Source of the DNA: a virus
Direction: 5' to 3' (one strand)
Length of the DNA: 64,000 nucleotides
Virus record (IMG/VR): IMGVR_UViG_3300050120_000135
Positions within the stretch are counted from its first letter, which is position 1; each line of letters begins with the position of its first letter. The notes beneath the pieces were generated by a model. The model did no database searches. It was not told the DNA's origin and saw only the letters and a program-made list of their open reading frames with translations. Positions 1 through 64,000 of the stretch are shown in pieces. The position numbers and the translations under genes were made by a program.

Positions 1-132
1 ACGGCCGTCACCGAGGTTTGGGGCGCAACCCGGGAGGACCGGGCGAACTTGCTGTCGCCGGAGCAGCTGGATGAGCTCCAGAAGGACAAGACCGCCACGC
101 TGGCGGCGATCAAGCTGAAGGGCGAGAAGTGA
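1..132 (+). CDS. hypothetical protein, 3' fragment (gene starts left of window)
   Basis: Frame 1 is open from the window edge. Stop TGA 130-132 overlaps the next start (TGATG). No recognisable motif. Confidence 0.45.
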   Translation, partial: TAVTEVWGATREDRANLLSPEQLDELQKDKTATLAAIKLKGEK

Positions 133-392
133 TGCGCACGATCGAGGAAATGGTGCTGGCGTTCCTGACGGAGCGCCGGCTGACGGACAGCGAGGCCGCG
201 GCCGTGATGAAGACGGCGAAGACGGACTCGCGGTTCGCCTACCTCGCTGACCAGTGGAGCGAGCCGGCGATGCTGCTGTCGGGCCCGGCGACGCACCGGC
301 TGCAGGAGCTCGTGCGCAAGAAGGTACTGACCTGGATGGACAAGTATCAGGAGAAGCACTCGGCCCGTGCGCTGTTCACGGGGCAAAGCTGA
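132..392 (+). CDS. hypothetical protein (86 aa)
   Basis: ORF track 129..392. ATG at 132 is coupled to the upstream stop. Coding-like composition. Confidence 0.55.
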   Translation: MRTIEEMVLAFLTERRLTDSEAAAVMKTAKTDSRFAYLADQWSEPAMLLSGPATHRLQELVRKKVLTWMDKYQEKHSARALFTGQS

Positions 393-706
393 TGCGCCGC
401 TGGCTTGCCTTTCTGGTCTGCCCGGTGCTGCGCGACGAAGTCGCCGCGCTGCAGTCCGGCAACACCAAGGTCGCTCTCGAAAACGGTCGACTGCTCGACG
501 GGCGATATCCTGACGTCATGCGCGACACGATCGCACGCGCCGTCTACCGATACCAGGAAGGCCCCGGGACGTTCGACCAGCCCGGCAGCGTCAAGGGCGA
601 TCTCATCAAGAATATCAGCATTGACGAGGCGGAAAACATTCGCCGCGCGATCATGGGCGAGCCGGAATTGCCGCTCGAGTCCGACAGCAGCGACGTGGTG
701 TTCTGA
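392..706 (+). CDS. hypothetical protein (104 aa)
   Basis: Internal ATG of ORF 254..706 (MRRWLAFLV...). It overlaps the previous stop (TGATG). The upstream part of the ORF looks out of frame. Confidence 0.55.
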   Translation: MRRWLAFLVCPVLRDEVAALQSGNTKVALENGRLLDGRYPDVMRDTIARAVYRYQEGPGTFDQPGSVKGDLIKNISIDEAENIRRAIMGEPELPLESDSSDVVF

Positions 707-1911
707 TGGATTGGTCCCCGCAACAAAACGAAGCGCTGGAGAAAGTCGCGAAGTGGTACGCGTCCGAAGATCGGCCGCAAATCTTCCGGCTTTTTGGATT
801 CGCGGGTACGGGAAAGACCACGCTCGCGATCGAGATATCGGAAATGGTCTCCGGCGATTGCCTGTTCGCCAGCTTCACGGGAAAGGCTGCGCTGGTGATG
901 CGCAAGAAGGGCTGCCACGGCGCGCAGACGCTGCACTCGCTGATCTACAAGCCGCGTCGCAAGAACCGCGACAATGAGGAGCAGGACAAGGAAATCCCGA
1001 TGTGGGAATTGAACCCTGACAGCGCATTGCGCGAGGCGGACCTTTTGATAATCGACGAGTGCTCGATGGTTGGCGAGGAGCTCGCGCTCGACGTGCTGTC
1101 GTTCAAGAAGCCGGTGCTCGTGCTCGGCGACCCCGCGCAGCTGCCGCCGGTCGGCGGCGCCGGTTATTTCACCGAAGCCGAGCCCGACGCGATGCTAACC
1201 GAGATCCATCGCCAGGCGCTCGACAATCCCATCATTCGCATTGCGACCATGATACGCATGGGCGAGCGGCTGCGGATTGCGCACCACAAAGGCCCGCAGG
1301 CCGGCCAAGGCGTGTCCGTGATGCTGCGAACGAACCTGCGTCTGCAAAGCGAGCTCGCTGCCGATCAAATCCTGTGCGGTAAGAACGACAGCCGTGTGAC
1401 GATCAACAAGCGCATTCGCGAGCAGCTGCGCCGCGAAGGCAAACTGCCGGCCGGCGACAACCTGCCCGTGGTCGGAGATCGCATTATCTGTCTGAAGAAC
1501 AAGCGCGACCGCGGCTTACTGAACGGCGGCATGTGGACCGTGAAAGAACTGCGCGATCGCGACTATGGCGCCAAGAAAAAGGGCCGAGCGGAAGTCAGCT
1601 ACCTTGAAGTCGAATCGCTCGATCAGAAAGACCTGCCGAACTATGTCGCCGTGCCGCACGCCTTCTGGTTCTGGAACAACAAGGAAAACGATCTGAATCT
1701 GCCGGAGAAAATGGCGCGCGGTCACTACGACGAGTTCGACTACGCCTACGCCATCACGTGCCACAAATCGCAGGGCTCGCAATGGGACAAAGTCGTCGTG
1801 ATCGACGAGAGCGCGGTGTTCGGTGGCCGCGGCGATCGCGAGGACATCCCGCAGCGCTGGTTGTACACGGCCGCGACCCGAGCGGCCGAAGCACTCATCA
1901 TCGCGGTGTGA
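706..1911 (+). CDS. SF1 RecD/Dda-like DNA helicase
   Basis: 401 aa. Walker A GFAGTGKTT, Walker B LLIIDECSMV, and C-terminal ITCHKSQGSQWDKVVV motif typical of RecD/Dda-type helicases. Confidence 0.9.
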   Translation: MDWSPQQNEALEKVAKWYASEDRPQIFRLFGFAGTGKTTLAIEISEMVSGDCLFASFTGKAALVMRKKGCHGAQTLHSLIYKPRRKNRDNEEQDKEIPMWELNPDSALREADLLIIDECSMVGEELALDVLSFKKPVLVLGDPAQLPPVGGAGYFTEAEPDAMLTEIHRQALDNPIIRIATMIRMGERLRIAHHKGPQAGQGVSVMLRTNLRLQSELAADQILCGKNDSRVTINKRIREQLRREGKLPAGDNLPVVGDRIICLKNKRDRGLLNGGMWTVKELRDRDYGAKKKGRAEVSYLEVESLDQKDLPNYVAVPHAFWFWNNKENDLNLPEKMARGHYDEFDYAYAITCHKSQGSQWDKVVVIDESAVFGGRGDREDIPQRWLYTAATRAAEALIIAV

Positions 1912-1912
1912 T

Positions 1913-2116
1913 ATGGAACAGCACAATCACCACTGCCTGCTCACCTTCCTTGGCTACAACTGGCGAATCGTGGCGTGCAGGAAAAACGAGATCGACGTCA
2001 TACGTCCGATCGGCTTCGGCCATTGCTCGACGTACCAGACGATTTACACCGCCGCAGTCGATTGGAATGCCTACGGTACCGCGGCCGTCGCGATGGACCG
2101 GAGAGCGCAATGCTGA
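1913..2116 (+). CDS. hypothetical protein (67 aa)
   Basis: ATG 2 nt after the helicase stop (MEQHNHHCLL...), taken from ORF 1823..2116. Confidence 0.4.
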   Translation: MEQHNHHCLLTFLGYNWRIVACRKNEIDVIRPIGFGHCSTYQTIYTAAVDWNAYGTAAVAMDRRAQC

Positions 2117-2340
2117 CCTGGAAAGAACGACAGGAGCGTGTCGAGGCCCGCGGCGCCGAGTACCGCGCCGGCGCCATGTCCGAGGACCAGTTTTCGGCAT
2201 ACCTGTTTTCGATGCGCTACCGCGGTGAGGACATTCGCCACAAGCTGAACGAACACGCGCCGCCGGCGCCGGCCCCGACGTTCGAAGAACGCCGACTCGA
2301 AGTGAGTCGGGAATGGATCAGGAGCTACCATGGCCGATAA
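2110..2340 (+). CDS. hypothetical protein (76 aa)
   Basis: Internal ATG (MLTWKERQERV...) of ORF 1975..2340. It overlaps the neighbouring genes at both ends. Confidence 0.45.
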   Translation: MLTWKERQERVEARGAEYRAGAMSEDQFSAYLFSMRYRGEDIRHKLNEHAPPAPAPTFEERRLEVSREWIRSYHGR

Positions 2341-3289
2341 GTCCGACATTGGCTGGACCGGCGCGACCTGGAACGTCATCACCGGCTGCGCGATCAAGTC
2401 GCCGGCGTGCCGGCTTTGCTACGCCATGGATCTTGCCGGCACCAGGCTAAAGAACCATCCGTCTCGATCCGGACTGACGAAGCAGGTCAACGGCCGCCAC
2501 GTGTGGACCGGCGAGGTTCGCTTCAACGAAGACTGGCTCCGGCAGCCGCTGCAGTGGAAACGGCCGCGCGAGATCTTCGTCGTCGCACACGGCGACCTGT
2601 TCTACGAGGAAGTGCCCGATGCCTGGATCTACAGGGTGTTCGCCGTGATGGCGCTGGCGCAACGGCACACATTCCAGCTGCTGACGAAACGCTCGGACCG
2701 AATGCGCCAGATTATCACGCACATGGGCAAGTCGATCGAGCCGCTCGAACGCGAAGCCCGCGCGCTCGGCTACACGCTGAAGTTTGATGGCGCCGGCATG
2801 GTGTCGTGGCCGCTGCCGAACGTGCACGCCGGCGTCTCTGCCGAGCGGCAGCGCGAGGCTGACGAGCGCATTCCGGACCTGCTCGCAACACCGGCGGCGA
2901 AGCGCTACGTCTCGGCCGAGCCGCTGCTTGAAGACATCGAATTCGAGGGCCGCGGCTGGCTAAAGACACCGGAAAACCCGGGCGGCCTCGACCAGATCAT
3001 CGACGGCGGCGAGAGCGGCAAAGGCGAGAAGCGCAATCCGGTACCGACTCACATCGAGTCGTTCCGTAACATTCGTCGACAGTGTCGCGGCACTGGTACC
3101 GCCTATTTCCACAAGCAGAACGGCTCTTGGCTGCATGAGAGTCAGATGACCAGCGGCGTTCGATCGGCGATGTATCTCGACGGTACCGAGCAGCACCACT
3201 GGCCCGACGGCAGCGTATCGTTCCGGGTCGGCACCGGCGCCGCCGGCGCGCTGCTCGATGGCGTTGCGCACGAGGGGAGGCCGTCATGA
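2330..3289 (+). CDS. phage Gp37/Gp68 family (DUF5131-like) protein
   Basis: 319 aa. N-terminus IGWTGATWNVITGCAIKSPACRLCYA matches my recollection of the Gp37/Gp68 family signature. Confidence 0.75.
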   Translation: MADKSDIGWTGATWNVITGCAIKSPACRLCYAMDLAGTRLKNHPSRSGLTKQVNGRHVWTGEVRFNEDWLRQPLQWKRPREIFVVAHGDLFYEEVPDAWIYRVFAVMALAQRHTFQLLTKRSDRMRQIITHMGKSIEPLEREARALGYTLKFDGAGMVSWPLPNVHAGVSAERQREADERIPDLLATPAAKRYVSAEPLLEDIEFEGRGWLKTPENPGGLDQIIDGGESGKGEKRNPVPTHIESFRNIRRQCRGTGTAYFHKQNGSWLHESQMTSGVRSAMYLDGTEQHHWPDGSVSFRVGTGAAGALLDGVAHEGRPS

Positions 3290-3588
3290 GATTGATCCGC
3301 CGCAAATTCGAAGCATGGCTGAAGGCAAAGCCAGCCGAAGAAATCGTCGGACATAACTGCAACTGTCACGCGTGCCCTCTCGCGCTATACTACGCCGAAG
3401 CAAGCGGCGGCAGCGAGGTTGTCATCTCCAGTCACCGCAACGGGTTTGGATACGTCGTAGACCGCGGCGACGGTCACCGAAGAATGCCGGCGTGGGCCGA
3501 CGCCTTTGCCTTCCTTGTCGATAGCGAAGCGCGGGGCGCGCAGATCACTGCCGGCAAAGCGCTGGAAATCTTGGGAGAGGTTTCATGA
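3286..3588 (+). CDS. hypothetical protein (100 aa, CxC..CP motif)
   Basis: ATGA-coupled on both sides. Contains HNCNCHACPLALYY. Confidence 0.6.
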   Translation: MRLIRRKFEAWLKAKPAEEIVGHNCNCHACPLALYYAEASGGSEVVISSHRNGFGYVVDRGDGHRRMPAWADAFAFLVDSEARGAQITAGKALEILGEVS

Positions 3589-4328
3589 GCTATCGCGCGA
3601 TCGACTTGGAGACGACAGGCCTGCCGAAAGACAACGGCGAGCCGACGGGCATTATGCAGGTTGGCTGGTGCGATATGCGTTTCAATATCATCAAGCCTCC
3701 GCACGGCTTCTTCGTCGACTCCGGGGTCCCGGTCGAGATCGAGGCTCGCGCGATTCACCACATCAGCGACGAGATGGTCGCCGGCGAGATCAAGCCGGAC
3801 GAGGCAACGACCCTGCTTGCGCGGGGCGAGCACGAATACACTGTCGCGCACAATATCGAGCACGAAAAACACTATATCAGTCCCGGCGTCGTCGCGCTCA
3901 CCGGCGAACCGCGGCAATGGATTTGCACCTATAAGACTGCGCTCCGGATCTGGCCTGAGGCGCCCGGCCACAAGCTGCAGGAGCTGCGTTACTTCCTCAA
4001 GCTGGATGACGAGGAAGACTTCGACCCGAAACTTGCCGAGCCGCCACACCGTGCGCCCGGCGACGCTTACGTCTGCGCGCATCTGCTGCGACGAGTGCTG
4101 AAGGAAATCACAGTCGAACAGGCTGTCCGCTGGTCGAGCGGGCCCGCGCTGCTCTGGATGTGCTTCATGAAAAAGTACAAAGGCACACCCTGGAAGGACG
4201 TTCCGAAAGACTATCTCGACTGGATTTTAAACAAGTCCGACATCACCGATCGCGATATCCGCGCGACCGCGAAATACTACTTCACCCGATCGGCGAAACC
4301 GCACACCGGCGACAACCCGTATCCTTGA
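3585..4328 (+). CDS. DnaQ/DEDD-type 3'-5' exonuclease with C-terminal DUF3820-like tail
   Basis: 247 aa. Exo I motif AIDLETTGLP at the N-terminus. The C-terminal KYKGTPWKDVPKDYLDWIL resembles the small domain often fused to such exonucleases. Confidence 0.85.
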   Translation: MSYRAIDLETTGLPKDNGEPTGIMQVGWCDMRFNIIKPPHGFFVDSGVPVEIEARAIHHISDEMVAGEIKPDEATTLLARGEHEYTVAHNIEHEKHYISPGVVALTGEPRQWICTYKTALRIWPEAPGHKLQELRYFLKLDDEEDFDPKLAEPPHRAPGDAYVCAHLLRRVLKEITVEQAVRWSSGPALLWMCFMKKYKGTPWKDVPKDYLDWILNKSDITDRDIRATAKYYFTRSAKPHTGDNPYP

Positions 4329-4355
4329 ACCCTTTTCAACCGGAGGAAGACCACC

Positions 4356-6290
4356 ATGCTTAAAGCAGCCCCAGTTACATCGTTTGCAACCGAAGCAGGC
4401 GCGCCGCCGCCGATCATCATGCGCGCGATCAGTACGCTCTATCTCGCGAGCGAAGCGCCCAAGGGTGCGAATCTCGTCGTGCGCGACTCGAGCAGGGGAT
4501 CACCGATGACCGACGCCGAGCTGAAGGCATCGATTTACGCGAAGGGAATTATCCAGCCGCTGATCTGGAAAAGCTATGAGGGCAAAGACTATGTCGTTGC
4601 CGGCAACCGTCGCCTGCGCTTCCTGCGTGAGATTTTCGCCGACGCGATGGCGTCGCCAGTGCAGACGCAGAACGTCGACACGTTTGGCGGCGACTGGCGC
4701 GAGGTTGCCATCGACACGAATCTGTCGCTGCCGCCGCACCTAGTCGAGCGCTACGAGTTGATCGTGAAGCTGGCGGCCGACATGAAGCTGTCGCCCGAAG
4801 ACACCATGTCGCGCTTCGGTATGTCGACGCAGCAGTACGGCCGCGTAATGGCGCTCGGCAAGATGTCGGAAACAATCCGGAAGGCATGGAAAGACGCGAC
4901 GATCGACGCTAAGACCGCGCAAGCCTTCACGCTCGAGCCGGACCCGAAAGAGCAGGACAAAATCTTCGCCTCGCTAATAAAAAACGCATGGCAGGGGAAG
5001 ATCGGCGAGCACCAGGTCAGGACCAAGATCATCCCGGTGCAGCAGCGGGACATCGGAAAGTTTGTGTCCTTCCTCGGAATCGACACCGTGCGCAAGGCCA
5101 AGCTGCTGAAGCAGGAGGATATGTTCGAGGACAATCACACCGTCACCGACACGAAGGCGCTGAACAAGCTGGTCGGCGATCGGCTGGCAGCCAAATGCAA
5201 GGAGCTGCTCGACGCTGGCTGGTCGTGGGCCATTCCGGAAAGCAAGGTCGAGGTCAGCACCTATCATTACGGCTCGATCGACCCTGCGAAGAAGCCACAG
5301 CCAACGCCGGAGGAGAAGGTAAGACTCGAACAACTGAAGCAGTTGATCGACGGCGATCCAACGGATGGCGAGGAGTACGACGACGAGCCTTACATGGACG
5401 AGAGCAATCGGATTCTCGAAGATGTTAAGCTGCGCGGCTACACTGATCTTCAGCGCAAGAAGACCGGCTGCATTCTCGAAATCGGTCGCGACGGAAAACT
5501 CAATATCTCATACGGTCGCATCAAGCCGTCCGAGAAGAAGTCGGTCGCGGCATCGGAACGCGCGGTCACAACGATAGCGAAGAAGAAGGCCAAGGCGAGC
5601 AAGCCCGGTGCCGCCGTGCTGACGAACGCTCTTGCCGAGCGACTGTCGACGCAACTGGAGAAGGCTATCAAGGCGTCGATGCAGGCAAAGCCGCGAGTTG
5701 CCGCCGCGGCCCTGATCGCGGCCTTCGCCAGCGACGGTCACATCCTCGATGTCGGAATGAACGGCGTGGACCGGCACAAATACAGGTTTGGAAAACCGAG
5801 CACGAACCCGAACAACTTCCTGCAGGTTTTCGAAGGTGCCGTTCAGGCGTCGGCTGAAGCGCAGATCGTTATGCTGACGAAGATCGTGGCAGAAGCTGTC
5901 AGCATCCAAGTCACCAGCGCAACGGATAAGGCGCCGATCGACGACAAGGCCCTGCAGGCCGTGATCGAGGCCATGGACGGCAAGACGCTGAACGCGGCGA
6001 TCGCAGGCGAGTTCGACGCCAAGGACTATTTCGCCGGCGTCAGCTTGTCCGCCAGCGTCGCGGCCGTGCGCTGCTCGATGGGCGACGAGCACGCCGACAA
6101 GGTCGCGAAGATGAAGAAGGGCGAGGCAGCGAAGTTTGCTGCAGCGAACGTAACTACATTCGGTTGGCTCCCGCGCGAACTCCGGACGGTGCATTATCAG
6201 GGACCGACGGAGTCGTCTCCCAGGGCTGCAAAGAAGGACAAGAAGCCGAAGCCGGTCAAGAAGGCTCCGGTACCGAAGAAGCGCAAGTAG
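4356..6290 (+). CDS. ParB-like nuclease domain protein
   Basis: 644 aa. GGAGGA lies 7 nt upstream. ParB/Srx N-terminal motif IIQPLIW..YVVAGNRRLRFLREI. Lys-rich C-terminus. Confidence 0.8.
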   Translation: MLKAAPVTSFATEAGAPPPIIMRAISTLYLASEAPKGANLVVRDSSRGSPMTDAELKASIYAKGIIQPLIWKSYEGKDYVVAGNRRLRFLREIFADAMASPVQTQNVDTFGGDWREVAIDTNLSLPPHLVERYELIVKLAADMKLSPEDTMSRFGMSTQQYGRVMALGKMSETIRKAWKDATIDAKTAQAFTLEPDPKEQDKIFASLIKNAWQGKIGEHQVRTKIIPVQQRDIGKFVSFLGIDTVRKAKLLKQEDMFEDNHTVTDTKALNKLVGDRLAAKCKELLDAGWSWAIPESKVEVSTYHYGSIDPAKKPQPTPEEKVRLEQLKQLIDGDPTDGEEYDDEPYMDESNRILEDVKLRGYTDLQRKKTGCILEIGRDGKLNISYGRIKPSEKKSVAASERAVTTIAKKKAKASKPGAAVLTNALAERLSTQLEKAIKASMQAKPRVAAAALIAAFASDGHILDVGMNGVDRHKYRFGKPSTNPNNFLQVFEGAVQASAEAQIVMLTKIVAEAVSIQVTSATDKAPIDDKALQAVIEAMDGKTLNAAIAGEFDAKDYFAGVSLSASVAAVRCSMGDEHADKVAKMKKGEAAKFAAANVTTFGWLPRELRTVHYQGPTESSPRAAKKDKKPKPVKKAPVPKKRK

Positions 6291-6299
6291 ACCGACCCC

Positions 6300-6323
6300 G
6301 GGGCGGCGTGATATCGCCGCCCC
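6300..6323 (+). terminator. stem-loop downstream of the ParB-like gene (weak terminator or stability element)
   Basis: Perfect 9-bp stem GGGGCGGCG/CGCCGCCCC with a 6-nt loop, followed only by TTCACCC (poor U-tract). Confidence 0.35.
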
Positions 6324-6350
6324 TTCACCCTGACGAGAGGAAGCCGTCAC

Positions 6351-6971
6351 ATGGACCGAAAATCACCGCTCGCGTGGCCGGAAAACGAGCCGCGCACCCC
6401 GCCGCATCGACGCGAGACCAAATCACCGTTCAGCGTCACGCCCGGCCGTACACTGGATCAATTAGACGCCGAGCTCTCACGGTTTCGCGCAAAGAACGTC
6501 ATCCTGTCGATCGACCTTCCGTTCCGCGGCAAGGTGGACGACTCCGCTGCAGCGCTATTTTTCGACCTGCCGGGCGATCGCGCCATTTCCATTTGCTGCG
6601 ACCTTTATCTGAAGCAGGACGACAACGTCCGCGCGCTCTACATGGTCATCCAGGCCATGCGCACGATCGAGCGCTACGGCGGCCAGAACCTTTCGCAGAA
6701 GTCGTTCAGCGGCTTTGCCGCACTCCCGCCGCCGCCTGACATCTGGAAAATGCTCGGCATCAGCAAAGGCGTCGGCGAAGCGCTGAACGACAAGATGCGC
6801 AAGGAATTCGTGATGGACGCATTCCGCAACAAGGCAAAGGAAGGCCACGACGCCGGCCACGACATGCAGGCCTTGGTCGAGGCGCGCGCAGCGCTGGAGA
6901 AGCTGCGCGAGACAGCAGCGCCGGGATATGCCGAAGCGATCGACGAAGTGCTGAAGGGAATCCCGGTATGA
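6351..6971 (+). CDS. hypothetical protein with degenerate J-domain-like C-terminus
   Basis: 206 aa. C-terminal DIWKMLGISKG...FRNKAKEGHDAGHD resembles a J-domain that has lost the HPD motif. This is recollection only. Confidence 0.5.
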   Translation: MDRKSPLAWPENEPRTPPHRRETKSPFSVTPGRTLDQLDAELSRFRAKNVILSIDLPFRGKVDDSAAALFFDLPGDRAISICCDLYLKQDDNVRALYMVIQAMRTIERYGGQNLSQKSFSGFAALPPPPDIWKMLGISKGVGEALNDKMRKEFVMDAFRNKAKEGHDAGHDMQALVEARAALEKLRETAAPGYAEAIDEVLKGIPV

Positions 6972-7471
6972 CGGACGAAATCTGGAGAGACATTCCCGAC
7001 TTAGAAGGCCGATATCAGGTCAGCAATCTAGGTCGCGCACGCAGCTTGGATCGAGCTACGATCGACAAATCGCACCTTACCGCCGACGTAGGTTTAAGGG
7101 GCGAGTCCTTGCGATGCCTCCAGATACTGACGGATATCCGCAGATATGCCTGCCGGGCGGAATGCGTCGGGTTTTGCAAATTGGTTTTGGAGGCCTTCAT
7201 CGGACCAAAGCCGGACGGCACTGAAGCGTTGCACGATGACGGCAACAACAAAAATTCCGAGTTAACCAATCTTTGTTGGGGCACTCACGCAAAAAATATG
7301 CAGGACCGCGTCAAGCACGGCCGAGATGTTCACGCCAAACTTAACCCCGACAAGGTTGCGATCATCCGAACCAGCGGAAAATCTTCGGACGAGCTAGCTG
7401 CTGAATTTGACGTCGACAGCCGAACTGTCCGGCGCGCGAAGGCGCGCAGCACATGGAGGCACGTAGCATGA
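6968..7471 (+). CDS. NUMOD4/HNH_3-type homing endonuclease (middle part apparently frame-scrambled)
   Basis: N-terminal WRDIPDLEGRYQVSNLGRARSL (NUMOD4). C-terminal LVLEAFIGPKPDGTEALHDDGNNKNSELTNLCWGTHAKN (HNH_3). Visibly lower GC than the flanks. Confidence 0.8.
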   Translation: MTDEIWRDIPDLEGRYQVSNLGRARSLDRATIDKSHLTADVGLRGESLRCLQILTDIRRYACRAECVGFCKLVLEAFIGPKPDGTEALHDDGNNKNSELTNLCWGTHAKNMQDRVKHGRDVHAKLNPDKVAIIRTSGKSSDELAAEFDVDSRTVRRAKARSTWRHVA

Positions 7472-7677
7472 CTTTTCGCATCGAACACAACGAGGGAATG
7501 TTTTTTTGCGACAGCTGCCCCGAGCATATCGAATGCGACGGCCGCAGCGACTTCAAGGGCGCGCACATCTTCGCAAAATCGAAGGGCTGGCGGACCTATA
7601 TCGGGCCCGACAAGGAGTGGGCCGCCGCATGCCCTCTGTGCGTCGAGCAGCACGCCGAAGACCAACGTCGGAAATAA
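7468..7677 (+). CDS. small Cys-rich hypothetical protein (69 aa)
   Basis: ATGA-coupled ATG with GGAGG 8 nt upstream. Contains CDSCPEH...CPLC. Confidence 0.5.
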   Translation: MTFRIEHNEGMFFCDSCPEHIECDGRSDFKGAHIFAKSKGWRTYIGPDKEWAAACPLCVEQHAEDQRRK

Positions 7678-7720
7678 TCCCCGCTGCGGACCAGCAGCAC
7701 CACTGAGGAGAGAGACGACG

Positions 7721-7930
7721 ATGAATTACGCGGTTACAAAAATCGAAGAACGCTTCGCGGACGACGGTCACGGATTCGACTTCGATCGGATCGGCGGCAC
7801 GTCGTCGGCTTCGGGCCAAGTCAGCACCGGTTGGTGGGCCGTCCTAAAAGACGGCGCCGTTCCGTGCGGTCCGAACCGACCGGACCTCCGGGAAGGCGAC
7901 CGGATCGAAGTACAGGTCCGCAAGCTATGA
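7721..7930 (+). CDS. hypothetical protein (69 aa)
   Basis: GAGGAG lies upstream. ATGA-coupled to the next gene. Confidence 0.55.
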   Translation: MNYAVTKIEERFADDGHGFDFDRIGGTSSASGQVSTGWWAVLKDGAVPCGPNRPDLREGDRIEVQVRKL

Positions 7931-8568
7931 TCGCCCCGATATCCAGAAGATCAGTCGTCGCCGGTATTACCGTATCGTTAATTGCATCAAGAGGCGCGCG
8001 CGCCGACGATCCGCCGATCATCATCACCGGCGATATGGGCATGGTCGGAACGGCCCTCAAAGCACATTGGGCGTCGCGTAATATCGTCGGCGTCGATATA
8101 AAGCGCGGCGACGATCAAGACCTCATGCTTTGGCGTTGGGAGAACTTGGTGCAGCCAGGTTGCACGGTCGTTCATCTGGCGATCCGTCGAGGGTGGGATT
8201 TCGTAACAGCGGAGTACGACCACCGGCTCAACAATCACGTCCTAGAGACCTGTATTTTCAAAAAGGTTCGCAGGCTCATTTTTACCAGTTCTCAGATGGT
8301 GCGCGCGGCCGATCTGCACATGGGCGCGCTGACGTACTACGCGGCCGAAAAACTCGGCATGGAGGCGATGATCCGCGCCGCCAGTGAGCAGGGAAGTTTT
8401 CAATCGCGCATCCTTCGTCTAGGTAGCTTCGGTCCGTACAAGGCCGATCACGACTGGACGCGGGCCGACGAAGCTACGCTCGGATATTGGTTTGATCTTG
8501 CGGCCGACATGAACGATGTATCACCACTGCAAACGTGGGACGTTATAGGCCGAACCGCCAAAGATTGA
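7927..8568 (+). CDS. short extended-SDR / NAD-dependent epimerase-dehydratase-like protein with Tat-type signal peptide
   Basis: ATGA-coupled start. N-terminus MIAPISRRSVVAGITVSLIASRGARA|DD. Carries GxxGxxG (ITGDMGMVG), VVHLA, FTSSQMV and YxxxK (YYAEK). Confidence 0.75.
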   Translation: MIAPISRRSVVAGITVSLIASRGARADDPPIIITGDMGMVGTALKAHWASRNIVGVDIKRGDDQDLMLWRWENLVQPGCTVVHLAIRRGWDFVTAEYDHRLNNHVLETCIFKKVRRLIFTSSQMVRAADLHMGALTYYAAEKLGMEAMIRAASEQGSFQSRILRLGSFGPYKADHDWTRADEATLGYWFDLAADMNDVSPLQTWDVIGRTAKD

Positions 8569-8624
8569 TTTTTAAGAACGGGGCCGAATCCCTCGGCTCC
8601 GATACCACTAGGAGAAAACGACAA

Positions 8625-9167
8625 ATGCGACGCTTTTTTTTCACGATTCTATTCATGGCCGGGCTCGCCCCGGCGGTCGCGGCCCAAGCGCCGGTCAAAA
8701 CCGACCCCGCCGACGCGATCAATCCCGCGAAACTTACCATCAACGACTGCCTGCTGATCCTGAGTGCGCTGAATGCGCTGGACAGTCATCAGGTGGTGCT
8801 CAATTCCGGAAAAGCCGGAGAGCAGCTGGTGACCGTGCCATACGAGTTCGCGAAGGGCGGCCTCCGCCTGGACATCGCCCATAACATCGCGGTGCTGGTC
8901 GGTGTCCAGCGGGAGTCGCAGGCCGCGCAGCAGAAGATTTTCTACGAGGTCCTCAAAGCGGTTCCGGAGACGAAGCCCGGAGAGGCCGCGATGGAGATCA
9001 AGCCCGGAACGCCCCAAAGCGTCGAGTACGACCGGCAGCTCCGGGAGCTCACCGCCAAACCATGCGGCGCGCCACTGACACGCATCAACGCCGAGGACCT
9101 TAATCTCACCAAGAACCAGATTCCGGTCGGCGTGCTCTCGAACCTGGATAAGATACTCGACCGGTAA
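8625..9167 (+). CDS. secreted hypothetical protein (Sec signal peptide)
   Basis: AGGAGA lies upstream. N-terminus MRRFFFTILFMAGLAPAVAAQA|P. No recognisable family. Confidence 0.7.
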   Translation: MRRFFFTILFMAGLAPAVAAQAPVKTDPADAINPAKLTINDCLLILSALNALDSHQVVLNSGKAGEQLVTVPYEFAKGGLRLDIAHNIAVLVGVQRESQAAQQKIFYEVLKAVPETKPGEAAMEIKPGTPQSVEYDRQLRELTAKPCGAPLTRINAEDLNLTKNQIPVGVLSNLDKILDR

Positions 9168-9245
9168 GGCCTCACGCCGGCCCTGAGGAGCTCAGGAGCG
9201 CGTTATTTCCGTCCGGTCGCTACGACGGTCCACGAACGACAAAAA

Positions 9246-9284
9246 AGCCGCCCCGGGCCCTATAAAAGGGTTCCCGGGGCGGCT
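9246..9284. terminator. bidirectional rho-independent terminator
   Basis: Perfect 12-bp stem AGCCGCCCCGGG/CCCGGGGCGGCT. It is flanked by A6 on the left (a U-tract for the minus strand) and TTTC on the right. Confidence 0.6.
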
Positions 9285-9299
9285 TTCAAACAAGGGGAG

Positions 9300-9476
9300 A
9301 TGGAACACGTGAAACCAAGGCAAATCCGAATTGAGGGAACTATTGCTGTGATCCCCCTCACACAAGGCCGCGTGGCAATCGTGGATGCGGCCGACGCCCC
9401 TCTATTCGAGGGGAACAATTGGCACGCGCACAGGGAAAGAAACGGTGGTACCTCAAAGAAAAAGGGCCGCCTGTGA
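9300..9476 (+). pseudogene. N-terminal remnant of an HNH/AP2-type endonuclease (58 aa)
   Basis: MEHVKPRQIRIEGTIAVIPLTQGRVAIVDAADAPLFEGNNWHAHR... resembles the N-terminal portion of about 150-200 aa HNH endonucleases. It stops before any HNH motif. Confidence 0.45.
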
Positions 9477-9484
9477 AGCGGCCC
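9464..9484 (-). terminator. rho-independent terminator of the minus-strand lysis/late operon
   Basis: Stem GGGCCGC/GCGGCCC. On the minus strand it is followed by TTTTTCTTT. Confidence 0.65.
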
Positions 9485-9566
9485 TAAGTCACAAGGAGGA
9501 AACGCTCAAACCAAGAGCAGCGATAACGCAAAAGCGCTACCGCACCCGGGCTCCATAGTACGCCGG

Positions 9567-9995
9567 TCAGCGAAGCGCCAGCATCAGGACCAGGACGACC
9601 GCGGTCAGCGCCATCGACAACAGCCAGGGACCGTCGCCGTGGTCAGGCCTCGTCAGCGCGCGGATCTTGCATAAGGCGCCGACTACGATCAGCGCGCCGC
9701 CAGCGATCAGCAGCAGCTCCTGCATGGGATTGAATGCACCGCCACCGCCGAAGCGGCGCCATGCCCAAATAGTCACCGATCGGAGACATACGCCGGAATC
9801 GGAAATGAAGACTGCGAGGATCAGATCCATGCTCGGCGGCAGTGCAAACCAGTCCAGCGCGTTAAGACCTCGCCTCCTGGTTTCCCTCATCAGATAAATC
9901 GACAGCAGCACGAGCCAGAGCAGCTCCGGCGTGATGGCTCCTCCGTTCAGCATCTCGAGGAAAAATGCCGACGTCGAAGCTGCCCGCTGAATCAT
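9567..9995 (-). CDS. integral membrane protein (about 4 TM), last gene of the late block
   Basis: Internal ATG (MIQRAAST...) is ATGA-coupled to the upstream gene. Multiple hydrophobic helices. Confidence 0.6.
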   Translation of the reverse strand: MIQRAASTSAFFLEMLNGGAITPELLWLVLLSIYLMRETRRRGLNALDWFALPPSMDLILAVFISDSGVCLRSVTIWAWRRFGGGGAFNPMQELLLIAGGALIVVGALCKIRALTRPDHGDGPWLLSMALTAVVLVLMLALR

Positions 9996-10240
9996 TTGTC
10001 TTCCGGCTTCGGCTCGAGCGGCGACTTCGCTTCCTGCACGGCTTCGAAGACCGTTGTCATGAACGGGATGTTGTGATTGTGCACCCACACGTCGGCCATG
10101 ATCGCCCGCGGTGCATCGGTCGAATGGGAGTATTTCTGCATTTTCACGAGTAGCTCACCGCTGACGTTCATCGCGCGATCGTAGGCGTCCGAGCCAGGGG
10201 ATGGCGAACCAAACACCTTGCGCATGAGAGTTCCAATCAT
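9992..10240 (-). CDS. hypothetical protein (82 aa)
   Basis: Only the C-terminal part of ORF 9992..10465 (MIGTLMRKVF...) looks coding. ATGA-coupled. Confidence 0.55.
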   Translation of the reverse strand: MIGTLMRKVFGSPSPGSDAYDRAMNVSGELLVKMQKYSHSTDAPRAIMADVWVHNHNIPFMTTVFEAVQEAKSPLEPKPEDK

Positions 10241-10440
10241 GCCCTGCGCTCGTTGAACAGAAACTGGTCTAGCCTGGTCGCTACCGCGATGACCTTCTCG
10301 GCCAGGGCCTCGACTTTGCCACCTAACGTCTTGTTCTCCGACAGCAGCCGCAATCGCTCGCGCTCTTGCCATATCACGGCTCCCATCAGCAGCGGCGAGA
10401 TATAGGCGCCCGCCTCTTTCGCCCATGCAATCCAATCCAT
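10237..10440 (-). CDS. small membrane/coiled-coil protein (lysis-associated?)
   Basis: 67 aa. An N-terminal hydrophobic segment is followed by a charged helix. Confidence 0.55.
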   Translation of the reverse strand: MDWIAWAKEAGAYISPLLMGAVIWQERERLRLLSENKTLGGKVEALAEKVIAVATRLDQFLFNERRA

Positions 10441-10473
10441 AGGCCGCCGCCTTTGCTGTTGGCATTTGCGCCG

Positions 10474-10791
10474 TCAGTCGTCGCCGGCATCCTCCGACCT
10501 GGACTTCGCGAGAGCCGCATCGAAGTCATGATCGTAAACCGCGCTCATTTCGCGCAGCTGCTGGATCTGCTCGGCCGTGGTGGCCTTGTTGTTTGACAAC
10601 GCCGTGATGGCGTCGGTGACGATCGGCTTCAGCGCCTTGTACTCCTTCAGCGCCAGCGGACCGTATTCGGTCAGCACCGTGATGACGGTGCCGACGACGC
10701 CGGTGCTCGCGGTGGCGAGCGTCGGCAGAAGTGCCTTGATAAGACTGAAGACGGCCGGAACGCCGGCCGCGGCGATTGCTGCAATGCTCAA
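10474..10791 (-). CDS. membrane protein (105 aa), lysis-cassette member
   Basis: N-terminal TM-like MSIAAIAAAGVPAVFSLIKALL... and an acidic C-terminus. Confidence 0.6.
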   Translation of the reverse strand: MSIAAIAAAGVPAVFSLIKALLPTLATASTGVVGTVITVLTEYGPLALKEYKALKPIVTDAITALSNNKATTAEQIQQLREMSAVYDHDFDAALAKSRSEDAGDD

Positions 10792-11210
10792 TTCGCGCTC
10801 CCGATGTTGTAGGTAGTGAAGATGTTCTGCAGCGTCGATATTGAAATTTTCAACACGTCGTAAAGGCCCTGGTCGCCGATCGCGTCAGGGTGTGCCTCGA
10901 CAAAGCCGAGCAGTTGATCCCGTGACGACCGCCCCGTCAGAATCGCGGTAGCGATCGTCTCGCGAATTGGAACGGACATGCAGGTCGGCTTCTGGATGCC
11001 TTTCGGGCATCGCGGCTGACTGATGTAGACCGTTGCCGTTGCCTCGACAGCGTTGAACGCGCTTACCGCGACCTTGATGGCCGCCTTGTTGACGACGACC
11101 GAAGCCGCCACCGCCCACGTCTGCCGCAGCGTGTCGATCGCGCCGCACCCGGCGACCGATACCGACAGCAGCACCAGCGCTGCCGCCAATCTGAAGAACC
11201 GCATCGCCAT
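10788..11210 (-). CDS. lipoprotein (140 aa), possible outer-membrane spanin-like or exclusion protein
   Basis: Signal peptide with lipobox LSVSVAG|C. Confidence 0.7.
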   Translation of the reverse strand: MAMRFFRLAAALVLLSVSVAGCGAIDTLRQTWAVAASVVVNKAAIKVAVSAFNAVEATATVYISQPRCPKGIQKPTCMSVPIRETIATAILTGRSSRDQLLGFVEAHPDAIGDQGLYDVLKISISTLQNIFTTYNIGSAN

Positions 11211-11239
11211 TTTCTCCCCGTTAGATTTTCGATTGAAAG

Positions 11240-11731
11240 TTAAGCTGTCGGTGCCGGGTTCGGCGGTGCCGGCGGCAATGCTGCAGGCGTCGACACCACA
11301 TTGCCGCTCGTAGCAGCAAGCGGCGCCAGCTCCGCATTGACGACGCCGCGCGATCCGATGTCCGGAGAAGACGCCGCGTTGACGAGCGCCACCTTGGCTT
11401 CAAGGTTCCCTGCCTTCGCCAGAGCAAAGACGCGGTTCACCGCGTTGCCGATTCCGCCAGCATCGATACCCCACTTGGTGAGTACGGCCGCGATCACGGG
11501 GAAAACGATAAACCAGATGTCAGCCGCAGCACCGATGAAGGTCCGCAGCGATTCGTACATCAGGTTCGCGCTTTCGAGGATCGACGCCTGCTGGTCCGGC
11601 GAGAAAGTGCCGAGGAACATGAAGATCGCCATGCCGCCCATGCTGAAGACGGTCGCGTAGCGAGATCCCGTCTTGACCTTGTTCGTCGTGTCAGTGGGCG
11701 CCGGCAGGTTCGCGGTCGTGGTCTCGGCCAT
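11240..11731 (-). CDS. holin-like membrane protein
   Basis: GGGAGAA RBS before MAETTT. Two clear TM helices. Lies directly downstream of the endolysin. Confidence 0.5.
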   Translation of the reverse strand: MAETTTANLPAPTDTTNKVKTGSRYATVFSMGGMAIFMFLGTFSPDQQASILESANLMYESLRTFIGAAADIWFIVFPVIAAVLTKWGIDAGGIGNAVNRVFALAKAGNLEAKVALVNAASSPDIGSRGVVNAELAPLAATSGNVVSTPAALPPAPPNPAPTA

Positions 11732-11796
11732 AGCCGTTTTCTCCCGTGTGGGTGGATGGTCCTTACACGTCCGCGCGCGCGGACGCATCAAGATTC

Positions 11797-12354
11797 TTAG
11801 GCAGCAATCGACAAATCGGTGAAGAAGGCCTTTGCGATCGCGGCAATCTCGGCCGCCTTGTCCGTGCCGTTAATTATGCGCCTTGCGTTCAGCCAGTCGG
11901 TTTTATCCTTGCTGAAATAGTCCGCCAGTTTCTTGCCGGTGAACACGCCGCCGATCATACCCTCGAACATCACGAAGGCCGCGACGTCCGGATCGAGCGC
12001 GAGCTCCGGGTTCGCCATCAGATCAGTCTTGAAGCCGGCAGCCTGGAGCAGCTTCGTCATCTTCTTGTAATTGTAGTCCCACGTCAGCTGCACATAGCCG
12101 CGGCCATACCATGGATAATATCGCTTCGACTTCAGGTAGGCGAGCCCTCCTCCTTCCTTGATCGGCTGCATCGTGTGATCGGTTTCCCACTTCGTCGTCG
12201 CCAGCATGTAGGCGAGCCAGCGCAGGTCCGAAAGCTGCTTGCGCCGCTCCCACTCATCGAGTATCGCGGACGTGCCGGAGACCTGCCCTGTGGTCAGCTT
12301 TCCCGAGAACGGTTGTTGCCGGATGCCAGCAAAAAACTTTTGCCTGTTGATCAT
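11797..12354 (-). CDS. endolysin, glycoside hydrolase family 19 (chitinase-like)
   Basis: 185 aa. YGRGYVQLTWDYNY matches the GH19 signature. Confidence 0.9.
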   Translation of the reverse strand: MINRQKFFAGIRQQPFSGKLTTGQVSGTSAILDEWERRKQLSDLRWLAYMLATTKWETDHTMQPIKEGGGLAYLKSKRYYPWYGRGYVQLTWDYNYKKMTKLLQAAGFKTDLMANPELALDPDVAAFVMFEGMIGGVFTGKKLADYFSKDKTDWLNARRIINGTDKAAEIAAIAKAFFTDLSIAA

Positions 12355-12372
12355 AGCTTCGCCCTTTTTTTT

Positions 12373-12622
12373 CTACTCAACGGAGTCGGTGTTGCCATAG
12401 TAAAGCACGTTTAGGATTGCCCCGGCGGCCTGGCCGGCGAACTGAAGGGCCGAAAGATTGCCGACGTAATGAAGCGACTCTCCGACCGGGAGCGGCATCC
12501 CGACTTTGGCGGTCGGCGGCGGACCGTCGTCACGATATCGGACCGCCGCGCCTTCCGCAATGATCGAGACCAGAAACTCCGATCGCGCTTAGGCCGATCG
12601 CGAAGGAGCCGATAGCCGGCAT
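12373..12622 (-). pseudogene. frame-interrupted paralog of the signal-peptide protein at 28441..28773
   Basis: The ATG at 12622 opens a 30-codon frame (MPAIGSFAIGLSAIG...). The +1 frame (12588..12373) encodes ...FLVSIIAEGAAVRYRDDGPPPTAKVG...LNVLYYGN, matching AFIQAEAQAVRYRDDGTDPSATVG...LNISYYK. Confidence 0.5.
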
Positions 12623-12632
12623 CAGTTGTTTT

Positions 12633-15600
12633 TCATTGCCTTCGTCCAACGTTTTTCATGGCGTCGATTTCGGAGCGCAAATTGTCGTTGTCGGTTTTGA
12701 GTTTTTGGATTGCGCCAGCAAGCACCGCTGTCATTTCCTGATAGCGGACGCCGCTGAGTATGCCCTTGGGGTCGCGACCAACCAAGCGCTCATCAACTAG
12801 CATTACTTCTTCTGCACCGAACCCGAACTGCTCATAATGCCCGCTGTCTCCGTAGCCGGGCTTATAGCGGAACGCGAAAGGATTAAGCCTTGACACAATG
12901 TCGAGGGCTTTTCCCGGTGCCAGATGTTCGGTTATATTTTTTGCCGCCATAATCGAAGTCAGGCATCCGACCGTGGTGTCCACCGTGAACTTGCCGGTCC
13001 CCGTCGTCCAGCAAACAGTTCCGGTTTGTGCTGCCGATGATGTTGTAATGCTTGGCATAAAAATCTGCGCGGACAAACTTAAAGATGGAGCGGTAACTGT
13101 GCCGCTTTGTGAGGTGAGATTGAGGCCGCCGTCTACGGTCGATCGAAAGATCGTCGTTCCACCGCCAATGTCGATGACGCCTAAACCAGGGGCCAAAGTT
13201 AAATTTTGCCCTACTGCGATCGTTAATCCGTTCGTAAACGTTGTCGCAGGCGTAATCGTTACCGCGCCGGTCGAGACTGATCCGATCCCGATCGTACCCG
13301 AGCCCTTTGCGTTTATCGTCACGTTCGCACTCGATCCGGAGTCGATAGCCGCGATCGCGACGGTGCCGCCAGTCACGGCTCCCGTGACCTTTAATCCCGC
13401 CGCCTGCGATGCCGGCGAGGCATCGATAAGAAACGCCGGATTGGTTGCTCCATTAAGCCCGACTGCGAGCGCCGACGCCGACGCCGACGTGATGGTATGA
13501 ACACCACTTCCGAGCGTCGTGAACGTTCCGGCTAACGGGGTCGAAGTCCCGATTATGACGTTGTTGATCTGATTTCCGCCACCCGCGATCGTGCCGCCAA
13601 GCGTAAATGCATTAACGGTAGTCGGAGAGATCGTGCCGAATACCTGCGTTCCCGTGAACGTCTGTCCGGCATCGGTTCTAGCTATCGTCGCACTCGTCGA
13701 CGGAAACGTCATCGTCGTCGTGTCGGTGCCGGAGATCGTGATCGAATTATTAAACGTCAGCGTCTTTCCGGCCGCTCCCGTCAACGTATAGGTGCCGGTC
13801 GTTAAGGTATTGCCGTTATAGCTCGTCGCCGTAATAGCGCCGGCGCCGGAGATATTGTTACTCCCCATCGATATGGTACCGGCGGCCGTAAAGGCGTTGA
13901 TCGTCGTCGCCCCAATCGTCGCGGCGGTTAGCGTTCCGGTGAAGGTCGGGCTCGCGGAGAAGACCAAGTTCGTAGAGGTCGTGCCGGTCGTGCCGGCGGC
14001 CGAAAGTCCGGTGATGTTGTTGAAGCACGTTATGGAGGCGGCGGAGCAATTCGTCCCGCCGTTCGCGACCACCAACGTGCCGGCGAGCGTAATCGCGCCA
14101 GTCGTCGCGGAGTTCGGCGTCAGCCCCGTCGTTCCGGCCGAAAACGACGCAACCGACCCGCCCGTCGTCGCCAGCGTCCCGCTGGTCGGAAACGTGACGT
14201 TGGTCGTGCCGGTCAGCGTTCCCGTGAACGGGAAGGCGCCCGACATCGTGAAGTTGCCGGCGGTGGATAAATTGCCGCCAAGGCTTAGGGTTCGAGAAGC
14301 GTTGTTAATCGCGATCGTCAGTACGCGCTGCGCGGTGTTGCCGGCCTCCGTGTTGGCGATCACCAAATTGAAGCCGGACGTCGGATTGGCGAGCGAGAAC
14401 CCGGTCGCGCCGCCGATCGTGCCGTTGTTGAACGCCCCGCCGTTGATCAGCGTGCCGATCAAACCGTAGGCGCCGCCCGCTCCGCCGCCGACCGGACCGC
14501 TGACGATTCCGTTGCTGGGCGGCGTCACGACGCACGGAGCCGTAACGTCGTTGTCGAACCAGATTCCTGTTCCGGTTACGTTGGCGGTATTGCCCGGGGT
14601 CTCACACTGCGCGTTCCACAGTTTAGTCGACCCGCCTAGCAACTGATAAGCGGTCGTCGTGTGCGCGCTAGTCCCGTCGGCATTGAACGAAACGTAGGTG
14701 TTGCCCTCCGTGGAGTTGTCGAAGAGACCGAACGATCCGCCCCACGTCTGCGCGATACAATTCGTACAGGTTCCCTTGTTGCTGTCAGAACCTTCAATGT
14801 GGAAGCTATCGCCGTAGGAGTGACGACCCAAGACGTTGTCGAGCTGCCAGTTGTCGGCGATCGCTCCGGTCGGCGTCGAGGCCGCTCCCGATAATACCGC
14901 GACGCTGTGGCCGCCGAACCCGGATACTGCCCCCTGATTGCCGACCTGAAGCTGCGCGCCCCTGAAGAACGCGCACTGAATCGTCAGCCCGTTGTTGCTG
15001 CCTGCGCTGGTGTCGCTTCCCAACAGAAAGCCGTTCGCGATTACGCTGAATTGCGCGGCGTTCAGGCAGATCGGTCCGGCGACGCCGGCGTTGAACAGGA
15101 GCGTCGAATTGTTGAGGTCGAGGAAGGTTCGCTTCGATATAACCGGCTGCGTCGCGATGCCGGTGTAGTTGTTCGACAGGAGGACGATCGTCCCGCCGGT
15201 CGCCGGAAGCGCCGCTTCCGCGGCGTTGATCTGTGCGCCGATGTCGGAGCCGGCGAATGAATTGGCTAAAAGGTAGGAGCCTCCCGCGACCGCGATTCCG
15301 TTCACGTAGAGACCGGCCGCATTGATGGTTCCGCTTCCCTGACTCCCGCCCGTGACGGTCGACGGCCAGGTGAGACCACCGTCGTTTTCGACGTGCCCAC
15401 GACTCGTCAGAGTCGTGCTTCCGATAAGCGTCGTAGCAAAATCAATGAAGGTAGGATGGCTGGTGTTCGACCAGGTCGCGGCGGAGAAAATTCGGACCGC
15501 GCCGGCCGGTCCCGCTCGCGTCGCGCCGTCGAAGCCGAAACCGTTCAGCGAGACGATTTCGTTATTCGCAACAAGCGTCGTCGGCGACGCCTTCGTGCCG

Positions 15601-16145
15601 TTGGCGCGAACTCCCGTGAAATGAGACGCCGCCGCGTAGCTGTCCGCCTCTATGCGCGCGACCGCGCCGTTGCCCTGGCTGGCCTGCAGAACCGTCCCGG
15701 CCTGAATCGCGTCGGCGCCGGACGAATTTCGATTGATGATCTGCGTGTCGAGGAACGTGTTCGTCGCGTTCGTGACGGCGCAGACCGGGCAGGCCGCGTT
15801 GATGAGGTCGACGGTCGCGCCGTTGATGCGCGCGAACAGGCCAGCGGTCGTGCACCACTGATCGCCGTTTATCGGGGATGCGGGAGCGGTGCCGCATGTC
15901 AGGTTGAAGCCCGCCGTCGACGCGCCCGGAGCTGCGGTGACGATGCGACCTGAGAAGGTGCCACCGGCGACGTTCATCGGCGTATAGCCAAGCACGTCCT
16001 GCTTGCTGGCGAACAGGTTGTTCCACTGCGCCGGAGTCAGCACTTGGCCTTGCGTAAAATGCGGATTCGTCTGCGCAAGCGCGGGATTCGGCAGCAGCGC
16101 TGCTGCGAAAATGATGCCGGCTAGTAGCTTCTTCAGCGTCTGCAT
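12633..16145 (-). CDS. tail fibre / tailspike-like protein with beta-helix region and C-terminal S74 intramolecular-chaperone domain
   Basis: 1170 aa. AAGGA RBS upstream. The C-terminal 107 aa (SIMAAKNI...FGFGAEEV...VRYQEMTAVLAGAIQKL) fit the Peptidase_S74 chaperone domain. Contains G/T/S-rich fibre repeats. The N-terminus is signal-peptide-like. Confidence 0.85.
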   Translation of the reverse strand: MQTLKKLLAGIIFAAALLPNPALAQTNPHFTQGQVLTPAQWNNLFASKQDVLGYTPMNVAGGTFSGRIVTAAPGASTAGFNLTCGTAPASPINGDQWCTTAGLFARINGATVDLINAACPVCAVTNATNTFLDTQIINRNSSGADAIQAGTVLQASQGNGAVARIEADSYAAASHFTGVRANGTKASPTTLVANNEIVSLNGFGFDGATRAGPAGAVRIFSAATWSNTSHPTFIDFATTLIGSTTLTSRGHVENDGGLTWPSTVTGGSQGSGTINAAGLYVNGIAVAGGSYLLANSFAGSDIGAQINAAEAALPATGGTIVLLSNNYTGIATQPVISKRTFLDLNNSTLLFNAGVAGPICLNAAQFSVIANGFLLGSDTSAGSNNGLTIQCAFFRGAQLQVGNQGAVSGFGGHSVAVLSGAASTPTGAIADNWQLDNVLGRHSYGDSFHIEGSDSNKGTCTNCIAQTWGGSFGLFDNSTEGNTYVSFNADGTSAHTTTAYQLLGGSTKLWNAQCETPGNTANVTGTGIWFDNDVTAPCVVTPPSNGIVSGPVGGGAGGAYGLIGTLINGGAFNNGTIGGATGFSLANPTSGFNLVIANTEAGNTAQRVLTIAINNASRTLSLGGNLSTAGNFTMSGAFPFTGTLTGTTNVTFPTSGTLATTGGSVASFSAGTTGLTPNSATTGAITLAGTLVVANGGTNCSAASITCFNNITGLSAAGTTGTTSTNLVFSASPTFTGTLTAATIGATTINAFTAAGTISMGSNNISGAGAITATSYNGNTLTTGTYTLTGAAGKTLTFNNSITISGTDTTTMTFPSTSATIARTDAGQTFTGTQVFGTISPTTVNAFTLGGTIAGGGNQINNVIIGTSTPLAGTFTTLGSGVHTITSASASALAVGLNGATNPAFLIDASPASQAAGLKVTGAVTGGTVAIAAIDSGSSANVTINAKGSGTIGIGSVSTGAVTITPATTFTNGLTIAVGQNLTLAPGLGVIDIGGGTTIFRSTVDGGLNLTSQSGTVTAPSLSLSAQIFMPSITTSSAAQTGTVCWTTGTGKFTVDTTVGCLTSIMAAKNITEHLAPGKALDIVSRLNPFAFRYKPGYGDSGHYEQFGFGAEEVMLVDERLVGRDPKGILSGVRYQEMTAVLAGAIQKLKTDNDNLRSEIDAMKNVGRRQ

Positions 16146-16157
16146 TGAGCGGTCCTT

Positions 16158-16805
16158 TTAGATCGTGAAGTCTGGAAGCTGCCAGCTGTCGATGGTCTCG
16201 AGCGTAAGATCCTCGATGTCATGGTGCGCCTGCGCTGCTGCCCGCTCTGTCTCGTTGATACGGCGTCGGCGCTCGACTTGCTCGAGCAGATGCTTCGTAT
16301 CTTCGGGCGCACGCCGGCGATCAATCTCGGCGCCGACGTCAACGGTGGCAGATAATCCCGTCGCCTTTGCGATGGTCCTGATCACGCCCTGCTTCGACAA
16401 CTCCGCTGACAGTTTGGCGTCGGCTTCGCGAATGTCATTCTCTCGCAAATTGAGGGCACGGCGCTTACCAAGTGGAACGATGGCAGCGATCGCCGCGGCC
16501 TCCGCGGCCGACACCGCACGCAGAAGGTCGTTTTTCTTCGACTGCAGAACCTGCATTGGCGTCGGATCGTCGTTGACGACTTCGTAATCCGCCACGTCAT
16601 TCTCATTGACGGCCGCCTCGACCAGCGGGTGCGCACTAGGCCGAGGGTACGCGACGTGCCTCTCGATCGCCGGCAGGTCCGGCTTGCCTTCGTCCGCACG
16701 AACGCTTGCCATGTGAGCGCGCCAATTTCGCATCTCGAGCGCGTGCGCGGCCACCGCTACCTCAAAGTCGGCCTGGATTTGGGACTTCAATACTCGGTAG
16801 GTCAT
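16158..16805 (-). CDS. hypothetical protein between the two fibre genes (215 aa)
   Basis: ATGA-coupled to the upstream fibre gene. Charged, helical composition. Confidence 0.6.
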   Translation of the reverse strand: MTYRVLKSQIQADFEVAVAAHALEMRNWRAHMASVRADEGKPDLPAIERHVAYPRPSAHPLVEAAVNENDVADYEVVNDDPTPMQVLQSKKNDLLRAVSAAEAAAIAAIVPLGKRRALNLRENDIREADAKLSAELSKQGVIRTIAKATGLSATVDVGAEIDRRRAPEDTKHLLEQVERRRRINETERAAAQAHHDIEDLTLETIDSWQLPDFTI

Positions 16806-17869
16806 AGCTTGATGTTCCAGAAGACGGTGAGGTTTTGCGAGACGGTGTTGTGCGCGGCATTGGAGCCCGAGGAAGCGTTGTTGATCGTGATCCCGGTCGC
16901 CGCGAACGACGTTGCTGTGGCGGTATTTTGGGCGCTGACCGCTAACCCGCCGGAAGCTGCGTTGACCGTGGTAACGGGCGCCAGCATACCGTGCTGGTGG
17001 GTGGGGTCGGTGAGCGAGTTGGCGTGCGAATGAGCCGCGAGCTCGCCCGTCACGAGCACATGGAGGTTCTCGCCGAGGAATGAACCAGGTGTCGTCGCAT
17101 TCCCTAGGATGATCGGAACGCCGCTGAGCCGCACGGTGGGAGCTACCAGGTTTCCCATCGTGTCTACGCCTACTACCCCGCGCCCTCTCATGTCCGGGGT
17201 TGCCAAAGCCTTGTTGGCGGCAAAATCGGCGTCTGGATTTGCCCCCCTTGTTGTGGGGGTTTGAGTGCTGTCATAGATCGGACAGGCGGTGTTGGAGAAA
17301 CGTAGCCAGATCGACCGGAAGGCCAGCAGCGCGTCGGCGTTCGCGCGACCCATCGCGTTCGACGCCGCGTTGCCGACGGTCAGGGTGTTAGCTGCGACGA
17401 AGCCGGTCGGCACCGTCGAGGAAAACGACGGCACCGGCGTACCCGGGGAGATGCGGCCCGGGTCCGGCACCCAATTCGCCGCCGAGACCGAGTCGGGATC
17501 GGTTGTGTTGTTGTCCGCCGTCGACATCCAGAAGTCGCCGGGGACGACGTTAGACATCACGATCGCATACTTCGGATAGCCTCCGCTGCCCGTCGCAAAG
17601 GTGGCATCATACGAGATCGAACCGCCCGCCTCGACCCACTGACACCATTGCGTGATCTGCTTCAGCAGCCCGTTCATATCCTGACCAAATGGCGGAACGC
17701 CACCGGCGCCTAGCGGCGTAAAATTGTCTGGCACGAAGCCGTCGGTAAGCGATGCCGCGCCGTCCTGGACACCGATCTGCGACGCCACCGGAATTGGTCG
17801 GATGAACGCACCGGCTGCCGCGTTCGCAAAGGGAATGGGGAATGAGGGCGGCGGGCTGGACAGCAGCAT
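16802..17869 (-). CDS. tail fibre protein with phage tail-collar domain
   Basis: 355 aa. C-terminal LVTGELAAHSHANSLTDPTHQHG is tail-collar-like. GAGGGAAA RBS upstream. Confidence 0.8.
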   Translation of the reverse strand: MLLSSPPPSFPIPFANAAAGAFIRPIPVASQIGVQDGAASLTDGFVPDNFTPLGAGGVPPFGQDMNGLLKQITQWCQWVEAGGSISYDATFATGSGGYPKYAIVMSNVVPGDFWMSTADNNTTDPDSVSAANWVPDPGRISPGTPVPSFSSTVPTGFVAANTLTVGNAASNAMGRANADALLAFRSIWLRFSNTACPIYDSTQTPTTRGANPDADFAANKALATPDMRGRGVVGVDTMGNLVAPTVRLSGVPIILGNATTPGSFLGENLHVLVTGELAAHSHANSLTDPTHQHGMLAPVTTVNAASGGLAVSAQNTATATSFAATGITINNASSGSNAAHNTVSQNLTVFWNIKL

Positions 17870-17883
17870 CGTTTATTTTTCCC

Positions 17884-18540
17884 TCAGACTGTGACGACGG
17901 TCAACGATACGCCGGTCGACTTTGGCAGCGCGCCCGACTGTTGAACGATCGCGAGCTCGACCGGTGTTAACGCAAACTCGAACTTGAAGGTCATCGTCAT
18001 GTCGAGACCATCAATGACGTAGCAGTTGCCGCGGTTCGGAAACAGGTTGAGCAAGATCTGGTTAATTGCCGGAATCGAACCGTCGCAGATATTGGCAAGC
18101 GCTTTGGCAAAGATCAGTGTTCGGTACGCCGTGTCCGATAGAATGAAGTTGTTGTTGATCTGCTGACCAGAAAAAAACGGCGCGTTGTTGAAGGGCTGTG
18201 CTGGAATGCCGGCTTCCTCGAACCCCAGGAAATCCTGGTCCCCAGACGTCGTCACCGTTCGACTGACCACAACGATGCGCCCCCACACATCGAGCCCCCA
18301 ACCCTGCGCAGTGTCGACGTTCATCACCAGGTCGTAGAAGCTTTGAAAGTCGATCGTGGTGTCGAGGTAGGAATCCATGTTCTCGATCAGGCGCGTCAGT
18401 GTCGGCGAATTCGCATACTGCGAGATGATCGTCTTCCAGACGTCGAAGCTTGGGATGTCACCTATCGGCGAGACGCCGATGATGAAATTGCCGATCGCAT
18501 TCGAGCCAGCGCGCTGCGCAAAAATATCGGGGCCGCTCAC
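17884..18540 (-). CDS. baseplate protein (DUF2612-like, gpI position)
   Basis: 218 aa. Sits just downstream of the baseplate J gene. The N-terminus resembles the DUF2612 family by recollection. Confidence 0.65.
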   Translation of the reverse strand: MSGPDIFAQRAGSNAIGNFIIGVSPIGDIPSFDVWKTIISQYANSPTLTRLIENMDSYLDTTIDFQSFYDLVMNVDTAQGWGLDVWGRIVVVSRTVTTSGDQDFLGFEEAGIPAQPFNNAPFFSGQQINNNFILSDTAYRTLIFAKALANICDGSIPAINQILLNLFPNRGNCYVIDGLDMTMTFKFEFALTPVELAIVQQSGALPKSTGVSLTVVTV

Positions 18541-19967
18541 GTCAGGGTCACCGCGATGTTGTTGGCATTGATCGTCGGCACCTGGTCGGCGTTGACGTCG
18601 ACGAGCTGCAGCGTCGGCTTCGCCGCCTTCATTGCTCGACTCGAAACGGTCAGCGAATTATTGATGACCCAACTCGACCCCGACCCCGACTGAATAACGG
18701 TGCCGGCAGGTATCGCGCCGAGCAGATCAGAAATCGTCTGTCCAATCGCGATCGTTCCGGTAACAGCGGACGTGGTGAGCGCGGTTCCGGCGATCGAGCC
18801 GGTGAAGGTCGCCCCGGTCGTGTTGTTGGATCCGACCAGTATCGAGATCGGCTGCACCCACGAGCCAAGTGCCGCGATCGGCGCGTAATAGCGGCTTGCG
18901 AAGATCGACGAGGCAATGCGCGCCCGCGTGCCGCCGTCGGCGCCGGCGAAGGCTGCGATGATGGCTGCCTGGATCAGGGCAGCAGCATTTGAGGGGACTT
19001 GCGAATTGTTGGACAGCACCACCGCGAACAGGATAGCCAGCGACGACGGCCGCTCGAAACTGACCGCATACGACGGCAGCGGCGGCGAGTATCCGGAATT
19101 GCTGTCGTAGACCGTAACCGTCGTGTTGCCGTTGTAGCCGCAGCCCGGCGCCTTCTTAGTCCATATCGAATTGGCGACATCCTGATCTAGGCCGCCCACC
19201 GCCGACACATAGAGCGATTTTGCCGCGATCGACACGCCGCGAATTGTGATCGGCGAGGAAGTGGTGTTTTCCGTCACGTAAGCGTCGAGCACGTCCGAGA
19301 CATCGAGCACGGCACCGAGAACGGAGGGAAGCGAACCGCGCGCATTCTTGGCGACCTGCGCCTGCCGCTGCAATTCAAACTCAGCGCGGCTCTGCACAAG
19401 ATTGCCGAGCACGCCGTCGGCAATGTTGGTGATGCTGTCCCATCCGGGGATAGCTTGAAAGATTGTCGACAGGCTACCGGCCGGGCACGCGATCGGCCCA
19501 TTTGTGTTGCACGCAAAAGTCAGCGTGATGTTACCGGTCGAAGGAATGCCCGTTACCGGATCCGTGCCGTCGGTGCACGTATAGATCAGCCCGTCCGTTG
19601 CTCGAGCGGTGGCGCCGGCCGGAATGATGACGCCCTGCCCGCCGGTGCAAAGCGCCTCGACAACAGTCGGCTGCGCCGGCTTGCGCGTGATGAAATAAAT
19701 ACGACCTAGCGCGTCCTGCGCGCGCCCCGACGCATAGGCCGGGTCGAAGTTGTTGAACAGGTTTACGACGCTTGAATTCTTCTCGCCGATGATCGCGGTC
19801 GTCGAAGTTGCCAGCTGTCCTTGCGGCGTGTTCAGCGCCGGGTTGACGCCGCCACCGAATGCCGCATCGATGTCCGTCTGCACGCCGGCGAGCACGGCCG
19901 CGTCGCTCGGCGCGACAAAGCCTCGATCGGTGAAGGTCAGGCCGGGAACATTGGTCGTCACTGTCAT
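18537..19967 (-). CDS. baseplate J/gp47-family protein with extra C-terminal module
   Basis: 476 aa. Position and length fit the Mu/P2 baseplate order. The C-terminus carries the TGSIAG module. Confidence 0.8.
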   Translation of the reverse strand: MTVTTNVPGLTFTDRGFVAPSDAAVLAGVQTDIDAAFGGGVNPALNTPQGQLATSTTAIIGEKNSSVVNLFNNFDPAYASGRAQDALGRIYFITRKPAQPTVVEALCTGGQGVIIPAGATARATDGLIYTCTDGTDPVTGIPSTGNITLTFACNTNGPIACPAGSLSTIFQAIPGWDSITNIADGVLGNLVQSRAEFELQRQAQVAKNARGSLPSVLGAVLDVSDVLDAYVTENTTSSPITIRGVSIAAKSLYVSAVGGLDQDVANSIWTKKAPGCGYNGNTTVTVYDSNSGYSPPLPSYAVSFERPSSLAILFAVVLSNNSQVPSNAAALIQAAIIAAFAGADGGTRARIASSIFASRYYAPIAALGSWVQPISILVGSNNTTGATFTGSIAGTALTTSAVTGTIAIGQTISDLLGAIPAGTVIQSGSGSSWVINNSLTVSSRAMKAAKPTLQLVDVNADQVPTINANNIAVTLT

Positions 19968-19968
19968 G

Positions 19969-20319
19969 TCAGAACGCCGCCGGTGTTACAGTGCCATCCG
20001 GACCCGTGATCTGGATCTGTCCAGACGCGCGACGGTTGGCAAAGGAAGTGAAAAACACGGTGGCCGAGATAACCTCAGGCACCAGCAATGCTTGACCGAC
20101 GTACTTCTGCTTCATCAGCGATGGATTCGGCGCGCGTCCGAGGAACGATTGAAAGTAAGGCACGCCGATAGTGCTGTTGTAGTAGCACTCGCCGAGGAAG
20201 GTCCGCGCTGCGCTCGCAGCGTCCTGCGCCAGTGAATAAGGGTTGCTTGCGACCGCGATGTTACCGTTGACGTCCAACGCCAGATCCCACGTGTTCACGC
20301 CTAGGAAGATCGTTTTCAT
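19969..20319 (-). CDS. small baseplate protein (gpW/gp25 position)
   Basis: Only the last 116 aa (MKTIFLGVNTWDLALDVNG...) of ORF 19969..20838 look coding. The start overlaps the upstream stop (TGATG). Confidence 0.6.
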   Translation of the reverse strand: MKTIFLGVNTWDLALDVNGNIAVASNPYSLAQDAASAARTFLGECYYNSTIGVPYFQSFLGRAPNPSLMKQKYVGQALLVPEVISATVFFTSFANRRASGQIQITGPDGTVTPAAF

Positions 20320-21068
20320 CAGTTGTGCGGTCCCGCCGTGTTGCCGCCGCCGGTCTGAACGCCGCCATGCTTGTGGTTCTTGCCGCTGATGCCGCCGGCG
20401 ACGACGTCGGTGTCGCCGGTCACAGTGCCGCCGACATGGATGTCTCCGACATATAGGCCGCCGCTTACGTTCTCGATTGAGCCGCCGAGCTGCAGCGCTC
20501 CCTCGAGCGTCGCAACACCTTTGACGTCGACCGTCTGGTTGAAAACGACGGGCCCCGTGAACGCCCATCCGGTCGAGCTCGTGACCAAGCTGTTCGAGTT
20601 TTTGTCGTGCAGCTCCATACCGGTGTCGGTGAACTTGATCTCCTGGTCGGGGTCGCCGTTCAGCACGCCGCCAAAATAGATGCCGTCGGCCGCGGCGAAG
20701 CGATTGTCCGAGCCCGGGTTCGAGACTGCCTTGGTCGCCTTCACCGCGGAAATATCGCGATCGGCGCAAGCCATGATTCCGATGTCGCCAACGACCGGGT
20801 CGGCCGAGATTTTGTTCTTGCCGAATTGCCATGCCCAATACGGAATACCGAGAATCGTCCCGTGCGGTGTCGAGCGATTGTCGCCGTCGAGCTGGTTTAC
20901 CATCGGCTGCACGTCGACGGTTTTAGCGTCGGTGTCGACCGCCTTCACCTGAACGATCTTGATCGTCGAAATCTTGGAGATCTGCTGCCAGATCATAAAC
21001 AGCAAGGGGTTCGTTTCCCCGACGCTGTCGCTTGGGTCTTGCTGGCCGAACCCGGATTCGTTCGCCAT
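20319..21068 (-). CDS. baseplate central spike / assembly protein V-like
   Basis: 249 aa. Beta-rich, with a Gly-rich C-terminal needle-like repeat. Position is between the hub-like and W-like genes. Confidence 0.65.
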   Translation of the reverse strand: MANESGFGQQDPSDSVGETNPLLFMIWQQISKISTIKIVQVKAVDTDAKTVDVQPMVNQLDGDNRSTPHGTILGIPYWAWQFGKNKISADPVVGDIGIMACADRDISAVKATKAVSNPGSDNRFAAADGIYFGGVLNGDPDQEIKFTDTGMELHDKNSNSLVTSSTGWAFTGPVVFNQTVDVKGVATLEGALQLGGSIENVSGGLYVGDIHVGGTVTGDTDVVAGGISGKNHKHGGVQTGGGNTAGPHN

Positions 21069-21956
21069 TTATCGGACCGGCGTCGGGAATTTCGGATTGT
21101 AGGCCATGATGGTTGACTCCCACACTCCGCTCGGCGCCTGGGCCTCGAGCTCGTGGCTAAGGCCATAGATGGCCCACTCGCCGGTCGTCAAGACAGAACT
21201 CTCGACGCTTATTTTCTGACCGAGGCCCAAGGTCGGGTCGTAGAGATTCTTCACCATGATGCCGTAGGCGGTATAGGTCGGATAGCCCTGCATCGCGCCC
21301 TTCGGTGGCGGAGCGATCACCGGCACCTTGTTGCTGCGCGCGCCGTTCTTCGGCCAGATGGCCAGCAAGCCGCCCTCGCCGGCGTTCCACGCGATACCGG
21401 CCTGCCTCACCGCTGCGCGCGCCTGGTCGCGCAAGGAGCCGGAGAAGTAACAATTCGGCAGCTTCGTCTGCACGCCGGAATTCTCGAACCGCAGACCCAT
21501 TTTCGTGGCGTAGCCTGACATGATCGTAGCAACATCGGCGGGCCCGCGGAACGTCGATGCGTCCGCCGGCGCCGTGGCGTAAGCGCCTAGCGTGTGCGCG
21601 CTGATGTGAAAAGCGACTTCGGGCTGCGCGTTGTAGTCGGCATAAGCTGCGATGATGTAGCCCTCGAACGCCGTCGACATATTGCCGCCGAGCGTGCCGG
21701 CCAGCAGCGTGATGGGGTTCTTCGGCACCAAGTTGATCTGCATGCCGAGCGTCGAGAGCTGGTTCATGAGCGATCGTGTCATGCCGTAGATCGTAAGATC
21801 CATGGTGCCGTCGGATAAGCCTCCGGCATTCTGCAGCGTCGCCTTCATGCGCAAGCCGTCGGGCAGCGTGACCGTATTTCCTCCTTCCTTGAAGGTGGCA
21901 CCGCTGGCTGCAAGCGTAATCTTGGCGCCGAGCGCGCGTTCGACGAGCTCGACCAT
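21069..21956 (-). CDS. putative baseplate hub protein
   Basis: 295 aa. Assigned by position in the Mu/P2-like order. Confidence 0.55.
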   Translation of the reverse strand: MVELVERALGAKITLAASGATFKEGGNTVTLPDGLRMKATLQNAGGLSDGTMDLTIYGMTRSLMNQLSTLGMQINLVPKNPITLLAGTLGGNMSTAFEGYIIAAYADYNAQPEVAFHISAHTLGAYATAPADASTFRGPADVATIMSGYATKMGLRFENSGVQTKLPNCYFSGSLRDQARAAVRQAGIAWNAGEGGLLAIWPKNGARSNKVPVIAPPPKGAMQGYPTYTAYGIMVKNLYDPTLGLGQKISVESSVLTTGEWAIYGLSHELEAQAPSGVWESTIMAYNPKFPTPVR

Positions 21957-22262
21957 CTAGGCTGCCTCGAAGTAGATCAGCTGGAAGCGATCGCCGAGGC
22001 CGGTATAGAGCGGGTCGATCGGAGTGTCGCCGCCGAGCGTATCGAAAAACGCAAGGTCCCCGGGGAAACCGAGATAGGCATCGCGCACGATCGGATTCCT
22101 GTCCTCGCAAATCACGCCGAGAACGACGACTTCGCCGTTAATAAACACGTCGACGAACAAGCCGCTTGAGAGCTGATAGATGTTCAGGTCGCAGGTTTGG
22201 CCTGCGAGCGGAACGGTCAGCGTCTGGTTTGGTACCGCCTGCAGCGGAATTCTATCGGGCAT
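21957..22262 (-). CDS. tail/baseplate hypothetical protein (101 aa)
   Basis: Tightly coupled within the tail module. Confidence 0.55.
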   Translation of the reverse strand: MPDRIPLQAVPNQTLTVPLAGQTCDLNIYQLSSGLFVDVFINGEVVVLGVICEDRNPIVRDAYLGFPGDLAFFDTLGGDTPIDPLYTGLGDRFQLIYFEAA

Positions 22263-22981
22263 CAGGGTAACGCCTGCGAGAGACTGAAATCGGTTGCCGA
22301 TACCGGGACCGGCTGCACGGTGCCGTCGTTAATCACGGGCGCCGCAGTGGGCGAAAGCGGAGCTACGATCGGCGCCGTCGTCGGGAACCGGTCGTTGAAG
22401 GTGGTCGCGCCGCTGCCGGCGGTGTTGCTGTCGCTGGCGGTCGGGCTGGTCGCGCTCGATGCCGATGTCGAAAAGGTCGATGCCGCGCGAACCCGAACCT
22501 CCTCGCAGAAAACGTCGACCTGGATCAGGCCCACCCCGTTCTGCGCGGTCCGGCGATAGTCGTAGTGCACCGGGTTGACGTTCGGGTAGACCGCCTCCGG
22601 GCTGACCGCGTCCATCAAGCTGAGCGACCGGATGGCCGCCGCCACGCTCTCGAGCAGCGCCTGCCGAGCCGCCGGCGTGTCACCGGTGGCGAACCGCATC
22701 CGGACGTCGTAAGGCTGCTGCACCTTGTTGTAGCTCTCGAACCCGCCGTCCTCGACCGGGAAGCTAGAAATCCGCGCACCCTTCTTGAAATCGAACGAAA
22801 CGACCGACTCCGCGGTCACGACCGGCACCCCGTCGAGAAACAGGCCCCAGGGAGGGCTGTCGAGGCCGCCGAACAGCGAAAGTGCGTCCGCCGTCAGTAG
22901 CTGCACCACGGCGGCGACCGCGCCAGGAGCCCGCGGGAGCGCCGGCACGCCCGGGACGTTGGGAACATTCGGGAAGGCCAT
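22262..22981 (-). CDS. tail protein (239 aa) downstream of the tape-measure-like gene
   Basis: Coupled to its neighbours. No recognisable motif. Confidence 0.55.
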   Translation of the reverse strand: MAFPNVPNVPGVPALPRAPGAVAAVVQLLTADALSLFGGLDSPPWGLFLDGVPVVTAESVVSFDFKKGARISSFPVEDGGFESYNKVQQPYDVRMRFATGDTPAARQALLESVAAAIRSLSLMDAVSPEAVYPNVNPVHYDYRRTAQNGVGLIQVDVFCEEVRVRAASTFSTSASSATSPTASDSNTAGSGATTFNDRFPTTAPIVAPLSPTAAPVINDGTVQPVPVSATDFSLSQALP

Positions 22982-24412
22982 TTACTGCTGCCCGCTGTTG
23001 GCTTGCGCCGCGAAGCTTTGCCGCCTTACCGCGCCCGCGAACGAAGCTGCCCAAGCGTCCGGATTGGCGCCGGCCGGCGGAGTGACGTTTACCGTATTGA
23101 TGTGAACCTCAGTCGAGGTGTTCGATCCTCCGCCGCCTTCAGCGTTGAATCGCTGAACATAGTCAGCCCCGGAAGTTCCGTTCAGGTCGCGAAGATTGGC
23201 CCCGCCGGAAAGCGGTTTACCCGTCAGCCACATTGACGCAGCATCCTGCGGGTTGCCGAACTTCTTCACATAGCCGCCGAAGCGATGGTCGAAGATTTTG
23301 TCCTGTGATTCCGGAGAGGCCATGAATTCTGCGATAGACAGTCGCTTCCCGAGCGCGGCCTGTGACCAATCACCAATGTTGCTGCCCATGATCTGATATT
23401 TGCCGTAGGCTTGGTCGCCTGATCGCGTCGGCGGACCTACGGCAGCATAACCGCCGCTCCCACGGCTTTCGATGTTGGCAATCGCATTGCGCCACGCCGG
23501 GTTGCCCGCATCCGAACCTAAACCGGACGAAGTGCCGGGCAATATCGGGCTCCCCGGCTTGCGAACCTTGGAGTCCGGATTGGTGAGGTAGTCATAAGCT
23601 TCCGATGGCGTCATGTTGAGAATGTCGGAAGCCTTGATGATGCCTGGAATGATGCCGCTCTGGCGACCGCGCTCGTCTGTCTTCAAGAAGATCGCGTTCC
23701 AACGGCGCTCAAGTTCGCCAGCGGCGTCAGCGGATTCTTTTGTCGCGCCGCCGATCTTTTGAATGGCCGCCAGAATCTGCGGAAGCTTGCCGGTTATCAT
23801 TGCGTCATAGAGAGCGGGATCGAGCCCGACTGAGCGACCGAGAAGACCGGCGCGAGCCGGTCCATCAGGACCGCTGTCATGTATCGTCTTCAGGTTTTCG
23901 GCGAGATCGAACATCGATTGCTCAACGCCCTTATTGACATCGATGATTTTACCGCCTGCTGTTGAGATGGCTCGCAAGTCCGCGATCAGCGGAGAAACCT
24001 TGCCTATCTGCCACCCGGCGAAAGCGTCCGATATTGAAGTAAATGACTGCGCCATCCCCTTGGCGTCGCCGCCGAAGACTCGAGCGACCCCCTGCCACTT
24101 AGAAATAACCTGTTCCGAAACTCCGATGTTGCGGCTCACCCGACCGACAGCGGCATCGGCGTTCGTCAGGTCTTTGACAAACTCAAAAGCGCCCTTGCCG
24201 CCAGTAAACACCGCAAACAGCTGCAAGGCCTGTGTGCGCAATTCGCCGATTGCGGCTCCTGCTCGGTCTGAGCCGTACTCGATATTTTTGGCCGAACGCG
24301 TCTGCTGGTCTTCAAGCTTTTTGGCCGAATCGAACGCCTGCTGCTGGCCCTTCGTGAACTTGGCAGGATCGAGACCAAGTTCGACCACAAAGCTGTCGAT
24401 TACAGTCGGCAT
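22982..24412 (-). CDS. tape-measure-like tail protein with soluble lytic transglycosylase domain
   Basis: GAGGAAA RBS before MPTVIDSF. SLT motif NAIANIESRGSGGY...AYGKYQIM in the C-terminal half. Confidence 0.75.
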   Translation of the reverse strand: MPTVIDSFVVELGLDPAKFTKGQQQAFDSAKKLEDQQTRSAKNIEYGSDRAGAAIGELRTQALQLFAVFTGGKGAFEFVKDLTNADAAVGRVSRNIGVSEQVISKWQGVARVFGGDAKGMAQSFTSISDAFAGWQIGKVSPLIADLRAISTAGGKIIDVNKGVEQSMFDLAENLKTIHDSGPDGPARAGLLGRSVGLDPALYDAMITGKLPQILAAIQKIGGATKESADAAGELERRWNAIFLKTDERGRQSGIIPGIIKASDILNMTPSEAYDYLTNPDSKVRKPGSPILPGTSSGLGSDAGNPAWRNAIANIESRGSGGYAAVGPPTRSGDQAYGKYQIMGSNIGDWSQAALGKRLSIAEFMASPESQDKIFDHRFGGYVKKFGNPQDAASMWLTGKPLSGGANLRDLNGTSGADYVQRFNAEGGGGSNTSTEVHINTVNVTPPAGANPDAWAASFAGAVRRQSFAAQANSGQQ

Positions 24413-24957
24413 CGGCAACTTTCCTCGCGCGCCCACTGTTCCGGGTCTTTGGCGCCCTTGCGATGATTGCAGGGCTGGCAAAGCAACTGGATATTTGTGA
24501 TCCAGTTCGAGCCGCCGCGCGACAATGGCTTGATGTGGTCGACGTGATAGCCGCGCTTGATGGACTTCCCGCACTTCGCATTCGCGCAGCAATGTCCCTG
24601 TTTTTCGGCGAGCGCCAGAACCTCGTCCTTGGTATGCGAGCCTTCGGCAGCGCGAAGTCGCGCGGCCCTGTTCCTTGTTCGGGTTCTGCCGCTTTCCGGA
24701 TTAGCGCGACTGGAACGCCGGTCGTTCGCTCTCTTTTGGTCCGGGTTCGCCCGCGCCCACTCTGCTTGATATGAGATCAGTTCGTCGCGGCGCCGCTGGT
24801 AGTACAGCTTTTTGCTCGCGCGAATTTCGTTGCGTTTTTCTTTTTGACGCGCCGTCGATTCCGCAATGCGCGCATCTCGGTTCGCGGCATAGGCCGCTGC
24901 CTTTTGTGCGCGACGGCGCTCTCGGTTGGCGGCTTCCCATGCCTTGCTATCAAACAT
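24400..24957 (-). CDS. HNH endonuclease
   Basis: 185 aa. Basic repetitive N-terminus. C-terminal GYHVDHIKPLSRGGSNWITNIQLLCQPCNHRKG. Confidence 0.85.
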   Translation of the reverse strand: MFDSKAWEAANRERRRAQKAAAYAANRDARIAESTARQKEKRNEIRASKKLYYQRRRDELISYQAEWARANPDQKRANDRRSSRANPESGRTRTRNRAARLRAAEGSHTKDEVLALAEKQGHCCANAKCGKSIKRGYHVDHIKPLSRGGSNWITNIQLLCQPCNHRKGAKDPEQWAREESCRCRL

Positions 24958-24959
24958 TG

Positions 24960-25597
24960 CTACCGGCTTTTGTTAAGACGCCTGCGATTGTAGAGGTCCA
25001 CCAGCGATATTTCCAGCAGATCATAGGCGTCTTTTAGCGAATAGACCGTGCTCAACTCATGCAGGGTCGCCATCCGCATCGATACCACGGAAGCAATTAT
25101 TCTTGGGACGTTCCGGTATTCAATGAGGCCGAGATCTTCGCCGACACCGCCGTCCTCAACATCAATGCGATCTCGGCTGAAGTAAAACCTACGTGCAGTT
25201 CCAGGATCTGTTGCCTCAGCAGCATCAGCGTCGAGACTTCCTCGACCAGCATCTCGTTCCACGGAATCAGGATGGTCGCGCCGGCCGAGTTCTCTCCTGC
25301 CGGCGGCTTGGACTGCACGCACGCCGGCAACATCTCGCGCCAGAGCGGCAGCACCGCGTCCTCGCGCGCGCCCATGAAAGCCTGGTAGCCGATCAGCGCG
25401 AACCCGATCAGGCCCGCGTCCGCGATCTCCTGCGGCACAATGATTCCAGATGTGCCGAGCGCCATCATGGCGCGCAGTCCCCACTCCTCCGCCAGCACGG
25501 CGGAGACTTCGGTCAGGAGAAACGACTTGCCGGCGTCGCGATTCTCCTTCTCGCCGTCGGCCGGTCTGTCGATGATGACAATTTTTGTTCTGCGCAT
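24960..25597 (-). CDS. putative -1 frameshift extension product of the tail chaperone (GT-like)
   Basis: The -1 frame is open through the chaperone 3' end to 24960 and ends ...LIEYRNVPRIIASVVSMRMATLHELSTVYSLKDAYDLLEISLVDLYNRRRLNKSR. The only T-run candidate is GGTTTTA at 25183-25189. Confidence 0.4.
25097..25597 (-). CDS. tail assembly chaperone (gpG/gpE-like by position)
   Basis: 166 aa (MRRTKIVIID...) lying between the tube and tape-measure genes. The rest of ORF 25097..26449 is a shadow of the tube and sheath genes. Confidence 0.6.
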   Translation of the reverse strand: MRRTKIVIIDRPADGEKENRDAGKSFLLTEVSAVLAEEWGLRAMMALGTSGIIVPQEIADAGLIGFALIGYQAFMGAREDAVLPLWREMLPACVQSKPPAGENSAGATILIPWNEMLVEEVSTLMLLRQQILELHVGFTSAEIALMLRTAVSAKISASLNTGTSQE

Positions 25598-25599
25598 GT

Positions 25600-26028
25600 T
25601 TAGCTCGGCGTCGGGACGACGCGCTCCCATTCGATAGTGTGCTTGCGGGGTTGCAGCACTTTCTTGGCATCCGGAATCGGCTGCCACATGGTCATGAACC
25701 CGCGGGTCATCGTCCATTTTGTGCCGACCGACGTCAAGAGCACGACGCCGTTGATCTCGTACTTCGTCTGGTCGGCCTTTTCGCGCAATGCAATCTGGTC
25801 GAAGAAGAAGTTCGAGTCCGAGTCCGCCATCAGCGCGTAGGCCTGCTTCGTCGGTACGTTGGTGAAGCCCGCAGTCAGGTGGCCGTCGACGCCCATCTGT
25901 ACTTCGCCCGTCTGGATTGGGTCGGTACCGAAGATGTCGTCGGCCGCGAACTTCTGCAGCTGCACGGGAGCCGGAAACAGCAACGGGACGCTGAGCAGAA
26001 TCGTCGCGTTGGCGGACGTGATGTTCAT
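25600..26028 (-). CDS. tail tube protein
   Basis: 142 aa immediately downstream of the sheath gene. AAGGAA RBS upstream. Confidence 0.7.
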   Translation of the reverse strand: MNITSANATILLSVPLLFPAPVQLQKFAADDIFGTDPIQTGEVQMGVDGHLTAGFTNVPTKQAYALMADSDSNFFFDQIALREKADQTKYEINGVVLLTSVGTKWTMTRGFMTMWQPIPDAKKVLQPRKHTIEWERVVPTPS

Positions 26029-26061
26029 GGGGCGAATTCCTTGAAGTGAGGGAGGAGAGGC

Positions 26062-27813
26062 TTAGAGCAGCACGATCGACGCCATGTCGAATTCCTGCAC
26101 GGATTCGCCATCGACATAATAGAACGTCATCGGCGGCGAGCCGCGCGCCTGTCGCACGTCGGGAGCCGCCACGCCGATGTCGAGGTACCAGCCCTGGTTC
26201 GTCAGCGTGTCGGCGATGTTCTTGCCGGCCTTTGAGTTGACGTCGGCGATCTGCGAGGCCGACAACGCAACACCGGACCGGTAGGCGCCAAAGTTCAGGA
26301 ACTTGTTGATGGTGTCGGCGAGGCCCGCCTCGATCAAGGCGCGGCCGGCGGCATTGTACGGAATCGAGTAGACCGTCTGCAGCAGGTTCGTCATCGAACT
26401 TCGGAACGAGCTGTTCAGCGCAATCTGGTTGCAATAGCTGTCCATCCACAGGAAGTCGCCGGAGACCACGCCGTCGGCATACCAGACGAAACTGTCCTCA
26501 CCGTCGGCGTAGGCTCCATAGGTATTGTAGCCGTTCGCCTTCAGGTTATCGAAGGTCGTCTGGTCGGTGACGCCCGGCACCAGGCCGGACTGCTGGCGGA
26601 ATTTGAAGACAACGCGGCCGTTCAGCTGGTCGAAGTCGATCGAAGCCGCGGTACTGCAGACGAAACAAGCCAAATTGGCGTAGTCGATCGCCGCAACGGG
26701 ATTGACGATGGCAGACGCCGACGGCTGCCAGTTGCAGCTGACGCCCTGAATCTTCGCCGTCTTGATGCGCTGCGCAAGGCATGACGTCGCCGGCACCGTC
26801 ACGACCGGCGCGGCATCGTCGTCGATCGCGACGAACGCATAGCGGTCGTTCTGCGTGCCGTTCCAGGTCGCGAACGCGTACCTGATGTCGTTGCCGCTCA
26901 CGTCAGGATTGAAGTTCAGCATCCATGTGCCGAACGATCGGTAGTTACCGACCAGCGTATTCATGAACGCTGCCGGCACGGCCGCGTCCGCGCCCTGCGA
27001 GAGCACGGCGCCGGTCACCTGCGTCAGCAGCAGGTCGGTCGCCATGGCTCCGGAGCCATAGGTGATGAGCGACGCCGCGCCGGTCGTCGCCGAATTGATA
27101 ACGAAGGCGCCGGAGACGCTGTCATAGTTCACGGCCGGAGCGTGAGCGGTGACGCTGGTCGAGCCTGCCGTTTGGCTGATGCTGACAGTGTAAGTGCCGA
27201 GACCGCCGACCGGGCCGGTCAGCTGGTTCAGAATGGTGGTGTCCGCGGTAATGCCGGAGCCGACCAGGATCTGACCAGCCGCAAGGATGCCGGTCAAACC
27301 GGAGGCCGCGGTGAAGGTCGTCCCGGCGATGGACCCGGTGACGGTCGCAGCTGAGGCGCCTTCGATGTCGAGTGCAGCCGCGATAATCTCGGCCGCATTG
27401 GTGAACGAAGTCGCGCCGCTGAGATTGACGGAGCCGGTTTTCAGCACGCCGTTAATGGTCACCGACAGCGTGCCGCTGAAGGCCTGCAGCTGAGCGAGTG
27501 TCAAGCCCGACACGTCGCCTCCGCGCACGTAGGCCGCGACCGCGGCAAGCGGATATTGCGCAAACGCCACCTTCGCCGGCTTCTTGTTCGAGTTCAAAAA
27601 GCCCGGGAAATAGTGCTCCGCGTTGTTCTCCTCGGCCGAGCCCGCGCCGAAGAAATCGGTCACGCCCTCGATCGAGGAGAATTCCGCCACGGTGCCGATC
27701 GGAATGCGCGTATTCTGCGTCAGGATCAGCGTGGTCAGCGTCACGGCCGAACCGCCGGCGGGAAGTACCCCGGGAGTGACGCGGACGTCTTCGCTGATAG
27801 GAATCGTGCTCAT
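26062..27813 (-). CDS. tail sheath protein (DUF3383-like) with inserted module
   Basis: 583 aa. CGAGGA RBS upstream. The N-terminus MSTIPISEDVRVTPGVL is DUF3383-like by recollection. The tube gene follows. Confidence 0.75.
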   Translation of the reverse strand: MSTIPISEDVRVTPGVLPAGGSAVTLTTLILTQNTRIPIGTVAEFSSIEGVTDFFGAGSAEENNAEHYFPGFLNSNKKPAKVAFAQYPLAAVAAYVRGGDVSGLTLAQLQAFSGTLSVTINGVLKTGSVNLSGATSFTNAAEIIAAALDIEGASAATVTGSIAGTTFTAASGLTGILAAGQILVGSGITADTTILNQLTGPVGGLGTYTVSISQTAGSTSVTAHAPAVNYDSVSGAFVINSATTGAASLITYGSGAMATDLLLTQVTGAVLSQGADAAVPAAFMNTLVGNYRSFGTWMLNFNPDVSGNDIRYAFATWNGTQNDRYAFVAIDDDAAPVVTVPATSCLAQRIKTAKIQGVSCNWQPSASAIVNPVAAIDYANLACFVCSTAASIDFDQLNGRVVFKFRQQSGLVPGVTDQTTFDNLKANGYNTYGAYADGEDSFVWYADGVVSGDFLWMDSYCNQIALNSSFRSSMTNLLQTVYSIPYNAAGRALIEAGLADTINKFLNFGAYRSGVALSASQIADVNSKAGKNIADTLTNQGWYLDIGVAAPDVRQARGSPPMTFYYVDGESVQEFDMASIVLL

Positions 27814-27847
27814 GGTGCTGGTCCTCGTTTAAGGGGAGAAAGATTAT

Positions 27848-28444
27848 TCAGGTCGCGACGACGGAGACGGTCGAGTTCGGCCAAGAAGCAGGATCCGTGT
27901 CGACGTTGGTCAGATCCAGGTCGAGCGCGCGCGCCGATTGCGCGGTGATGGTTATCTTCTGATTGACCTGCAGGTTCGCTTCAATGATGTAGCGGTCTTC
28001 GTACTGCTGCTCGCCGCTGTTGAACGGCATGTTGCGCGGATGATCCGCATAGAGCGGTGCGATCGTGGCCCCAAGCGCTGCGAAAAAGTCGACCGCATAG
28101 CTTGATTGAAACATTGTCGTGATCACCGACGAATTGTTGAAGGCTTCCGGCCCGTGCACGTCAAGCTGTATCGTGCACTGCGAGGACTGCTCATACGTCG
28201 CCTGCAGGCCGAGCGCGATCATCTTTTCGACGGTGGTCGACAGCTGCGGCATGCGAAGCGGCCACATCACGACATAGTTCGAATTAACTGGCGTACCCGG
28301 ATTTACCGGCTCCGAAACGCGGTTCTCCTGCCCGACGACGACGACATGCAGCACCGTGGGCCCGGAGCTCTGCACCGGCAGCACGTCCTGCAGGAACGCG
28401 CGAATTGCCGTGAAGACATCGTCCTCGGTCGGCGCGACGATCAT
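27848..28444 (-). CDS. neck / tail-completion protein
   Basis: 198 aa. Lies just upstream of the sheath gene. Confidence 0.55.
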   Translation of the reverse strand: MIVAPTEDDVFTAIRAFLQDVLPVQSSGPTVLHVVVVGQENRVSEPVNPGTPVNSNYVVMWPLRMPQLSTTVEKMIALGLQATYEQSSQCTIQLDVHGPEAFNNSSVITTMFQSSYAVDFFAALGATIAPLYADHPRNMPFNSGEQQYEDRYIIEANLQVNQKITITAQSARALDLDLTNVDTDPASWPNSTVSVVAT

Positions 28445-28773
28445 TTGTAGTAGCTGATGTTCAGCTTGGCGCCGGACGTCTGCTCGATAAACTTCACGTT
28501 CTTCAGCGGACCCGTGTAGATCAGCAGCACGCCGACCGCGATCGGCTGGCCGACGGTGGCGGATGGATCTGTACCGTCGTCTCGATATCGCACAGCCTGC
28601 GCCTCTGCCTGAATAAACGCGGTGGTAGCTCCGGTCGGCACCGTCAACCCGGCCGCGGCCGACAGGCTCGTGATCTGCTGATAGCCGAGCGCAGCATATC
28701 GAATGCCGGCATCGGCGATAGCCTGCGTTCCGACGAGCAGTAGCGCAGCAACAAGCGCGATGACCTTCTTCAT
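28441..28773 (-). CDS. small Sec-signal-peptide protein (110 aa) in the neck module
   Basis: GAGG RBS upstream. N-terminus MKKVIALVAALLLVGTQAIADA. Paralog of the interrupted gene at 12373..12622. Confidence 0.65.
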   Translation of the reverse strand: MKKVIALVAALLLVGTQAIADAGIRYAALGYQQITSLSAAAGLTVPTGATTAFIQAEAQAVRYRDDGTDPSATVGQPIAVGVLLIYTGPLKNVKFIEQTSGAKLNISYYK

Positions 28774-28789
28774 GAAAAACCTCGTGGGG

Positions 28790-29194
28790 TTAGACGAACG
28801 GGGTGAGTTGGTCGACCTGCAGCGTGATGGCGACCTTGCACCACTGCAGCCAGCGCTCAAGCACGTGGGCTGCAAGCCACGTCGTGCCTTCCGGAAAGGT
28901 GCCGGACGGGAAGACGAGGAGATCGCCGCCCTGCTGCTGCACGCGCACGATCGACATGACCTGACTATTCGCATAGATGGCGCGGCGAACGCCTTGAATG
29001 TTCAGCCCGTCGAGCTGCTGCAGGTCGGAATACGACAGCGCTTGCGCCTGCACATAGATCGGCAACTTGCTGTAGGTCGGCGCTCGCTTGCCGCTTGCCG
29101 CGGTCGTCGATCCTGTCGAATGCCAGAGCTCGCACCTGACGTTCGGGTTGATCCCGCGCGTCACCAGGTTTGCAGCGGCTCGCAGGTTCACCAT
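28790..29194 (-). CDS. head-tail joining protein (hypothetical)
   Basis: 134 aa. Assigned by position. Confidence 0.55.
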   Translation of the reverse strand: MVNLRAAANLVTRGINPNVRCELWHSTGSTTAASGKRAPTYSKLPIYVQAQALSYSDLQQLDGLNIQGVRRAIYANSQVMSIVRVQQQGGDLLVFPSGTFPEGTTWLAAHVLERWLQWCKVAITLQVDQLTPFV

Positions 29195-29622
29195 CGAGCT
29201 CTCCTGGCCGCGCGCTCCGATCGGCGCTGCTCACGCATCGACTTCGGGCTCGGCCGAGCGCGCAGCGGGATGACGCCCGCCATCGCGTCTTCAATCGAGC
29301 GGTCTTGGTGCAGCAGATCGACTTGGTGCGAGAGCACGCCGTTTGCGAGCCGAGCGTCGAGATCCGGAGACTTTGGATCGAGGTACGGCCGCTGCGGTTT
29401 GCCTTCTTCCGCCAGCGTGATGTTCTGCTCGTAAATCTTCTCGTTGACGTCGATAATCTGCGAGACGATCGACGTCGCTAGAATTTTGATCGGTGCATGG
29501 TCGATCGCGGCCCTGGTCTTCGGGCCGAGGTCCTCCATCGAGGCTAGCTCCATATAACCGGGAACGAGCGCCTGCGCGCCCGGCGTTCCAATTCCTATAT
29601 TGCTGCCGCGTCGAAGTACCAT
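29188..29622 (-). CDS. hypothetical head-tail module protein
   Basis: GGAGGAAGG RBS before MVLRRGSN. Confidence 0.5.
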   Translation of the reverse strand: MVLRRGSNIGIGTPGAQALVPGYMELASMEDLGPKTRAAIDHAPIKILATSIVSQIIDVNEKIYEQNITLAEEGKPQRPYLDPKSPDLDARLANGVLSHQVDLLHQDRSIEDAMAGVIPLRARPSPKSMREQRRSERAARRARW

Positions 29623-29678
29623 GACCGCCTTCCTCCGGTTGCTGGCGTCCGCGATACCACGAACGCCGCCGGAATGCA

Positions 29679-30320
29679 TCAAAGACAGATGTAGCTCCAA
29701 TTTGTATTTGCGAGGACCGCGCCGTTAAAAACGACGCTGGCCGTCGAGGGAGCGCTCACGAAGGGCAGTGTGGTGGCGGCAATCGCCGCAGCGTTCATCG
29801 CCATAAAGACACATGCCTTTGGTGCCGCCGCCAGCGTTGCTGACCACGAGATTGTGCACGTCGTCGTGGCCGCGGCGCCGATGGTGATCGAACCCGCCTG
29901 GTTTGTGCTGCCGGCGACGACGGCCCCGTTGGTGGTAGTGCCGCATGCCCCCGACGCGATCGTTGGTAGGCCCGCACTTGACGTAATCTGGCCGGAGAAG
30001 TTGCCAGTCGTGAACTTGCCGGAATTGGCCGCGGTGGCACCGATCGGGGGAGGAGACGCGAATAGCGCCGTGACGCCGGCACCGCTCGGCGCGATGGTCG
30101 ACGATAGCGTCGTGAAGTTGCCGGGCGCCGGCGTGGTGGCGCCGATGGTAGTGTTGTCGATCAGGGCCGGCGTCGAGTTGGCGCGGTTCGGCGGCGAGAA
30201 CGGGAAGGTGATCGCGCCGTTGCGCTCGGTGAGGAAGTTGGTGTTGCCGGCGATTGCCGGCGAGAGCAGGGCGATCGACGCAATGGCTGCGGCAACGATG
30301 GAAAAACGGGACTTCATCAT
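29679..30320 (-). CDS. Sec-signal-peptide protein with tail-fibre-like repeat motif
   Basis: AGGAG RBS upstream. N-terminus MMKSRFSIVAAAIASIALLSPAIAG. IGATTPAPGNFTTL resembles IGTSTPLAGTFTTL in the 1170 aa fibre. Confidence 0.65.
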   Translation of the reverse strand: MMKSRFSIVAAAIASIALLSPAIAGNTNFLTERNGAITFPFSPPNRANSTPALIDNTTIGATTPAPGNFTTLSSTIAPSGAGVTALFASPPPIGATAANSGKFTTGNFSGQITSSAGLPTIASGACGTTTNGAVVAGSTNQAGSITIGAAATTTCTISWSATLAAAPKACVFMAMNAAAIAATTLPFVSAPSTASVVFNGAVLANTNWSYICL

Positions 30321-30344
30321 CGGGTAGTCTCCTGGTTGGTGGTT

Positions 30345-30857
30345 CTACGGTTTGGCAGCCGCGGCCGTCTTGGCGAAGCCGCCGGCGTTGGTCGTCGGTG
30401 CCGACAGGCTGATTTTCGACGTCGTCACTTCCCAAGCCGCGGCGTTAATCATGTCGCCGTGCTCGATCAGCGGTTTGTCGAAGCCCTTCTTGGCGATCGT
30501 CTTTGGCGAGAGCGGTGGCGCCCATAAGTCGAGGATCGACTCCTGCAGCTGGCCCTTGATGGCTTCGCCGGCTCGCTCCAGCGTCAGCTTGGCGTCGTAG
30601 TTCGTCGCCTTCAGCTGGTGTGCGATACCGTCGGGCCACTCGCCCGACTTCGCCGCGATCATGTTCCGGAAAAAGGGGCGGGGCGGCACGTTGCCGTGCC
30701 CGAATTCATTCATAGCCGCGCGCAGCGGGATGGAGTCGCCGTTCGGCGCCGTGGCGCCTTCAAGGAACCCCACGCGCAGGGTTCCCGGTTGGTCGAGTTT
30801 GGCAGCAAGGGCGGCCAAGGCCTGTCGCAGCTTATGGCCGCCCTTGATCGAAGCCAT
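30345..30857 (-). CDS. HK97 gp10-like head-tail connector protein
   Basis: 170 aa from MASIKGGHKL. Contains the FGHGNVPPRPFFRNM motif. Confidence 0.65.
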   Translation of the reverse strand: MASIKGGHKLRQALAALAAKLDQPGTLRVGFLEGATAPNGDSIPLRAAMNEFGHGNVPPRPFFRNMIAAKSGEWPDGIAHQLKATNYDAKLTLERAGEAIKGQLQESILDLWAPPLSPKTIAKKGFDKPLIEHGDMINAAAWEVTTSKISLSAPTTNAGGFAKTAAAAKP

Positions 30858-30861
30858 GGTT

Positions 30862-31458
30862 TTAGACTTGGTCCGTCCCGGCAACGGGCTGCTTGACGGC
30901 AACGTCCGCGGCCGTAGCGGGGTCCAGAGAGGTCGGGCCGGCGCCGCCAGCGGTATCGGTACCGGAAACGTCGCCAGCCACGCCACCGGTCGCCTCTGCG
31001 CCGGGAGCAGGCGCTTTAAGCGGGTCCGCCTGCTGGTCGACTTCGCCGTCGAGCGACAGCAGTACCTCCAGCCCATCCCGGTTGGCGTCGAACCAGGTCA
31101 GCATGGACGTCATCCGGTCGACCAGGTCCGGCGGCAGCTGCTGCTTGGATTCCTCCAGAGCCGAAATCCGGGTAGCCAAGCCGTCATCGTGGCCGCTCTC
31201 GGCGAAGGCGGTCTCCAGCTTGGTCAGTCGATCGCCGAAACCGTCAAACGTGACCTTCTGCAGTTCTCGGTCCGCGTCCGACATGCCGACGGCGCCGGGT
31301 AACGGCGCTGCGTTGGCGCCCTGCTTGGACAGCGCTGCCAATGCATCAGGGTCAATGCCGAGCTTCTTCAGATACTCGATATAGGCGATCGCGCTCTCAA
31401 CGCGGGTTCGGAACGCCTTCAAAGCGTTCACGTCTTTTAGCATCGCATCGTGATCCAT
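30862..31458 (-). CDS. hypothetical protein (198 aa)
   Basis: AGAGGAG RBS before MDHDAML. Confidence 0.5.
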   Translation of the reverse strand: MDHDAMLKDVNALKAFRTRVESAIAYIEYLKKLGIDPDALAALSKQGANAAPLPGAVGMSDADRELQKVTFDGFGDRLTKLETAFAESGHDDGLATRISALEESKQQLPPDLVDRMTSMLTWFDANRDGLEVLLSLDGEVDQQADPLKAPAPGAEATGGVAGDVSGTDTAGGAGPTSLDPATAADVAVKQPVAGTDQV

Positions 31459-31526
31459 GGTCGACTCCTCTTTGCGCTGTGCGCGGTTGACAGGTTCGGG
31501 TTCTCGGCCGCTTTGGTCGGCCAACA

Positions 31527-31796
31527 CTAAGGGCCCGCGGGCGGGTCCTTTTCGTCGCGGGCGGTGATCATCCCGTTTTGCACCACCGACAGGTTCGGGT
31601 TTTCTGCGAGCCACAGCTCATAGAATTCCTTGTCGATGCCGGAATTGTCGCCCTGCTTCAGCGTCACCATGTCGCCGATCGGCACGCGCGTCTCCTGGCC
31701 CATGAAGCCCTTGTGGATCTGGTGCAGGGCGATCTGCAGGCCGTTCGGTATCGAGCATGACACCGTCACGGTCGGGCGCTTCTTCTGGTCAGTCAT
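31527..31796 (-). CDS. hypothetical protein (89 aa), paralog of the C-terminal part of 32281..32889
   Basis: ATGA-coupled. Shares the TVxVxC..P.G...EF...N.NL....G pattern with the 202 aa protein. Confidence 0.6.
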   Translation of the reverse strand: MTDQKKRPTVTVSCSIPNGLQIALHQIHKGFMGQETRVPIGDMVTLKQGDNSGIDKEFYELWLAENPNLSVVQNGMITARDEKDPPAGP

Positions 31797-32275
31797 CGTC
31801 GTCTCCCTGGAAAGTATGCAGGATAAGCACTGCCACCGATTCCGGTTCCGAACCTGGTCGGGCCCGGCATGTAGCGCGCCATCCGATAGGCAGCGGCTGC
31901 CTGCCAGAAGTTTGCGCCGAACGTGGTTTGCAAAAACCACGCGTTGTTCGCAGTTGTCGGCCAATCTGTGCCGACCGAGACCGAGCCTTCGCTCGCGCTG
32001 TTGACGCGGCCGACGATTCCTGACGGCGGCTCGCCGTTGATACCGAACATCAGTTGCGCGATATGCGCGGTCAGCTGCCACAGCAGCGACTGCTGCAGGG
32101 CAACCGTGCGCACCGGGCTCGTACCATCGTTGCGAAGATAGATCGTCGCGAGACTGAAGGCCTCCGCAAGCTGCGGGTCAGTCAAGGTCGCAAACATGGG
32201 ATACGCGACCTTGAAGGCGGTCGGGTCGAAGACAACGACCGGACCGCCACTGCACACCGGGATGCAAGCAACCAT
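31793..32275 (-). CDS. DUF4054-like head-tail connector protein
   Basis: 160 aa. VFDPTAFKVAYPMFATL is DUF4054-like by recollection. The exact start is uncertain. Confidence 0.6.
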   Translation of the reverse strand: MVACIPVCSGGPVVVFDPTAFKVAYPMFATLTDPQLAEAFSLATIYLRNDGTSPVRTVALQQSLLWQLTAHIAQLMFGINGEPPSGIVGRVNSASEGSVSVGTDWPTTANNAWFLQTTFGANFWQAAAAYRMARYMPGPTRFGTGIGGSAYPAYFPGRRR

Positions 32276-32280
32276 CTTCG

Positions 32281-32889
32281 TTACGCCCTCTTTTGCCGAC
32301 CAGGAACGTCGCTATCGCTGTCGATCTCGATGTCGGTCAGGTTCGGGTTGTTCTCCGGCTCGACGCGCGGATCCTTCTCCTGCGAGAGCGGCTCGAGTCC
32401 GTGCTTCAGCTTTTCGAACTCATAGCAATACGCCGCAGCGTCCGCTTCGGTATCGAACGCCTTCATGAGGCCCGACGTGATGAGCTCGAGGTTCTTGTTC
32501 TGCTCGGCGTAGGTTTTCCAGAACTCGGCATCGACGTCGCGCGTGAGCGAGAAGCCCGCGACGATCGGGTAGTTCGGCATCATGCCGAACGGCAGCACCG
32601 CCGGCTTCAGACGGACCTGCGCACCGACGCGCATCGGCACCTGGCGTTTCTCGACGCCGCCGCCGGACACGCGTACGTCCTGCGAAATGAATTGCGTGTG
32701 CTGCAGATAAACGCCTCGCGGCATTTTGCAGACAACGACCACGGTGCGCGCGGTCGCTTTGACGCCGCCGGCGCCTTTGGTTTCCCTGATGGCAGGAGCG
32801 GCAGGTTCGTTTGACGCCGGGGGAGTTGCTGCAGCGGTCTTTGCGCTGGTAGCTGCTCGCCGGGCCTTCTCGGCTTTCGAGACAGTCAT
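32281..32889 (-). CDS. hypothetical head protein (202 aa)
   Basis: Lies directly downstream of the major capsid gene. Paralogous to 31527..31796. Confidence 0.6.
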   Translation of the reverse strand: MTVSKAEKARRAATSAKTAAATPPASNEPAAPAIRETKGAGGVKATARTVVVVCKMPRGVYLQHTQFISQDVRVSGGGVEKRQVPMRVGAQVRLKPAVLPFGMMPNYPIVAGFSLTRDVDAEFWKTYAEQNKNLELITSGLMKAFDTEADAAAYCYEFEKLKHGLEPLSQEKDPRVEPENNPNLTDIEIDSDSDVPGRQKRA

Positions 32890-32924
32890 GTCGAAGTTCT
32901 TCTTTCAGTTTGGGGAGGGTGAAA

Positions 32925-32949
32925 GGGGCCGCGCCGAATGCGCGACCCC
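32925..32949 (-). terminator. stem-loop immediately 3' of the major capsid gene
   Basis: 10-bp GC stem (GGGGUCGCGC/GCGCGGCCCC with one G-U pair) and no strong U-tract. Confidence 0.45.
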
Positions 32950-32983
32950 TTGGTCGTGTGGTTTCGTACCGTGACCGGCTATA

Positions 32984-34072
32984 TCAGATGCCGATCATGC
33001 TGGCGATGGCGAACGGCTGACGGATAACCGCGCCGAGCGTTCCGCCGACCATCTTCTGCTTGTAGCTCGACAGGTCGGGGATCAGCCGGCCAGCGCGCAT
33101 TTTTACGTTGTAGGCGACGAAGCCGGTCTTCTGGCTGCGGACGTCGGTGCAGATCAGCTGCGCGAAGTTGCCGCCGACAACACCTTGCGGGTTGCTTGCC
33201 GACTGAATGCCGTACTGCACCGCAGACACGATCTTCAGGTTCGGGAAGTTCTTCGACAACAGGTCCGACACGTTGACGTCGAACGAGTTAGTCGCGGTGA
33301 TGGCGCCTTCGGAGATCGGCGACAGCGCGAGCACGAAGTTCGACTTCACGTTGATATTGCCGCCGGCCTGCTGGATCAGCTGCAGGGCGAGCGACTGGAT
33401 ATCGAGGAAGATCTCGTTCGGGGTCGCGGTGATGACGTTGTTCGTCACCCACTGGTTATTGCCGTAGGCCTTCGGCGACGGCGTGATAGCCGCCGTCAGG
33501 TTCGGATCGTTCAGGAAGCCGTAGTTCTGAAGACCGGCGATGCCGAAGAAGTAGCTCTGGTTCTGGAACCGGTTGATGGCCCAGGCCGCAGCCGCGTTAA
33601 GCTGGTTCAGCCAGTTGATCTTCGCGAGGCCGACGACATCGAGCTCGCGATCGCCGTACTGCAGGATCGTCTGGAACAGGAACGGCTGGCGCGAGGGGAA
33701 GTTCGTGTTCGCGTTCACCGACCCGTTGTTGCTGTAGTCGCCATAAGCCGACGTCTCGCCCGTGTGCTCGACGGTCGGGAACATGACCGAGTTCAGCGTC
33801 CAGTCGCCCTTCTGGACTTCGTCGAAGATCGACTTGGCTTCAAGCGGCGAGAATAGAATCTCGTACACCTGCGGGTCGATCATCGTCGACAGCCACACCG
33901 GAATGCCGGTGTTCGGCGTGGTCGTCAGCTGCGGCTGCGCGTCCATCGCCATGCCGATGTCTTCGGACCATCCGTCGGGCACATAGTGACGGACGTCGGG
34001 AAAGACGGCACCGAGCGCTTCGAACCTGCGCTTGTCGCCGGTGAACTGCGTGCGTGCTTCGATCAAATTCAT
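32984..34072 (-). CDS. major capsid protein (DUF2184-like / HK97-fold)
   Basis: 362 aa. Position follows the protease/scaffold and decoration-like genes. Family recalled from the N-terminal and GDYSNNG region. Confidence 0.8.
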   Translation of the reverse strand: MNLIEARTQFTGDKRRFEALGAVFPDVRHYVPDGWSEDIGMAMDAQPQLTTTPNTGIPVWLSTMIDPQVYEILFSPLEAKSIFDEVQKGDWTLNSVMFPTVEHTGETSAYGDYSNNGSVNANTNFPSRQPFLFQTILQYGDRELDVVGLAKINWLNQLNAAAAWAINRFQNQSYFFGIAGLQNYGFLNDPNLTAAITPSPKAYGNNQWVTNNVITATPNEIFLDIQSLALQLIQQAGGNINVKSNFVLALSPISEGAITATNSFDVNVSDLLSKNFPNLKIVSAVQYGIQSASNPQGVVGGNFAQLICTDVRSQKTGFVAYNVKMRAGRLIPDLSSYKQKMVGGTLGAVIRQPFAIASMIGI

Positions 34073-34090
34073 CTGGAGAGCCTTTCATTG

Positions 34091-34120
34091 AAAACAAAAA
34101 GGCGCTCCAGAGGAGACGCC
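34091..34120 (-). terminator. terminator-like hairpin just upstream of the major capsid gene
   Basis: On the minus strand: GGCGUCUCC-UCU-GGAGCGCC followed by UUUUUGUUUU. Confidence 0.5.
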
Positions 34121-34178
34121 TTGGGGGGGTGAAGACAGTTACGGAGCGCGGCCGTTGGTCAGCCGCGCACCGCGGGAT

Positions 34179-35156
34179 TTAGATGACGTTCGAGACCTTG
34201 ACGATCTCGCCGTTGGCGCCGGCCGACTTGGCGATCCACTTCGTCTCGATCGCGTTCTGCGACGTGATGGCGGTGGAGCTGACGACAGTGTTGCTGTCGA
34301 CCACATAGGTACCAGCCGCGCCGGTGGTGCCGGTGAGCTGCTGGTAGACCTTGGTGCCAGTGTCGACACCGGATCCCGAGATGGTTTGCCCGCCAGCGAA
34401 GCCGCTGACCACGGTGCCGCCGACCGTCAGAATGCCGTAGGTACCGGTCAGCGTGGTCGAGGCAACCGTCTGTTCCGGAATCGAGAGTGCATAGGTGCCC
34501 TTGAGTCCGAGGGTGCCGCCCGTTTCGGTCGACGTCAGCTGCTCTACGATCTTCGTGCCGCTCGCCGCACCGACGACGGTCGCGCCGGCGTACAGATTGC
34601 CGGAGCCGACCGCGGTCACCGTCATCACGTTGCCGGCGATCGAGCCGGTGACGGAGAACGTGCCGGCAGCAACCGACGATGCCGAGCCTGAGCCGCCGGG
34701 CGGCGTCGCGCCGGCAGCTGCGAAGTATGCCGTGCCATCGGCGAAGTTCGCGAACGCCTTCATTCCGACCTGCGCGAGCGTGGCGCCGGTGTTCCTGATC
34801 CAGAAGTCGCCGTTGTTGAAAACGACGGCCTGCTGGCCCTTCAGAAGCACAAGACTCGCGGTCGCGAGGTAGGGAGTGATGAGACCGATCTGCTCGCGGT
34901 GGATAAGACCAGCGGGCAGGCCGGAACCGAACGTGTCGACGATCGCGGGCGCGTTGTCGTTGTCGACGCGCTCGTAGGACAGCCACGCGAAGCGGCCGAC
35001 CACGATGCCGTTGACGAGAGCACCAGCAATATAGCCATTGCCGGAAACGAGCGCGCCTTCACCGGCGAGCACGGTGCCGCGCGGGTTGGCCGAGGCAAAG
35101 TCGCCTTCGACCGCCGGGGCCTGCATGGTGTTAACCTGGTTGGGAAAGTCGGTCAT
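34179..35156 (-). CDS. head structural/decoration-like protein with two TGSIAG-type modules
   Basis: AGGAGA lies 7 nt before the ATG (the first M in the track is TTG). 325 aa. The C-terminal half holds two tandem about 60 aa repeats. Confidence 0.7.
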   Translation of the reverse strand: MTDFPNQVNTMQAPAVEGDFASANPRGTVLAGEGALVSGNGYIAGALVNGIVVGRFAWLSYERVDNDNAPAIVDTFGSGLPAGLIHREQIGLITPYLATASLVLLKGQQAVVFNNGDFWIRNTGATLAQVGMKAFANFADGTAYFAAAGATPPGGSGSASSVAAGTFSVTGSIAGNVMTVTAVGSGNLYAGATVVGAASGTKIVEQLTSTETGGTLGLKGTYALSIPEQTVASTTLTGTYGILTVGGTVVSGFAGGQTISGSGVDTGTKVYQQLTGTTGAAGTYVVDSNTVVSSTAITSQNAIETKWIAKSAGANGEIVKVSNVI

Positions 35157-35183
35157 CAAAGTGTCTCCTGGTTTCGATTTTCA

Positions 35184-35210
35184 GAGGGAGGGGTTCTTTT
35201 CCCCTCCCTC
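35184..35210. other. perfect 10-bp stem-loop between the protease/scaffold and decoration-like genes
   Basis: GAGGGAGGGG-TTCTTTT-CCCCTCCCTC. Confidence 0.45.
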
Positions 35211-35241
35211 CGGATGGAGAGAGGGCCGTTCGGTTTTTGCG

Positions 35242-37398
35242 TCAGCCCGCCTTACGGACCTTGGCAGCGTTCGGGAAGCGGCTGTTGAAGTCGCTGGTGG
35301 TGGCGCTGTCCTGCGCGATCGTGGCGTGCTGGCGCGCGCCAGGAGCCGGGATGGCGTCCCACAGGGCCTGCAGCGCCGGGAGCTCCTTGATCTTGGAGAC
35401 GTCGCGGTCCTGCATTTTGAACGCCTGACGATAGACGCCGTCGGCGCTGTCGAAGGCCATGTCGAGAACGCCGACGATCGGCTGCACGTGCGCCTTGGCC
35501 GCGGACACCGCGTTCATGCGCGCGATCGTGGCGTCGGTGTTGGCCTTCAGCGCCGCGTCCATCGCGCCCTTCGACACGAAGTCGGGCTTTTTCTTCTTTC
35601 CGTCGGGCCCGGCTTCGGGTTCGACAACAACGCCATCCTTGGCACCAGCCTTCGCCAGAGCCGCGGCCTTCGCGGCCTCGTCGTCGGGATCGCCTTCGCC
35701 CATGCCGGGCATGCCGGCAATCACGTCGTCGGGGACGCCCTTTTCCTTCAGGTAGGCACGCACGGCCTCCATGGGACCGCCGGCGTCCATCGACGTATCG
35801 TCGCCGTCGATATCGTCGTCGCTGTCGAGTTCGTTCGGGTCTCGCTCGAGGTCGCTATCCTCGACGGTCTTGTCGCCGTCGATCGACGCCATCAACTTCT
35901 CGACGCCCTCGATCACGCCGACCAAGTCGCCGTCCTGCGCCAGCTTGATCTTGCCAAGCGACTTGCGCAGCGCCTTGATGAAGTTCGGAGTCGACTCCTT
36001 GAACTTGCCGGGCTCGAACGTGCCGAGCGCGCCGGCGATATTCGGCATCGCTGCGTCCATTGCCAGCCGCGGCCGCAGGAACGCGGTCAGAGCGCCATAC
36101 GCAACGGTCGCCTTCATGCTCTTGAGTGCCATCTTCATAGTCTCCTGTTGGGGTTGCAGTGCTTCGTCAAGGGCGACGTCCGAACCGGCTCGTCCCTTTT
36201 TAACCAGGCAAACATGGTTTCCGACCATGTTGCGCATCACGCCGTCGTAGGGTTCGCCCTCGTAAGTCCCCGGCGTCATGTCCGCGTCGTATGAATAGGC
36301 GCTGGACAATTCTTTTTGCTTCTTGCTGTCGACGTGATCGCGGCCGTCGCGCGACCAGACTGCAAGGCTGTTGAACAGATACGGGTGCTGGTACTCGGCT
36401 TCGGAGCCGACGGTGCCGACCGTGATATCGCCATCGTGCTCGTCGGCCGAATGCGGCACGTGTCGATCGAGCAGCGGCAGATTGTGAAACGTCGAGGCTG
36501 CCTTCTTGATCTCGTCTGGATGGCGCAGCAACCGGTAGACCCTGCCGGGATCCAGGCCGAGCTCGTTACCCTTCGGGATCTCGCGGCCGTAATACGGATT
36601 GATGCCGGCCTTGGTGATCGGCGCGCGCTTGACGTGCAGCCGCTCGAACCCGTCGACGTTGCGGCCCTGCGACGTGTCTCGATCGAACGCCAGCTTGACC
36701 AGCACCCCCCGGCGCAGATCCTCCAGCCCTTCCGGCGCCCGGTCGAACGCCAGCTCCGGACCGCGGATGCCGGCGATATCGGCCGCCAAAGCGGCGAACG
36801 CCGCGTCCATGGCGCCAAGGCCGGGCTTCATGGGCCAATCGTTCGTGGGGGATATCCCCGACCCGCCGCAGCCAGCGCACCCACGGCCGTTACAAGCTGC
36901 GTGGACGCCGTCCTGCGCCGTATCGTCGGGGTCGTCGATCGCGGCCCACTCGGCAAGTTCCTCGCCGTCGGTGACATTTCGCTCGTCGATCGTCTTCAGC
37001 ACCGCCGGATGCATGGGCTTGGGCAGCATGTCGATCATGGCCCACGTGTAGCCCGTATGCTCGCCGTCGTTCAGCAGCGGAGCGAAGCGCTCGTCGACCG
37101 CCTGCGCGAACGTATGAAACACCATCCCGTTCGGGGTCTTGCGCTGGTCGAGCAGCCGGCGATCGCCGATCGGCGCTGTGCCACCGGTTTCCTCGGCCGC
37201 CTCGCGCTCCGCGCCGCGCAAGATGGACTCGCCGTCGTCGACCTTGCCACCAGGCAGGCACCAGTGCCCCGCATAGTTCTCCTCGGCCGGCGATCGGTGC
37301 AGGAACAGCATCGAGCCGTCCGGCGCCACGAACAGCGTACCCGCGGCATGGCCTTTCGCGCCGGCCTGGTCGACCAGCTGCGGCTTCTTGATCGCCAT
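35242..37398 (-). CDS. Nudix hydrolase fused to DUF2213-like prohead protease/scaffold protein
   Basis: GAGGTG RBS before MAIKKPQLV. Perfect Nudix box GGKVDDGESILRGAEREAAEETGG. The middle region (PITKAGINPYYGREIP...LSSAYSY...YDGVMRNMVGNHVCLVKKGRAG) is DUF2213-like. The C-terminus is acidic and helical. Confidence 0.85.
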   Translation of the reverse strand: MAIKKPQLVDQAGAKGHAAGTLFVAPDGSMLFLHRSPAEENYAGHWCLPGGKVDDGESILRGAEREAAEETGGTAPIGDRRLLDQRKTPNGMVFHTFAQAVDERFAPLLNDGEHTGYTWAMIDMLPKPMHPAVLKTIDERNVTDGEELAEWAAIDDPDDTAQDGVHAACNGRGCAGCGGSGISPTNDWPMKPGLGAMDAAFAALAADIAGIRGPELAFDRAPEGLEDLRRGVLVKLAFDRDTSQGRNVDGFERLHVKRAPITKAGINPYYGREIPKGNELGLDPGRVYRLLRHPDEIKKAASTFHNLPLLDRHVPHSADEHDGDITVGTVGSEAEYQHPYLFNSLAVWSRDGRDHVDSKKQKELSSAYSYDADMTPGTYEGEPYDGVMRNMVGNHVCLVKKGRAGSDVALDEALQPQQETMKMALKSMKATVAYGALTAFLRPRLAMDAAMPNIAGALGTFEPGKFKESTPNFIKALRKSLGKIKLAQDGDLVGVIEGVEKLMASIDGDKTVEDSDLERDPNELDSDDDIDGDDTSMDAGGPMEAVRAYLKEKGVPDDVIAGMPGMGEGDPDDEAAKAAALAKAGAKDGVVVEPEAGPDGKKKKPDFVSKGAMDAALKANTDATIARMNAVSAAKAHVQPIVGVLDMAFDSADGVYRQAFKMQDRDVSKIKELPALQALWDAIPAPGARQHATIAQDSATTSDFNSRFPNAAKVRKAG
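36979..37353 (-). other. Nudix domain of the protease/scaffold fusion
   Basis: The Nudix box lies at 37180..37251 (Gx5Ex7REUxEExGU fully satisfied). Confidence 0.85.
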
Positions 37399-37548
37399 CG
37401 GGCACCTCATGGAATTGGTGCCGGCGGGCGGGGCTAACCCACTCTGCGCGCCCCGTCGGGCCTCGCCGGCAAAGCCTGTGCGCGTCACGCGCGGCTGAAG
37501 TGAGGAAGCACCAAGCCGCCGTCTAAGCCGGCGAACCGGCCACGCACA

Positions 37549-37986
37549 TTACCTCAGAATATCAACCTTCAGGATAACCCCGGTCTCCCGGCGCCCCTGT
37601 CGCGCAGCTATCGTGCGCATAGCCTTATTGTTGACGTGCGTCGCCGACTGAATCGAGCGGACGTTCGGCAGGCCCTGCGCGTGACCGACTAATTCGTTCC
37701 ACATCGCGCTGTAGACGCCGCGACCGCGGAATTCCGGCAGGACGTAAGACTGATGCACCCAAATTCGCGCAGCATCGACGTCCCACGTGATGACGCCGAC
37801 AGGCAGGACGTCGCGACCGTTCTGCGCATAACCGACAAAGGCGTTCAGATTTGCGCCCATGTTCAGCTCGCCGTCGCTGAGACCATTCTCGACGTTTTCA
37901 AGCCACCCACGAACCGCGAGCTCGGCCGCCGGCGTGCTGTTGATGCCCTCGATCAGCTCGACGCGCAACGGTACCGGTAGGTTCAT
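37549..37986 (-). CDS. GNAT family N-acetyltransferase
   Basis: 145 aa. VHQSYVLPEFRGRGVYSAMWNELV...NNKAMRTIAARQG is the acetyl-CoA binding core. Confidence 0.8.
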   Translation of the reverse strand: MNLPVPLRVELIEGINSTPAAELAVRGWLENVENGLSDGELNMGANLNAFVGYAQNGRDVLPVGVITWDVDAARIWVHQSYVLPEFRGRGVYSAMWNELVGHAQGLPNVRSIQSATHVNNKAMRTIAARQGRRETGVILKVDILR

Positions 37987-38147
37987 AGCCTGCCGAGCAA
38001 CAGCAGGATGATAAGGATCACGACGACCAGGCCGAGCCCGCCGCCGAGATATGGACCGCGGCCGTAGAACGGTCCGCCACCGATACCGCTGAAGCCGCCG
38101 AGCAGCAGGATAATCACGATGATGAGTAGAATGGTTCCGAGCGACAT
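37983..38147 (-). CDS. DUF3309-like small membrane protein (54 aa)
   Basis: Not in the ORF track (under 60 aa). GGAAGGA RBS upstream. MSLGTILLIIVIILLLGGFSGIGGGPFYGRGPYLGGGLGLVVVILIILLLLGRL. ATGA-coupled to the GNAT gene. Confidence 0.65.
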   Translation of the reverse strand: MSLGTILLIIVIILLLGGFSGIGGGPFYGRGPYLGGGLGLVVVILIILLLLGRL

Positions 38148-38167
38148 GGTCGTTTCCTTCCGGGGGG

Positions 38168-38362
38168 TTACTCGAGTCTGCCTTTGCCGATCGGCGCCGA
38201 CAACAGGTCCTGCTCGAACTTTTTCTGCGGCATCTTCTTTCGAGCCTCGAGATCCTTGATAGCTTCGCGCATTTGCGCGGCAGTCACGCCCTTCGGCGGC
38301 ACCGGTATATCAGCAGCGATCGCTGGCGCAGCCAGCAGCAACAGGATGGCAATTACGTGCAT
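38168..38362 (-). CDS. small secreted protein (64 aa)
   Basis: Signal peptide MHVIAILLLLAAPAIAA|D. Confidence 0.55.
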   Translation of the reverse strand: MHVIAILLLLAAPAIAADIPVPPKGVTAAQMREAIKDLEARKKMPQKKFEQDLLSAPIGKGRLE

Positions 38363-38366
38363 GGTT

Positions 38367-38558
38367 TCAGCCTGCGTTGTCGCGGTGCTGCACGACGACG
38401 GCGCCGCTGCCCTGCATGCGTTCCATGTTCTCGCGGTGCGATCGCTTGTCGTTGCGGTCGATCAGCCGATAGACCACGACGGCGATCGTTAGGCCCACGA
38501 CCATTGCCGCGATCGGCCAGCTCTCCGAAATAATCTTCAGCGCTTCCATCCTGCTCAA
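38367..38558 (-). CDS. small single-pass membrane protein (63 aa)
   Basis: TM helix WPIAAMVVGLTIAVVVY. Confidence 0.55.
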   Translation of the reverse strand: MSRMEALKIISESWPIAAMVVGLTIAVVVYRLIDRNDKRSHRENMERMQGSGAVVVQHRDNAG

Positions 38559-38899
38559 TCCTGCGTTTCGTGGGCGAAGGGATCGGCAACATGCTCCGGA
38601 ATCGGCGGCATGGCAACTATGTCCGAGCGCCCGTGCCAGCTATCGCAGCAGAATTGAATGCGACCGTCGGCAATGATGTAGTGGCAAACCAGGTCCCGTT
38701 TGCTCTCCCGCGCTTCGGCCGAGCCCGGCTCTCCGGGCCATCGGGCGAATGTCTGCTTGAAGCTCGGTTCGAACGACGGGCGCGTGACGTTGCCGTTGAA
38801 CTTCCATCCGTCAGGCAGCGGGTGCATTTCCTCGCACGCCGGGCACCAGTGAAAATACCGGCTCCGGCCTCGACGAAGGATGGCGCTGACCTGGCTCAT
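38555..38899 (-). CDS. Cys/His-rich protein (114 aa), DUF6527-like, paralog of next gene
   Basis: HWCPAC...WKFNGNVTRPSFEPSF...CHYIIADGRIQFCCDSWHG. Confidence 0.6.
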   Translation of the reverse strand: MSQVSAILRRGRSRYFHWCPACEEMHPLPDGWKFNGNVTRPSFEPSFKQTFARWPGEPGSAEARESKRDLVCHYIIADGRIQFCCDSWHGRSDIVAMPPIPEHVADPFAHETQD

Positions 38900-39207
38900 G
38901 CCTTCAGCTCCGGCTCGTCCGTCTTCTGCACCGAGACACAGCGGCCGGCTTCAATATAACCGTGCCAGCATCCATTGCAGTTGATCGACGGCGAGAATGT
39001 CGGCTTATCGCGATCGCCGTTCCAGTCCCACTGCGCGATACCGCCGTTCAACCCTTGGCCGTCGCGCTTCAGCGACGTCTTGCCGGCGATCACGAGACCC
39101 TCGCAACGATGGCCGCGCAGCGGGCACTTAAATCCGAATCGCTGCTCTTGACCTGGTGTTGCGGGTTCGAAGTCGATCGTCTCGAACTGCACCTTGGCGT
39201 CGCTCAT
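38896..39207 (-). CDS. Cys/His-rich protein (103 aa), DUF6527-like
   Basis: WDWNGDRDKPTFSPSINCNGCWHGYIEAGRC. ATGA-coupled to the MuF gene. Confidence 0.6.
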   Translation of the reverse strand: MSDAKVQFETIDFEPATPGQEQRFGFKCPLRGHRCEGLVIAGKTSLKRDGQGLNGGIAQWDWNGDRDKPTFSPSINCNGCWHGYIEAGRCVSVQKTDEPELKA

Positions 39208-40031
39208 GAGAACCCCGCAATAACCGAGATCGAAACGCACCGGCAGTTCGGCAGCTCGCCGGGGATGATCCACTTCTTGACGTGCGGGTCGAACCAGCCT
39301 TTAGCGACGTCGTACAGCTTGCCGTTGTTCGCAACATGCGTCGGCCGCGGATGCTTGCCGGCGCCGCTATGGCGCCACTTCGCCTTCGTGATGCCGAGCT
39401 CCGTCTGCCGCGCGCGGTTCATGGCGCTGGTGGCAAGATTGTTCTGGCTCCTCGCAATGAACGCCGCGCGCCGTTTCGTGACGCCGTAGTTTTTCTCCAG
39501 CTCCTTCGCCAGATAGCCCATGTCACGGCCGCGCTGAACGGAGCGCATCACCATGCCCTCGACGTTCTTCAGGTACTGCTCCGGAATCGACTTGATGAGC
39601 GCTACGTTCTGCGCGCGGGTTGCGTTGAAGACGTCCCGCATGGGGCGCGTCATCTTGAACTTCACGCTGAAGCCACCGTCTCGCAGGATTTTGCGCAGCG
39701 CCGCGTCAGTGCGATCGCTCACCGCTCCCGTGAAGAAGTCCGCCAGATCCCACGCTGCTCGATCGAAGTTCTTCTGCCACCGGCGCACCAGCGCCCGGAT
39801 GGTCCGCGTGAGTTCGTTCGCCGGCAGGATATCGTCCATCGCCAGCAACGGCTCGTTGTTCTTGTAGCGCTTCAATACCCAAAACCTAACCGAGCGGTCC
39901 ATTTCCGCGATCAGCTTCTCCAGCTTCACGCGATAGGCGGCCTGCAAGCCTGCGTTCGGGTGCAGCGGCCGGAGAACGATCTCCTTGCCGCGAACCGGCT
40001 TGACTTCAGTTGCTCGAAACGTCCCGTGCAT
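39204..40031 (-). CDS. phage head morphogenesis protein (Mu F / SPP1 gp7 family)
   Basis: C-terminal KWRHSGAGKHPRPTHVANNGKLY...IPGELPNCRC. The start is uncertain (the ORF extends to 40130). Confidence 0.8.
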   Translation of the reverse strand: MHGTFRATEVKPVRGKEIVLRPLHPNAGLQAAYRVKLEKLIAEMDRSVRFWVLKRYKNNEPLLAMDDILPANELTRTIRALVRRWQKNFDRAAWDLADFFTGAVSDRTDAALRKILRDGGFSVKFKMTRPMRDVFNATRAQNVALIKSIPEQYLKNVEGMVMRSVQRGRDMGYLAKELEKNYGVTKRRAAFIARSQNNLATSAMNRARQTELGITKAKWRHSGAGKHPRPTHVANNGKLYDVAKGWFDPHVKKWIIPGELPNCRCVSISVIAGFS

Positions 40032-40212
40032 CGAGCTCTCCCGCGATCGAGCGCATCTCGCTGCGCGTCTGCTCGGCGATCGACAGCCCCTTGCGAATTG
40101 CGGTGCGCGCCTGGTCAGGGTGACCGCCATCGAAATGCCTGGCTGCAGTCTCGAACAGCTTCTTCACCTGGTCGACGTAGCCGGCGTCGATCGCGTCGGC
40201 CGCGCTAACCAT
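40006..40212 (-). CDS. hypothetical protein (68 aa)
   Basis: ORF track entry. Helical composition. Confidence 0.45.
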   Translation of the reverse strand: MVSAADAIDAGYVDQVKKLFETAARHFDGGHPDQARTAIRKGLSIAEQTRSEMRSIAGELDARDVSSN

Positions 40213-40468
40213 CCTTCCGAAACGATTCCGACGAACTGCCGGAACCCTCCCCGTTTTTTGAGTTCGAGCCCTCCAGCTCGGACAGCGCCGCTTCCATCTC
40301 GGCCAAGCCGCCTTCGACGTCGTCGAGATTCTCGCGGTGCTTGGCGAACACCGTCTCGCCGCGCCGGCGCAGATCCTCGCGCCGCGCCATCAGTTCGGTG
40401 GCCTGGTCGTCGAAGTTCTTCAGGTCGCCCTTAATCGCCGCGGCGAGCTCGCGAAACTTACCGGCCAT
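40205..40468 (-). CDS. coiled-coil hypothetical protein (87 aa)
   Basis: Internal ATG MAGKFRELAAAIKG... of ORF 40205..40558. Confidence 0.45.
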   Translation of the reverse strand: MAGKFRELAAAIKGDLKNFDDQATELMARREDLRRRGETVFAKHRENLDDVEGGLAEMEAALSELEGSNSKNGEGSGSSSESFRKDG

Positions 40469-40703
40469 CGTGATGCGTCCTTTGTGTCGGTCGATTGTGC
40501 GCGACAGGTGCAGGTCGAGCAGCTGCGCCAGCAGCAAGCATGGTTCGGGCTTCGGCAATGGGAATTCCCATCATGCGCGCGACCTTGACGACTTCCCGAT
40601 TCTGCTGGCGCCAAATCTCCTCGCGAGCGTTCTGGCGTTCACGAGGACCCGGGTGCCGCACAATACGCGGCGTCAGCTGGCGCTTTGCCGACTTCGCGAC
40701 CAT
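40458..40703 (-). CDS. hypothetical protein (81 aa)
   Basis: ORF track entry. Basic N-terminus. The C-terminal composition is doubtful. Confidence 0.35.
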   Translation of the reverse strand: MVAKSAKRQLTPRIVRHPGPRERQNAREEIWRQQNREVVKVARMMGIPIAEARTMLAAGAAARPAPVAHNRPTQRTHHDGR

Positions 40704-40876
40704 CAGTTTTCCTCGGCGTCGTCCTTCGGAGTGCCGCGCTCGCGCTTCACAGGCCGGCCAAGCTCGTCGACGATCTCCGGCTGAAACGGCGGGTCGCCTT
40801 CGTTGACGCGGTTCAGCGTCCCGTCATCGAGCATGCCGGGGGCGCGATCGTCAGGTTCGCGTGGCGACTTTGCCAT
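40703..40876 (-). CDS. hypothetical acidic protein (57 aa)
   Basis: The ATG lies 3 nt after the portal-fusion stop. Not in the ORF track (under 60 aa). Confidence 0.35.
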   Translation of the reverse strand: MAKSPREPDDRAPGMLDDGTLNRVNEGDPPFQPEIVDELGRPVKRERGTPKDDAEEN

Positions 40877-40878
40877 CT

Positions 40879-43800
40879 TCAGACTTCCTGCAGCACGATG
40901 TTGTTGCCGCTGCGCGAGACCACCTTGAACCTCGAGCCGGACTTGAACAGAACCTCGGCCTCGCTCGGGTGCGAGGACAGCTTCTGAATGTCCTTACCAT
41001 TCTTGCCGTGAACGGTAAAGTTGTGGTCTCCGGACCACGTCCCCTGATTTTTGCTCGTGCTCATGAAGCCACGCTCCTCGACCACGTAGCCGACTTCGTA
41101 AAGCGCTGACTGCTGACTATCGAGCGATGCCTTTCGATAGGTCGTCTCGTTGTGCGACGGCAGCTTGTCGAGACCGGCGTTCAGCGAACGCCTGAACTTG
41201 TCCTGTGCTTCGGTCATCTTGCCCGCGCGCAGCTGGTTGTTGACCGAGACGTAGTGCGAGCCACTGTAAGCGATGATCGGCACCGCATCAGCGGCCGTCA
41301 TGTACTTCGTCAGGCCCGCGCTCTTGACCTTGTTGAAGGCGGACTTGATGTACGCTTCGCTCGCCTTCGCCCCGCCGAACATCGCCTCGGCCGCCTCATA
41401 GTGCAGCTTCAGCGCCGGATCTTTGTCGAACTCGGCCTGGAGCTCGGCTTTGTCCTTCGCCAGCTTTGCCTCGGCTTTTTTCTTGGCGTCCTCGACTGCC
41501 TTCTTCTCGGTTGCGGCCTTCTCGGCTTTCGATGCGGAATCGTACTCGGCCTGCACCTTCGGCAGCATCGCCGTCAGGTCCTTGTAGTCCTGCACCTTCT
41601 GGTTCAGCTGCTCCGGCGTGAGATCGTTCTTGCCAGCGTACTTGTCGTTGAACTCCTTGATGAGCGTCACGCCGGCGGGTGCGCTGGTGCTGATCGGCAG
41701 CGTGGTCGACTTCGCGGCCTTCTTCAGCTCGGCCTCGGTTGCCTTCGGCGCCTTCGACTTTTCGCTGATGGCGCCGGGCGCCACCTTCGCGATCGCGGCC
41801 TTGCCAGCGGGAGAAGCAGCGTCGACGAACTTCTCGGCCCATGCCGGATTGTACTTCAGCAGGCCCTCGATCGCGTAGGCGTCCTTTTTGTCGACAGCGT
41901 CGGCGATCGCGCCGAGAAACGCGGGGTAGTCCTTCGGCGGCGTGTACGTCGCGCCCTCGGCCGGCTTCGGCGCTTCATTCAGCTTCGGCGCCGGCTTGCC
42001 AGCCATCGCAGCGAGACCCGCGTCCGCCTGCTTCTTCTCGGCGACCTGCTTGCTGATCTTGTCCTGCTGCGCGGCCTTTTCCGCTGCGAGCTCCTCGGCC
42101 GACATCTTCGTACCGAAATACTTGCCGTCCTTTTTCTCCAGCTTCATGCCGAGCGACTTGGCCTGGGCCGGCATCGAGACCGACGGCCAGCCCATGGTCG
42201 TCATCAGCTCCTTCGGTGTGACGCCGTTGGTCAACAGGTGCGCAATGTGTTCCTTCTTGGTCTTGAACTGCGATGCGGCAGCCTTCGACGCGTTCAGCGC
42301 TGCAGTGTCCGGATGATCGGGGTGACCGGGCAACAGCAGGTTCTCGAGCTCGTCGACGCTGTTGTCTTCCTTCTTCGCAGCGCCGGAGCCACCACCAGAG
42401 CCGAATTTACCATCCGGACTGCGCGGGTGCTTGCTCTCGTCGAACTGGCCCTCGTCCATAGCGAAGACGTCGGGTGCTACCTCGGTCATACCCTCGTCGT
42501 CGTCGCCCGCAAGCGGGCTGAACAGAATGTCCTGCGCGCGCTCGCCCTTCTTCTTGCGTCGGCGCATCGCTGCGATCGGAATGCCTGCGCTCGGCGCGGT
42601 AACGAGCTCGGCCTGGTCGAGCGCTGCCTCCATGATGGCGACGTCAGCGTCTTCGTCCTGCGCGATCGAGAACCGCCTCGCCATGTCCTGCTTGCGCGCG
42701 ATCAGCCGATCGGCCAGCGCCTTGTCATCACCGACGGCGCTCCGGATCTTGTCGTCGGGTATCGACGTGACGCGCTCGATCGAGGACTTCAGGTCCGCGT
42801 CCGACATCGAGCCGAACAGCCGGGCAGCGTCCGGCGACATGCTCTTGTCGCGCATGGTGTCGAGCTCGGTCACCTTGTCGCCGAACGCGTTGCCCTTCGG
42901 GCCGCCCTGTGCGCGGTATCGCAGCGAACCGCCGACGTCGAGCGTGTGCGGCTTGCCGGCCATCATGCCTTGGTTATCACCACCGGTGCCGGCAGCATCC
43001 CAATTCGACAACCACGCGTGCACGGCGAAGTCGGCAGCTGCTGCCTTCTTCTCCTCGGCCGAGAATTTGCTGATGTTGTTCTTGTCGAGGTCCTGCCACG
43101 CAGTCACGACGTGATCGGGCCCGGCCTCGCGATAGTCCAGCGTATTGACGCCGGCCAGCTTATACAGCTTGGCCGCGGTCTTCTCGTTGGTGACGTGGTC
43201 TTTGGTGGCGGGCTTCTTGACGTAGAACTTCTCGCCCGCGTCGTTGGCGTAGACGCCGCCCTCGTTGCTACCGAGCTTGCCGCCCTGCTTCTTCAGCTTC
43301 GACACGTTCAGCGGGTAAGACGAACTCTGCGAGGACCGCGACGCACCGGGCTTTGTCGATCGCGACTTGCCAGCCGTCGACGACTTCAGCGTCGTACCAC
43401 CGCCCCCCGACCCAAACTTGCCGTCGTCCGCTCGTGGATGGTCGCCTTCGGTCCATTCGTCACCTGCCAGTGCGGCCTCGATCATGGCCTCGTCGGTTGC
43501 GACCGTGCGGTCGGGCTCCTCGCCCCCGCCTTCTCCACCACCGTCCCCGCCGCCGCCAAACGGGTCTTCACTGCCGCCTGTCGGCTGCTCCGGCACGTCG
43601 TCGGGGTTGATATCCGAATACCGCGAGTCCGGCTGCGCGGCAACGGCCTTGCGAACCTCGCCCGGGTCGAGCACGCCGCTATCAATGCGGACCTGGTCGG
43701 TCTCGGCTTCGATCTTGTCAATCTCGGCCTTCTCCTTGTCGGTCATCGACCAGAGCGGCTCGAACTCGAACGTGATCTCCTCGTCAATCTCGCCCCACAG

Positions 43801-45333
43801 GTGGAGCATGATGAAGTGAATGCACGCCTGCAGCTGGTCGCGGAAGAACGATTCCTGGTAGGCGTGGATCCAGTCGTAGAACGCCCTGATCTCGCCCTCG
43901 GACGACGCGTTCAGCCCGGTCGGCGTAATGCCGAGCAGGATGATCAGCGGAATGCCCGACACCGACGACATCTGCTCCTGGCTTTGGGCCTGCAGCGCGT
44001 CGAGCGTGCCGAGCGGCGTCGAGACGTTGAAGAACTCCTCGGTATCCTTGTCGAGCGCGAACGCGCCGGCGTTCGAGCGCATAACGTTGAACAGTTCGAT
44101 GCGCTTTAGCGCTTCGACGCCGCCCTCCTGCAGGGAGCCGGCCATGTTCATATAGACGCCGCTGACCGAGAATGACTCGATCAGATCGGCCACCGCCTGC
44201 CTGGTGCGCAGCCAGTTGTCGACGTAGGGCTTCGCCATCTGCGACATCGACAAGCCGCCGAATGCATAGGCGGGCTTGAGAATGTCGGGCACTTCACGGC
44301 CGACAAAGCACATGAGACGCGAGCGATGGACTTCGATTCCGTTCGCGTACCAGCGATCGGGATTGTAGAAGCCCTCGCGCAGCGGGTTAGCGGCCTCGTA
44401 GGTCGCCGGATAGCACCACATCGGCTCGACACAGCGGAACGCCTTGATCGAGCCCTTGTGCACCTTGCCGCGGCTCGTGGCATTGCTGCCATTGCCAATC
44501 GACGACTTCAGCTCGACGTCGGCCTCCCTGCTGTCGTGCTTGAAGAACCGACCAGCACGCGGCTTGATGTCGATGAACAGGTGATATCGACCGAACCAGC
44601 CATCGCCCTCGGCGATATTGTAGAAGGCGTCCTTGAGCTTGAACTTGCGCATCGCATCTTCAAGTTCCTTGATGCGCTTCGCCTTCTCGGCGCTGGCTTT
44701 CGCCGCAACCGACTTCTGCACGCGGTCACGATCGGCCTGCTTCTGCTCTGCCGCCGTTGCGGCCGCGGCCTCCGGACCTTCGCCCGCCTCATCATCGAGC
44801 GGGTCGGCGCCGGCGGTCTCCTCGGTCAGCTGCTGGTCGGTCTCGCCAGTGTCCGCGCTGGTGGCGCTGACGACGTTCAACTTGATCCACTTGCGCGTCA
44901 TCTCGGTCGCAATGCGTTCCGAGATACGACGGTACTCCGGCCGCTGCGTCAGCTGCGCCAGATACGAATAGCCGATAAAGCCGATGCCTTCTTCGAACAG
45001 CGCACCGTCGCCACCGCCCCATTGCATCAGGCCTGCGAACGCGGTGCTGCCGAGCGCCTCGTCCAACGCCATCGGTTTGGTGTTCTTCGGCAGCACACCT
45101 GGCGGTGGCTCGAACGGCTGGAACGGGTTAGTGCCGGCGAACCCCGCAGCCTTCTTGCTCGCGCCTGCAGGCCTCAGCCGACGCGCATGCTCGATGACAG
45201 TGTCGCTGATTTTGAGCGGCTTCTTCTCGGCCGCGGTCGTTGCCGGCGCAGCTGCCTTCGCGCGCGCAGCCACCTTGGCCTCGCGCTTCGCACCCGCGCG
45301 ATTGAACCCGACGGGCAGCCTCGTCACTGTCAT
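40879..45333 (-). CDS. portal protein fused to a kinase-like domain and a C-terminal ADP-ribosyltransferase toxin domain (polyvalent protein)
   Basis: 1484 aa, ATGA-coupled to TerL. aa about 85-560 are portal-like (DUF1073/HI1409-like by recollection). aa 675-870 are kinase-like. aa 1340-1484 are ART-like: AYSGSHYVSVNNQLR, TTYRKA, FMSTS, SEAEVLF. Confidence 0.9.
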   Translation of the reverse strand: MTVTRLPVGFNRAGAKREAKVAARAKAAAPATTAAEKKPLKISDTVIEHARRLRPAGASKKAAGFAGTNPFQPFEPPPGVLPKNTKPMALDEALGSTAFAGLMQWGGGDGALFEEGIGFIGYSYLAQLTQRPEYRRISERIATEMTRKWIKLNVVSATSADTGETDQQLTEETAGADPLDDEAGEGPEAAAATAAEQKQADRDRVQKSVAAKASAEKAKRIKELEDAMRKFKLKDAFYNIAEGDGWFGRYHLFIDIKPRAGRFFKHDSREADVELKSSIGNGSNATSRGKVHKGSIKAFRCVEPMWCYPATYEAANPLREGFYNPDRWYANGIEVHRSRLMCFVGREVPDILKPAYAFGGLSMSQMAKPYVDNWLRTRQAVADLIESFSVSGVYMNMAGSLQEGGVEALKRIELFNVMRSNAGAFALDKDTEEFFNVSTPLGTLDALQAQSQEQMSSVSGIPLIILLGITPTGLNASSEGEIRAFYDWIHAYQESFFRDQLQACIHFIMLHLWGEIDEEITFEFEPLWSMTDKEKAEIDKIEAETDQVRIDSGVLDPGEVRKAVAAQPDSRYSDINPDDVPEQPTGGSEDPFGGGGDGGGEGGGEEPDRTVATDEAMIEAALAGDEWTEGDHPRADDGKFGSGGGGTTLKSSTAGKSRSTKPGASRSSQSSSYPLNVSKLKKQGGKLGSNEGGVYANDAGEKFYVKKPATKDHVTNEKTAAKLYKLAGVNTLDYREAGPDHVVTAWQDLDKNNISKFSAEEKKAAAADFAVHAWLSNWDAAGTGGDNQGMMAGKPHTLDVGGSLRYRAQGGPKGNAFGDKVTELDTMRDKSMSPDAARLFGSMSDADLKSSIERVTSIPDDKIRSAVGDDKALADRLIARKQDMARRFSIAQDEDADVAIMEAALDQAELVTAPSAGIPIAAMRRRKKKGERAQDILFSPLAGDDDEGMTEVAPDVFAMDEGQFDESKHPRSPDGKFGSGGGSGAAKKEDNSVDELENLLLPGHPDHPDTAALNASKAAASQFKTKKEHIAHLLTNGVTPKELMTTMGWPSVSMPAQAKSLGMKLEKKDGKYFGTKMSAEELAAEKAAQQDKISKQVAEKKQADAGLAAMAGKPAPKLNEAPKPAEGATYTPPKDYPAFLGAIADAVDKKDAYAIEGLLKYNPAWAEKFVDAASPAGKAAIAKVAPGAISEKSKAPKATEAELKKAAKSTTLPISTSAPAGVTLIKEFNDKYAGKNDLTPEQLNQKVQDYKDLTAMLPKVQAEYDSASKAEKAATEKKAVEDAKKKAEAKLAKDKAELQAEFDKDPALKLHYEAAEAMFGGAKASEAYIKSAFNKVKSAGLTKYMTAADAVPIIAYSGSHYVSVNNQLRAGKMTEAQDKFRRSLNAGLDKLPSHNETTYRKASLDSQQSALYEVGYVVEERGFMSTSKNQGTWSGDHNFTVHGKNGKDIQKLSSHPSEAEVLFKSGSRFKVVSRSGNNIVLQEV
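40882..41316 (-). other. ADP-ribosyltransferase (R-S-E, C3/VIP2-like) domain of the portal fusion
   Basis: Arg in TTYRKA, the STS motif in GFMSTS, and ExE in PSEAEVLF, in canonical order and spacing. Confidence 0.8.
42724..43311 (-). other. protein-kinase-like domain of the portal fusion
   Basis: GSNEGGVY (Gly loop), FYVKKP (Lys), NEKTAAKLY (Glu), HAWLSNWD (catalytic-loop-like) and LDVGGS (DFG-like). Resembles atypical actin-fragmin/PI-kinase-like kinases. Confidence 0.5.
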
Positions 45334-46994
45334 CGGCGGCGCCGGCGAGGCATGGCAGCCGCAGCCGCGAGAAGCTCGTCTGAAATCTTCATCGGCTTCC
45401 TCTCGACGCGCGCGAACAGCATCATGACGGCGTCCGCAAGGTTGGGCGACTTCACGCCGTCGGGCTGCTTGTTAATCAGCATCTTGCCGATCGTACTTTG
45501 CCCGTAGGTCGGCTGCGTGAGCTCGCCGACCAGCTTCGTGAAGTACGGCATGTTCGACGGTATGCAGATGATATCGTCGTGGCTGCAGGGTTTGCCTTCC
45601 TTGATAAGCCGGTAGGTATTGCGGAAGCGTGTCCGCAAATTCCACCAGCCCTGCGCCTTGCTGTTTTGGTAGTAGTCCTTGTTCTTGCGGCCCTTGACGT
45701 CTTCGCCATCGGGATCGAATGGCGATGCCGAACCGCGGAAGGCGATAACCTCGAGCTCGGCGATCTTCTCGCGCGCACGGGCTTCGTTTAAGATTCGAGC
45801 GTCGCCGCGAGCGCCGGCGCCGAGACCGTCGCCATCGTATTTGAACCGCGTGACGCCGTTCTTATCGGCCATAGCGAAGGCTTGCGCCACGCTGTCGAAA
45901 ATATCGCCGTCCTGCCCGGTCGGCCATTCGCGCAGGTCCGTCAGACGCACGCCATGCGCGGCGACGAACGCACAAAGGTCCGCGCCCTGGTCCGCGATGT
46001 CGAGAGCACCATGGCGATCGCCAGTCGGCACGAGACCGATTTTCTGATCCGCGTCGACCGCGGCCATCACCCATGCGTGCGGAATAACGACGCCGGTGAC
46101 CGACGCGTCGTAGTTAATATCGATCTCCTGCGCGATCACGACAGGGTCGTCGATATCCTCGATCTGCTTTTGATACCACGCCTCGTCTTTGCGTGGATCA
46201 TCACGCCAATGCAGCGTGAAGACTTCGACCTTGCCGCTGTGCCGGCGCACGGAGAACGAATTGCCGCGGCCCTTCGGTGTCGAGATGTCCTGCCGGCAGT
46301 TGGTCGTCTGCGACAGCGCGAAGTCGACCGACTTCGGGTTCAGCAGATGCGAGCTCTCGTCGACGAAGTAAATGCCCTTTCGATCGCCGCGGCCGATGTT
46401 GTCACCCGACTGGCCCGTCATGGTCGAGCCGTTGGGGAACAGAATGCGCATGTGCGGCGCGTGGCGGTCTTTGTCCCAAGTGCCTTTGAACTCCCGCGGG
46501 AGCTCCTGCATGAAGATGCGGGCTTTCCAGAACAGCGACTTCGGCTCGCCGAGCTTGTCGACGTAGTCCTCGGTCACGGAGCCGTAGCCGATGTTCATGC
46601 CTGCGTGAAACAGGCAAAGCGTGCAGCCGAGCGCTACCTCCAACCAGGATAGCCCGCCATCTCGCGACTTGTCGGTGAGACCAGGCTTGCGCTCTTTCCA
46701 TTTGCGCACGACGAACTTCAGCCACTCGACCTGCTTGTCGAACATGACGAACGGCATCATCGGGTCGGCGCCAATTTCAACGCGCCGCGGGTCGACCGTC
46801 ACTCCCCAATCGCTGATGAAGTCCCACGGGTTTTCCCGGTAGTGCTCACGAAGCCCGGCGAGCAGCGCCTCGCGATCGCGCTTCGGCATCGAGCGTATCG
46901 AAGCCAGCCGATCGGCGCGCTGCTGCCAGATGGCAGCGTAACCAGGCTCAGGGTTTTTCCAGTCGAAGGCGACGGCCTTCTTGGCCCTAGCCAC
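45330..46994 (-). CDS. terminase large subunit
   Basis: 554 aa. Lies upstream of the portal. ATPase/nuclease-type motifs such as GIYFVDESSHL. Confidence 0.9.
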   Translation of the reverse strand: MARAKKAVAFDWKNPEPGYAAIWQQRADRLASIRSMPKRDREALLAGLREHYRENPWDFISDWGVTVDPRRVEIGADPMMPFVMFDKQVEWLKFVVRKWKERKPGLTDKSRDGGLSWLEVALGCTLCLFHAGMNIGYGSVTEDYVDKLGEPKSLFWKARIFMQELPREFKGTWDKDRHAPHMRILFPNGSTMTGQSGDNIGRGDRKGIYFVDESSHLLNPKSVDFALSQTTNCRQDISTPKGRGNSFSVRRHSGKVEVFTLHWRDDPRKDEAWYQKQIEDIDDPVVIAQEIDINYDASVTGVVIPHAWVMAAVDADQKIGLVPTGDRHGALDIADQGADLCAFVAAHGVRLTDLREWPTGQDGDIFDSVAQAFAMADKNGVTRFKYDGDGLGAGARGDARILNEARAREKIAELEVIAFRGSASPFDPDGEDVKGRKNKDYYQNSKAQGWWNLRTRFRNTYRLIKEGKPCSHDDIICIPSNMPYFTKLVGELTQPTYGQSTIGKMLINKQPDGVKSPNLADAVMMLFARVERKPMKISDELLAAAAAMPRRRRR

Positions 46995-47493
46995 CGGCTG
47001 CCTTCTTGCCGATCTTCTTGCCGCCGACCAGCTGCGCCGCCGGCGCCACGTCGATCACGTCCGAATCCCGCAACAGCCGATAGGCCTCCTGCGGCGTCAA
47101 CCGATTGCCGGCGCCCTGGCTGTCGCCGTGGTGCACGTCCATCGAGCCCACCGGCATTTCCGGCAGCTGGATAATCCCCTTGAACTTCGGCGACTGGTAC
47201 GGCGCGAGCTCGGCGGCAAAGCCACCGGCCAGCTTCGCATATTCAATAAACTTGGCCTCGTCCGGCTGCTGGCCGTTCATGGCTACAACGCCCGCAGGAA
47301 GCGGCTGGTACTTCGCCGCCATGCCAAGGCAAAGGAACATCAGGTCGTCGAGAACCTCACGGGCGAGCTTCTTACCCGGCCTGCCGGCCTGCTCGGCGGC
47401 AATCCGCTGCGCGATCAGCGCGCGCTCCATGCTCGCCTTGCTCGGCCCCCGCTTTCGACCAGCGTTCGGTCGTGCGCCGCCCTTGCCTGCCAT
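46987..47493 (-). CDS. terminase small subunit
   Basis: 168 aa. N-terminal GGARPNAGRKRGP is typical of small terminases. Overlaps the TerL start. Confidence 0.75.
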   Translation of the reverse strand: MAGKGGARPNAGRKRGPSKASMERALIAQRIAAEQAGRPGKKLAREVLDDLMFLCLGMAAKYQPLPAGVVAMNGQQPDEAKFIEYAKLAGGFAAELAPYQSPKFKGIIQLPEMPVGSMDVHHGDSQGAGNRLTPQEAYRLLRDSDVIDVAPAAQLVGGKKIGKKAAGG

Positions 47494-47559
47494 CTAGCAA
47501 ACTTTCAATCTATTCAATCGCTCGTCCGGCGTGCCCGGCTCGACCTATGGAGCCTACGG

Positions 47560-47703
47560 CTACCAATACTTCACGGCGAAGTGGCCGACGGTGTAAGCAA
47601 CGAAGCCCCAAAATGCGAAAGCGATCAGGACAGCGGCGCCAACGAGGAACGGAGCGGCAGCCATGCAGCGCTGTGCGGCTGTTCTGCGGTAGTTCGGAAA
47701 CAT
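47560..47703 (-). CDS. small membrane protein (47 aa)
   Basis: Internal ATG MFPNYRR... of ORF 47560..47751. One TM helix. Confidence 0.4.
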   Translation of the reverse strand: MFPNYRRTAAQRCMAAAPFLVGAAVLIAFAFWGFVAYTVGHFAVKYW

Positions 47704-47826
47704 GGGGCGGGCCTCGCGAGCGTGGTTAGCGGGGGGCTCCGCCCCCGCCACGGGCCCCGTTAGGGGGTTGTTAACGTCTCTACGCCAATCTGCTCACGGA
47801 CACGATATCAAACCGGAGCGCGCCAA

Positions 47827-47916
47827 ATGCGAAACACCCTTGAATTCTACGCCGTCGGGATCCCCGCCGCCTGCCTGGTCGGCGCCATCCTTGCCGTGGT
47901 GCTGCAATGGCTCTGA
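47827..47916 (+). CDS. possible 29 aa hydrophobic peptide
   Basis: GGAG lies 8 nt upstream. MRNTLEFYAVGIPAACLVGAILAVVLQWL. Isolated on the plus strand, so weak. Confidence 0.2.
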   Translation: MRNTLEFYAVGIPAACLVGAILAVVLQWL

Positions 47917-47942
47917 CGTGCCCCTGCGGAGCCCGCCGCCTG

Positions 47943-48182
47943 CTATGCGGCTGCTGCCTCTCCGGATGTGCCTGCCTCGACCATGCACCGCACCGCGAGC
48001 TCGGCTGCCGCCCGGGCGATAGCCTCCCCCTCGGCCGTACCCTCGAGTCGGCCGTCCACGTAGAGCAGCCACCCGCCGGTGAGCCCGCCCCGGCCCGCGG
48101 CCTCCCGCACGTATAGCTCCGCGGTCCCGGCCTTCAGGTACCCGCCCCTGACCTTGCCGTGCGTGACTTCCCAAAGCGGCAT
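47943..48182 (-). CDS. hypothetical protein (79 aa), divergent from the 48285 operon
   Basis: Internal ATG MPLWEVTHGKVRGGYLK... of ORF 47943..48284. Confidence 0.4.
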   Translation of the reverse strand: MPLWEVTHGKVRGGYLKAGTAELYVREAAGRGGLTGGWLLYVDGRLEGTAEGEAIARAAAELAVRCMVEAGTSGEAAAA

Positions 48183-48224
48183 AGCGCGGCCTCGAACATT
48201 TGCTGTTGCATCGTCCCGCGAACT

Positions 48225-48241
48225 ACTATACCGTGAGTTTA
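48225..48241 (+). promoter_or_regulatory. conserved promoter-like motif, copy 1 (ACTATACCGTGAGTTTA)
   Basis: Identical 17-mer also at 49834-49850. TTGCAT lies 15 nt upstream of TATACC. 44 nt before the ATG at 48285. Confidence 0.55.
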
Positions 48242-48284
48242 GTGGAGCCGGACGGCACCACGCTTTCAAACGGCCGGAGGCCAA

Positions 48285-48527
48285 ATGAACTTCTCACACG
48301 CCCAACTTCGGATACTGCGGCGCGCGGCCGGTCGCGAGACCGGCTACATCTGCCCGACGCCCGGCATTCACGCCGGCGCGCAAGACATGGTGCTTCGCGC
48401 GCTGGAGCGCCGCGGCCTTATCAAATGGGCTGTCGACTTCAACTTCGAACCCGTGCTGCCCGTCATTTCCGGATGCGGCCGATTGATCGACATCGTCGCC
48501 AGCTTGGGAGCGCTCCACAATGATTGA
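48285..48527 (+). CDS. hypothetical protein (80 aa)
   Basis: GGAGG RBS upstream. ORF track entry. Confidence 0.6.
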   Translation: MNFSHAQLRILRRAAGRETGYICPTPGIHAGAQDMVLRALERRGLIKWAVDFNFEPVLPVISGCGRLIDIVASLGALHND

Positions 48528-48765
48528 CCCGGTCGAATATACCCGGCTGATCGCCGTGCTCGAAAACGCCAAGTCGGTTCGCTCGATCGGCCTGACCGAA
48601 AAACGCATCGACATTCTGGTCGACACCCTCACCGTCGCGAGCTCCGGCATTGTCGAAGCGCTAGAGCAGCTGCTGAACTACACCGGCGGATGGGACCTTA
48701 CGGATCCCACTCACCCGATCGTCATTGCGCGAACCGCGCTCGTCAAAGCGCGGGAGGCACGCTGA
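48520..48765 (+). CDS. hypothetical protein (81 aa)
   Basis: ORF track entry. Overlaps its neighbours. Confidence 0.6.
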   Translation: MIDPVEYTRLIAVLENAKSVRSIGLTEKRIDILVDTLTVASSGIVEALEQLLNYTGGWDLTDPTHPIVIARTALVKAREAR

Positions 48766-49457
48766 TGAAGATCCTCGTAGGCTGCGAAACCTCCGGCATT
48801 GTTCGCAATGCCATGGCCGCTCTCGGTCACGACGTCTGGTCGGTCGACCTGCTGCCGGCGGAAGACCGCACCAACCGCCACATCATCGGCGACGTGCGCG
48901 ACTATCTGAACGACGGTTGGGACATGCTCGCCGTCATGCACCCGCCCTGCACGCGGCTTTGCAATAGCGGCGTGCGCTGGCTGCGCGAGCCGCCGACCAA
49001 GTTGGATGCCAGCACCTATCCGCTCGCCACCGTGATGGCGTACCGAACCTGGTCGCGTGCCGAACGGCTCGCGTTCATGTGGGACGAGCTCGGCAAGGGC
49101 GCCGATCTATTCTCAAAATGCTGGAACGCGCCGATCGAGAAGATCGCGCTCGAAAACCCGATCATGCACGGCCACGCCAAGGCGCTGATCGAGAACTACG
49201 AGCCGCCGGCGCAGTTTGTTCAACCTCACTGGTTCGGCCATCGCGAATTCAAGGCGACGGGGCTTTATCTGAAGAAGCTGCGCCCGCTGGTACCGACGAA
49301 CAAACTGATACCGCCGAAGTCGGGCACGAAAGAGCATCGCGCATGGTCGAAGGTGCACAACGCGCGCCCAGGCCCGAACCGCTGGAAAGAGCGGTCGAAG
49401 TTCTTCACTGGAATCGCAAACGCAATGGCCCTGCAGTGGGCCGGGGAGGCAGCATGA
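48765..49457 (+). CDS. C5-methyltransferase-like protein (PPC motif), function uncertain
   Basis: 230 aa from MKILVGCETSGIVRNAM. HPPCTRLCNSG resembles motif IV of cytosine-5 methyltransferases. Confidence 0.55.
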   Translation: MKILVGCETSGIVRNAMAALGHDVWSVDLLPAEDRTNRHIIGDVRDYLNDGWDMLAVMHPPCTRLCNSGVRWLREPPTKLDASTYPLATVMAYRTWSRAERLAFMWDELGKGADLFSKCWNAPIEKIALENPIMHGHAKALIENYEPPAQFVQPHWFGHREFKATGLYLKKLRPLVPTNKLIPPKSGTKEHRAWSKVHNARPGPNRWKERSKFFTGIANAMALQWAGEAA

Positions 49458-49627
49458 AGTTCAAACAGTGCGATCTGGCTGACTGCAGCCGGGACTATCT
49501 CGAACATCTCGCGGCCGAGCTCGAGCTCCAGGCCGCGGCCGGCAAGCCAATCAACCGCGAATTCCTCGACCAAGTGCGCGCTGCCATCCCGACGGCACCG
49601 CCGTACTTTGTCCTGCACGCGTACTGA
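49454..49627 (+). CDS. hypothetical protein (57 aa)
   Basis: ATGA-coupled ATG (MKFKQCDLADC...). Confidence 0.45.
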   Translation: MKFKQCDLADCSRDYLEHLAAELELQAAAGKPINREFLDQVRAAIPTAPPYFVLHAY

Positions 49628-49629
49628 AC

Positions 49630-49818
49630 ATGATGCTCGAACCCTACGACGTCGAACTCCTCGTCGAGGCCCTCGCCCATCGCGCTGGCCGACTCGAGTC
49701 CATGGCTGCCCGCAACAGGTTTGGCCGCAACAACGACGAGAAGGCCGGCGACATGCGCCGGCTTCGTACCCGGATAATCGAACTTCGACCTCGAACAATT
49801 GTTGCAAATAACAGTTGA
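49630..49818 (+). CDS. hypothetical protein (62 aa)
   Basis: ORF track entry. Confidence 0.5.
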   Translation: MMLEPYDVELLVEALAHRAGRLESMAARNRFGRNNDEKAGDMRRLRTRIIELRPRTIVANNS

Positions 49819-49833
49819 TGCGCCGCTCGGCTT

Positions 49834-49850
49834 ACTATACCGTGAGTTTA
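49834..49850 (+). promoter_or_regulatory. conserved promoter-like motif, copy 2
   Basis: ACTATACCGTGAGTTTA. TTGATG lies 15 nt upstream of TATACC. 26 nt before the ATG at 49876. Confidence 0.55.
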
Positions 49851-49875
49851 CTAACCCGCCCATTGGAGGAAGCCA

Positions 49876-50037
49876 ATGTTCAAACTCACCGCCAAAGACC
49901 TGAAGACCGCCCCGCTGTCCCTTCTGACCGCGCTGGCTATCTCACTCGCCCGCGATATCGACCGCGGCGCCACTGAATTGCGCGCCGAGCTCGAACTCGT
50001 GATGGCGCTGGTGCCGAACGCCCCGGTGCTCGCATGA
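49876..50037 (+). CDS. hypothetical protein (53 aa)
   Basis: GGAGGA RBS upstream. ATGA-coupled to the next gene. Not in the ORF track. Confidence 0.5.
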   Translation: MFKLTAKDLKTAPLSLLTALAISLARDIDRGATELRAELELVMALVPNAPVLA

Positions 50038-50465
50038 CGGACGCCGGCAAAATCACCGACGCCGGTCAGGCGCTGAAGTTCATGCTGGCCGGCAACGCCA
50101 CGTTCACCGTGCGAAGCGAAGCCACCGGCAACCATCTGACGTTCCAGGTGCGCAACTGGAAAAAGGCCAAGCACGGCACCATGCACTTCGTCAGCGTGCG
50201 CACCGGCAACGACTACGCCAAGATCGGCGTGGTGCGCGATCGCACGGACCTAAGCCTCGGCGGTAGCCGATCGGACTTGCCGTATGAAGACCCGCGGGTC
50301 CGCGGCTTCGGCTACGTGTTCGACCATCTGAAGCGCGACGTCATGCCGCCGAAGGCCGAGATTTGGCACGAAGGTACATGCGGCCGGTGTGGCAAGGCGT
50401 TGACGGACCCGGTAAGCATTTCTTCCGGCTTGGGACCCGAGTGTCGAAAGAAGACTGGACTATGA
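50034..50465 (+). CDS. hypothetical protein with C-terminal DUF6011-like zinc-ribbon motif
   Basis: 143 aa. CGRCGKALTDPVSISSGLGPEC. Confidence 0.65.
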   Translation: MTDAGKITDAGQALKFMLAGNATFTVRSEATGNHLTFQVRNWKKAKHGTMHFVSVRTGNDYAKIGVVRDRTDLSLGGSRSDLPYEDPRVRGFGYVFDHLKRDVMPPKAEIWHEGTCGRCGKALTDPVSISSGLGPECRKKTGL

Positions 50466-50908
50466 GAAAAGCAACCTGCCAACACTGCGGCGGACCAAAA
50501 GACCGGCGCTCTATTCAGTGCCGCGCATGCAAAGACATGCCGGCGTCGATGACAAAAAGGCCGCATAGCCCCGGAGGCCTGACGACGGACGAGGAGCCCG
50601 GAGCAATTATCTGCTCCGGGCTTTTTCTATGGTGCCGCGGGCCGCCTCGCGCTGGCTTCCCGCGGTCTCGACCGTGCGCCCGGCCGCGAGCCTACTACCG
50701 GATTGTTTTATACCTTCGCCCCGCCGGTTGCGCGTCCAGTGGCAGAGCATGCGAACCCGGATTCGCTTGGCAATCATGCAGCCTTGCGGCTGCGCTCTTT
50801 GACGACCTGCTCGAACGTCTTCTTCGTGCCCTGCAGCATCGCCTTCTTGCCGGTGAACTTGCACCATCGGCGAACCGCGGCATCGATATAGTGCGGCGAC
50901 ATCTCTGA
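50462..50908 (+). CDS. small CxxC protein; 3' end unreliable (frame runs through a terminator)
   Basis: ATGA-coupled MRKATCQHCGGPKDRRSIQCRAC... There is no in-frame stop before 50908, although a strong terminator sits at 50595-50628. Confidence 0.3.
   Translation: MRKATCQHCGGPKDRRSIQCRACKDMPASMTKRPHSPGGLTTDEEPGAIICSGLFLWCRGPPRAGFPRSRPCARPRAYYRIVLYLRPAGCASSGRACEPGFAWQSCSLAAALFDDLLERLLRALQHRLLAGELAPSANRGIDIVRRHL
50595..50628 (+). terminator. rho-independent terminator of the 48285-50590 plus-strand operon
   Basis: AGCCCGGAGC-AATTATCT-GCTCCGGGCT followed by TTTTCT. Confidence 0.7.
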
Positions 50909-52111
50909 TCCGAAACAGGCGATGCCCTTGCGCTCACACGCGATCAGCGAAGATCCGCTCCCCAAAAACAAATCCAGATAGGATTGCGCTTTGGGAGCAA
51001 TTGTCTCGATGACCCACTCGACCAATGCGACCGGCTTTTGTGTCGGATGGACTCGCTTCTCGCCGCGCTCCGAAGCCTTTATCAGGCCCGACCATTGATG
51101 ATGAAAGATGCGCGCTATCGCATCTTGATTGGTCCAGGCCAACTCGACATCAGCGAAGCTGCCGGTGTTCTGCTTGTCCCACACGAGCCAGCATCGAGAC
51201 GCCGGAAGTTCGTTCGCGAAATAGTTGCCGCCCCACAGCACAATCGCTGGGATTCCGATCTCCGACATTAAAGCAAAACTTCGGATGGCAGTCTCGGTCG
51301 TGTCATCGCCGATGATCGGCGCGTAAACCCCGGGCTTGATTATCGCGTTTCGCGCCGGAGCATGTACGGTCCTGCGCAGCGCGGGACCGAGGCGGGCCTG
51401 TCCGTGAACATTGCCCTTCTTACCGAATGCCTTCGGTCCACCGTCGGTGGACCGCTTGACGATGCTGATGCCATACGGCGCATCGCAATTAGCAAGCTGC
51501 GGCTTCTCACCATCCAGCAGATGCTTGACCTGATCGATGTCGAGACTATCGCCGCAAAGAATCCGATGTTGCCCGCACAACCAGATGTCGCCCAGCTTCG
51601 ATATCGCGACAGGCTGCGGTTCGATCTCCTCATCCGGATCAGATTGAGGAGCCGCCGCGCCGACTCCGAAGGTCGCAAGCCTGATGTCATCGAACCCGGT
51701 CAGGTGCAGCGGATAGTCCACCTTCGCGAGTTGCGTGAGGTTGATGCGAAGCAACGTCTGATCCCAGGTCGAATTTTGCGGGATTTGATTGTCCGCGATC
51801 ACGTAGGCGCGCTTCTGCGCGGCCGACCATCCTCTCGCCACCACCACCGGGACTTCGGTGATGCCAAGCTTCTCGGCCGCCGTAACGCGACCATGCCCGG
51901 CAATGATTCCGTTGTCCTCGTCGATTAGCACCGGGACTGTCCAGCCCCACTCCCGCATCGAGGCCGCGATCTCGGCAACCTGCGCATCCGAATGGAGTCG
52001 CGGGTTGTCGGGGTAGACTGTCAGGTCGGTGACAGCCCGGCGCTCGATCTTGTCCGCTGGCCATCGCTCTGACGGCTTGATAGGCTTAGTTTTTGCTTTA
52101 GGTGAAGCCAT
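50774..52111 (-). CDS. ParB-like nuclease domain fused to beta-class N6A/N4C DNA methyltransferase
   Basis: 445 aa from MASPKAK. ParB motif IIAGHGRVTAAEKLG. Motif IV is DAPYG and motif I is DLFLGSGSS (order IV then I). Confidence 0.85.
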   Translation of the reverse strand: MASPKAKTKPIKPSERWPADKIERRAVTDLTVYPDNPRLHSDAQVAEIAASMREWGWTVPVLIDEDNGIIAGHGRVTAAEKLGITEVPVVVARGWSAAQKRAYVIADNQIPQNSTWDQTLLRINLTQLAKVDYPLHLTGFDDIRLATFGVGAAAPQSDPDEEIEPQPVAISKLGDIWLCGQHRILCGDSLDIDQVKHLLDGEKPQLANCDAPYGISIVKRSTDGGPKAFGKKGNVHGQARLGPALRRTVHAPARNAIIKPGVYAPIIGDDTTETAIRSFALMSEIGIPAIVLWGGNYFANELPASRCWLVWDKQNTGSFADVELAWTNQDAIARIFHHQWSGLIKASERGEKRVHPTQKPVALVEWVIETIAPKAQSYLDLFLGSGSSLIACERKGIACFGSEMSPHYIDAAVRRWCKFTGKKAMLQGTKKTFEQVVKERSRKAA

Positions 52112-52760
52112 GAAAACCTGCGAATGCGGCTGCGGCGCCGAGGTGAATAACCGGTTTGTGGTCGGCCACAACGGCGGCAGACCGGGAGAACGAAAACCGC
52201 GCACCATCTTTATCTGCGAGCACTGCGGCGAGGAATTCCGAGTTCTGATGCACCCAAATAATCAGAGGAAAGCCTGTCGATTTTGCTCTCACAAATGTCG
52301 GGACAATTTTCGTCGCGCTCACAAGGGCGCCGAGCATCCCAATTACAAGCGCACCGAGATTAAGTGCTCAGTTTGCCCAACCAAATTTTGGGCAACAGCG
52401 ACGATGATAAAAAACAATGCGACGTGCTCAAAAGAATGCGGTCGCATCGCTCATGATCGCCAGCTAGTCGGTAAGCACCCCCAGCGAATAAAACCGGACT
52501 GGCGCAACGAGGCTAAAAAACGCGATGGGTTCAAGTGCCGCATCTGCGCGTTTTCTGAGGTCATTCACGTTCACCACATCCAACCGAAGCGGTCAGGCGG
52601 CAAACACGAACTCGCCAATCTGATAACACTTTGCCCTAACCACCATGCGATGGTGCACGCGGGCATGATAACTGCAGAACGGCTGGCTGCGGTGATCGCC
52701 ACGCCTTTGCCAGATCAGACCGAGATGCCACTTGGCCGGGTCATCAATTTCCGAAAATAG
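52110..52760 (+). CDS. HNH endonuclease with N-terminal Cys-rich repeats
   Basis: 216 aa. FKCRICAFSEVIHVHHIQPKRSGGKHELANLITLCPNHHAMVH. Lower GC than the flanks. Confidence 0.85.
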   Translation: MKTCECGCGAEVNNRFVVGHNGGRPGERKPRTIFICEHCGEEFRVLMHPNNQRKACRFCSHKCRDNFRRAHKGAEHPNYKRTEIKCSVCPTKFWATATMIKNNATCSKECGRIAHDRQLVGKHPQRIKPDWRNEAKKRDGFKCRICAFSEVIHVHHIQPKRSGGKHELANLITLCPNHHAMVHAGMITAERLAAVIATPLPDQTEMPLGRVINFRK

Positions 52761-52764
52761 TTGA

Positions 52765-52790
52765 AGCCCGCGCTTGCTCGGCGCGGGGCT
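52765..52790. terminator. hairpin between convergent genes
   Basis: AGCCCGCGC-TTGCTCG-GCGCGGGGCT with one bulge, followed by TTCC. Confidence 0.45.
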
Positions 52791-52818
52791 TTCCGGTCGG
52801 TCCTAGTCTGCCGGGGGG

Positions 52819-53235
52819 TCATGAATCGGCGGCCTGCTGTTGCGGCCGCAATCTGTTTTCGTCGTTGCGCGCGCCGGCGACGTCGCGGCGCTTGCCCATC
52901 AAACCGCACTTCTCGGCCCACTCGGCCAGGCGCCGGCGGACCTTGCGCACGAAGATTGAATCCGGAGCGTTATCGTGCTCGGATATGCCGTGCCTCTCGT
53001 GAAGGTGCCGCGCCATCCAGTCGGTGACCAGGCCAGTGAAGTCCTTCAGCATCGAGCCGTCGAGCTCGACCTTCTCCAGTCGCTCCTCGATTCTGGTCGA
53101 TCGCATCGACAGCGTCTTCGAGTCGGCGAACCCGCCCATGCGCTGCATTTGCGCAATCTGCCAATTCGCGTCTTTCAGTCCCTGCTCCAGCTTCGCTATA
53201 CGCTGGTCGGCGGTCGGCTGCTTCTCGTCGGACAT
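52819..53235 (-). CDS. hypothetical protein (138 aa)
   Basis: Internal ATG MSDEKQPTADQRIAKLEQ... of ORF 52819..53343. Confidence 0.55.
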   Translation of the reverse strand: MSDEKQPTADQRIAKLEQGLKDANWQIAQMQRMGGFADSKTLSMRSTRIEERLEKVELDGSMLKDFTGLVTDWMARHLHERHGISEHDNAPDSIFVRKVRRRLAEWAEKCGLMGKRRDVAGARNDENRLRPQQQAADS

Positions 53236-53370
53236 CGGGTTCCCAGGTACCAGAAAGCCCGACCACCGGGTCACGGTAGCCGGGCTCGCCGGAGGATGCA
53301 GACATGGTTCGGGCCACGGGGCTCGCCCGCGTATGGGTGTCACAGTTTGTCATCCCGTCAAGCCGAGCAC

Positions 53371-53420
53371 CGGGTACGAAAACGGGTACATTGACGGGTA
53401 CATGCCGGGTACACGGGTAC
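53371..53420. repeat. array of five direct CGGGTAC repeats next to an A/T-rich stretch
   Basis: Copies at 53371, 53383, 53395, 53406 and 53414. The A/T-rich segment spans about 53425-53500. Confidence 0.8.
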
Positions 53421-53575
53421 ATTCACTACAAAAAAGCGATGCAATTTGATGCAGTTAGCATTTTGTACGGAAATTTTTGCTTTTCGAGGCAACTTTGTGC
53501 TGTTCCGGTGGCGCTAGAAGGCCGATTGCCGCCGCAGGGCGCCTCGCCCATGCGTCGGCCGCGAGCCGCCGGTGG

Positions 53576-53998
53576 TCAGGAGCCCCGGAGAGCCGGGCGC
53601 ATTCTGGCGTGCGCCTGCACGACCTGCACCGCGGCCCATGTGTCGCCGGTCAGGCCCCACAGGACCAGGGCGAGCAGGAACGGATCGATGCCGAACCGGT
53701 TCCAGAACGCGAGCTCGCCGGCGTCCCGGCTGCCATGCTGCTCATCGTGGTGCGCCCGGCAGCCCGGCAAGGTCCAGCGATCGTCAGCCGTCTGCCCGGC
53801 GCCGGCCGGTTCCTTCCCGTGCAAAGCGGAACCGGCCCGGATATGCATCGGGTCGTCGGCCTGCACCACGATGCCGCGGACCATGCAGCAGACGCACGGC
53901 AGCTGCTTGATGAAGTCCAGGTGCCGGCGGTTCTCGACGCGTGGCGTCTTGAAGGGTTTGAGCCGATGGCCGCCTTCGGGGACTATTCTTGATGCCAT
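53576..53998 (-). CDS. DUF968/Ref-like HNH-family nuclease
   Basis: GAGGAG RBS before MASRIV. LPCVCC...PMHIR...TLPGCRAHHDEQH. Confidence 0.6.
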   Translation of the reverse strand: MASRIVPEGGHRLKPFKTPRVENRRHLDFIKQLPCVCCMVRGIVVQADDPMHIRAGSALHGKEPAGAGQTADDRWTLPGCRAHHDEQHGSRDAGELAFWNRFGIDPFLLALVLWGLTGDTWAAVQVVQAHARMRPALRGS

Positions 53999-54366
53999 GC
54001 CGGCTCCTCGTCCGCGAGGATCGACGACAGAGCGCGCGCGATATCGGCCGGGCAATGCTGGTGATCGCCCAACTTCTTAAGCCGGAGCTCCATCCTGATG
54101 TTCTTCTCCAGCGCGGCCTGCAGCCGCTTCGCGATCGACACGTCGACGCGTGCAACGCGACCGTCGGCCGGTTGCCAGTCGTGGATATCAGCCATGGCGA
54201 ACGTGCGCGCAGCGCCCTTACCGACGTCGTAGGCATCGAGCAGCCACTGGCGGTCTCGATGCCATTTGCTGTTGCTGAACCTTACCTGGTGCGGCTCGAT
54301 CTCGCGCAGCTGCCGCACGCCGGCGTGATTCGTGTAATCAATCTGAACTCGTATGTTGTCGGTCAT
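53983..54366 (-). CDS. WYL-like domain protein
   Basis: AGAGGA RBS upstream. REIEPHQVRF...QWLLDAYDVGKGAARTFAMADIHDW. Confidence 0.5.
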   Translation of the reverse strand: MTDNIRVQIDYTNHAGVRQLREIEPHQVRFSNSKWHRDRQWLLDAYDVGKGAARTFAMADIHDWQPADGRVARVDVSIAKRLQAALEKNIRMELRLKKLGDHQHCPADIARALSSILADEEPAWHQE

Positions 54367-54478
54367 CACCAAATCCTCTTGCAGTGACGACAAGCGTGGC
54401 AATCTTGCCAACCCGTACCGTCATCACGTCGATACGACCACCACGACGCACGGTGAAAAAGTCGACACCACCAAACCA

Positions 54479-54934
54479 TCAGAACGGGATCTCGTCTTCA
54501 GGATCACTGCCGCTGGTCGAGCTCGGCCGCTGGTTGCGGTTTGCTGGCGTACCGTAGTCGTCGGGGCTATCGCCACGAGGACCGCTCTCTGCCTTCGTGA
54601 GGCTCGTCAGCACGCCGCCGAAGTTCGCAATCACTACCTCGGTCGCGTAATGGTCCTGCCCTTCCTTGGTGTATTTGCGCGTCTTCTGCTTGCCTTCGAC
54701 ATAGACCTTGTTGCCCTTCTTCAGATATTTTTCGGCAAAGTCGACCAGCGCCTCGTTGAAGATTTTGACACGATGCCAGTCGGTGACTTCCTTGCGCTCG
54801 CCGGTCGCCTTGTCGCGCCAGCTTTCGCTGGTGGCGATCGACAGCGTGCAGAACTTGCCGTTCTGCCCGGTGATAATCTCCGGGTCCTGGCCGAGATTGC
54901 CGATTAGGATGACCTTGTTGACGCTGCCTGCCAT
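54479..54934 (-). CDS. ssb: single-stranded DNA-binding protein
   Basis: GGGGAG RBS upstream. MAGSVNKVILIGNLGQDPE...TDWHRV. Acidic tail DEDEIPF. Confidence 0.95.
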   Translation of the reverse strand: MAGSVNKVILIGNLGQDPEIITGQNGKFCTLSIATSESWRDKATGERKEVTDWHRVKIFNEALVDFAEKYLKKGNKVYVEGKQKTRKYTKEGQDHYATEVVIANFGGVLTSLTKAESGPRGDSPDDYGTPANRNQRPSSTSGSDPEDEIPF

Positions 54935-55197
54935 CAGTGAACTCCCCGCTGCTTGCATGGCAGCGTTATCATGATCGGGTCGTCAGCGCGGCCGGCGACG
55001 CTGACAAGCGCGGTGAAGTGACATCTCCTGCAGACAACCGAATAGGTGCCGACGCGCGGCGCCGGATACGGCAGATTCCACGTGCACGATTCCTGTCCAG
55101 GTTCGGCGACGCTCAGCTCGCGGCCGTTCGGCCATTTCGGGTTCGCCTTCTCGGTCGCGGTGTGACCGCTGTCGTTGAACTTAACGTCGATGGTCAT
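54934..55197 (-). CDS. hypothetical protein (87 aa)
   Basis: ORF track entry. Coupled on both sides. Confidence 0.55.
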   Translation of the reverse strand: MTIDVKFNDSGHTATEKANPKWPNGRELSVAEPGQESCTWNLPYPAPRVGTYSVVCRRCHFTALVSVAGRADDPIMITLPCKQRGVH

Positions 55198-56036
55198 GTC
55201 GGAGCCTTTCCGTCTTTGATGAGACCGGCCACGATCAGCTTCAGCGCATCCTTGCGGTCACGATAGAAGACCTGACGGTGCACGCCGATGTCGGTGCATT
55301 TCTTGCCTATCTTCGCGCCCCACGCTTTCCACATGGCGCCGAGATTGACGAAGCCGGCGAGATCCGGATGCTCGTTGCGTAGATATGCCAGCGACCAGGA
55401 TAACGCCTCCTCGGCGCGACGAACCTCGTCCTGCGATGGTACTCCCTTGAAGCGGTGCGCAATCGCGTTGCGCAGCGACTTGTTGCCGGCCTGTGCGACC
55501 AAGTCCGACATCTGCTTGATCGGTACCGGCATCGCGTTGCCGAACTCCCGCGGAAATACCCCGCCGACGCTCGATCGAAACAGGGTCGCGAACGCTTCCT
55601 CCAGCCGTGCTTCGACCAGATCCACGGTCCACTTCTCGCCAGTCACCCGAGATCGCCGCTCGAGTTCTTCATCGCGCTCGCGCAGCCGGCGCAGCCGCAC
55701 GCCCTCATCGACCGGCACCACGTTGCCGGTGAAACCCTCGTGCGCGTCAGCTTCAGCGCGCAGTGCCACCATCTTTGCGTCGATCACGGCGCCAACCGGC
55801 ACCTTCATATCGTCAGGCAGCGGCGCCATGACGTCCTCGTGATCTAGATCGGCATTCTCGCCGGTGACGGCGTCGATCGGCCAGTTGCGGCCATCCTTCA
55901 TGCGGTGACGTTGCCTTCGTCGAAACTTGCCGAGCTTCTTCATCTCCTCGGCGAGCTCCAGACGACGCCGCTTGCGGTCGGCCAGAATTTCTTTTGTCGC
56001 GTCCGTCGAACTTGCCACTCGGCTCAACCCCTGCAT
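55194..56036 (-). CDS. hypothetical protein (280 aa) downstream of primase-helicase
   Basis: AGGGGTG RBS before MQGLSRV. Confidence 0.55.
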   Translation of the reverse strand: MQGLSRVASSTDATKEILADRKRRRLELAEEMKKLGKFRRRQRHRMKDGRNWPIDAVTGENADLDHEDVMAPLPDDMKVPVGAVIDAKMVALRAEADAHEGFTGNVVPVDEGVRLRRLRERDEELERRSRVTGEKWTVDLVEARLEEAFATLFRSSVGGVFPREFGNAMPVPIKQMSDLVAQAGNKSLRNAIAHRFKGVPSQDEVRRAEEALSWSLAYLRNEHPDLAGFVNLGAMWKAWGAKIGKKCTDIGVHRQVFYRDRKDALKLIVAGLIKDGKAPT

Positions 56037-56046
56037 TTGCGCACCC

Positions 56047-58530
56047 CTAGAACGGCGGAAGATCGTCTTGTGACTCGCCCGGCGCCAGCAACATCGGCTG
56101 CTCCTTTTTCTTCTTCGGCGGCGCCGGCCACTGCAAGCCTCTACCATAAACCGGCCGTCCTGTCGGCCAAACGTAATGGATCATCTTAGGCTTCGAAATA
56201 TCGTCGTTGACAGCGTCGGGGTCCGGCATTTCCGCAATCGCGATCATGTTGTACTTGATGAGCTCCTCGCGGAACCTTCGAACGCGTTGCTTCAGCCGCG
56301 TGCGGTATTTTTCCAGCGATTCGTCCGCGTCCTGCGGATCGGTCTTTTTGTATTCGAGGCCGAGCTCGGTCCACTTGATGACGGTCGCAACCGACGCCGG
56401 AAGACCGAGCACAGGCGGCGGTGGCTTGCCAACATGCTCCATCGCTTTCAACAGCGCGCGGAACACGTCGACGTTGTTGCCCTTCAGCGCGAAGCCTGCA
56501 GGCCGCGGCTTGCCGGCTGCCTCGTCCGCGACTTCGCGCGGCACGTGGCCGGCAGGCTCGACCGATACCATTGACGTAATGTCGTCGCCGTCCTCGTCGA
56601 CTCCAATCTTGACCGACTGCAGAACGAATTCCCACGACGTGCGGTCGTCGCCCTCGCGCTGCTTGCTGATGCGGCCGCGGCGGATAACTCGACCATCCTC
56701 GTCGCGCTTCTCGACCGTGTGCTTGGTATCGGTGTAGACGCGCTCGATCAGGATTGCGGTCTCAATGTTGTTAAAGAACTGCTCGTTGCCGCGGTGGCGC
56801 CCTTCGGCGTTCGTGTGGCCGATGATGATCAGCGGTGCACCGGCGCGCTCCTTCACGACGTCGTAGTTCGACATAATCTTGTTCATGTCGTCGGACTTGA
56901 TCTCGCTCGAACCGCGCGTGGCGCTGTTGTGCGTATCGACCACGATGCCGGCCAGCGGGAGTCTAAACGACTCCGAGATATTCTTGATCTCTTCGGCCAG
57001 CGCGACGACGTTGTCCTCGCTCGCGAACAGGTTCGGCGGCCGGGTCAACCAGGCGAACGAGTGCAGATCTTCGATCTTCATCTCGTGATGGCGCAGATAC
57101 GCACGCAAGCGGTTCTCGAACCCGGTCGCGCCTTCATAGGTGAGATAGACATAACCGCCCGGGATGACCTTGCGGCCGGCGAACGGTTCGCCCTTCATGA
57201 CGTGCATCAGCATATCCAAGCACTCGAACGTCTTGCCCGATCGGCTCGGCCCCATCAGTAGCGCGTTATCGCTCATGGGCAGAATGCCCTTGATGCGCCA
57301 CGGATAGGCGCGCACGGCGCCGCCTAGATCGGTTGCGGTCTTCGCTCCGAACTTCGACACATACGGCGCCGGCGTCCATGGCTTCAGGCCGTCGACAATC
57401 TCCAGCAGCTGATCTTTCGTCCCACCGGCAACGTCGCGCCAGTCCTTGACGTCGCCCTTCACCGGACACGCCGGCCACACGTCGCGGAAGTTCAGAACCT
57501 GCACGAGCTCGACGCCGACGGCCTTTAACATCGGCGCGATCTTCGCCACGCGCTCGGCGCCGGCGCGATCGTTGTCGGCCAGGATGACGACATGCGCGGC
57601 ATTCCGGAAGAACTCGGCGCATGCCGGCGTGAAGTTCTTAGCGCCGCCGGAGTTGGTGACCGCGAGCAGCCCCCATTCCTTCAACACGTCGACCTTGGCT
57701 TCACCTTCTGGAATGAAGATGGTGCGCTGGTCTTCCTTCGGCTCCTGCAGTTCGTCGATCGCCGCGTTCGCGTTGTAGAGCCAATGCTCGACGTTGCCGA
57801 GCTGCTCGAACGTGCGCCGCGTGATGTTAGTCCACTTCAGCCGGTCTTCGGTGACGCGCAGCCACGGCGAATTGGCCGTCTTCAGGAATTCGAGCGGCGC
57901 GTGCGGCTCCTCGCGGTCGATGACGTCGAGGCCGAGAATCCAGTTGCCCTCGCCGTCAGGCCGGCGGTGCAGGAAGGTTTTCCATGGCTTGCCGTCCTTC
58001 GTTCGGAATGAACCGTCCGGCATGCGTTCCTGCATGCGCACGACCTGATAGAGCAGCGTGTTCTCCGGGTCGACGTAGTCCCACGCCTTTACGACTTCTC
58101 GCTTAGGGCGAACGCCTGCCACACCATCGTTAGGCCGATTGTCTCCAGGTGCCTGCGGACCCGGGTCTCCGCTTTCGTGATCTCTAGGGTCGGATGCCTG
58201 TGCATTTCCAGGTCGATCAGACGAAGCAGCAGGCCGTCGAGCTCCGTCTTTGAGGGAGATTCCTGCGCGGTGCGCGAGTTCCTCGACCGCTTCGACGAAG
58301 CTGCTGCAGCCGCCGTGCTCTTGCATGAAGTCGAAGATGTCGTGCGGCTTGCCGTCCCCGCCTTTTCCGAACTCGCACCAGAACTGCTTTTGATCGTTGA
58401 CCGTGAACGACTCGTTGTCCTTGACGACATATTCGGACCCCTTCCGGATCAACGGGAAAACCGAACCCACGACTTCGCTGACCTTGATGCGGTCCTTGAT
58501 CTCGTCAAGCTGGCGCTGCTCGAATGCCAT
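56047..58530 (-). CDS. bifunctional primase-helicase (Toprim + RecA/DnaB-like AAA_25)
   Basis: 827 aa. Toprim motifs IFIPEGEAKVD...VVILADNDRAG. Walker A GPSRSGKT. Confidence 0.9.
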   Translation of the reverse strand: MAFEQRQLDEIKDRIKVSEVVGSVFPLIRKGSEYVVKDNESFTVNDQKQFWCEFGKGGDGKPHDIFDFMQEHGGCSSFVEAVEELAHRAGISLKDGARRPAASSDRPGNAQASDPRDHESGDPGPQAPGDNRPNDGVAGVRPKREVVKAWDYVDPENTLLYQVVRMQERMPDGSFRTKDGKPWKTFLHRRPDGEGNWILGLDVIDREEPHAPLEFLKTANSPWLRVTEDRLKWTNITRRTFEQLGNVEHWLYNANAAIDELQEPKEDQRTIFIPEGEAKVDVLKEWGLLAVTNSGGAKNFTPACAEFFRNAAHVVILADNDRAGAERVAKIAPMLKAVGVELVQVLNFRDVWPACPVKGDVKDWRDVAGGTKDQLLEIVDGLKPWTPAPYVSKFGAKTATDLGGAVRAYPWRIKGILPMSDNALLMGPSRSGKTFECLDMLMHVMKGEPFAGRKVIPGGYVYLTYEGATGFENRLRAYLRHHEMKIEDLHSFAWLTRPPNLFASEDNVVALAEEIKNISESFRLPLAGIVVDTHNSATRGSSEIKSDDMNKIMSNYDVVKERAGAPLIIIGHTNAEGRHRGNEQFFNNIETAILIERVYTDTKHTVEKRDEDGRVIRRGRISKQREGDDRTSWEFVLQSVKIGVDEDGDDITSMVSVEPAGHVPREVADEAAGKPRPAGFALKGNNVDVFRALLKAMEHVGKPPPPVLGLPASVATVIKWTELGLEYKKTDPQDADESLEKYRTRLKQRVRRFREELIKYNMIAIAEMPDPDAVNDDISKPKMIHYVWPTGRPVYGRGLQWPAPPKKKKEQPMLLAPGESQDDLPPF

Positions 58531-59084
58531 CAGGCTGACAACCCTGTGAAGCGAGGACCGCCCGTGTGCTCACGATGCGGGAAATGATACCAAGCGGAAT
58601 TCTCATAGCCGCCGTTCGAACTACCGCCTTTGAACCAGACGACGCGGCCGAGACTGATGATGCGGCTGCACCGATCGACATACTCACAGGCCTGCTGCGT
58701 GTGCATCCAGTCTGCATCGAGCAGCAACCAGGTCGGCAGCAGCCCGGCCAAATGGTCGATCAACGGGTGCAGCACTTCGCGCGTCCACGGTGGATTCGTG
58801 ACGAACATTTGCGCGCCCGCCGATCGGCGCCATCGCTTGTCGAGCTCGTGCGCGTTGCGCTTTTCAATCCAGTCCCGCTGCTTGCGGCCCGGGTTGATAT
58901 CGCACGCGTAGACGCAGCGATGGCCGTACCACTTCATTGACGCCACCAAGTCGCCGTTGCCGGCGCACGGCTCGGCGAACGTGGTGCGCGCCGGCAGATA
59001 CGGCTGCAGCCGGCGGACCGGGTTAGGATCCGTCGTCAGGTACTTGTCCTGCTTAATGCGCGGCATATTCGAGCGTTTACCCAA
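58530..59084 (-). CDS. DNA N6-adenine methyltransferase-like (NPPW)
   Basis: 184 aa. Motif I is FAEPCAGNGDL and motif IV is FVTNPPW. Confidence 0.8.
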   Translation of the reverse strand: MGKRSNMPRIKQDKYLTTDPNPVRRLQPYLPARTTFAEPCAGNGDLVASMKWYGHRCVYACDINPGRKQRDWIEKRNAHELDKRWRRSAGAQMFVTNPPWTREVLHPLIDHLAGLLPTWLLLDADWMHTQQACEYVDRCSRIISLGRVVWFKGGSSNGGYENSAWYHFPHREHTGGPRFTGLSA

Positions 59085-60144
59085 CGTCGACTTCCTTCAT
59101 GAGAAGACCGAAGCCCGGGTAGAATCCGATCGACAGGCCAACGCCGGCCAAAGCGTCGTTCATGCCCAAGCACATTGCGCGCACCATCTGACGATTGTGT
59201 TCGGTGTTCGAGCTCATGACGTTTTCGGCGAGAAACCCTTCGCTGACGTGCCCCTTCCCCATCGCGGCGCGCAGCTTGCCGGCCAGCACATACTCGCGAG
59301 ACGACTGAAGCGTGCACTCGCGATCGCCGTGCTTGAACGTAGCCGTATGCGGACCGCGCGACGGCGGACCGAACTTCTTGCCCGGCGCCGGAGCGCGAGG
59401 GCCAGCTGTCGGCTTCACTGCCGGCATGGGCACACGCGACGGCTCATTCGGCAACACCGAGTCGATTTTTGCCTGCGCCTTCGAAACAAAATTGATCCCG
59501 TCGCGAGCGAGGCCCATGTCGTATAGGCATGCAATCCAGTGGTCCGGCATTCCTGACCAATACTTTTTGCGCAGCCAGTCGCGGATCTGCGGCGCCGATG
59601 CCCGGCCGTCGAGCGCGACAATCGCCTCGTGCGCCATCTCTTTGTTGGTCGGCAGCCCGGCCGGTCGGCCGACCTTCGAAGGCGCACCGCCGACGTTCTT
59701 CTTCAGGGGCGGCAGTGTGACCTTCGGCGTCGGCGGCTGGACAGGCGTTTCCCGGTCGGCGGTGTCGGTACCGGTCGGCTCCGCAGGCGCACCAGCGCCC
59801 GCCCCGCCGAGCGCAGCGACGTCTTCAGCGGATATAGAGACTTCGCTGGCGGTGCCATTGCCATTATCGACAAGCCCGACGAACTCGGACTTTGCGCGGT
59901 GATTTTGGTCGTGCGTGATGGGCTGCCGCGCAACTTTGTCCAGTTCAGCATGGGACGCCCGAACCGGCAGGAATGAAGATATGTCGATTTTTTCGACCGC
60001 CCCGTAGATCAGATTGATCGCGCTCTCGGCCGCGGCCAGCCAGAGCATGCGCTCGTCGAGCGGCCACGCTGTACCAGGCGCCGGCAGTCTATCGAGCAGC
60101 GCACGCATCAACGGGTCGACGATGGCAACCTCTTTTACACTCAC
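59077..60144 (-). CDS. hypothetical replication-module protein (355 aa)
   Basis: GTG start overlapping the upstream stop (GTGA). No confident family assignment. Confidence 0.5.
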   Translation of the reverse strand: MSVKEVAIVDPLMRALLDRLPAPGTAWPLDERMLWLAAAESAINLIYGAVEKIDISSFLPVRASHAELDKVARQPITHDQNHRAKSEFVGLVDNGNGTASEVSISAEDVAALGGAGAGAPAEPTGTDTADRETPVQPPTPKVTLPPLKKNVGGAPSKVGRPAGLPTNKEMAHEAIVALDGRASAPQIRDWLRKKYWSGMPDHWIACLYDMGLARDGINFVSKAQAKIDSVLPNEPSRVPMPAVKPTAGPRAPAPGKKFGPPSRGPHTATFKHGDRECTLQSSREYVLAGKLRAAMGKGHVSEGFLAENVMSSNTEHNRQMVRAMCLGMNDALAGVGLSIGFYPGFGLLMKEVDVG

Positions 60145-60437
60145 GATCGCTTTCCCTTCTTGTCGGCCTCGGCGATCTTCTTCAGTTCGAAGCGATCGGC
60201 CCACTCGACCAGTTCCTTCATGTATCGCATGGCGGCCAACTCCCGGCGCCAACCTTCAAGCATCAACTTCTCGCCGCAGTTCTTGCTGCTGCAGCTGACG
60301 ACCTCGTTCGTCTCCTCGTCACGCGCGCCGCATGTCGGCTCCAGGCAACTGATGGTCGCTCGCACATTCAACGACGCCAACCGATCGAGAATATAGCCGT
60401 AGGCAACTTCTCGCGGCCGATCAGTCGGGGATGTCAA
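60141..60437 (-). CDS. hypothetical Cys-containing protein (98 aa)
   Basis: ORF track entry. Confidence 0.55.
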   Translation of the reverse strand: MTSPTDRPREVAYGYILDRLASLNVRATISCLEPTCGARDEETNEVVSCSSKNCGEKLMLEGWRRELAAMRYMKELVEWADRFELKKIAEADKKGKRS

Positions 60438-60981
60438 GATTTTCCCCCTCGCGTTTCCACATGCGAGCGCCGTAGACCGCGATCAGATAAGCCTCGGCGC
60501 GGTGCTGATGATATTTGAACTTCAGATATTGCGCTGTCGCGGGATAGCGCTGCAGCACCAGCTGCCGCGCGGTGTCGTCCGTGCCGCCCTTACTGTTCTT
60601 GCCGCGCAGATTGAACGCTGCTTTCCAGGTTGCCGGATTGACTTGCCGCAACGGTATATCGAGGACCGACACCAGACAACGCAGCGCATAGTACGACCCC
60701 ATGAAGCGCGCCATCGATGTAGCACCCCATACGTCGGCCTCCATTTCCCCGGTCTCCTCGTTTTTCTTCTTCGGAACAAACGCGACCTGCTGCTCGATAA
60801 AGGCGACCGTCGGCTTCAGCGACCAGATGCTGTCGCGCAGCGCCCGGTAGTCGAGCTCTTTTTTGTTGCCCTCGCCAAGCGTCGGTAGCTCAAACATCCA
60901 GTCGACGTTCGGCACCGGCTCGTCGGGGCAATAGAGCGCGCACGCTCCGGAGATACCCGGATCGATTCCTAGAATGCGCAT
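60421..60981 (-). CDS. RuvC-like Holliday junction resolvase
   Basis: 186 aa. N-terminus MRILGIDPGISGACAL. Confidence 0.85.
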   Translation of the reverse strand: MRILGIDPGISGACALYCPDEPVPNVDWMFELPTLGEGNKKELDYRALRDSIWSLKPTVAFIEQQVAFVPKKKNEETGEMEADVWGATSMARFMGSYYALRCLVSVLDIPLRQVNPATWKAAFNLRGKNSKGGTDDTARQLVLQRYPATAQYLKFKYHQHRAEAYLIAVYGARMWKREGENLDIPD

Positions 60982-60992
60982 CTGCGCCGCTT

Positions 60993-61565
60993 TCAGTGAG
61001 GCTTGGGTTTGTGTTCCGGACCGCGGCCGACGTTGTCGATCGGCTGCGTTTGCGCGCCGGCCCTCGCAGCGAGATCAGCAACCGGGTTAGGCCGCTGCGC
61101 TCCAGGTTCAGCACTGGCCGCGCTGGCGCCAGGCTGGCGAAGATGGTCCGGCCGCATATCGGGCTCGCCGTCCTCGTCGGTACCGCGGGGCGGCTTACCG
61201 TCGTCGCCAATTGTGCCAGCCTTCAGAAACCGCCCCTGCAGGTTGGCATGCTCGTCGAGCTTAAAATGCTCGCGCAGCTTGTCGAAGTTTGCCAACCACG
61301 CGGCGAGCTTCTCCGAAGCGATAGAGGGATTTTTTGCGTTCTTGAATGCGTCGACCAAGCCCTTAACCACCTTGAACGCCGAGATGTTCAGGTGCTTCGA
61401 CTTGGCGTTCTTCGCCGAGTCCTGCAGGTCCTTGTTGGCCTCGTCGACGGTGGCTTTCACGTCGTCGAATGTCGAATTGAAGTTCTTGATCGTCTGCGTG
61501 TCCGGCGTGCGTATCTCTTTGCCGCTCGGCTGCTTGTCGGATTCGATTGTCGTGCGTTTTGCCAT
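60993..61565 (-). CDS. hypothetical protein (190 aa), first gene of the minus-strand replication operon
   Basis: GGGGAG RBS before MAKRTTIESDK. Confidence 0.55.
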   Translation of the reverse strand: MAKRTTIESDKQPSGKEIRTPDTQTIKNFNSTFDDVKATVDEANKDLQDSAKNAKSKHLNISAFKVVKGLVDAFKNAKNPSIASEKLAAWLANFDKLREHFKLDEHANLQGRFLKAGTIGDDGKPPRGTDEDGEPDMRPDHLRQPGASAASAEPGAQRPNPVADLAARAGAQTQPIDNVGRGPEHKPKPH

Positions 61566-61578
61566 GGGGCTCCCCGTT

Positions 61579-61618
61579 GACGGCACCCGGGTACGTGTCG
61601 CGCTTCCCGGGTGCCGTC
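61579..61618. promoter_or_regulatory. perfect 13-bp inverted repeat in the 5' leader of gene 60993..61565
   Basis: GACGGCACCCGGG-N14-CCCGGGTGCCGTC. The left arm plus loop contains a CGGGTAC copy (61588-61594). Confidence 0.6.
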
Positions 61619-61795
61619 TATGCGATTCGCCGGCGGTTGGGCCAACCAGCGTCCGCAAACTGAAATTTTGAGAGGAGCCCAACCTTCTCGACGTCGACCA
61701 AGAATCGGGCGACCACCAACTGATAGGCTGCGACCACGAATTCTGTCAACCGTCATCATTGGATGGTCGATCGAGAGAAGGTGGTGCTGGAGGGA

Positions 61796-61995
61796 CGGGT
61801 ACAAGATTGAGCTAGAGGGGGCGAAGCCCCCGCTCTATCCACCTGTTATGTCGCCGCGCGCGAGGCCCACGTACCCGTTTTGCAGAATCGTCGTCAAGGG
61901 ACGCTGACCGGGTACGCCGACGGGTACGCGGCCTGGTACGGGTACTTGATGCGGAAAAAAAGCGGTGGAGTTCAATGGCTTGCGATTTGTACCCG
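61796..61995. repeat. second cluster of CGGGTAC/GTACCCG repeats in a divergent intergenic region
   Basis: Direct copies at 61796, 61909, 61921 and 61939, plus the variant CTGGTAC at 61933. Inverted copies at 61871 and 61989. An A/T-rich tract spans 61950-62025. Confidence 0.75.
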
Positions 61996-62060
61996 CCGCG
62001 TTCTGATTTATTTTTTCCAAGCCTGTGGACGGCGGGGGAAAACTTCGTAGTGGACAAGCG

Positions 62061-62079
62061 CTATACTGTTGGTTTAGTG
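62061..62079 (+). promoter_or_regulatory. conserved promoter-like motif, copy 3 (degenerate)
   Basis: CTATACTGTTGGTTTAGTG versus copy 1 CTATACCGTGAGTTTAGTG (16/19 identical). About 40-55 nt before the candidate starts. Confidence 0.45.
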
Positions 62080-62117
62080 AATGCAGGCCGGCGAATCGTC
62101 CGGTCATGGAGGAAGCC

Positions 62118-63476
62118 ATGAACGCCCACGTCCCGGCCCCGCTGCGAAGCCTGCCCGACATTGTCGCCGAGTACGACGAGAAGCGCGCGAACCTGACGGC
62201 CGCGCTGGCGGCCTTCGAACGATCGGCCGACGCCCTGAAAATGGCCGCCACGGTGGCCGGCACTCACGGCCAAGAGAACATCGACGTTCGCGGGCCCTAC
62301 TTCTCGAACCTCGAATCTCACCTGTTGAAGTCGGCATGGCTGCACGTCTACGACGGCCTGAACATGAAGACACTGTCGAGCCCGACCGACAAGCGGCTGT
62401 GGGAGCAGGCGATGGCGAAGCCGCCGGCGTTCACGCTCGACAACATCCGGGCGACGTTCGGTAAGTACATTTTGGATCCCCGCGGCAACATCCTGCGCGG
62501 GCTGGCCGAAGTGTTCTGCGGTCTCGACCAAGCCTACAAGAGCCACGACAAGGTCAAGATCGGCGTCGCCGGCCTGCCGAAGCGTGTCGTCATGCGGGGC
62601 TTCGGTGACTTCAGCTACCACGGCCGCGACCAGGTCCAAACCATCCTGAATTCGCTCGCCGCCTACCAGGGCCGGCCGCTGGTCACCTATCCCGAGCTCG
62701 ACGCCCTGATGGCTGACGAGAACGCGCTGCTCGAAACCAAGGTGATCGAGAAGCCGCAAAAGTACGGCAAGCCCGACCTGATCCCGGTCATAGCGCGCGG
62801 CGTGCGGCTTCGTCGTTTCCAGAATGGGAACGGTCACCTGTTTTTCGAGCCCGACACACTGAAGGACATCAACAAGGCGCTGGCCGAGTTCTACGGCGAA
62901 GTGCTGCCGGACACGACCGACGAGAAGCCTACGAAGAAGCAGGCATCGACCGCGGTGTCGAAGGACCTGCAGTTCTACGGCACACCGGCCAAACTGGCCG
63001 CCGATGTCGTCGGCGAGCTCTACCAGATCAAGGGCGCCCAGGTGCTGGAGCCGTCGTGCGGCGACGGCGCGCTCATGGATGCGCTGCGTAAGGCCGGCGC
63101 CAAGGTGCAGGGCATCGAGGTTGACCCCGGCCGCGCCGCGCACGCCTATGCCAAGGGCCACGCGGTGTTGCGCGCTAACTTCCTCGACACGGCGCCGACG
63201 CCGGACTTCGACCACGTGGTGATGAACCCGCCGTTCTACGGCAGGCACTATGCCAAGCACGTTCGCCACGCCTTCAAGTTCCTGAAGCCCGGCGGCACGC
63301 TGACCGCCATCCTGCCGGCAACGGCGCGGTACGATCACGGCGAGCTCGACGACATACTGCCGACGAAAACAGGCTGGAGCAATTCGCCGTGGCGCGACCT
63401 GCCGGTCGGCTCGTTCAGCGAGAGCGGCACGAACATCAACACCAGCGTTTTGATAATCGTCAGGGGGGACAAATGA
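62118..63476 (+). CDS. DUF4942-like N-terminal domain fused to gamma-class N6-adenine DNA methyltransferase
   Basis: GGAGGA RBS before MNAHV (an alternative ATG is at 62106). Motif I is VLEPSCGDGALM and motif IV is VVMNPPFYG. Confidence 0.8.
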   Translation: MNAHVPAPLRSLPDIVAEYDEKRANLTAALAAFERSADALKMAATVAGTHGQENIDVRGPYFSNLESHLLKSAWLHVYDGLNMKTLSSPTDKRLWEQAMAKPPAFTLDNIRATFGKYILDPRGNILRGLAEVFCGLDQAYKSHDKVKIGVAGLPKRVVMRGFGDFSYHGRDQVQTILNSLAAYQGRPLVTYPELDALMADENALLETKVIEKPQKYGKPDLIPVIARGVRLRRFQNGNGHLFFEPDTLKDINKALAEFYGEVLPDTTDEKPTKKQASTAVSKDLQFYGTPAKLAADVVGELYQIKGAQVLEPSCGDGALMDALRKAGAKVQGIEVDPGRAAHAYAKGHAVLRANFLDTAPTPDFDHVVMNPPFYGRHYAKHVRHAFKFLKPGGTLTAILPATARYDHGELDDILPTKTGWSNSPWRDLPVGSFSESGTNINTSVLIIVRGDK

Positions 63477-63709
63477 TCTCGAACAAACAGGCGCGGGTGA
63501 CCAGGGCGGAAACCTGCGAGATAGAATTGAATGCTGTAGACGTCATCGAGCTGGTCCGCAAGGCAGGCCACACCGTGCCCGCGTCGGCAGCCGTGCGCAT
63601 TTACTTTGCAGTGCCCGGCGGTGGCGACTGGTCGAACACTGATATCGACATCGACGACAGGAATCCGGTTCGCATTGAATGGAAAACAACGGAGGAGCGC
63701 AATGCCTGA
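63473..63709 (+). CDS. hypothetical protein (78 aa)
   Basis: ATGA-coupled internal ATG of ORF 63389..63709. Confidence 0.5.
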   Translation: MISNKQARVTRAETCEIELNAVDVIELVRKAGHTVPASAAVRIYFAVPGGGDWSNTDIDIDDRNPVRIEWKTTEERNA

Positions 63710-63911
63710 CAAAAAGCCCGGCGACCGCGGCGTGGCCGACTCGATCGCGAACCTTCGGCACATGCGCTACATGACGAAGGGCCCGGGGCAGTTCGAGCGC
63801 AAGCGCGCCAAGCCATTGCCGGCGCCGTCGATCGCCAAGCTGCGCAACGACGTCGCTAAGGTCGCGAAGAAGGCGGTGAAGAAGAAGCCGAAAAAGAGGA
63901 GCCGCCGATGA
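63702..63911 (+). CDS. hypothetical basic protein (69 aa)
   Basis: Internal ATG MPDKKPGDRG... with a Lys-rich C-terminus. Confidence 0.5.
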   Translation: MPDKKPGDRGVADSIANLRHMRYMTKGPGQFERKRAKPLPAPSIAKLRNDVAKVAKKAVKKKPKKRSRR

Positions 63912-64000
63912 CGATCGACGAGCGCAGTTTGCTCCTGCTGCTCGCCCGCATGGTGCTGACCGGCGTCAGCAACGGGCCCGACGAGCGCGAACTGCGCATC
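63908..64000 (+). CDS. hypothetical protein, 5' fragment (continues right of window)
   Basis: ATGA-coupled ATG. MTIDERSLLLLLARMVLTG... remains open to the window edge. Confidence 0.4.
   Translation, partial: MTIDERSLLLLLARMVLTGVSNGPDERELRI

Follow-up and report, generated by a model that had tools for sequence, protein, structure and literature searches.

The tail fibres of tailed phages are regarded as being assembled wholly in the cytoplasm. In the window analysed here, a DNA stretch of 64,000 nucleotides from a soil myophage, the ORF 12633..16145 on the minus strand encodes a fibre-like protein of 1170 aa that begins with what looks like a Sec signal peptide, and the locus raises the question of whether such a fibre is exported and, if it is, whether it ever becomes part of a virion. 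The first-pass annotation had described this ORF as one with a ribosome-binding site and a clear start, and this was borne out: the ATG at 16145 is the first start downstream of an in-frame TAA located 15 nt before it, and it is preceded by AAGGA. The gap between the stop of the upstream gene and the fibre gene is 12 nt, and the arrangement of the two genes is therefore regarded as operonic. A scan for promoters and terminators around the fibre gene gave nothing above shuffled expectation. The 1170-aa protein had no match in PHROGs or NCBIfam, and in Pfam the S74 domain alone was matched. The elements of the gene and of its product are as follows.

16153..16157, minus strand: ribosome-binding site AAGGA, 7 nt before the ATG, read directly from the sequence
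16074..16145, minus strand: signal peptide, residues 1-24 (MQTLKK / LLAGIIFAAALL / PNPALA), from a profile across 154 distinct homologues
15996..16073, minus strand: mature N-terminal motif, residues 25-50 (QTNPHFTQGQVLTPAQWNNLFASKQD), family-defining
15729..15995, minus strand: residues 51-139, generic fibre-shaft repeats, with multi-stretch matches in signal-less fibres
15276..15728, minus strand: residues 140-290, beta-sandwich fibre domain, pLDDT 85-97, with structure matches
14466..15275, minus strand: residues 291-560, six-cysteine module, probably a right-handed beta-helix, weak beta-helix matches
12957..14465, minus strand: residues 561-1063, Thr/Gly/Ala-rich repetitive shaft and distal tip
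12636..12956, minus strand: S74 intramolecular chaperone, residues 1064-1170, matched by Pfam and PDB 8jov

Two other ways of reading the start of the gene were rejected. The 215-aa gene upstream is in the same frame and only four codons away, but this is not the case in locus L002, and the resemblance to a read-through fusion was put down to coincidence. An internal start producing a cytoplasmic isoform was set aside, as Met57 is not conserved and the residue at +1 is Gln in most homologues.

The first 24 residues contain Lys5 and Lys6 in the n-region, no Asp or Glu, an h-region of 12 residues (LLAGIIFAAALL; mean Kyte-Doolittle value of 2.6 over 10 residues) and the c-region PNPALA, which has Ala at both -3 and -1 and is followed by Gln at +1. 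Neither a lipobox Cys at +1 nor a twin-Arg is present, so the N-terminus is of neither the lipoprotein nor the Tat type, and cleavage by signal peptidase I is predicted after Ala24, between AxA and QT. Signal-peptide calls were rule-based. By one crude rule 2 of the 73 non-overlapping ORFs of the window were signal-like, the other being the lipoprotein encoded at 10788..11210. In the aligned homologues Lys or Arg predominates at positions -34/-33 (150 homologues), Ala occupies -3 in 112/152 and -1 in 115/154, and Gln occupies +1 in 123/154. Across the 154 distinct homologues entropy is high in the h-region, where the N-terminus is least conserved, and low in the mature part, and the n/h/c pattern with its AxA|Q site is kept while the sequence of the h-region drifts; the basic n-region and the Pro/Ser/Gly-rich c-region are likewise conserved. 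The family profile is hydrophobic across only about 10-11 columns, which is shorter than a transmembrane helix. The signal was present in 101 of 129 library representatives and in nearly all of the 68 loci. The rare homologues without it, L015 (MAGPPNLTY..) and L064/65 (MGSSPDFVPGEVPTAAQWN), begin precisely at the predicted cleavage site, and the signal thus appears to be a removable add-on. Both observations, a variable sequence with a conserved n/h/c organisation and AxA in 154 homologues and signal-less relatives that start exactly at the cleavage site, uphold the earlier proposal of a cleavable Sec signal in place of a docking helix. As judged from these alignments, the N-terminus is a family-wide signal-peptide trait and not a chance hydrophobic stretch.

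The cysteines of the protein are arranged in a striking order. All 14 fall into seven sequential close pairs, with a summed spacing of 98 against 535 expected (p ~8e-5), and from this pairing we infer seven local disulfides. Two pairs, Cys84/Cys98 and the motif C119-P-V-C122, are located within residues 51-139; the pairs 360/391, 460/463 and 514/538 of the central domain are invariant in its three homologues; Cys700/707 and the conserved pair C1045-x15-C1061, just before the cleavage serine, are located within residues 561-1063. Signal-bearing homologues contain 10.2 Cys per 1000 aa and those without a signal 2.9 (p=2e-6); the signal-less L015 has a single Cys in 665 aa.

The mature protein would begin with the motif of residues 25-50, in which Q-W is invariant and G, V, T, F, K, Q and D are nearly invariant among the 154 homologues; a predicted helix (residues 38-52) starts within it. 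The following shaft repeats, of the patterns KQD..G..P.N..GG..G and FNL.PG..P..P.NGD.W, had low pLDDT as a monomer, and the same module is found in the fibre of Stenotrophomonas phage StenR_269. Residues 140-290 matched many phage fibres in BFVD and the T5 L-shaped tail fibre 4uw7 (E 3e-5), and their best structural matches were the Bdellovibrio MAT fibres Bd1334/Bd2439 (E 1e-8 to 6e-7). For residues 291-560, which had no match in Pfam and only three homologues, the earlier suggestion of a beta-helix middle found weak support: the top Foldseek matches were all parallel beta-helix enzymes or tailspikes, but with E>=0.026 and TM 0.3-0.4, and the mean pLDDT of the model was 55. With three homologues and a poor model for this domain, the label 'depolymerase' was not adopted. 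Homologues resemble the window protein over residues 1-115 or 1-290 and diverge beyond, giving mosaic C-termini that look typical of receptor-binding proteins.

At the C-terminus, the score of Pfam PF13884 was borderline at a cut-off of 22, with 22.2 bits for the isolated C-terminal fragment and 21.4 for the full protein, and the C-terminus of the solved tail fibre PDB 8jov was matched with E=2e-7. Both results support an S74 domain, and the coordinates given for it in the first-pass annotation, 12636..12956, correspond exactly to residues 1064-1170. S1064-IMAA-K1069 aligns with SDERLK of 8jov with the spacing kept and Ile in place of the usual Asp; Ser1064/Lys1069 is a putative S74 dyad, and the domain is predicted to cut itself off once the trimer has formed.

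The surroundings of the gene are those of a phage tail operon followed by lysis genes.

17884..19967, minus strand: baseplate wedge (DUF2612, similar to XM1 gp17) and Baseplate_J genes
16802..17869, minus strand: fibre 1, 355 aa, without a signal peptide here, PHROG tail fibre (E 4e-32)
16158..16805, minus strand: acidic helical protein of 215 aa between the two fibre genes, no family match
10788..12354, minus strand: lysis cassette directly downstream of the fibre gene
11797..12354, minus strand: GH19-like cytoplasmic endolysin, with no signal or SAR sequence
within 11240..11791, minus strand: holin-like protein with two TM segments
10788..11210, minus strand: lipoprotein, signal-like by a crude rule

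The signal-bearing fibre gene was the last tail gene, after sheath-TMP-hub-J-wedge-fibre 1, in about 60 of the 68 loci, most of which were (pro)phages of Rhizobiales; relatives include prophages in Bradyrhizobium sp. LjRoot220, Rhizobium freirei PRF 81 and Labrys sp. La1. It was also found after a P2-like baseplate (L063) and after another myophage baseplate type (L025). This placement, the operonic 12-nt gap and the mosaic C-termini speak for a virion context. The 215-aa gene was syntenic in those loci that are most similar to the window (L001, L002, L008, L021, L024, L027, L031-33, L044, L057 and L060). Further signal-bearing proteins were clustered downstream of the fibre in many loci. By its gene content, the baseplate module is of the simple myophage type, XM1/Pam3/Bcep1-like; the same sheath/hub/J/DUF2612-wedge/fibre module is found in Vibrio XM1, Pseudomonas Pam3/E217-type, Burkholderia Bcep1/phiE131 and Pseudomonas Orisa phages. 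In the cultured phages vB_E436 and Orisa03, however, the wedge is followed by a single fibre gene, which encodes no signal, and a second fibre with a signal is absent. The large-hole holin pathway, in which cytoplasm and periplasm are mixed at lysis, is established lysis biology, and an endolysin with neither a signal nor a SAR sequence indicates that this pathway is probably the one used here.

Similar features were observed in the family of the neighbouring fibre 1. The first-pass annotation had called it a tail-collar fibre; its identity as a tail fibre holds (PHROG E 4e-32), but the Pfam tail-collar model gave no match even at E<=5. Its N-terminal motif PPSFPIPF..IRPIP..SQIG is common to the baseplate fibres of cultured Bcep1-, phiE131- and Orisa-type myophages, so that the 355-aa protein of the window has the docking region of simple-baseplate myophage fibres. 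Among the 120 best full-length homologues of fibre 1, 101 carried a signal (Ala at -1 in 92 of them), and signal-bearing homologues retained the docking motif as KFPIPW..IRSIP..SQIG. The signal was tightly coupled to a Cys37/58 pair (98/3/1/18), with at least about 12 independent switches on the tree, and signal and cysteine pair co-evolve in this family. An RBS-like sequence precedes the signal-peptide ATG in fibre 1 homologues, and in three loci the old Met codon is now CTG; an alternative internal start is possible in some homologues that keep a Met right after AxA. It had been suggested that the neighbour could be the true virion fibre and the signal-bearing protein hence perhaps a free depolymerase or decoy, a conclusion that does not follow in view of the signals of these 101 homologues with their docking motif: because fibre 1 homologues carry both, export is compatible with a virion-fibre role in this phage group. 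In L022 and L061 both fibre genes were signal-bearing, and the endolysin gene followed directly. A comparison of how far the N-termini track the baseplate, set against a known docking domain, pointed neither way: the Spearman correlation with J identity was 0.34 for the signal-bearing fibre, 0.29 for the N-terminus of fibre 1 and 0.68 for the wedge.

The reading that we prefer, at somewhat short of an even chance, is that the fibre is exported by Sec, folded in the periplasm, cleaved at its S74 domain and then probably attached to the virion at lysis as a second receptor-binding fibre. The gene would be transcribed late in infection with the baseplate and fibre genes. Residues 1-24 would direct Sec export, and cutting by signal peptidase I after Ala24 would leave Gln25 at the head of the strongly conserved 26-residue motif. 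The chain would fold and trimerise in the oxidising periplasm with its seven local disulfides, guided by the C-terminal chaperone, which would then cleave itself off at Ser1064. After the envelope has been opened by the holin and the cytoplasmic endolysin, mature fibres would meet particles assembled in the cytoplasm and attach to them, serving as a second fibre that determines host range, next to the 355-aa one without a signal. Sequence comparison shows how the signal is built and conserved, that the cysteines pair, that gene order is kept and that signal and cysteines evolve together in the sister family; export, signal cleavage, disulfide formation and, above all, attachment to the virion after lysis we infer.

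Several observations count against attachment. The phage of the window already has a complete fibre without a signal. The N-terminus with signal and motif was found with at least three baseplate types and on the podovirus-like contig L068, and such a spread is unusual for a baseplate-specific anchor. Lone copies were found outside phage modules, one between lptB and rpoN in Methylocella (L018) and one in a small integrase island of Bradyrhizobium LB11.1.

These findings give weight to an alternative that we consider unlikely but serious, the idea of the first-pass annotation, in which the protein is exported and never virion-bound, and the mature trimer builds up in the periplasm and is freed at lysis as a glycan-binding or -degrading protein that strips exopolysaccharide or LPS near neighbouring cells, or neutralises receptors on debris, and so spares the progeny. 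It would suit the N-terminal module that is not bound to a single baseplate type, the lone chromosomal copies, the complete signal-less fibre in the window and a central module resembling parallel beta-helix lyases, hydrolases and tailspikes, among them the exported bacterial VexL and WceF. The architecture is also that of the MAT fibres of Bdellovibrio, whose action involves no virion (PMC10769870). Several family members of 170-250 aa, however, are too short for an enzyme domain, the beta-helix itself is weakly supported (pLDDT 55, E>=0.026), and neither the conserved 26-residue motif nor the fixed position in the tail module would be explained. A protein released by lysis needs no signal unless periplasmic folding matters, a point that applies equally to a virion fibre. 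Fibre 1 orthologues with a docking motif are signal-bearing as well, and in L022 and L061 the particle would be left without a fibre from the tail module.

It is improbable that the exported protein acts on the envelope of the producing cell, binding or cleaving the phage receptor in the periplasm or on the surface and causing superinfection exclusion or preventing re-adsorption, as T5 Llp or Cor do but with a fibre as the blocking agent, or else serving as a cell-surface adhesin. Exclusion proteins that have a signal and are encoded next to tail genes are familiar (Llp, Cor, Lom), and the additional signal-bearing proteins downstream of the fibre in many loci point the same way, as does the surface location of MAT fibres (PMC10769870). 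However, the gene belongs to the late tail operon and showed no separate promoter, which would leave little time to mask receptors; it is not evident how the protein would cross the outer membrane, and a long, disulfide-rich, S74-matured shaft would be over-built for a blocker. An N-terminus that stays uncleaved, as an anchor or baseplate-docking helix of a fibre assembled in the cytoplasm, is the default expectation for tail fibres and agrees with an AlphaFold helix at residues 2-16, but is very improbable given an h-region of ~10-12 residues that is too short for a stable transmembrane helix and the least conserved N-terminal part, the conservation instead of Ala-x-Ala, c-region and basic n-region, homologues that lack the segment and start at the cleavage site, and its co-variation with cysteine pairs.

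Known systems offer partial parallels to the window fibre. The receptor-binding pIII of inoviruses has a cleavable Sec signal and periplasmic disulfides and joins the particle beyond the cytoplasm, as proposed for the window fibre; it differs in that the filament is extruded through the envelope, with no tail, no lysis and no homology. The mosaic adhesive trimer (MAT) fibres of Bdellovibrio bacteriovorus, such as Bd1334, Bd2439 and Bd3182, have a signal peptide, a conserved N-domain and a mosaic trimeric fibre, with a C-terminal S74 in 13 of 21; their genes lie on the chromosome of a predatory bacterium, and they function on its surface or in a vesicle (PMC10769870). Since MAT fibres are made via the Sec route, phage-type fibres can be. 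The window fibre, in contrast, is encoded inside a phage tail operon beside baseplate genes, and it lacks the MAT-specific beta-rich N-domain of ~130 aa: after the signal comes the 26-residue QWN..KQD motif with its helix and then generic fibre repeats. It appears to be MAT-like in biogenesis yet no member of the MAT family, with similarity in distal fibre domains only. Trimeric phage fibres and spikes with an S74-type chaperone cleave it off at a C-terminal Ser-Lys dyad, as is predicted for the window fibre, which resembles 4uw7 in residues 140-290 and 8jov at its C-terminus; those fibres and spikes have no signal, are assembled onto the virion in the cytoplasm and are not cysteine-paired.

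Secreted and SAR endolysins of tailed phages are Sec-dependent (PMC6116005). In the literature searched, tail fibres with a Sec signal were not described for any tailed phage, an absence that is not proof, and no precedent was found for fibre assembly after export in such a phage. Spanins, Lom/Bor, Cor and T5 Llp are late or moron proteins that use host Sec, some of them encoded beside tail-fibre genes, and we know of no protein in this group, endolysins included, that is a fibre or virion structural protein, their roles being lysis, exclusion and host adhesion. When the gene, its first 290 aa and a consensus-type N-terminus were searched by megablast and tblastn against 50,697 phage records for cultured relatives, none had the N-terminus with signal and motif; weak matches were to generic fibre repeats only, in Rhizobium phage Paso and in the signal-less fibre of StenR_269.

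The signal shared by hundreds of uncultured relatives suggests that these fibres fold in the periplasm and not in the cytoplasm. We put forward tentatively, at less than an even chance, that widespread uncultured soil myophages, mostly of Rhizobiales, route fibres via Sec and mount them on fibreless particles only at the holin breach, and that two unrelated fibre families have each gained and lost the signal many times along with cysteine pairs. If fibres are exported, a compartment and the host factors Sec, signal peptidase and Dsb would join phage morphogenesis, and virion assembly would end outside the cytoplasm, in a post-lysis maturation that would affect the measurement of burst size, host range and the engineering of receptor-binding proteins. 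Disulfide-stabilised fibres could then arise in phages that survive in soil, and annotation pipelines should keep signal-bearing proteins as structural candidates. The repeated coupling of signal and cysteine pairs offers a clean natural experiment on a protein's change of compartment. Even if the protein is a free adhesin or enzyme, it would represent a large undescribed family of phage-encoded secreted fibres, the counterpart of the Bdellovibrio MAT adhesins.

The open reading frame at 12633..16145 on the minus strand was confirmed, and its product, here called the exported fibre, has 1170 residues. Its ATG was the first start codon past an in-frame TAA 15 nt upstream, which doubles as the stop codon of the preceding gene, and AAGGA was found 7 nt before the ATG. 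The gene is therefore translationally well placed and operonic. Residues 1-24 (MQTLKK, LLAGIIFAAALL and PNPALA, followed by QT) formed a basic n-region, a hydrophobic core of 12 residues and a c-region with proline, with alanine at -3 and -1; neither a lipobox cysteine nor a twin arginine was present in this segment. Using one crude rule, we detected a leader-like N-terminus in two of the 73 non-overlapping ORFs of the window, the second being that of a lipoprotein in the lysis cassette. Signal-peptide calls were rule-based throughout.

The Sec-type leader, proposed in the first-pass annotation, proved on comparison of homologues to be a conserved, selected feature. Approximately 33 of the 39 homologues from an initial search carried a differing but equivalent leader ending A-x-A|Q, followed by the nearly invariant motif (S/T)xPxLxxGQV(P/L)TxAQWNxxFAxKQD. 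In an exhaustive profile-free search, 3813 cluster representatives passed E<=1e-3 and 162 of them also passed E<=1e-30; the leader was observed in 101 of 129 newly listed top representatives. An N-terminal profile of 154 distinct sequences, anchored on the invariant QW, showed K/R at -34/-33, a hydrophobic stretch of ten columns with high entropy and a c-region of Pro, Ser, Gly and Ala. Alanine occupied -3 in 112/152 and -1 in 115/154, and glutamine occupied +1 in 123/154, with low entropy from there on. As a prediction from sequence, this is a textbook signal peptide. A docking helix was considered and rejected: sequence conservation would be expected of it, yet the segment keeps its physical character only. 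Members encoded in three loci (L015 and L064/65) were leaderless and started exactly at the predicted mature end, with MAGPPNLTY.. in L015 and MGSSPDFVPGEVPTAAQWN in L064/65, which shows the leader to be an add-on that can be lost. Very short family members of 170-220 aa combined the signal and the QWN..KQD motif with a C-terminal domain that is small and rich in cysteine (L071-L073 9971-10483; L058/L059 9968-10522; L069 5647-6165; L061 9953-10618), and some of them were encoded between the Baseplate_J (J) gene and the DUF2612 wedge gene. On this comparative evidence, export of the fibre by the Sec pathway with cleavage of the leader is highly probable.

The cysteines of the exported fibre and its homologues were examined as well. 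The 14 cysteines of the exported fibre formed seven sequential close pairs (84/98, 119/122, 360/391, 460/463, 514/538, 700/707 and 1045/1061), with a summed spacing of 98 residues versus 535 expected (permutation, about 8e-5). The six cysteines of the central module were invariant in its three homologues, every one of them signal-bearing; the last pair was conserved and lies just before the cleavage site of the C-terminal S74 chaperone. In the N-terminal alignment, Cys pairs were gained or lost together. Signal-bearing family members contained 10.2 cysteines per 1000 residues versus 2.9 in signal-less ones (p=2e-6), and the signal-less L015 protein had one in 665 residues. The pattern points to folding of the exported fibre in what would be an oxidising compartment. 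The central beta-helix-like six-Cys module recurred with 71% identity in P0041, a 563-aa signal-bearing protein whose N-terminus is unlike that of the exported fibre. Its contig (Logan SRR26290402, 16.9 kb) also contained genes of the Bbp16 and Phage_nozzle types, so a podovirus-like phage has the exported module as well.

The neighbouring fibre, fibre 1, had been put forward as a candidate for the true virion fibre. This distinction was not upheld: the window copy is leaderless, yet its orthologues in relatives often carry a signal peptide, directly before the baseplate-docking motif. The leader and mature start in L022 read MKRFLAIFALVFATGPALA|LTQGSPPPAFPIPW, and leaders were found on fibre 1 at L022 8850-10001, L061 8826-9956, L016 239-1573, L009 8655-9923, L041/L051 8748-9926 and L049 8585-9994. 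An RBS-like sequence preceded the upstream ATG of the leader and not the old start. The old Met codon was CTG in three loci; in some loci it still stands immediately behind AxA, which would allow dual starts. When fibre 1 of L022 was used as a database query, the 120 best matches included the window's own fibre, and 101 of them carried a leader; of these, 92 had alanine at -1 and 89 had it at -3. Presence of the leader went almost perfectly with that of a Cys pair, located where the window fibre has Gly37 and Val58: 98/101 homologues with a leader had the pair versus 1/19 without (contingency table 98/3/1/18), and the signal-less window copy lacks it. A second pair was complete in 99/101 versus 4/19. 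On a neighbour-joining tree from which the Cys-pair columns were left out, a minimum of 12 switches was needed for the leader and of 11 for the Cys pair. These counts may be inflated by recombination or tree error, but the coupling is not confined to one clade. Proteins with and without leader had an equally conserved docking motif. Leaders were found on both fibres of L022 and of L061, and in these two loci a PG_binding endolysin gene came directly after the fibre genes.

The exported fibre is fibre-like over its whole length. All structure models were of monomers. Residues 51-139 are generic fibre repeats, found in signal-less fibres too. Residues 140-290 were modelled with confidence as a beta-sandwich (pLDDT 85-97) whose best solved matches were the Bdellovibrio mosaic adhesive trimer (MAT) fibres Bd1334 and Bd2439 and the T5 L-shaped tail fibre; many predicted phage fibres matched as well. 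A parallel beta-helix is probable for residues 291-560, as the first-pass annotation had it for the middle of the protein, but the depolymerase label was not adopted because the model was poor (pLDDT 55) and the beta-helix matches were weak (E>=0.026). The S74 self-cleaving chaperone was located in the last 107 residues by a Pfam score at the cut-off and by a match to the C-terminus of the solved tail fibre 8jov (E=2e-7), in which SDERLK aligns with S1064-IMAA-K1069.

PHROG and Pfam matches identified the window, part of a 72.8 kb source contig, as phage DNA. They marked a large terminase, a portal fusion, a protease fusion and a major capsid protein on the head side; sheath, tape-measure-like protein, hub, Baseplate_J, DUF2612 wedge and tail fibre on the tail side; and a GH19-like endolysin and a primase/helicase. 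Features of the window apart from the exported fibre gene were as follows.

16802..17869, minus strand: fibre 1, 355 aa.
16158..16805, minus strand: 215-aa acidic helical protein between the two fibre genes; no family match.
11797..12354: signal-less GH19-like endolysin of the lysis cassette.
Within 11240..11791: holin-like two-TM protein of the lysis cassette.
10788..11210, minus strand: 140-aa protein after these two lysis genes, with lipoprotein signal LSVSVAG|C and no family match; possibly an outer-membrane spanin or another lipoprotein.
8535..9167, plus strand, opposite to that of the exported fibre and beyond the lysis genes: signal-peptide-like start MRRFFFTILFMAGLAPAVAA|QAP at an internal Met near 8622; no Pfam match.
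40879..45333, minus strand: unusually large head ORF of 1484 aa from a provisional start, with PHROG matches to portal, minor-head and, at the C-terminus, protease-like proteins.
35242..37488, minus strand: unusually large head ORF of 748 aa from a provisional start, a NUDIX/MutT region (residues 43-168) joined to a head-maturation protease.

Conservation of the 215-aa protein between the fibre genes was limited to the window's closest sub-lineage. Its gene shares the reading frame of the exported fibre, 4 codons upstream; this was not so in L002, and the match is therefore probably chance.

Pattern searches recovered relatives of the exported fibre at 14 loci in genomes, including Bradyrhizobium, Rhizobium, Labrys, Lichenihabitans, Methylocella, an Acetobacteraceae MAG, Sulfuritalea and Paraburkholderia, and on 54 IMG/VR contigs. 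Related prophages lie in Bradyrhizobium sp. LjRoot220 (NZ_CAXUPS020000002.1, 572,774-593,124), Rhizobium freirei PRF 81 (NZ_AQHN01000072.1, 35,646-55,948) and Labrys sp. La1 (NZ_JBMDIH010000001.1, 1,543,913-1,564,239). The order in about 60 of the 68 loci was sheath, tape measure, hub, J, wedge, fibre 1 and directly then the exported fibre, with the 215-aa protein sometimes intervening; in a few loci the exported-fibre gene lay between J and wedge. Leader and motif also followed a P2-like baseplate (L063) and a different myophage baseplate (L025, with L065 as its signal-less counterpart), and occurred in a podovirus-like contig (L068). No cultured phage in a collection of 50,697 records carried them. 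The tail modules closest to the window were from Bradyrhizobium and IMG/VR contigs (J identity 74-79%), and the host we infer from the relatives alone. The nearest cultured modules were those of Burkholderia phiE131/Bcep1-type, Pseudomonas Orisa and Acinetobacter phages (sheath identity 36-46%); in each of the two cultured phages examined, the wedge was followed by one fibre gene only, and its product bore no signal. The window wedge resembles gp17 of Vibrio phage XM1, which has a simple baseplate, and gene products of the relatives matched Pfam families that take their names from phages E217 and Pam3.

Two members stood alone. In a Methylocella MAG (JBOHJU010000066.1, L018 3970-5937), a signal-bearing protein of 638 aa is encoded between an lptB-like gene and rpoN, away from any phage gene, and may be a domesticated exported fibre. 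In Bradyrhizobium sp. LB11.1 (JBEPTH010000007.1, L004 3520-13800), the 804-aa P0015 begins with another hydrophobic N-terminus and is related to the exported fibre over residues 107-289. Its island of about 10 kb encodes an integrase, an HTH_17 protein and DUF5681 and has no tail genes; it could be a fibre-bearing element of a satellite-like kind. Many loci encoded one to three more signal-bearing proteins of unassigned function after the exported fibre (L025 12703-13791; L044 12039-13142; L057 11368-12180; L058 11739-14111; L060 11300-13906; L067 11208-13189; L071-L073 13854-15900), a sign that more late proteins than the fibres may be exported. A Gly_rich_2 domain was present in the L060 protein and also in that of L001 12230-14422, in which no signal peptide was detected.

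For the fate of the exported fibre past export and cleavage, we infer a course that we favour tentatively, at somewhat under even chances. The fibre would fold and gain disulfides in the periplasm, trimerise with the assistance of S74, self-cleave, and attach to particles once the holin and the signal-less endolysin open the envelope. Such a course would explain the position in the tail module, the conserved mature N-terminus, the mosaic character of the distal parts, the occurrence of signal-less variants at the same position and the presence of leaders on a fibre whose docking motif is kept. Its main rival, in which lysis would set free an adhesin or enzyme, is somewhat less probable. The pairing of the N-terminal module with several baseplate types speaks for it, as do lone copies of the family gene and the layout of signal, conserved N-domain, mosaic fibre and S74 that the exported fibre has in common with the Bdellovibrio MAT fibres (PMC10769870). 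Action on the producer's own envelope is unlikely, and that the protein is not exported at all is very improbable. A correlation of N-terminal with baseplate divergence favoured none of these readings. A full-text literature search found Sec-dependent endolysins and MAT fibres, and no Sec-signal tail fibre of a tailed phage. The exported fibre is a known kind of protein, an S74-chaperoned fibre, with what would be a new route of biogenesis, common to a large uncultured family.

Follow-up and report, generated by a model that had tools for sequence, protein, structure and literature searches.

The carrier genes and the module copies

The window considered here, the whole 64,000-nucleotide stretch of viral DNA in IMG/VR record IMGVR_UViG_3300050120_000135, contains three genes for virion proteins, all on the minus strand, that carry copies of one short sequence module. 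The gene at 26062..27813 encodes a 583-aa tail sheath protein of the DUF3383 / E217 gp31 type (E217_gp31_N; Pfam PF11863, E-value 1.9e-108, 364 bits against a cut-off of 34.9; phrog_205 tail sheath). Its sequence matches in the PDB are the Pa193 gp32 and E217 gp31 sheaths, and Phage_tail_terminator_9 and E217_Gp32 genes lie on its flanks. The 476-aa product of the gene at 18537..19967 is a baseplate wedge protein J (PF04865, 9e-9, 35.4 bits against a cut-off of 21.1; phrog_6 baseplate wedge subunit) that matches the wedge proteins E217 gp44 and Pa193 gp45 in the PDB and is encoded next to a DUF2612/Phage_Wedge1 gene. The third gene, at 34179..35159, specifies a head decoration (minor capsid) protein of the XM1 gp53 type (PF23982, 1e-13 over aa 8-177, 51.9 bits against a cut-off of 27; phrog_2122 minor head protein); its reading frame opens with TTG at 35159, and an ATG at 35156 gives a protein of 325 aa. 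The reading frame that adjoins it downstream, at 32984..34072, has a weak Major_capside match below the Pfam cut-off.

A profile built from 351 external instances of the module recovered four copies in the window, all on the minus strand: one in the sheath (27130..27354, aa 154-228, E-value 3.9e-20), one in baseplate J (18612..18818, aa 384-452, 2.2e-12) and two in tandem in the decoration protein (34452..34664, aa 166-236, 3.5e-14; and 34245..34451, aa 237-305, 5.4e-11). The baseplate J copy is a short-loop 'GSGSSW' variant, and the same GSGxSW form is also seen among the external instances. Run against 1,179 six-frame segments of the window, the profile found nothing beyond these four sites, the next best E-value being 0.7. 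A sequence-only reading of this DNA had proposed that one module recurs in three unrelated virion proteins, twice in tandem in the head protein; the matches to all four copies, in carriers that fall into different families, confirm this. In protein positions its ranges cover aa 146-213 of the sheath, aa 385-446 of baseplate J and aa 167-299 of the head protein, and they agree with the module limits given here to about 10 residues. The peptides that it quoted are all present, encoded on the minus strand; the plus-strand frames of those ranges lack them.

Homology of the copies and predicted fold

Since the module is rich in a few residue types, its copies were compared with randomized sequence. 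The real copies scored 39.6-71.5 bits, against 5-11 bits for the best of 500 shuffles per copy and -11 to 6.5 bits for reversed sequences. The sequence-only reading had itself pointed to low-complexity G/T/S bias as the explanation that would undo its claim; because the shuffled and reversed controls lie far below the real copies and the external profile is specific, such bias does not account for the similarity. Profiles built by leaving out one copy at a time within the window recovered the sheath copy (2e-10), the head protein with its two copies (4e-7 for the whole protein) and, only weakly, baseplate J (0.006). The copies are 29-40% identical to one another over their length, compared with 46-58% to copies in other genomes and carriers, which rules out recent copying within this genome; at the DNA level, what they share is limited to 19-26 nt at the TGSIAG codons.

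AlphaFold2 modeling of the sheath copy with 113 aligned instances generated a compact structure made of strands only (pLDDT 98.1, pTM 0.86); the whole head protein, modeled as a single sequence, reached a pLDDT of 33. Predicted viral proteins match the module model at TMq 0.82-0.95 with 35-50% identity. What the model depicts is an independently folding all-beta domain of about 65-75 residues, in line with the earlier suggestion that structure prediction might reveal an independent beta-domain. The family consensus reads ..FTGSISGTTLTVTAVTSGTLAVGQ.I.G.GV.AGTTIT...TGTGG.GTYTVS.SQTV.STT.T. and the family has almost no charge and abundant Thr, Ser and Gly. In the module 2.9% of the residues are charged, compared with 11-13% in the remainder of the three carriers, and Thr and Ser together contribute 35%. 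Conservation falls mainly on Gly and Thr, on a single Tyr and on hydrophobic residues at alternating positions, a pattern that looks structural rather than binding-site-like and speaks against an adhesive role.

These data also bear on the view that the likeness is an artefact of G/T/S-rich low-complexity sequence with no homologous domain behind it. Thr, Ser and Gly do account for about 50% of the module residues, the leave-one-out profile searches carry large HMMER bias terms, and a tblastn search of 50,697 phage records with the consensus and the C-terminal half of the head protein gave no match. The probable cause of that last result is the BLAST low-complexity filter, and it is therefore not read as absence of the module from isolated phages. 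Taken with the shuffle control, an external profile that finds only the four sites, the confident AlphaFold2 model and the predicted-structure matches rule the artefact out, leaving it a vanishingly small probability. The homology of the four copies is real and not compositional.

Clean insertion of a dispensable module

In Burkholderia phage vB_E159 all three carriers have orthologues that lack the module and align to either side of it; the module is therefore a clean internal insertion in each. The vB_E159 sheath (498 aa) aligns at aa 3-139 and 220-582, skipping the module, which places the insertion at aa ~147-225; the sheaths of E217, Pa193 and XM1 are likewise 495-504 aa long. Relative to Pa193 gp32 the sheath module falls between residues ~155 and ~164, inside the flexible domain reported for that protein (residues 91-210; PMC11456595), the counterpart of the XM1 insertion domain. 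The vB_E159 baseplate J (411 aa) aligns at aa 4-380 and 456-475 only, so that the insertion spans aa 381-455 and directly precedes the last strand of the carrier, and the decoration orthologue (158 aa) aligns at aa 5-152 and 303-323 only, the insertion of aa 153-302 setting both copies directly ahead of the final strand in the C-terminal (trimerisation) part. The proposal that the module had been grafted onto virion proteins is thus borne out by orthologues that run continuously across each gap.

Among relatives, the number of copies is 0, 1, 2 or 3 at the sheath site, 0, 1 or 3 at the baseplate J site and 0, 2 or 3 at the decoration protein site. Prophages of Rhizobium, Mesorhizobium or Bosea (loci L007, L039, L019) have the same baseplate J or decoration protein. 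As orthologues without the module exist and its copy number at the same site ranges from 0 to 3, it is dispensable for assembly. Sequence comparison of the carriers shows a dispensable, promiscuous element with defined insertion points. Located in loops of the sheath, wedge J and decoration proteins, the module would therefore, to judge from homologous structures, cover the exterior of head, tail and baseplate in large numbers; for baseplate J and the decoration protein, an outward-facing position is suggested by sequence alignment to homologues.

Comparison with known domains

Accessory domains of the Ig-like and FN3 types occur on structural proteins of tailed phages, for example T4 Hoc and the Big_2 domains on tail tube and capsid proteins (Fraser et al. 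2006; Barr et al. 2013). Like these, the module is small, all-beta, dispensable, variable in copy number and present on many unrelated virion proteins; it also occurs in bacterial cell-surface proteins and is probably exposed on the particle surface. Unlike these, it is an internal loop insertion here and not a terminal addition. Ig and FN3 Pfam models run against 113 instances gave only Big_1 in 2 of the 113 and Big_6 in 1, at chance-level E-values of 0.015-0.058, and no Ig-fold structure is present among the 50 PDB matches listed by Foldseek. The likeness to Ig-like accessory domains that had been drawn from the sequence consequently survives for the promiscuous accessory role and fails for the fold, the nearest solved folds among those 50 matches being small beta-barrels, namely a chain from Arthrobacter phage Bridgette and the ubiquitin-E1 FCCH barrel, both weak.

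The better of the two is chain 1 of PDB 8eci (124 residues), which, like the module, comes from a phage particle (probability 1.00, TMq 0.69, rmsd 3.2 A, 29% identity over 76 columns, E-value only 0.12). It is undetectable from the module by sequence profile, and the search of PDB sequences with the module profile returned noise only, with no solved structure recognizable by sequence. The E1_FCCH barrel (PF16190) resembles the module in its ~70 residues, its all-beta make-up and an accessory role on phage tails; on the tail tubes of siphophages, FCCH-type barrels point outward (PMC13576161), and the module may do the same. The FCCH fold is a six-stranded closed barrel with Greek-key topology, and Foldseek aligned the module model to the Uba1/Uba6 barrels at TMq 0.47-0.60 with a probability of up to 0.69 and an E-value of at least 1.2. 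PF16190 did not match the four window copies (E<=10) or the 113 instances (E<=1), and an hhalign comparison with a thin profile of 7 FCCH-like sequences was not significant (probability 0.65%, E-value 0.087 for a single comparison). The PF16190 match in a protein of locus L022 (aa 859-918) does not identify the module, as it is a separate domain adjoining the module (aa 926-1009). Besides standing side by side in this protein, the two domains are encoded by neighboring genes at loci L008 and L042.

Among phage protein families, the phrog_21413 profile covers the sheath module (aa 148-245, 6e-10) and the second module copy of the decoration protein (aa 243-307, 4e-6). It differs from the module in that it models a 595-position whole protein; it is unannotated and misses the baseplate J copy.

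Breadth of the family

An exhaustive search of representatives placed 7,626 clusters at 50% identity in the family with E<=1e-3, and 2,871 with E<=1e-10; a word-indexed protein search with the four copies gave 11 short fragments. Related loci were searched with the module consensus sequence as query, giving a redundant sample of loci. The predicted-structure matches include HK97-type capsid proteins, pectate-lyase tailspikes, lambda Stf, the tip attachment protein J and fibers with an S74 chaperone, and further phage carriers belong to XM1_gp53, Phage_cement, lambda gpD, Phage_capsid_4, Baseplate_J and DUF3383, together with the SU10 adaptor and the tail terminator. Bacterial carriers comprise RHS, autotransporter and TadG/VWA proteins and one protein with a type IX secretion signal. 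The carriers are surface or secreted proteins. Tandem arrays reach 20 copies, in proteins of up to several thousand residues; those of 8-20 copies are found in 1,000-3,700-residue proteins, for instance N-terminal to RHS repeats.

Pfam-A and NCBIfam hold no model covering the module, and every cluster member looked up is named 'hypothetical protein'. Literature searches found no description of the domain, which cannot prove that none exists. The earlier description of the module as uncharacterised is correct to this extent, and its scope is wider than one phage: it belongs to a very large family that includes bacterial surface proteins.

Possible roles of the module

We favor, with moderate confidence, the view that the module is a promiscuous, dispensable, surface-displayed accessory domain whose role is most likely weakly adhesive. 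By analogy with other accessory domains, an adhesive function would arise as follows. In each of the three unrelated carriers the module occupies a loop and leaves the surrounding fold intact. The sheath copy lies within the flexible outer domain, and the baseplate J copy and the tandem pair of the decoration protein each come directly ahead of a final strand of their carrier. From there the copies could bind weakly, at many points, to polysaccharide or other polymers at the host cell surface or in its surroundings. Such contacts would keep the particle near its target, the role assigned to accessory domains of the Ig-like, FN3 or FCCH-like kind in other phages. Where bacterial surface proteins are long, the module may also act as a spacer.

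A different function at the same sites would be cementing, with contacts between neighboring decoration trimers, sheath subunits or wedges reinforcing the particle. The best fold match in the PDB comes from a phage capsid entry, 8eci, which could point in this direction, as the cement proteins of the Bridgette capsid are reported to be dimeric (PMC13033339) and chain 1 may be one of them; moreover, the module occurs in decoration or cement proteins of three different families. Its presence in tail fibers, tailspikes, RHS proteins, autotransporter passengers and TadG-like proteins argues against cementing, and 0-3 copies at a single site are hard to square with a fixed lattice contact, so that we regard this explanation as rather unlikely. 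We consider it quite improbable that the module is purely a passive spacer or stalk, extending or stiffening surface proteins in the manner of repeat domains in long adhesins. The 8-20-copy arrays and the structural look of the conserved positions would suit such a function; one copy lodged within a sheath domain or directly ahead of the final strand of baseplate J, however, gives no useful length, and high-copy display on the capsid fits it poorly. The occurrence of the module in tail fiber and tailspike proteins of other phages might suggest a specific receptor-binding domain that sets host range, but the 1,170-aa tail fiber of this phage lacks the module and the sheath and capsid have it, and copies in unrelated phyla are 46-58% identical, unlike fast-evolving receptor-binding tips. 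A receptor-binding role is therefore very improbable.

Beyond the weakly adhesive accessory domain that we favor, a more specific proposal concerns the Thr-lined, almost charge-free surface, which might form a conserved face that binds a polymer widespread in cell envelopes, such as the LPS or capsular glycan backbone, the S-layer, a pilus or the flagellum, making the whole particle a multivalent adsorption surface; or it might be a site of virion O-glycosylation. We hold this proposal as speculative and unlikely. If a binding face were correct, it would constitute a mode of host capture distinct from fiber-mediated recognition, with capsid, neck, sheath and baseplate all coated, and the module would define a new, very large adhesin or glycan-binding family common to phages and to RHS, autotransporter and Tad-pilus proteins.

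Implications

Thousands of phage and bacterial surface proteins carry the module, yet it is unnamed in Pfam-A and NCBIfam. Defining the family would help to annotate many virion proteins better, since it could then be explained why orthologous sheaths, wedges and decoration proteins differ in length. The outer loops of these three kinds of proteins tolerate insertions of 75-220 residues, which is of use for phage display and engineering. The module enlarges the short list of promiscuous virion accessory domains by one that is not Ig-like and, if it binds a surface polymer, would bear on how phages remain near their hosts.

Identification of the module in three virion proteins

A short module beginning, in most copies, with the motif TGSIAG occurs in three proteins encoded on the minus strand of the window: a 583-residue tail sheath of the DUF3383/E217-gp31 type (26062..27813; Pfam, 1.9e-108), a 476-residue Baseplate_J wedge protein (18537..19967; Pfam, 9e-9; phrog_6, 2e-44) and an XM1-gp53-type minor capsid or decoration protein (34179..35159; Pfam, 1e-13; phrog_2122, 6e-33), the latter 326 residues long with a TTG start and 325 with the ATG one codon on. 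Judged by their different Pfam and PHROGs classes, the carriers are unrelated virion families. The peptides quoted in the sequence-only reading are all present in these ORFs on the minus strand; read on the plus strand, its coordinates yield no sensible protein.

Carrier-versus-carrier BLASTP similarity is modest (sheath/head, 1.7e-6; sheath/baseplate J, 0.002), and with leave-one-out profiles built solely from window copies the sheath copy scores E = 2e-10, the head protein 4e-7 and the baseplate J copy no better than 0.006. A profile of 351 instances from other proteins, searched against the 1,179 six-frame segments of the window, matches all three carriers: the sheath (27130..27354, minus; E = 3.9e-20), baseplate J (18612..18818, minus; 2.2e-12) and both members of the tandem pair that had been read in the head protein, copy 1 (34452..34664, minus; 3.5e-14) and copy 2 (34245..34451, minus; 5.4e-11). 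No further site among these segments had E < 0.7. The baseplate J copy is a short-loop 'GSGSSW' variant that recurs in other proteins. The module contains 35% Thr+Ser, 17% Gly and 2.9% charged residues, against 11–13% charged in the remainder of the three carriers. In a composition control (500 shuffles per copy, plus reversed copies), the real copies scored 39.6–71.5 bits, the top shuffle of each 5–11 and the reversed copies -11 to 6.5; composition therefore does not explain the signal, the alternative of a G/T/S-bias artefact with no significant profile score is rejected, and the proposed homology stands.

Other genes of the window have features of their own. A putative 1,170-residue tail fibre (12633..16145, minus) has no module copy, and its C-terminus (residues 1070–1121) gives a weak, sub-threshold match to the Peptidase_S74 intramolecular chaperone. 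A 1,484-residue ORF (40879..45333, minus) joins Phage_portal_3 (residues 123–547; 1.4e-70) to a C-terminal ADP-ribosyltransferase toxin domain (ADPrib_exo_Tox, residues 1332–1474, 4e-9; ART, 2e-5), a fusion that recalls the MuF-linked polymorphic toxins that phages package in their heads. Directly upstream of the decoration gene, a 748-residue ORF (35242..37488, minus) combines a NUDIX hydrolase (residues 48–162; 1e-15) with DUF2213 (residues 283–441; 4e-42), and an enzyme fused in this way is unusual for the head-gene block.

Insertion sites, copy number and history

The Burkholderia phage vB_E159 has the gene order of the window and orthologues of all three carriers that lack the module. Its sheath (498 residues) aligns to residues 3–139 and 220–582 of the window sheath, its baseplate J protein (411 residues) to residues 4–380 and 456–475, and its decoration protein (158 residues) to residues 5–152 and 303–323. 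Because these orthologues align on either side, every module, or the head tandem pair, is on the alignments a clean internal insertion beyond which the carrier sequence continues, in the wedge and decoration proteins with the carrier's conserved last strand. The sheath insert maps between residues ~155 and ~164 of Pa193 gp32/E217 gp31, within the 'flexible domain' of Pa193 gp32 (residues 91–210; PMC11456595), which is equivalent to domain A of E217 (PMC10329688) and whose counterpart in the XM1 sheath is an outward-oriented insertion domain (PMC10457771); the module is thus nested in a domain that is itself inserted. The XM1 decoration protein binds the capsid protein by its N-terminal part and trimerizes by its C-terminal part (PMC10457771). 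In the window protein the tandem pair lies in this C-terminal part, and in both the decoration and wedge proteins the module would face outward.

Single-copy baseplate J proteins closely orthologous to that of the window (E about 1e-157 to 1e-170) are found in Rhizobium, Mesorhizobium and Acetobacteraceae genomes, and two-copy decoration protein orthologues in Bosea, Rhodospirillaceae, Burkholderia and an Acidobacteriia MAG; three copies are present in one decoration orthologue, from Herbaspirillum, and in the sheath orthologue of an alphaproteobacterial MAG. The window comes from a 72.66-kb contig, for which the alphaproteobacterial relatives and the G+C content of 61.7% suggest an alphaproteobacterial host. 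In L076 (IMGVR_UViG_3300037242_000092), a viral contig related to the window phage, the sheath has two copies, baseplate J three, the tail terminator two and a 1,602-residue protein two (module-bearing ORFs 3..959, 1012..2997, 8960..10849 and 12929..17734), and the tail exterior would be nearly all module-coated. Two or more ORFs carry the module in 59 of 79 viral loci, a fraction that is no population estimate because many share one lineage (an adaptor-type protein, then a ~630-residue protein). The module inserts without disrupting its carrier, is dispensable and varies in copy number.

Pairwise identity among the window copies is 29–40% along their length and rises to 46–58% when each is compared with copies in other genomes and other carriers; the DNA that the window copies share is limited to 19–26 nt at the TGSIAG-coding stretch. 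These values rule out recent intragenomic copying, and the copies are therefore old or independently acquired. The three copies that start with TGSIAG (sheath, baseplate J and head copy 1) have 88–100% DNA identity there: baseplate J is identical to head copy 1 over 19 nt and shares 26 nt with the sheath at 88%. The shared nucleotides probably reflect conserved residues and, at a genomic G+C of 62%, biased codon use; such a stretch could in principle support recombination.

Predicted fold and relation to known domains

An AlphaFold2 model of the sheath copy, built on an alignment of 113 instances, consists of strands only (pLDDT 98.1, pTM 0.86), and the module thus folds autonomously, as an independent β-domain. 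We read the model as about six strands, taking two long strand stretches as hairpins. The conserved positions are mainly Gly and Thr, with one Tyr and hydrophobic residues in alternation, and look structural.

No solved structure matching by sequence profile was found in the PDB, and a PDB fold search with the model gave no match at E ≤ 0.001. The nearest fold, that of a 124-residue chain in entry 8eci (Arthrobacter phage Bridgette), aligns with prob 1.00, TMq 0.69, E 0.12 and 29% identity; other near folds are the ubiquitin E1 enzyme barrel (TMq 0.47–0.60, E ≥ 1.2) and the T5 distal tail protein. The Bridgette match and the decoration protein carriers hint at a cementing role. In a library of predicted viral structures, the module is found at TMq 0.82–0.95 and 35–50% identity in an HK97-type major capsid protein, pectate-lyase tailspikes, a P22 gp10-like protein, a lambda Stf-like fibre, tip attachment protein J, S74-chaperone fibres and giant virus collagen-repeat proteins.

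Ig-like domains occur on phage structural proteins in an accessory role, and the comparison drawn with them from sequence holds for role and not for family, tests of Ig-like family membership being negative. A second parallel is offered by the FCCH barrels, outward-facing domains of siphophage tail tube proteins (PMC13576161). In an archaeal-MAG protein (locus L022, ORF 1214..6928), Pfam E1_FCCH (residues 859–918) directly precedes the module, and genes with FCCH-like domains lie upstream of module carriers in loci L008 (ORF 2706..3440) and L042 (ORF 2394..3455). The module and the FCCH-like barrel, two small accessory domains of different kinds, seem to keep company. Identity of the module with E1_FCCH is excluded, since no module instance matches PF16190 and a profile-profile comparison with seven FCCH-like sequences is not significant (probability 0.65%). 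Similar in role to both, the module matches neither family in these tests.

Distribution and possible function

When 1.84 billion representative proteins were searched exhaustively with a profile, the family proved to be widespread: 7,626 clusters matched at E ≤ 1e-3, and 2,871 of them at E ≤ 1e-10. A local re-scan of the matches showed arrays of as many as 20 tandem copies, the proteins that bear arrays reaching 3,700 residues or more. As suspected, the domain is uncharacterised: Pfam-A and NCBIfam hold no model covering it, even in proteins consisting almost wholly of it, the only overlapping PHROG is phrog_21413 (function unknown), and the named cluster members among those looked up are all 'hypothetical protein'. 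A one-genome-per-species scan confirmed at least 47 loci; most of those listed are in Alpha- and Betaproteobacteria, the others in Bacteroidia, Verrucomicrobia, Planctomycetes, Chloroflexi, Saccharibacteria, Actinobacteria, Acidobacteria and a Nitrosarchaeum MAG.

Phage carriers identified by Pfam are XM1_gp53, Phage_cement (E217 gp24/Pam3 gp6), lambda gpD, Phage_capsid_4, Baseplate_J and DUF3383, to which an SU10 adaptor and a tail terminator can be added. Other carriers by Pfam comprise TadE/G-like + VWA proteins, an autotransporter, a protein with the sorting domain of type IX secretion and Laminin_G_3; RHS repeat proteins and a pectate-lyase-like protein also carry the module. Insertions in pilus-associated TadE/G-like + VWA proteins and an autotransporter passenger were seen in three alphaproteobacterial MAGs (L011, L026, L035) and in locus L028, and the family therefore extends beyond phages. 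Carriers are confined to exposed or secreted proteins, all those recognized by Pfam being, by domain assignment, virion-surface, cell-surface or secreted.

On head, tail and baseplate the module would be present in many exposed copies, and would most likely make weak, multivalent contacts there with polymers of the surface or the environment. A specific receptor-binding domain is unlikely. A cementing role and a purely passive spacer are rivals to the contact role, and in long bacterial proteins the module may double as a spacer. The original interpretation is upheld, corrected as to strand and Ig-like family: the module defines a very large family that is new and has no name, and whose functional kind, that of promiscuous virion accessory domains, is known. 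The concept is not surprising, and the family is of use in annotation and engineering and bears on virion surface adhesion.

Follow-up and report, generated by a model that had tools for sequence, protein, structure and literature searches.

The window analysed here, 64,000 nucleotides of viral DNA (IMG/VR record IMGVR_UViG_3300050120_000135), carries an open reading frame in which a Nudix hydrolase domain precedes, within one polypeptide, an assemblin-like prohead protease and a scaffold region. That the enzyme is loaded into the capsid via this protease-scaffold fusion and delivered to the next host is a reading we credit about as much as we doubt it. The features that bear on it are the following.

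35242..37398, minus strand: fusion ORF of 718 aa (76.8 kDa) comprising Nudix domain, linker, assemblin-like protease (DUF2213/Pa193_gp24) and scaffold tail
37403..37408, minus strand: Shine-Dalgarno sequence GAGGTG, with a 4-nt spacer to the ATG at 37398
36979..37353, minus strand: Nudix fold, aa 16-140 (Pfam; AF2 model with pLDDT 90; Foldseek)
37180..37248, minus strand: Nudix box, aa 51-73 (GKVDDGESILRGAEREAAEETGG); the family keeps E57, R65, E66, E69 and E70 without exception
37132..37134, minus strand: X-loop Pro89, 16 residues past Gly73; T88-P89 is nearly invariant, the proline being conserved in at least 90% of the family
36643..36978, minus strand: linker, aa 141-252; Cys/Gly knuckle at aa ~166-180, three conserved A-x-D sites
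36682..36813, minus strand: predicted cargo-release sites AMD198, AFD219 and AFD239, based on over-representation and family conservation
36166..36642, minus strand: prohead serine protease (DUF2213), aa 253-411 (Pfam; invariant residues; model)
36460-36462, minus strand: His313, invariant in 87 sequences
36304-36306, minus strand: Ser365, invariant in 87 sequences
36214-36216, minus strand: His395, invariant in 87 sequences
36130..36146, minus strand: internal AGGAG (36142-36146) and in-frame ATG codons of M421 (36136-36138) and M423 (36130-36132)
35242..36132, minus strand: scaffold region, aa 423-718 (31 kDa, pI 4.9), with six more conserved A-x-D sites
33941..33949, minus strand: A42-M-D44 of the major capsid protein (MAMD/AQP), predicted maturation site
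40879..45333, minus strand: portal (aa 123-547), extended at its C-terminus by 900 aa that close with an ADP-ribosyltransferase (ART) domain

The head genes are arranged in the order terminase, portal-ART, MuF, GNAT, Nudix-protease-scaffold, decoration protein and major capsid protein; a Nudix effector is covalently joined to a head structural domain, and its gene lies within the late head module. The preliminary description of this DNA had placed the Nudix, protease and scaffold parts in a single ORF, and this was borne out: the frame is uninterrupted from 35242 to 37398, and both Pfam domains were found. The MAIKK start with GAGGTG upstream was likewise confirmed, as were the Cys/Gly linker (ACNGRGCAGCGGSG) and the acidic tail (aa 490-614, pI 4.1). 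The DUF2213-like core proposed earlier corresponds to a Pfam match to DUF2213/Pa193_gp24 (PF09979; aa 253-411, E 3.9e-42, 144.5 bits vs. a cut-off of 22), and PHROG 2229 ("head maturation protease") matches aa 235-715 of the fusion (E 3e-108). The scaffold region shares homology with the C-terminal portion of Pa193 gp24. In four close homologs (P0002-P0005), the Nudix box begins at the identical residue number, 51.

The Nudix domain was recognized by Pfam (PF00293; aa 18-132, E 8.8e-16, 58.6 bits vs. a gathering cut-off of 21.1). A Foldseek search with its model gave 623 PDB matches at E<=0.001; nearly all of the 50 listed were Nudix hydrolases. When the box was tested against the consensus GX5EX7REUXEEXGU, the pattern G51-x5-E57-x7-R65-E66-A-x-E69-E70-x-G72-G was obtained. 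The box had been called perfect; every catalytic residue is indeed present, but since both U positions deviate (Ala67 and Gly73), it is near-perfect only. The conserved residues suggest that the domain is a catalytically competent pyrophosphohydrolase.

Assignment to one of the subfamilies considered earlier (RppH, ADPRase or NudC) failed by NCBIfam, by PDB sequence search and by Foldseek alike. No Nudix subfamily model of NCBIfam scored above its cut-off (NudE, 17.2 vs. 169 bits; NadM-Nudix, 15.9 vs. 354; NudG, 31.2 vs. 156; MutT, 25.1 vs. 97.9), phmmer against the PDB returned weak MutT/NudG-like matches (the best being NudG 2rrk, E 5e-8), and Foldseek ranked DR1025, MutT, NudC, NrtR, NudI and RppH about level. 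PADLOC gave a generic match only, to candidate system PDC-S07. The NudC motif SQPWPFPxS is absent downstream of the box, where the sequence reads GTAPIGDRRLLDQRKTPNGMVFHTF, and BLASTP produced no meaningful alignment of the domain with T4 NudE (E 6). The use of an X-loop proline as a criterion for ADPRases reportedly goes back to Dunn et al. 1999. ADP-ribose pyrophosphatases typically have a proline some 16 residues beyond the box (PMC5389931), and Pro89 may be taken as a weak indicator of such an activity. The best sequence matches, being MutT/NudG-like, speak against an ADPRase-type substrate. The Nudix module that would be released is acidic (pI 4.8), and this feature speaks against packaging, the T4 internal proteins being basic.

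In the DUF2213 domain, His313, Ser365 and His395 match the catalytic order His...Ser...His of assemblin-type proteases. When the model of this domain (pLDDT 85) was submitted to Foldseek, the 22 best PDB matches were all herpesvirus proteases or T4 gp21, with a best E of 5e-4 and a probability of 1.0, yet with low TM-scores of 0.3-0.4. The domain thus models as a serine protease similar to herpesvirus assemblin and T4 gp21.

The motif [LMIVAG]A.D[ASRGE] occurs 11 times in the fusion against 1.65 copies expected (0/2000 shuffles). Nine of the 11 copies are conserved, and all nine lie outside the folded domains. The portal also contains A-x-D sites, at aa 89-92, 612-615 and 891-894. Since the motif, over-represented in linkers, also precedes the mature N-terminus of the major capsid protein, (L/M)-A-x-D is probably a cleavage site. 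Of the 71 related loci examined, nearly all keep the A-x-D/AQP site in their capsid protein, and in the Pa193 and E217 capsid proteins, whose models start at residue 66, the site lies 1-2 residues ahead of that position. A counter-argument is that A-x-D might instead be a motif of scaffold-capsid contact. The ordered fragment of Pa193 gp24 (residues 286-326) is uninformative on A-x-D cleavage, since the PB1 ortholog has none of these sites immediately beside it. A cut at AMD198, AFD219 or AFD239 would free a Nudix module of ~21-25 kDa.

Upstream of the ATG equivalent to the internal start, GGAG or GAGG was found in 63 of 80 related ORFs, a set that includes the window's own, compared with 8.6% at other internal Met codons. 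The combination of Shine-Dalgarno sequence and ATG is conserved in 63-76 of the 80, and is also found in PB1. An internal ribosome-binding site after the protease thus probably yields an abundant scaffold-only protein as well.

The part of the protein from the protease core to the C-terminus measures ~440-470 aa in most family members (a few are truncated or longer), and the N-terminal extension varies from 52 to 732 aa. Across the family the N-terminus holds nothing, Nudix, Acb1, Nudix with ART, or Nudix with a zeta toxin; for one member a ParB-N match beside the Nudix domain is on record and was not confirmed by re-scanning. In sister phages (~66% identity), the slot of the Nudix domain is occupied by Acb1, an anti-CBASS nuclease (E 5.5e-30). 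The portal-ART constitutes a second cargo carrier within the head module. The idea, put forward in the preliminary description, that fusion to a scaffold or protease is a way into the procapsid is strengthened by the occurrence of Acb1, ART and zeta toxin in the slot, and further by the conserved candidate cleavage motif in the linkers and by the presence of the same Nudix clade on portal C-termini. As a tentative generalization, which we consider somewhat less probable than not, the N-terminus of Pa193_gp24-type proteins would be a general cargo slot of soil and rhizosphere myophages. Interchangeable counter-defence enzymes (the Nudix clade, Acb1, ART and zeta kinase) would be pre-loaded into the capsid through it, the nested scaffold start would keep the cargo copy number low, and cleavage at A-x-D would free the cargo; the Nudix clade itself would be an uncharacterised virion-delivered hydrolase of ADP-ribose-derived immune signals.

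The fusion family is widespread among uncultured phages and prophages. Among the 120 best homologs, with identities of 33-77%, about 100 contain both domains in one protein, the strict Nudix box is kept in every one of these fused homologs, and prophages of cultured Bradyrhizobium, Rhizobium and Paraburkholderia are among them. Strains with a prophage that bears the fusion are Bradyrhizobium sp. LjRoot220, B. oropedii Pear76, Rhizobium sp. BK591, R. freirei PRF 81 and Paraburkholderia tuberum STM678. A HMMER scan with the Nudix domain retrieved 866 clusters (at 50% identity) with E<=1e-10. Of the best 134 new representatives, 99 have the DUF2213 scaffold and four are fused to the C-terminus of a portal; almost always, therefore, this Nudix clade is attached to a protein of the head interior. 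The fusion is absent from all 50,697 GenBank phage records: with the full protein as the tblastn query, 648 records matched through the DUF2213 part only, and the best matches to the Nudix part alone were stand-alone genes, 30-38% identical. Some relatives (BCSR129, L026 and L028) encode a separate Nudix gene beside the scaffold gene, and therefore covalent fusion is not essential.

In L026 and L028, the separate Nudix ORF overlaps the scaffold ORF in a different frame, which could be taken as a hint that the fusion is an artefact, whether of a missed stop, of a frameshift or of translation that really begins beyond the Nudix region. There is next to no chance of this. The frame is unbroken in the window, a good Shine-Dalgarno sequence stands ahead of the MAIKK start, the additional candidate internal start follows the protease and not the Nudix domain, and the fusion recurs in >100 independent assemblies, including finished bacterial genomes. 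The preliminary description had allowed that homologs might always encode the two parts as separate genes, with an error stop here; the homolog survey, with its ~100 fused proteins among 120, effectively refutes the sequencing-error and frameshift reading. It is unlikely, although worth weighing, that the Nudix enzyme acts only in the producing cell or procapsid and is later lost or degraded without delivery to a new host. Its tasks there, each also on the unlikely side, could be the clean-up of the nucleotide pool late in infection or the destruction of defence signals during assembly. Expression together with the late structural genes, the MutT/NudG-type NTP pyrophosphohydrolases as nearest sequence neighbours, the acidity of the module and the free-standing related Nudix genes in the head module of some phages are consistent with such a role. 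However, it offers no reason for the recurrent tethering to the scaffold N-terminus and the portal C-terminus, and it does not account for the use of the slot by Acb1 and ART as well, enzymes of known or predicted value early in infection.

The portal in the window bears an ART, and the Nudix enzyme may, with a rather small probability, be the partner of this packaged ADP-ribosyltransferase. Its possible tasks, which we rate just as low, would be conversion of ADP-ribosyl to phosphoribosyl marks, removal of free ADP-ribose or a function connected with NAD-capped RNA for RNAylation. Of 54 long family members, 9-10 combine ART and the Nudix clade in a single polypeptide, a portal ART is present in 3 of 13 Nudix-bearing IMG/VR loci vs. 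~3 of 50 Nudix-free ones (counts that ignore phylogeny and derive from two ART queries only), and the X-loop proline typical of ADPRases is conserved. On the other hand, the earlier proposal that the enzyme trims adducts made by the portal ART fails on co-occurrence: a sister phage (that of P0007) has the portal ART without Nudix, and the converse, Nudix with no ART detected, holds for the Rhizobium BK591 prophage and for most IMG/VR loci. As either can be found alone, obligatory coupling of the two was rejected. It is quite improbable that the enzyme works on RNA 5' ends, as a pyrophosphohydrolase or by decapping in the manner of RppH or NudC, and so makes host transcripts unstable when the phage enters. 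NudC and RppH do appear among the many equal-scoring Foldseek matches and there are weak sub-threshold NCBIfam matches to RppH and YtkD, but the scores are far under the family cut-offs (21.5 vs. 116 bits), SQPWPFPxS is missing from the X-loop region and an RNA-binding extension is not evident.

Under the reading that we prefer, packaging followed by delivery, the C-terminal ~300 aa would act as scaffold, co-assembling in the procapsid with the major capsid protein, the middle domain would be the assemblin/gp21-type serine protease with His313, Ser365 and His395, and the N-terminal ~200 aa would be the Nudix pyrophosphohydrolase cargo. We infer from the nested start that the full-length cargo-protease-scaffold protein would be a minority species beside the scaffold-only product. 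After assembly, cuts at (L/M)-A-x-D would trim the capsid N-terminus, fragment the scaffold and release the Nudix module of ~21 kDa, which has no conserved site of this kind outside its folded core. The freed, folded enzyme would then stay in the head and exit with the DNA at the next infection. Once ejected, it could hydrolyse NDP-X compounds before any phage gene is expressed; as to substrate choice, we speculate that ADP-ribose- or NAD-derived host-defence molecules would be the most plausible.

If the enzyme does enter the capsid and is ejected from it, it would provide the first experimentally tractable example of a pre-made Nudix counter-defence enzyme arriving with phage DNA. The N-terminus of the protease-scaffold would then be a natural, rule-based capsid-loading slot, defined by the cleavage motif and the nested start, and useful for engineering protein-delivering phages. 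The sharing of the slot with Acb1 implies a guilt-by-position route to new anti-defence enzymes, and the prophages in cultured Bradyrhizobium, Rhizobium and Paraburkholderia make the packaging idea testable.

The concept extends a published prediction. Contrary to the preliminary description, which knew of no Nudix-scaffold fusion, Iyer et al. 2022 (Viruses 14:1977, PMC9503650) had reported Nudix domains fused to MuF, to the portal and to a capsid-processing serine peptidase. In one sentence and a figure, that paper places the fused Nudix in a T4 NudE-like clade, and it infers head packaging and injection against NAD/ADPr-based immunity. The packaging logic described here agrees with this prediction, whereas the Nudix domain of the window has no BLASTP similarity to T4 NudE; the main text of PMC9503650 mentions no cleavage motif, nested scaffold start, exchange with Acb1 or experiments. 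Our literature searches turned up no experiments on a Nudix enzyme carried in virions. MuF and portal-effector fusions and polyvalent proteins (Iyer et al. 2017, PMC5512222) likewise have effectors attached to a head domain, among them modular, rapidly exchanged ART, 2H/Acb1-like, ParB and zeta kinase domains. The head carriers described there are MuF and the portal, while here the carrier is the protease-scaffold, with the cargo at its N-terminus.

The gp24 protein of Pseudomonas phage Pa193 (PDB 9B40 chain G), the founding member of Pfam Pa193_gp24/DUF2213, is homologous to the fusion both in the protease domain (E 6e-13) and in the C-terminal tail. A helix-turn-helix of gp24 persists under the five-fold vertices of mature virions as a scaffold remnant; the Pa193 authors name the protein scaffold and do not discuss a protease. 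Pa193 shares the gene order portal, MuF, gp24-type gene, decoration protein and major capsid protein, but its gp24 begins directly at DUF2213, without cargo.

In herpesvirus UL26/UL26.5 and lambda C/Nu3, a serine protease of the assemblin fold stands N-terminal to the scaffold and cuts linkers after assembly, and an in-frame internal start yields an abundant scaffold-only protein. In the protein studied here, by contrast, an extra enzyme precedes the protease, and nested translation is predicted from the sequence. T4 Alt and IPI-III are loaded via the scaffolding core and ejected with the DNA, and T4 gp21 cuts off a targeting peptide of ~10 aa at a short motif whose last residue is acidic. The capsid-targeted proteins of T4 are summarised in PMC5512222 and PMC9503650. 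The T4 targeting peptide is carried by separate proteins, whereas the Nudix cargo is covalently part of the protease-scaffold, and the P1 residue, Glu in T4, is here predicted to be Asp.

The Nudix-bearing ORF encodes 718 aa in an uninterrupted frame, and its start ATG follows the GAGGTG motif noted in the preliminary description. Pfam assigns aa 18-132 to NUDIX (E 8.8e-16) and aa 253-411 to DUF2213 (E 3.9e-42), both in a single frame as had been read, while aa 235-715 are matched by PHROG 2229, "head maturation protease". The Nudix box (aa 51-73), earlier called perfect, keeps all catalytic residues but is better described as near-perfect, since both hydrophobic "U" positions are occupied by Ala and Gly. 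The gene lies in a myophage head module of standard composition:

40879-45333, minus strand: portal, 1484 aa, with a 900-aa C-terminal extension and a terminal ADP-ribosyltransferase (ART) domain (PF03496, PF01129)
39204-40130, head module: MuF
38555-38899 and 38896-39273, minus strand: two DUF6527 ORFs (BubE in newer Pfam) in tandem in the MuF-to-GNAT interval
37549-37986, minus strand: small GNAT acetyltransferase directly upstream of the scaffold gene
37403-37408, minus strand: Shine-Dalgarno GAGGTG, 4-nt spacer to the ATG at 37398
35242-37398, minus strand: Nudix-protease-scaffold ORF
34179-35159, head module: XM1-gp53-like decoration protein
32984-34072, head module: major capsid protein

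By the listed coordinates, the 3′ end of MuF falls within the second DUF6527 ORF. The placement of GNAT in the window is shared by three of the four related head modules inspected (loci L001, L005 and L008), with one or two small ORFs sometimes lying between it and the scaffold gene; the L003 gene gives a weak GNAT match, with a DUF6527 ORF in between. GNAT is absent from the head module of the Rhizobium BK591 prophage. Elsewhere, the window (61.7% GC) encodes a ParB-N domain fused to an N6/N4 DNA methylase (50774-52207, minus strand), a separate 644-aa protein with ParB-N (4356-6290, plus strand) and a primase-helicase (56047-58530); tRNA genes were not detected in its 64,000 nt.

A word-indexed search returned 1284 matches among 5.8 billion proteins. 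The fusion is genuine: approximately 100 of the best 120 matches (33-77% identity) carry PF00293 and PF09979 in one polypeptide, and all of these two-domain homologs keep the strict box G-x5-E-x7-RE-xx-EE-x-G. In an 82-sequence alignment, E57, R65, E66, E69 and E70 are among the invariant residues, as are R35, F105, E113, W119, P126, H130 and P131 outside the Nudix box. Because catalytic and other Nudix residues are alike invariant, the alignment has the pattern expected of an active enzyme under selection rather than of a decaying passenger. The fusion is also present in prophages of the cultured strains Rhizobium sp. BK591, Rhizobium freirei PRF 81, Bradyrhizobium sp. LjRoot220, B. oropedii Pear76 and Paraburkholderia tuberum STM678, and in none of 50,697 GenBank phage records.

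Among cultured phages, Burkholderia phage BCSR129 (66,147 bp) comes closest, with a stand-alone 142-aa Nudix protein 39% identical to the window domain (L090, 5986-6414). Going by annotation and gene order, it is flanked by a "minor capsid protein" gene at the MuF position and by a 454-aa ORF at the DUF2213-gene position; the arrangement may represent an unfused precursor. In two loci from independent metagenomes (L026, L028), a related Nudix lies on a separate 517-aa ORF (8391-9941) that overlaps the scaffold ORF (9887-11587) by 55 nt in a different frame, an arrangement that could mean either that the cargo has its own gene or that a programmed frameshift operates.

Assignment of the window Nudix to a subfamily was unsuccessful. 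None of the NCBIfam equivalogs passed its cut-off (the nearest were NudG and MutT), matches to PDB sequences were weak and MutT/NudG-like, and the structural model (pLDDT 90) matched many Nudix subfamilies about equally. BLASTP detected no similarity to T4 NudE, and the NudC motif is absent. Pro89, 16 residues past the Nudix box in the X-loop, is nearly invariant; an X-loop proline is characteristic of ADP-ribose pyrophosphatases (PMC5389931), and the residue is a weak hint at this activity.

In most family members a constant ~440-470 aa separates the protease core from the C-terminus, with a few members truncated or longer, while the N-terminal extension ranges between 52 and 732 aa. Among close relatives of the window protein, P0044 and P0046 have no extension. 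P0007 and P0008, 76-81% identical to the window protein, have a short motif and a Cys knuckle as their N-terminus. In P0036, P0040 and P0041 the slot holds the anti-CBASS nuclease Acb1 (Pfam E 5.5e-30, both HxT motifs). The Acb1-bearing sister phages (L003 and L004, 10001-12001) have scaffolds of ~66% identity and a 1604-aa portal with a different, unannotated extension. Other N-termini are Nudix with ART (P0055) and Nudix with a region whose precomputed Pfam labels include ParB-N (P0088), a hit not recovered by a direct Pfam scan; Nudix with zeta toxin occurs among the longer family members. Scaffold proteins with several cargo modules repeatedly have the sequence DHPRxxxGxFGxG between these modules (P0055 at aa 200, P0073 at aa 279, P0088 at aa 206, P0096, P0101, P0103 and P0106). 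This motif, which the window protein lacks, could be a linker or processing signal.

Since the phage encoding P0055 has a plain 587-aa portal and bears ART on its scaffold protein instead, the C-terminus of the portal and the N-terminus of the scaffold act as alternative sites for carrying such domains. With only the Nudix domain as query, a full HMMER scan gave 866 clusters at E<=1e-10; among the best 134 new representatives, 99 have the DUF2213 scaffold, four are portal-Nudix fusions and the remainder are mostly short. Judged from these sequences, members of the Nudix clade are nearly always attached to a protein of the head interior.

ART and a window-type Nudix share one polypeptide in 9-10 of 54 long family members, a context that hints at NAD/ADP-ribose chemistry. 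The link is facultative, as each occurs without the other: the phage of P0007 has the portal ART and lacks the Nudix, and no ART was detected in the BK591 prophage or in most IMG/VR loci bearing the Nudix. The exchange of Nudix for Acb1 points to a slot that serves enzymes destroying nucleotide immune signals.

The sole solved homolog is Pa193 gp24 (PDB 9B40_G, E 6e-13), described by its authors as a putative scaffolding protein; its residues 286-326 remain bound beneath five-fold vertices, and LC-MS finds it in mature virions (PMC11456595). The 22 best PDB matches of an AlphaFold model of aa 231-430 (pLDDT 85) were herpesvirus assemblin proteases and T4 gp21 (best E 5e-4, probability 1.0; TM 0.3-0.4), and His313, Ser365 and His395 are invariant in 87 sequences. 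The model and the invariant residues support, but given the low TM-scores do not prove, the reading of DUF2213 as the prohead serine protease, with the scaffold joined to it on the C-terminal side.

The motif [LMIVAG]-A-x-D-[ASRGE] occurs 11 times in the window protein versus 1.65 +/- 1.2 expected (reached in 0 of 2000 shuffles). Nine copies, with A-x-D starting at aa 196, 217, 237, 409, 446, 487, 612, 648 and 695, are conserved in 120 homologs, all in linkers or scaffold and none in folded domains. Other head proteins of the window carry it as well:

33941-33949, minus strand: MAMD44-AQP, the single A-x-D copy of the major capsid protein
portal aa 89-92 (MALD92), 612-615 and 891-894: (L/M)-A-x-D followed by a small residue

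The capsid site is conserved in nearly all 71 related loci. The aligned sequence in Pa193 and E217 is SAMD64-S65, and their atomic models start at residue 66; the PB1 portal has VAMD76, and the first 93 residues of the Pa193 portal are missing from density and LC-MS alike. (L/M)-A-x-D plus a small residue probably marks where the prohead protease recognises its substrates, with Asp at P1. T4 gp21 cleaves after Glu; by analogy, cleavage here would follow the Asp. A cut at D198, D219 or D239 would release the Nudix as a module of 21-25 kDa.

Directly after the protease domain, an in-frame ATG with an upstream GGAG/GAGG is conserved despite differing encoded amino acids across loci:

36142-36146, minus strand: internal AGGAG upstream of M423
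36130-36132, minus strand: internal ATG (M423), predicted scaffold-only start

Among 80 related ORFs (the window ORF and 79 from other loci), 63 have GGAG/GAGG and 76 an SD-like tetramer at -16 to -4 of this ATG, compared with 8.6% and 16.8% of the other 1008 internal Met codons. Loci in the set L001-L089 carry the signal, and so does PB1 (L112, ~5700). A nested scaffold-only product of 296 aa is predicted at the sequence level, and the cargo-bearing full-length form would stay a minority species.

Iyer et al. 2017 (PMC5512222) described polyvalent and MuF- or portal-fused effectors, and Iyer et al. 2022 (PMC9503650) predicted computationally that Nudix domains fused to head proteins are packaged. 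Given the latter fusions, the central idea is already in print as a prediction, although the preliminary description knew of no described Nudix-scaffold fusion; the finding belongs to the known kind of head-packaged effector fusions and will not surprise specialists after 2022. In the literature searched, we found no description of the A-x-D motif, the conserved nested start, the Acb1/Nudix exchange on a Pa193_gp24-type scaffold or the clade's non-NudE-like status by pairwise comparison; the searches returned no experimental work on a packaged Nudix. The family is large and hitherto unstudied, with tractable prophage representatives. Overall, the observation is confirmed and its interpretation partly supported, the predicted loading and release mechanism being reasonably well-supported. 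The predicted layout resembles that of herpesvirus UL26, a protease with a C-terminal scaffold; in the UL26/UL26.5 pair the full-length form is the minority and the scaffold-only form the majority, and from the sequence we propose the same for the window gene.
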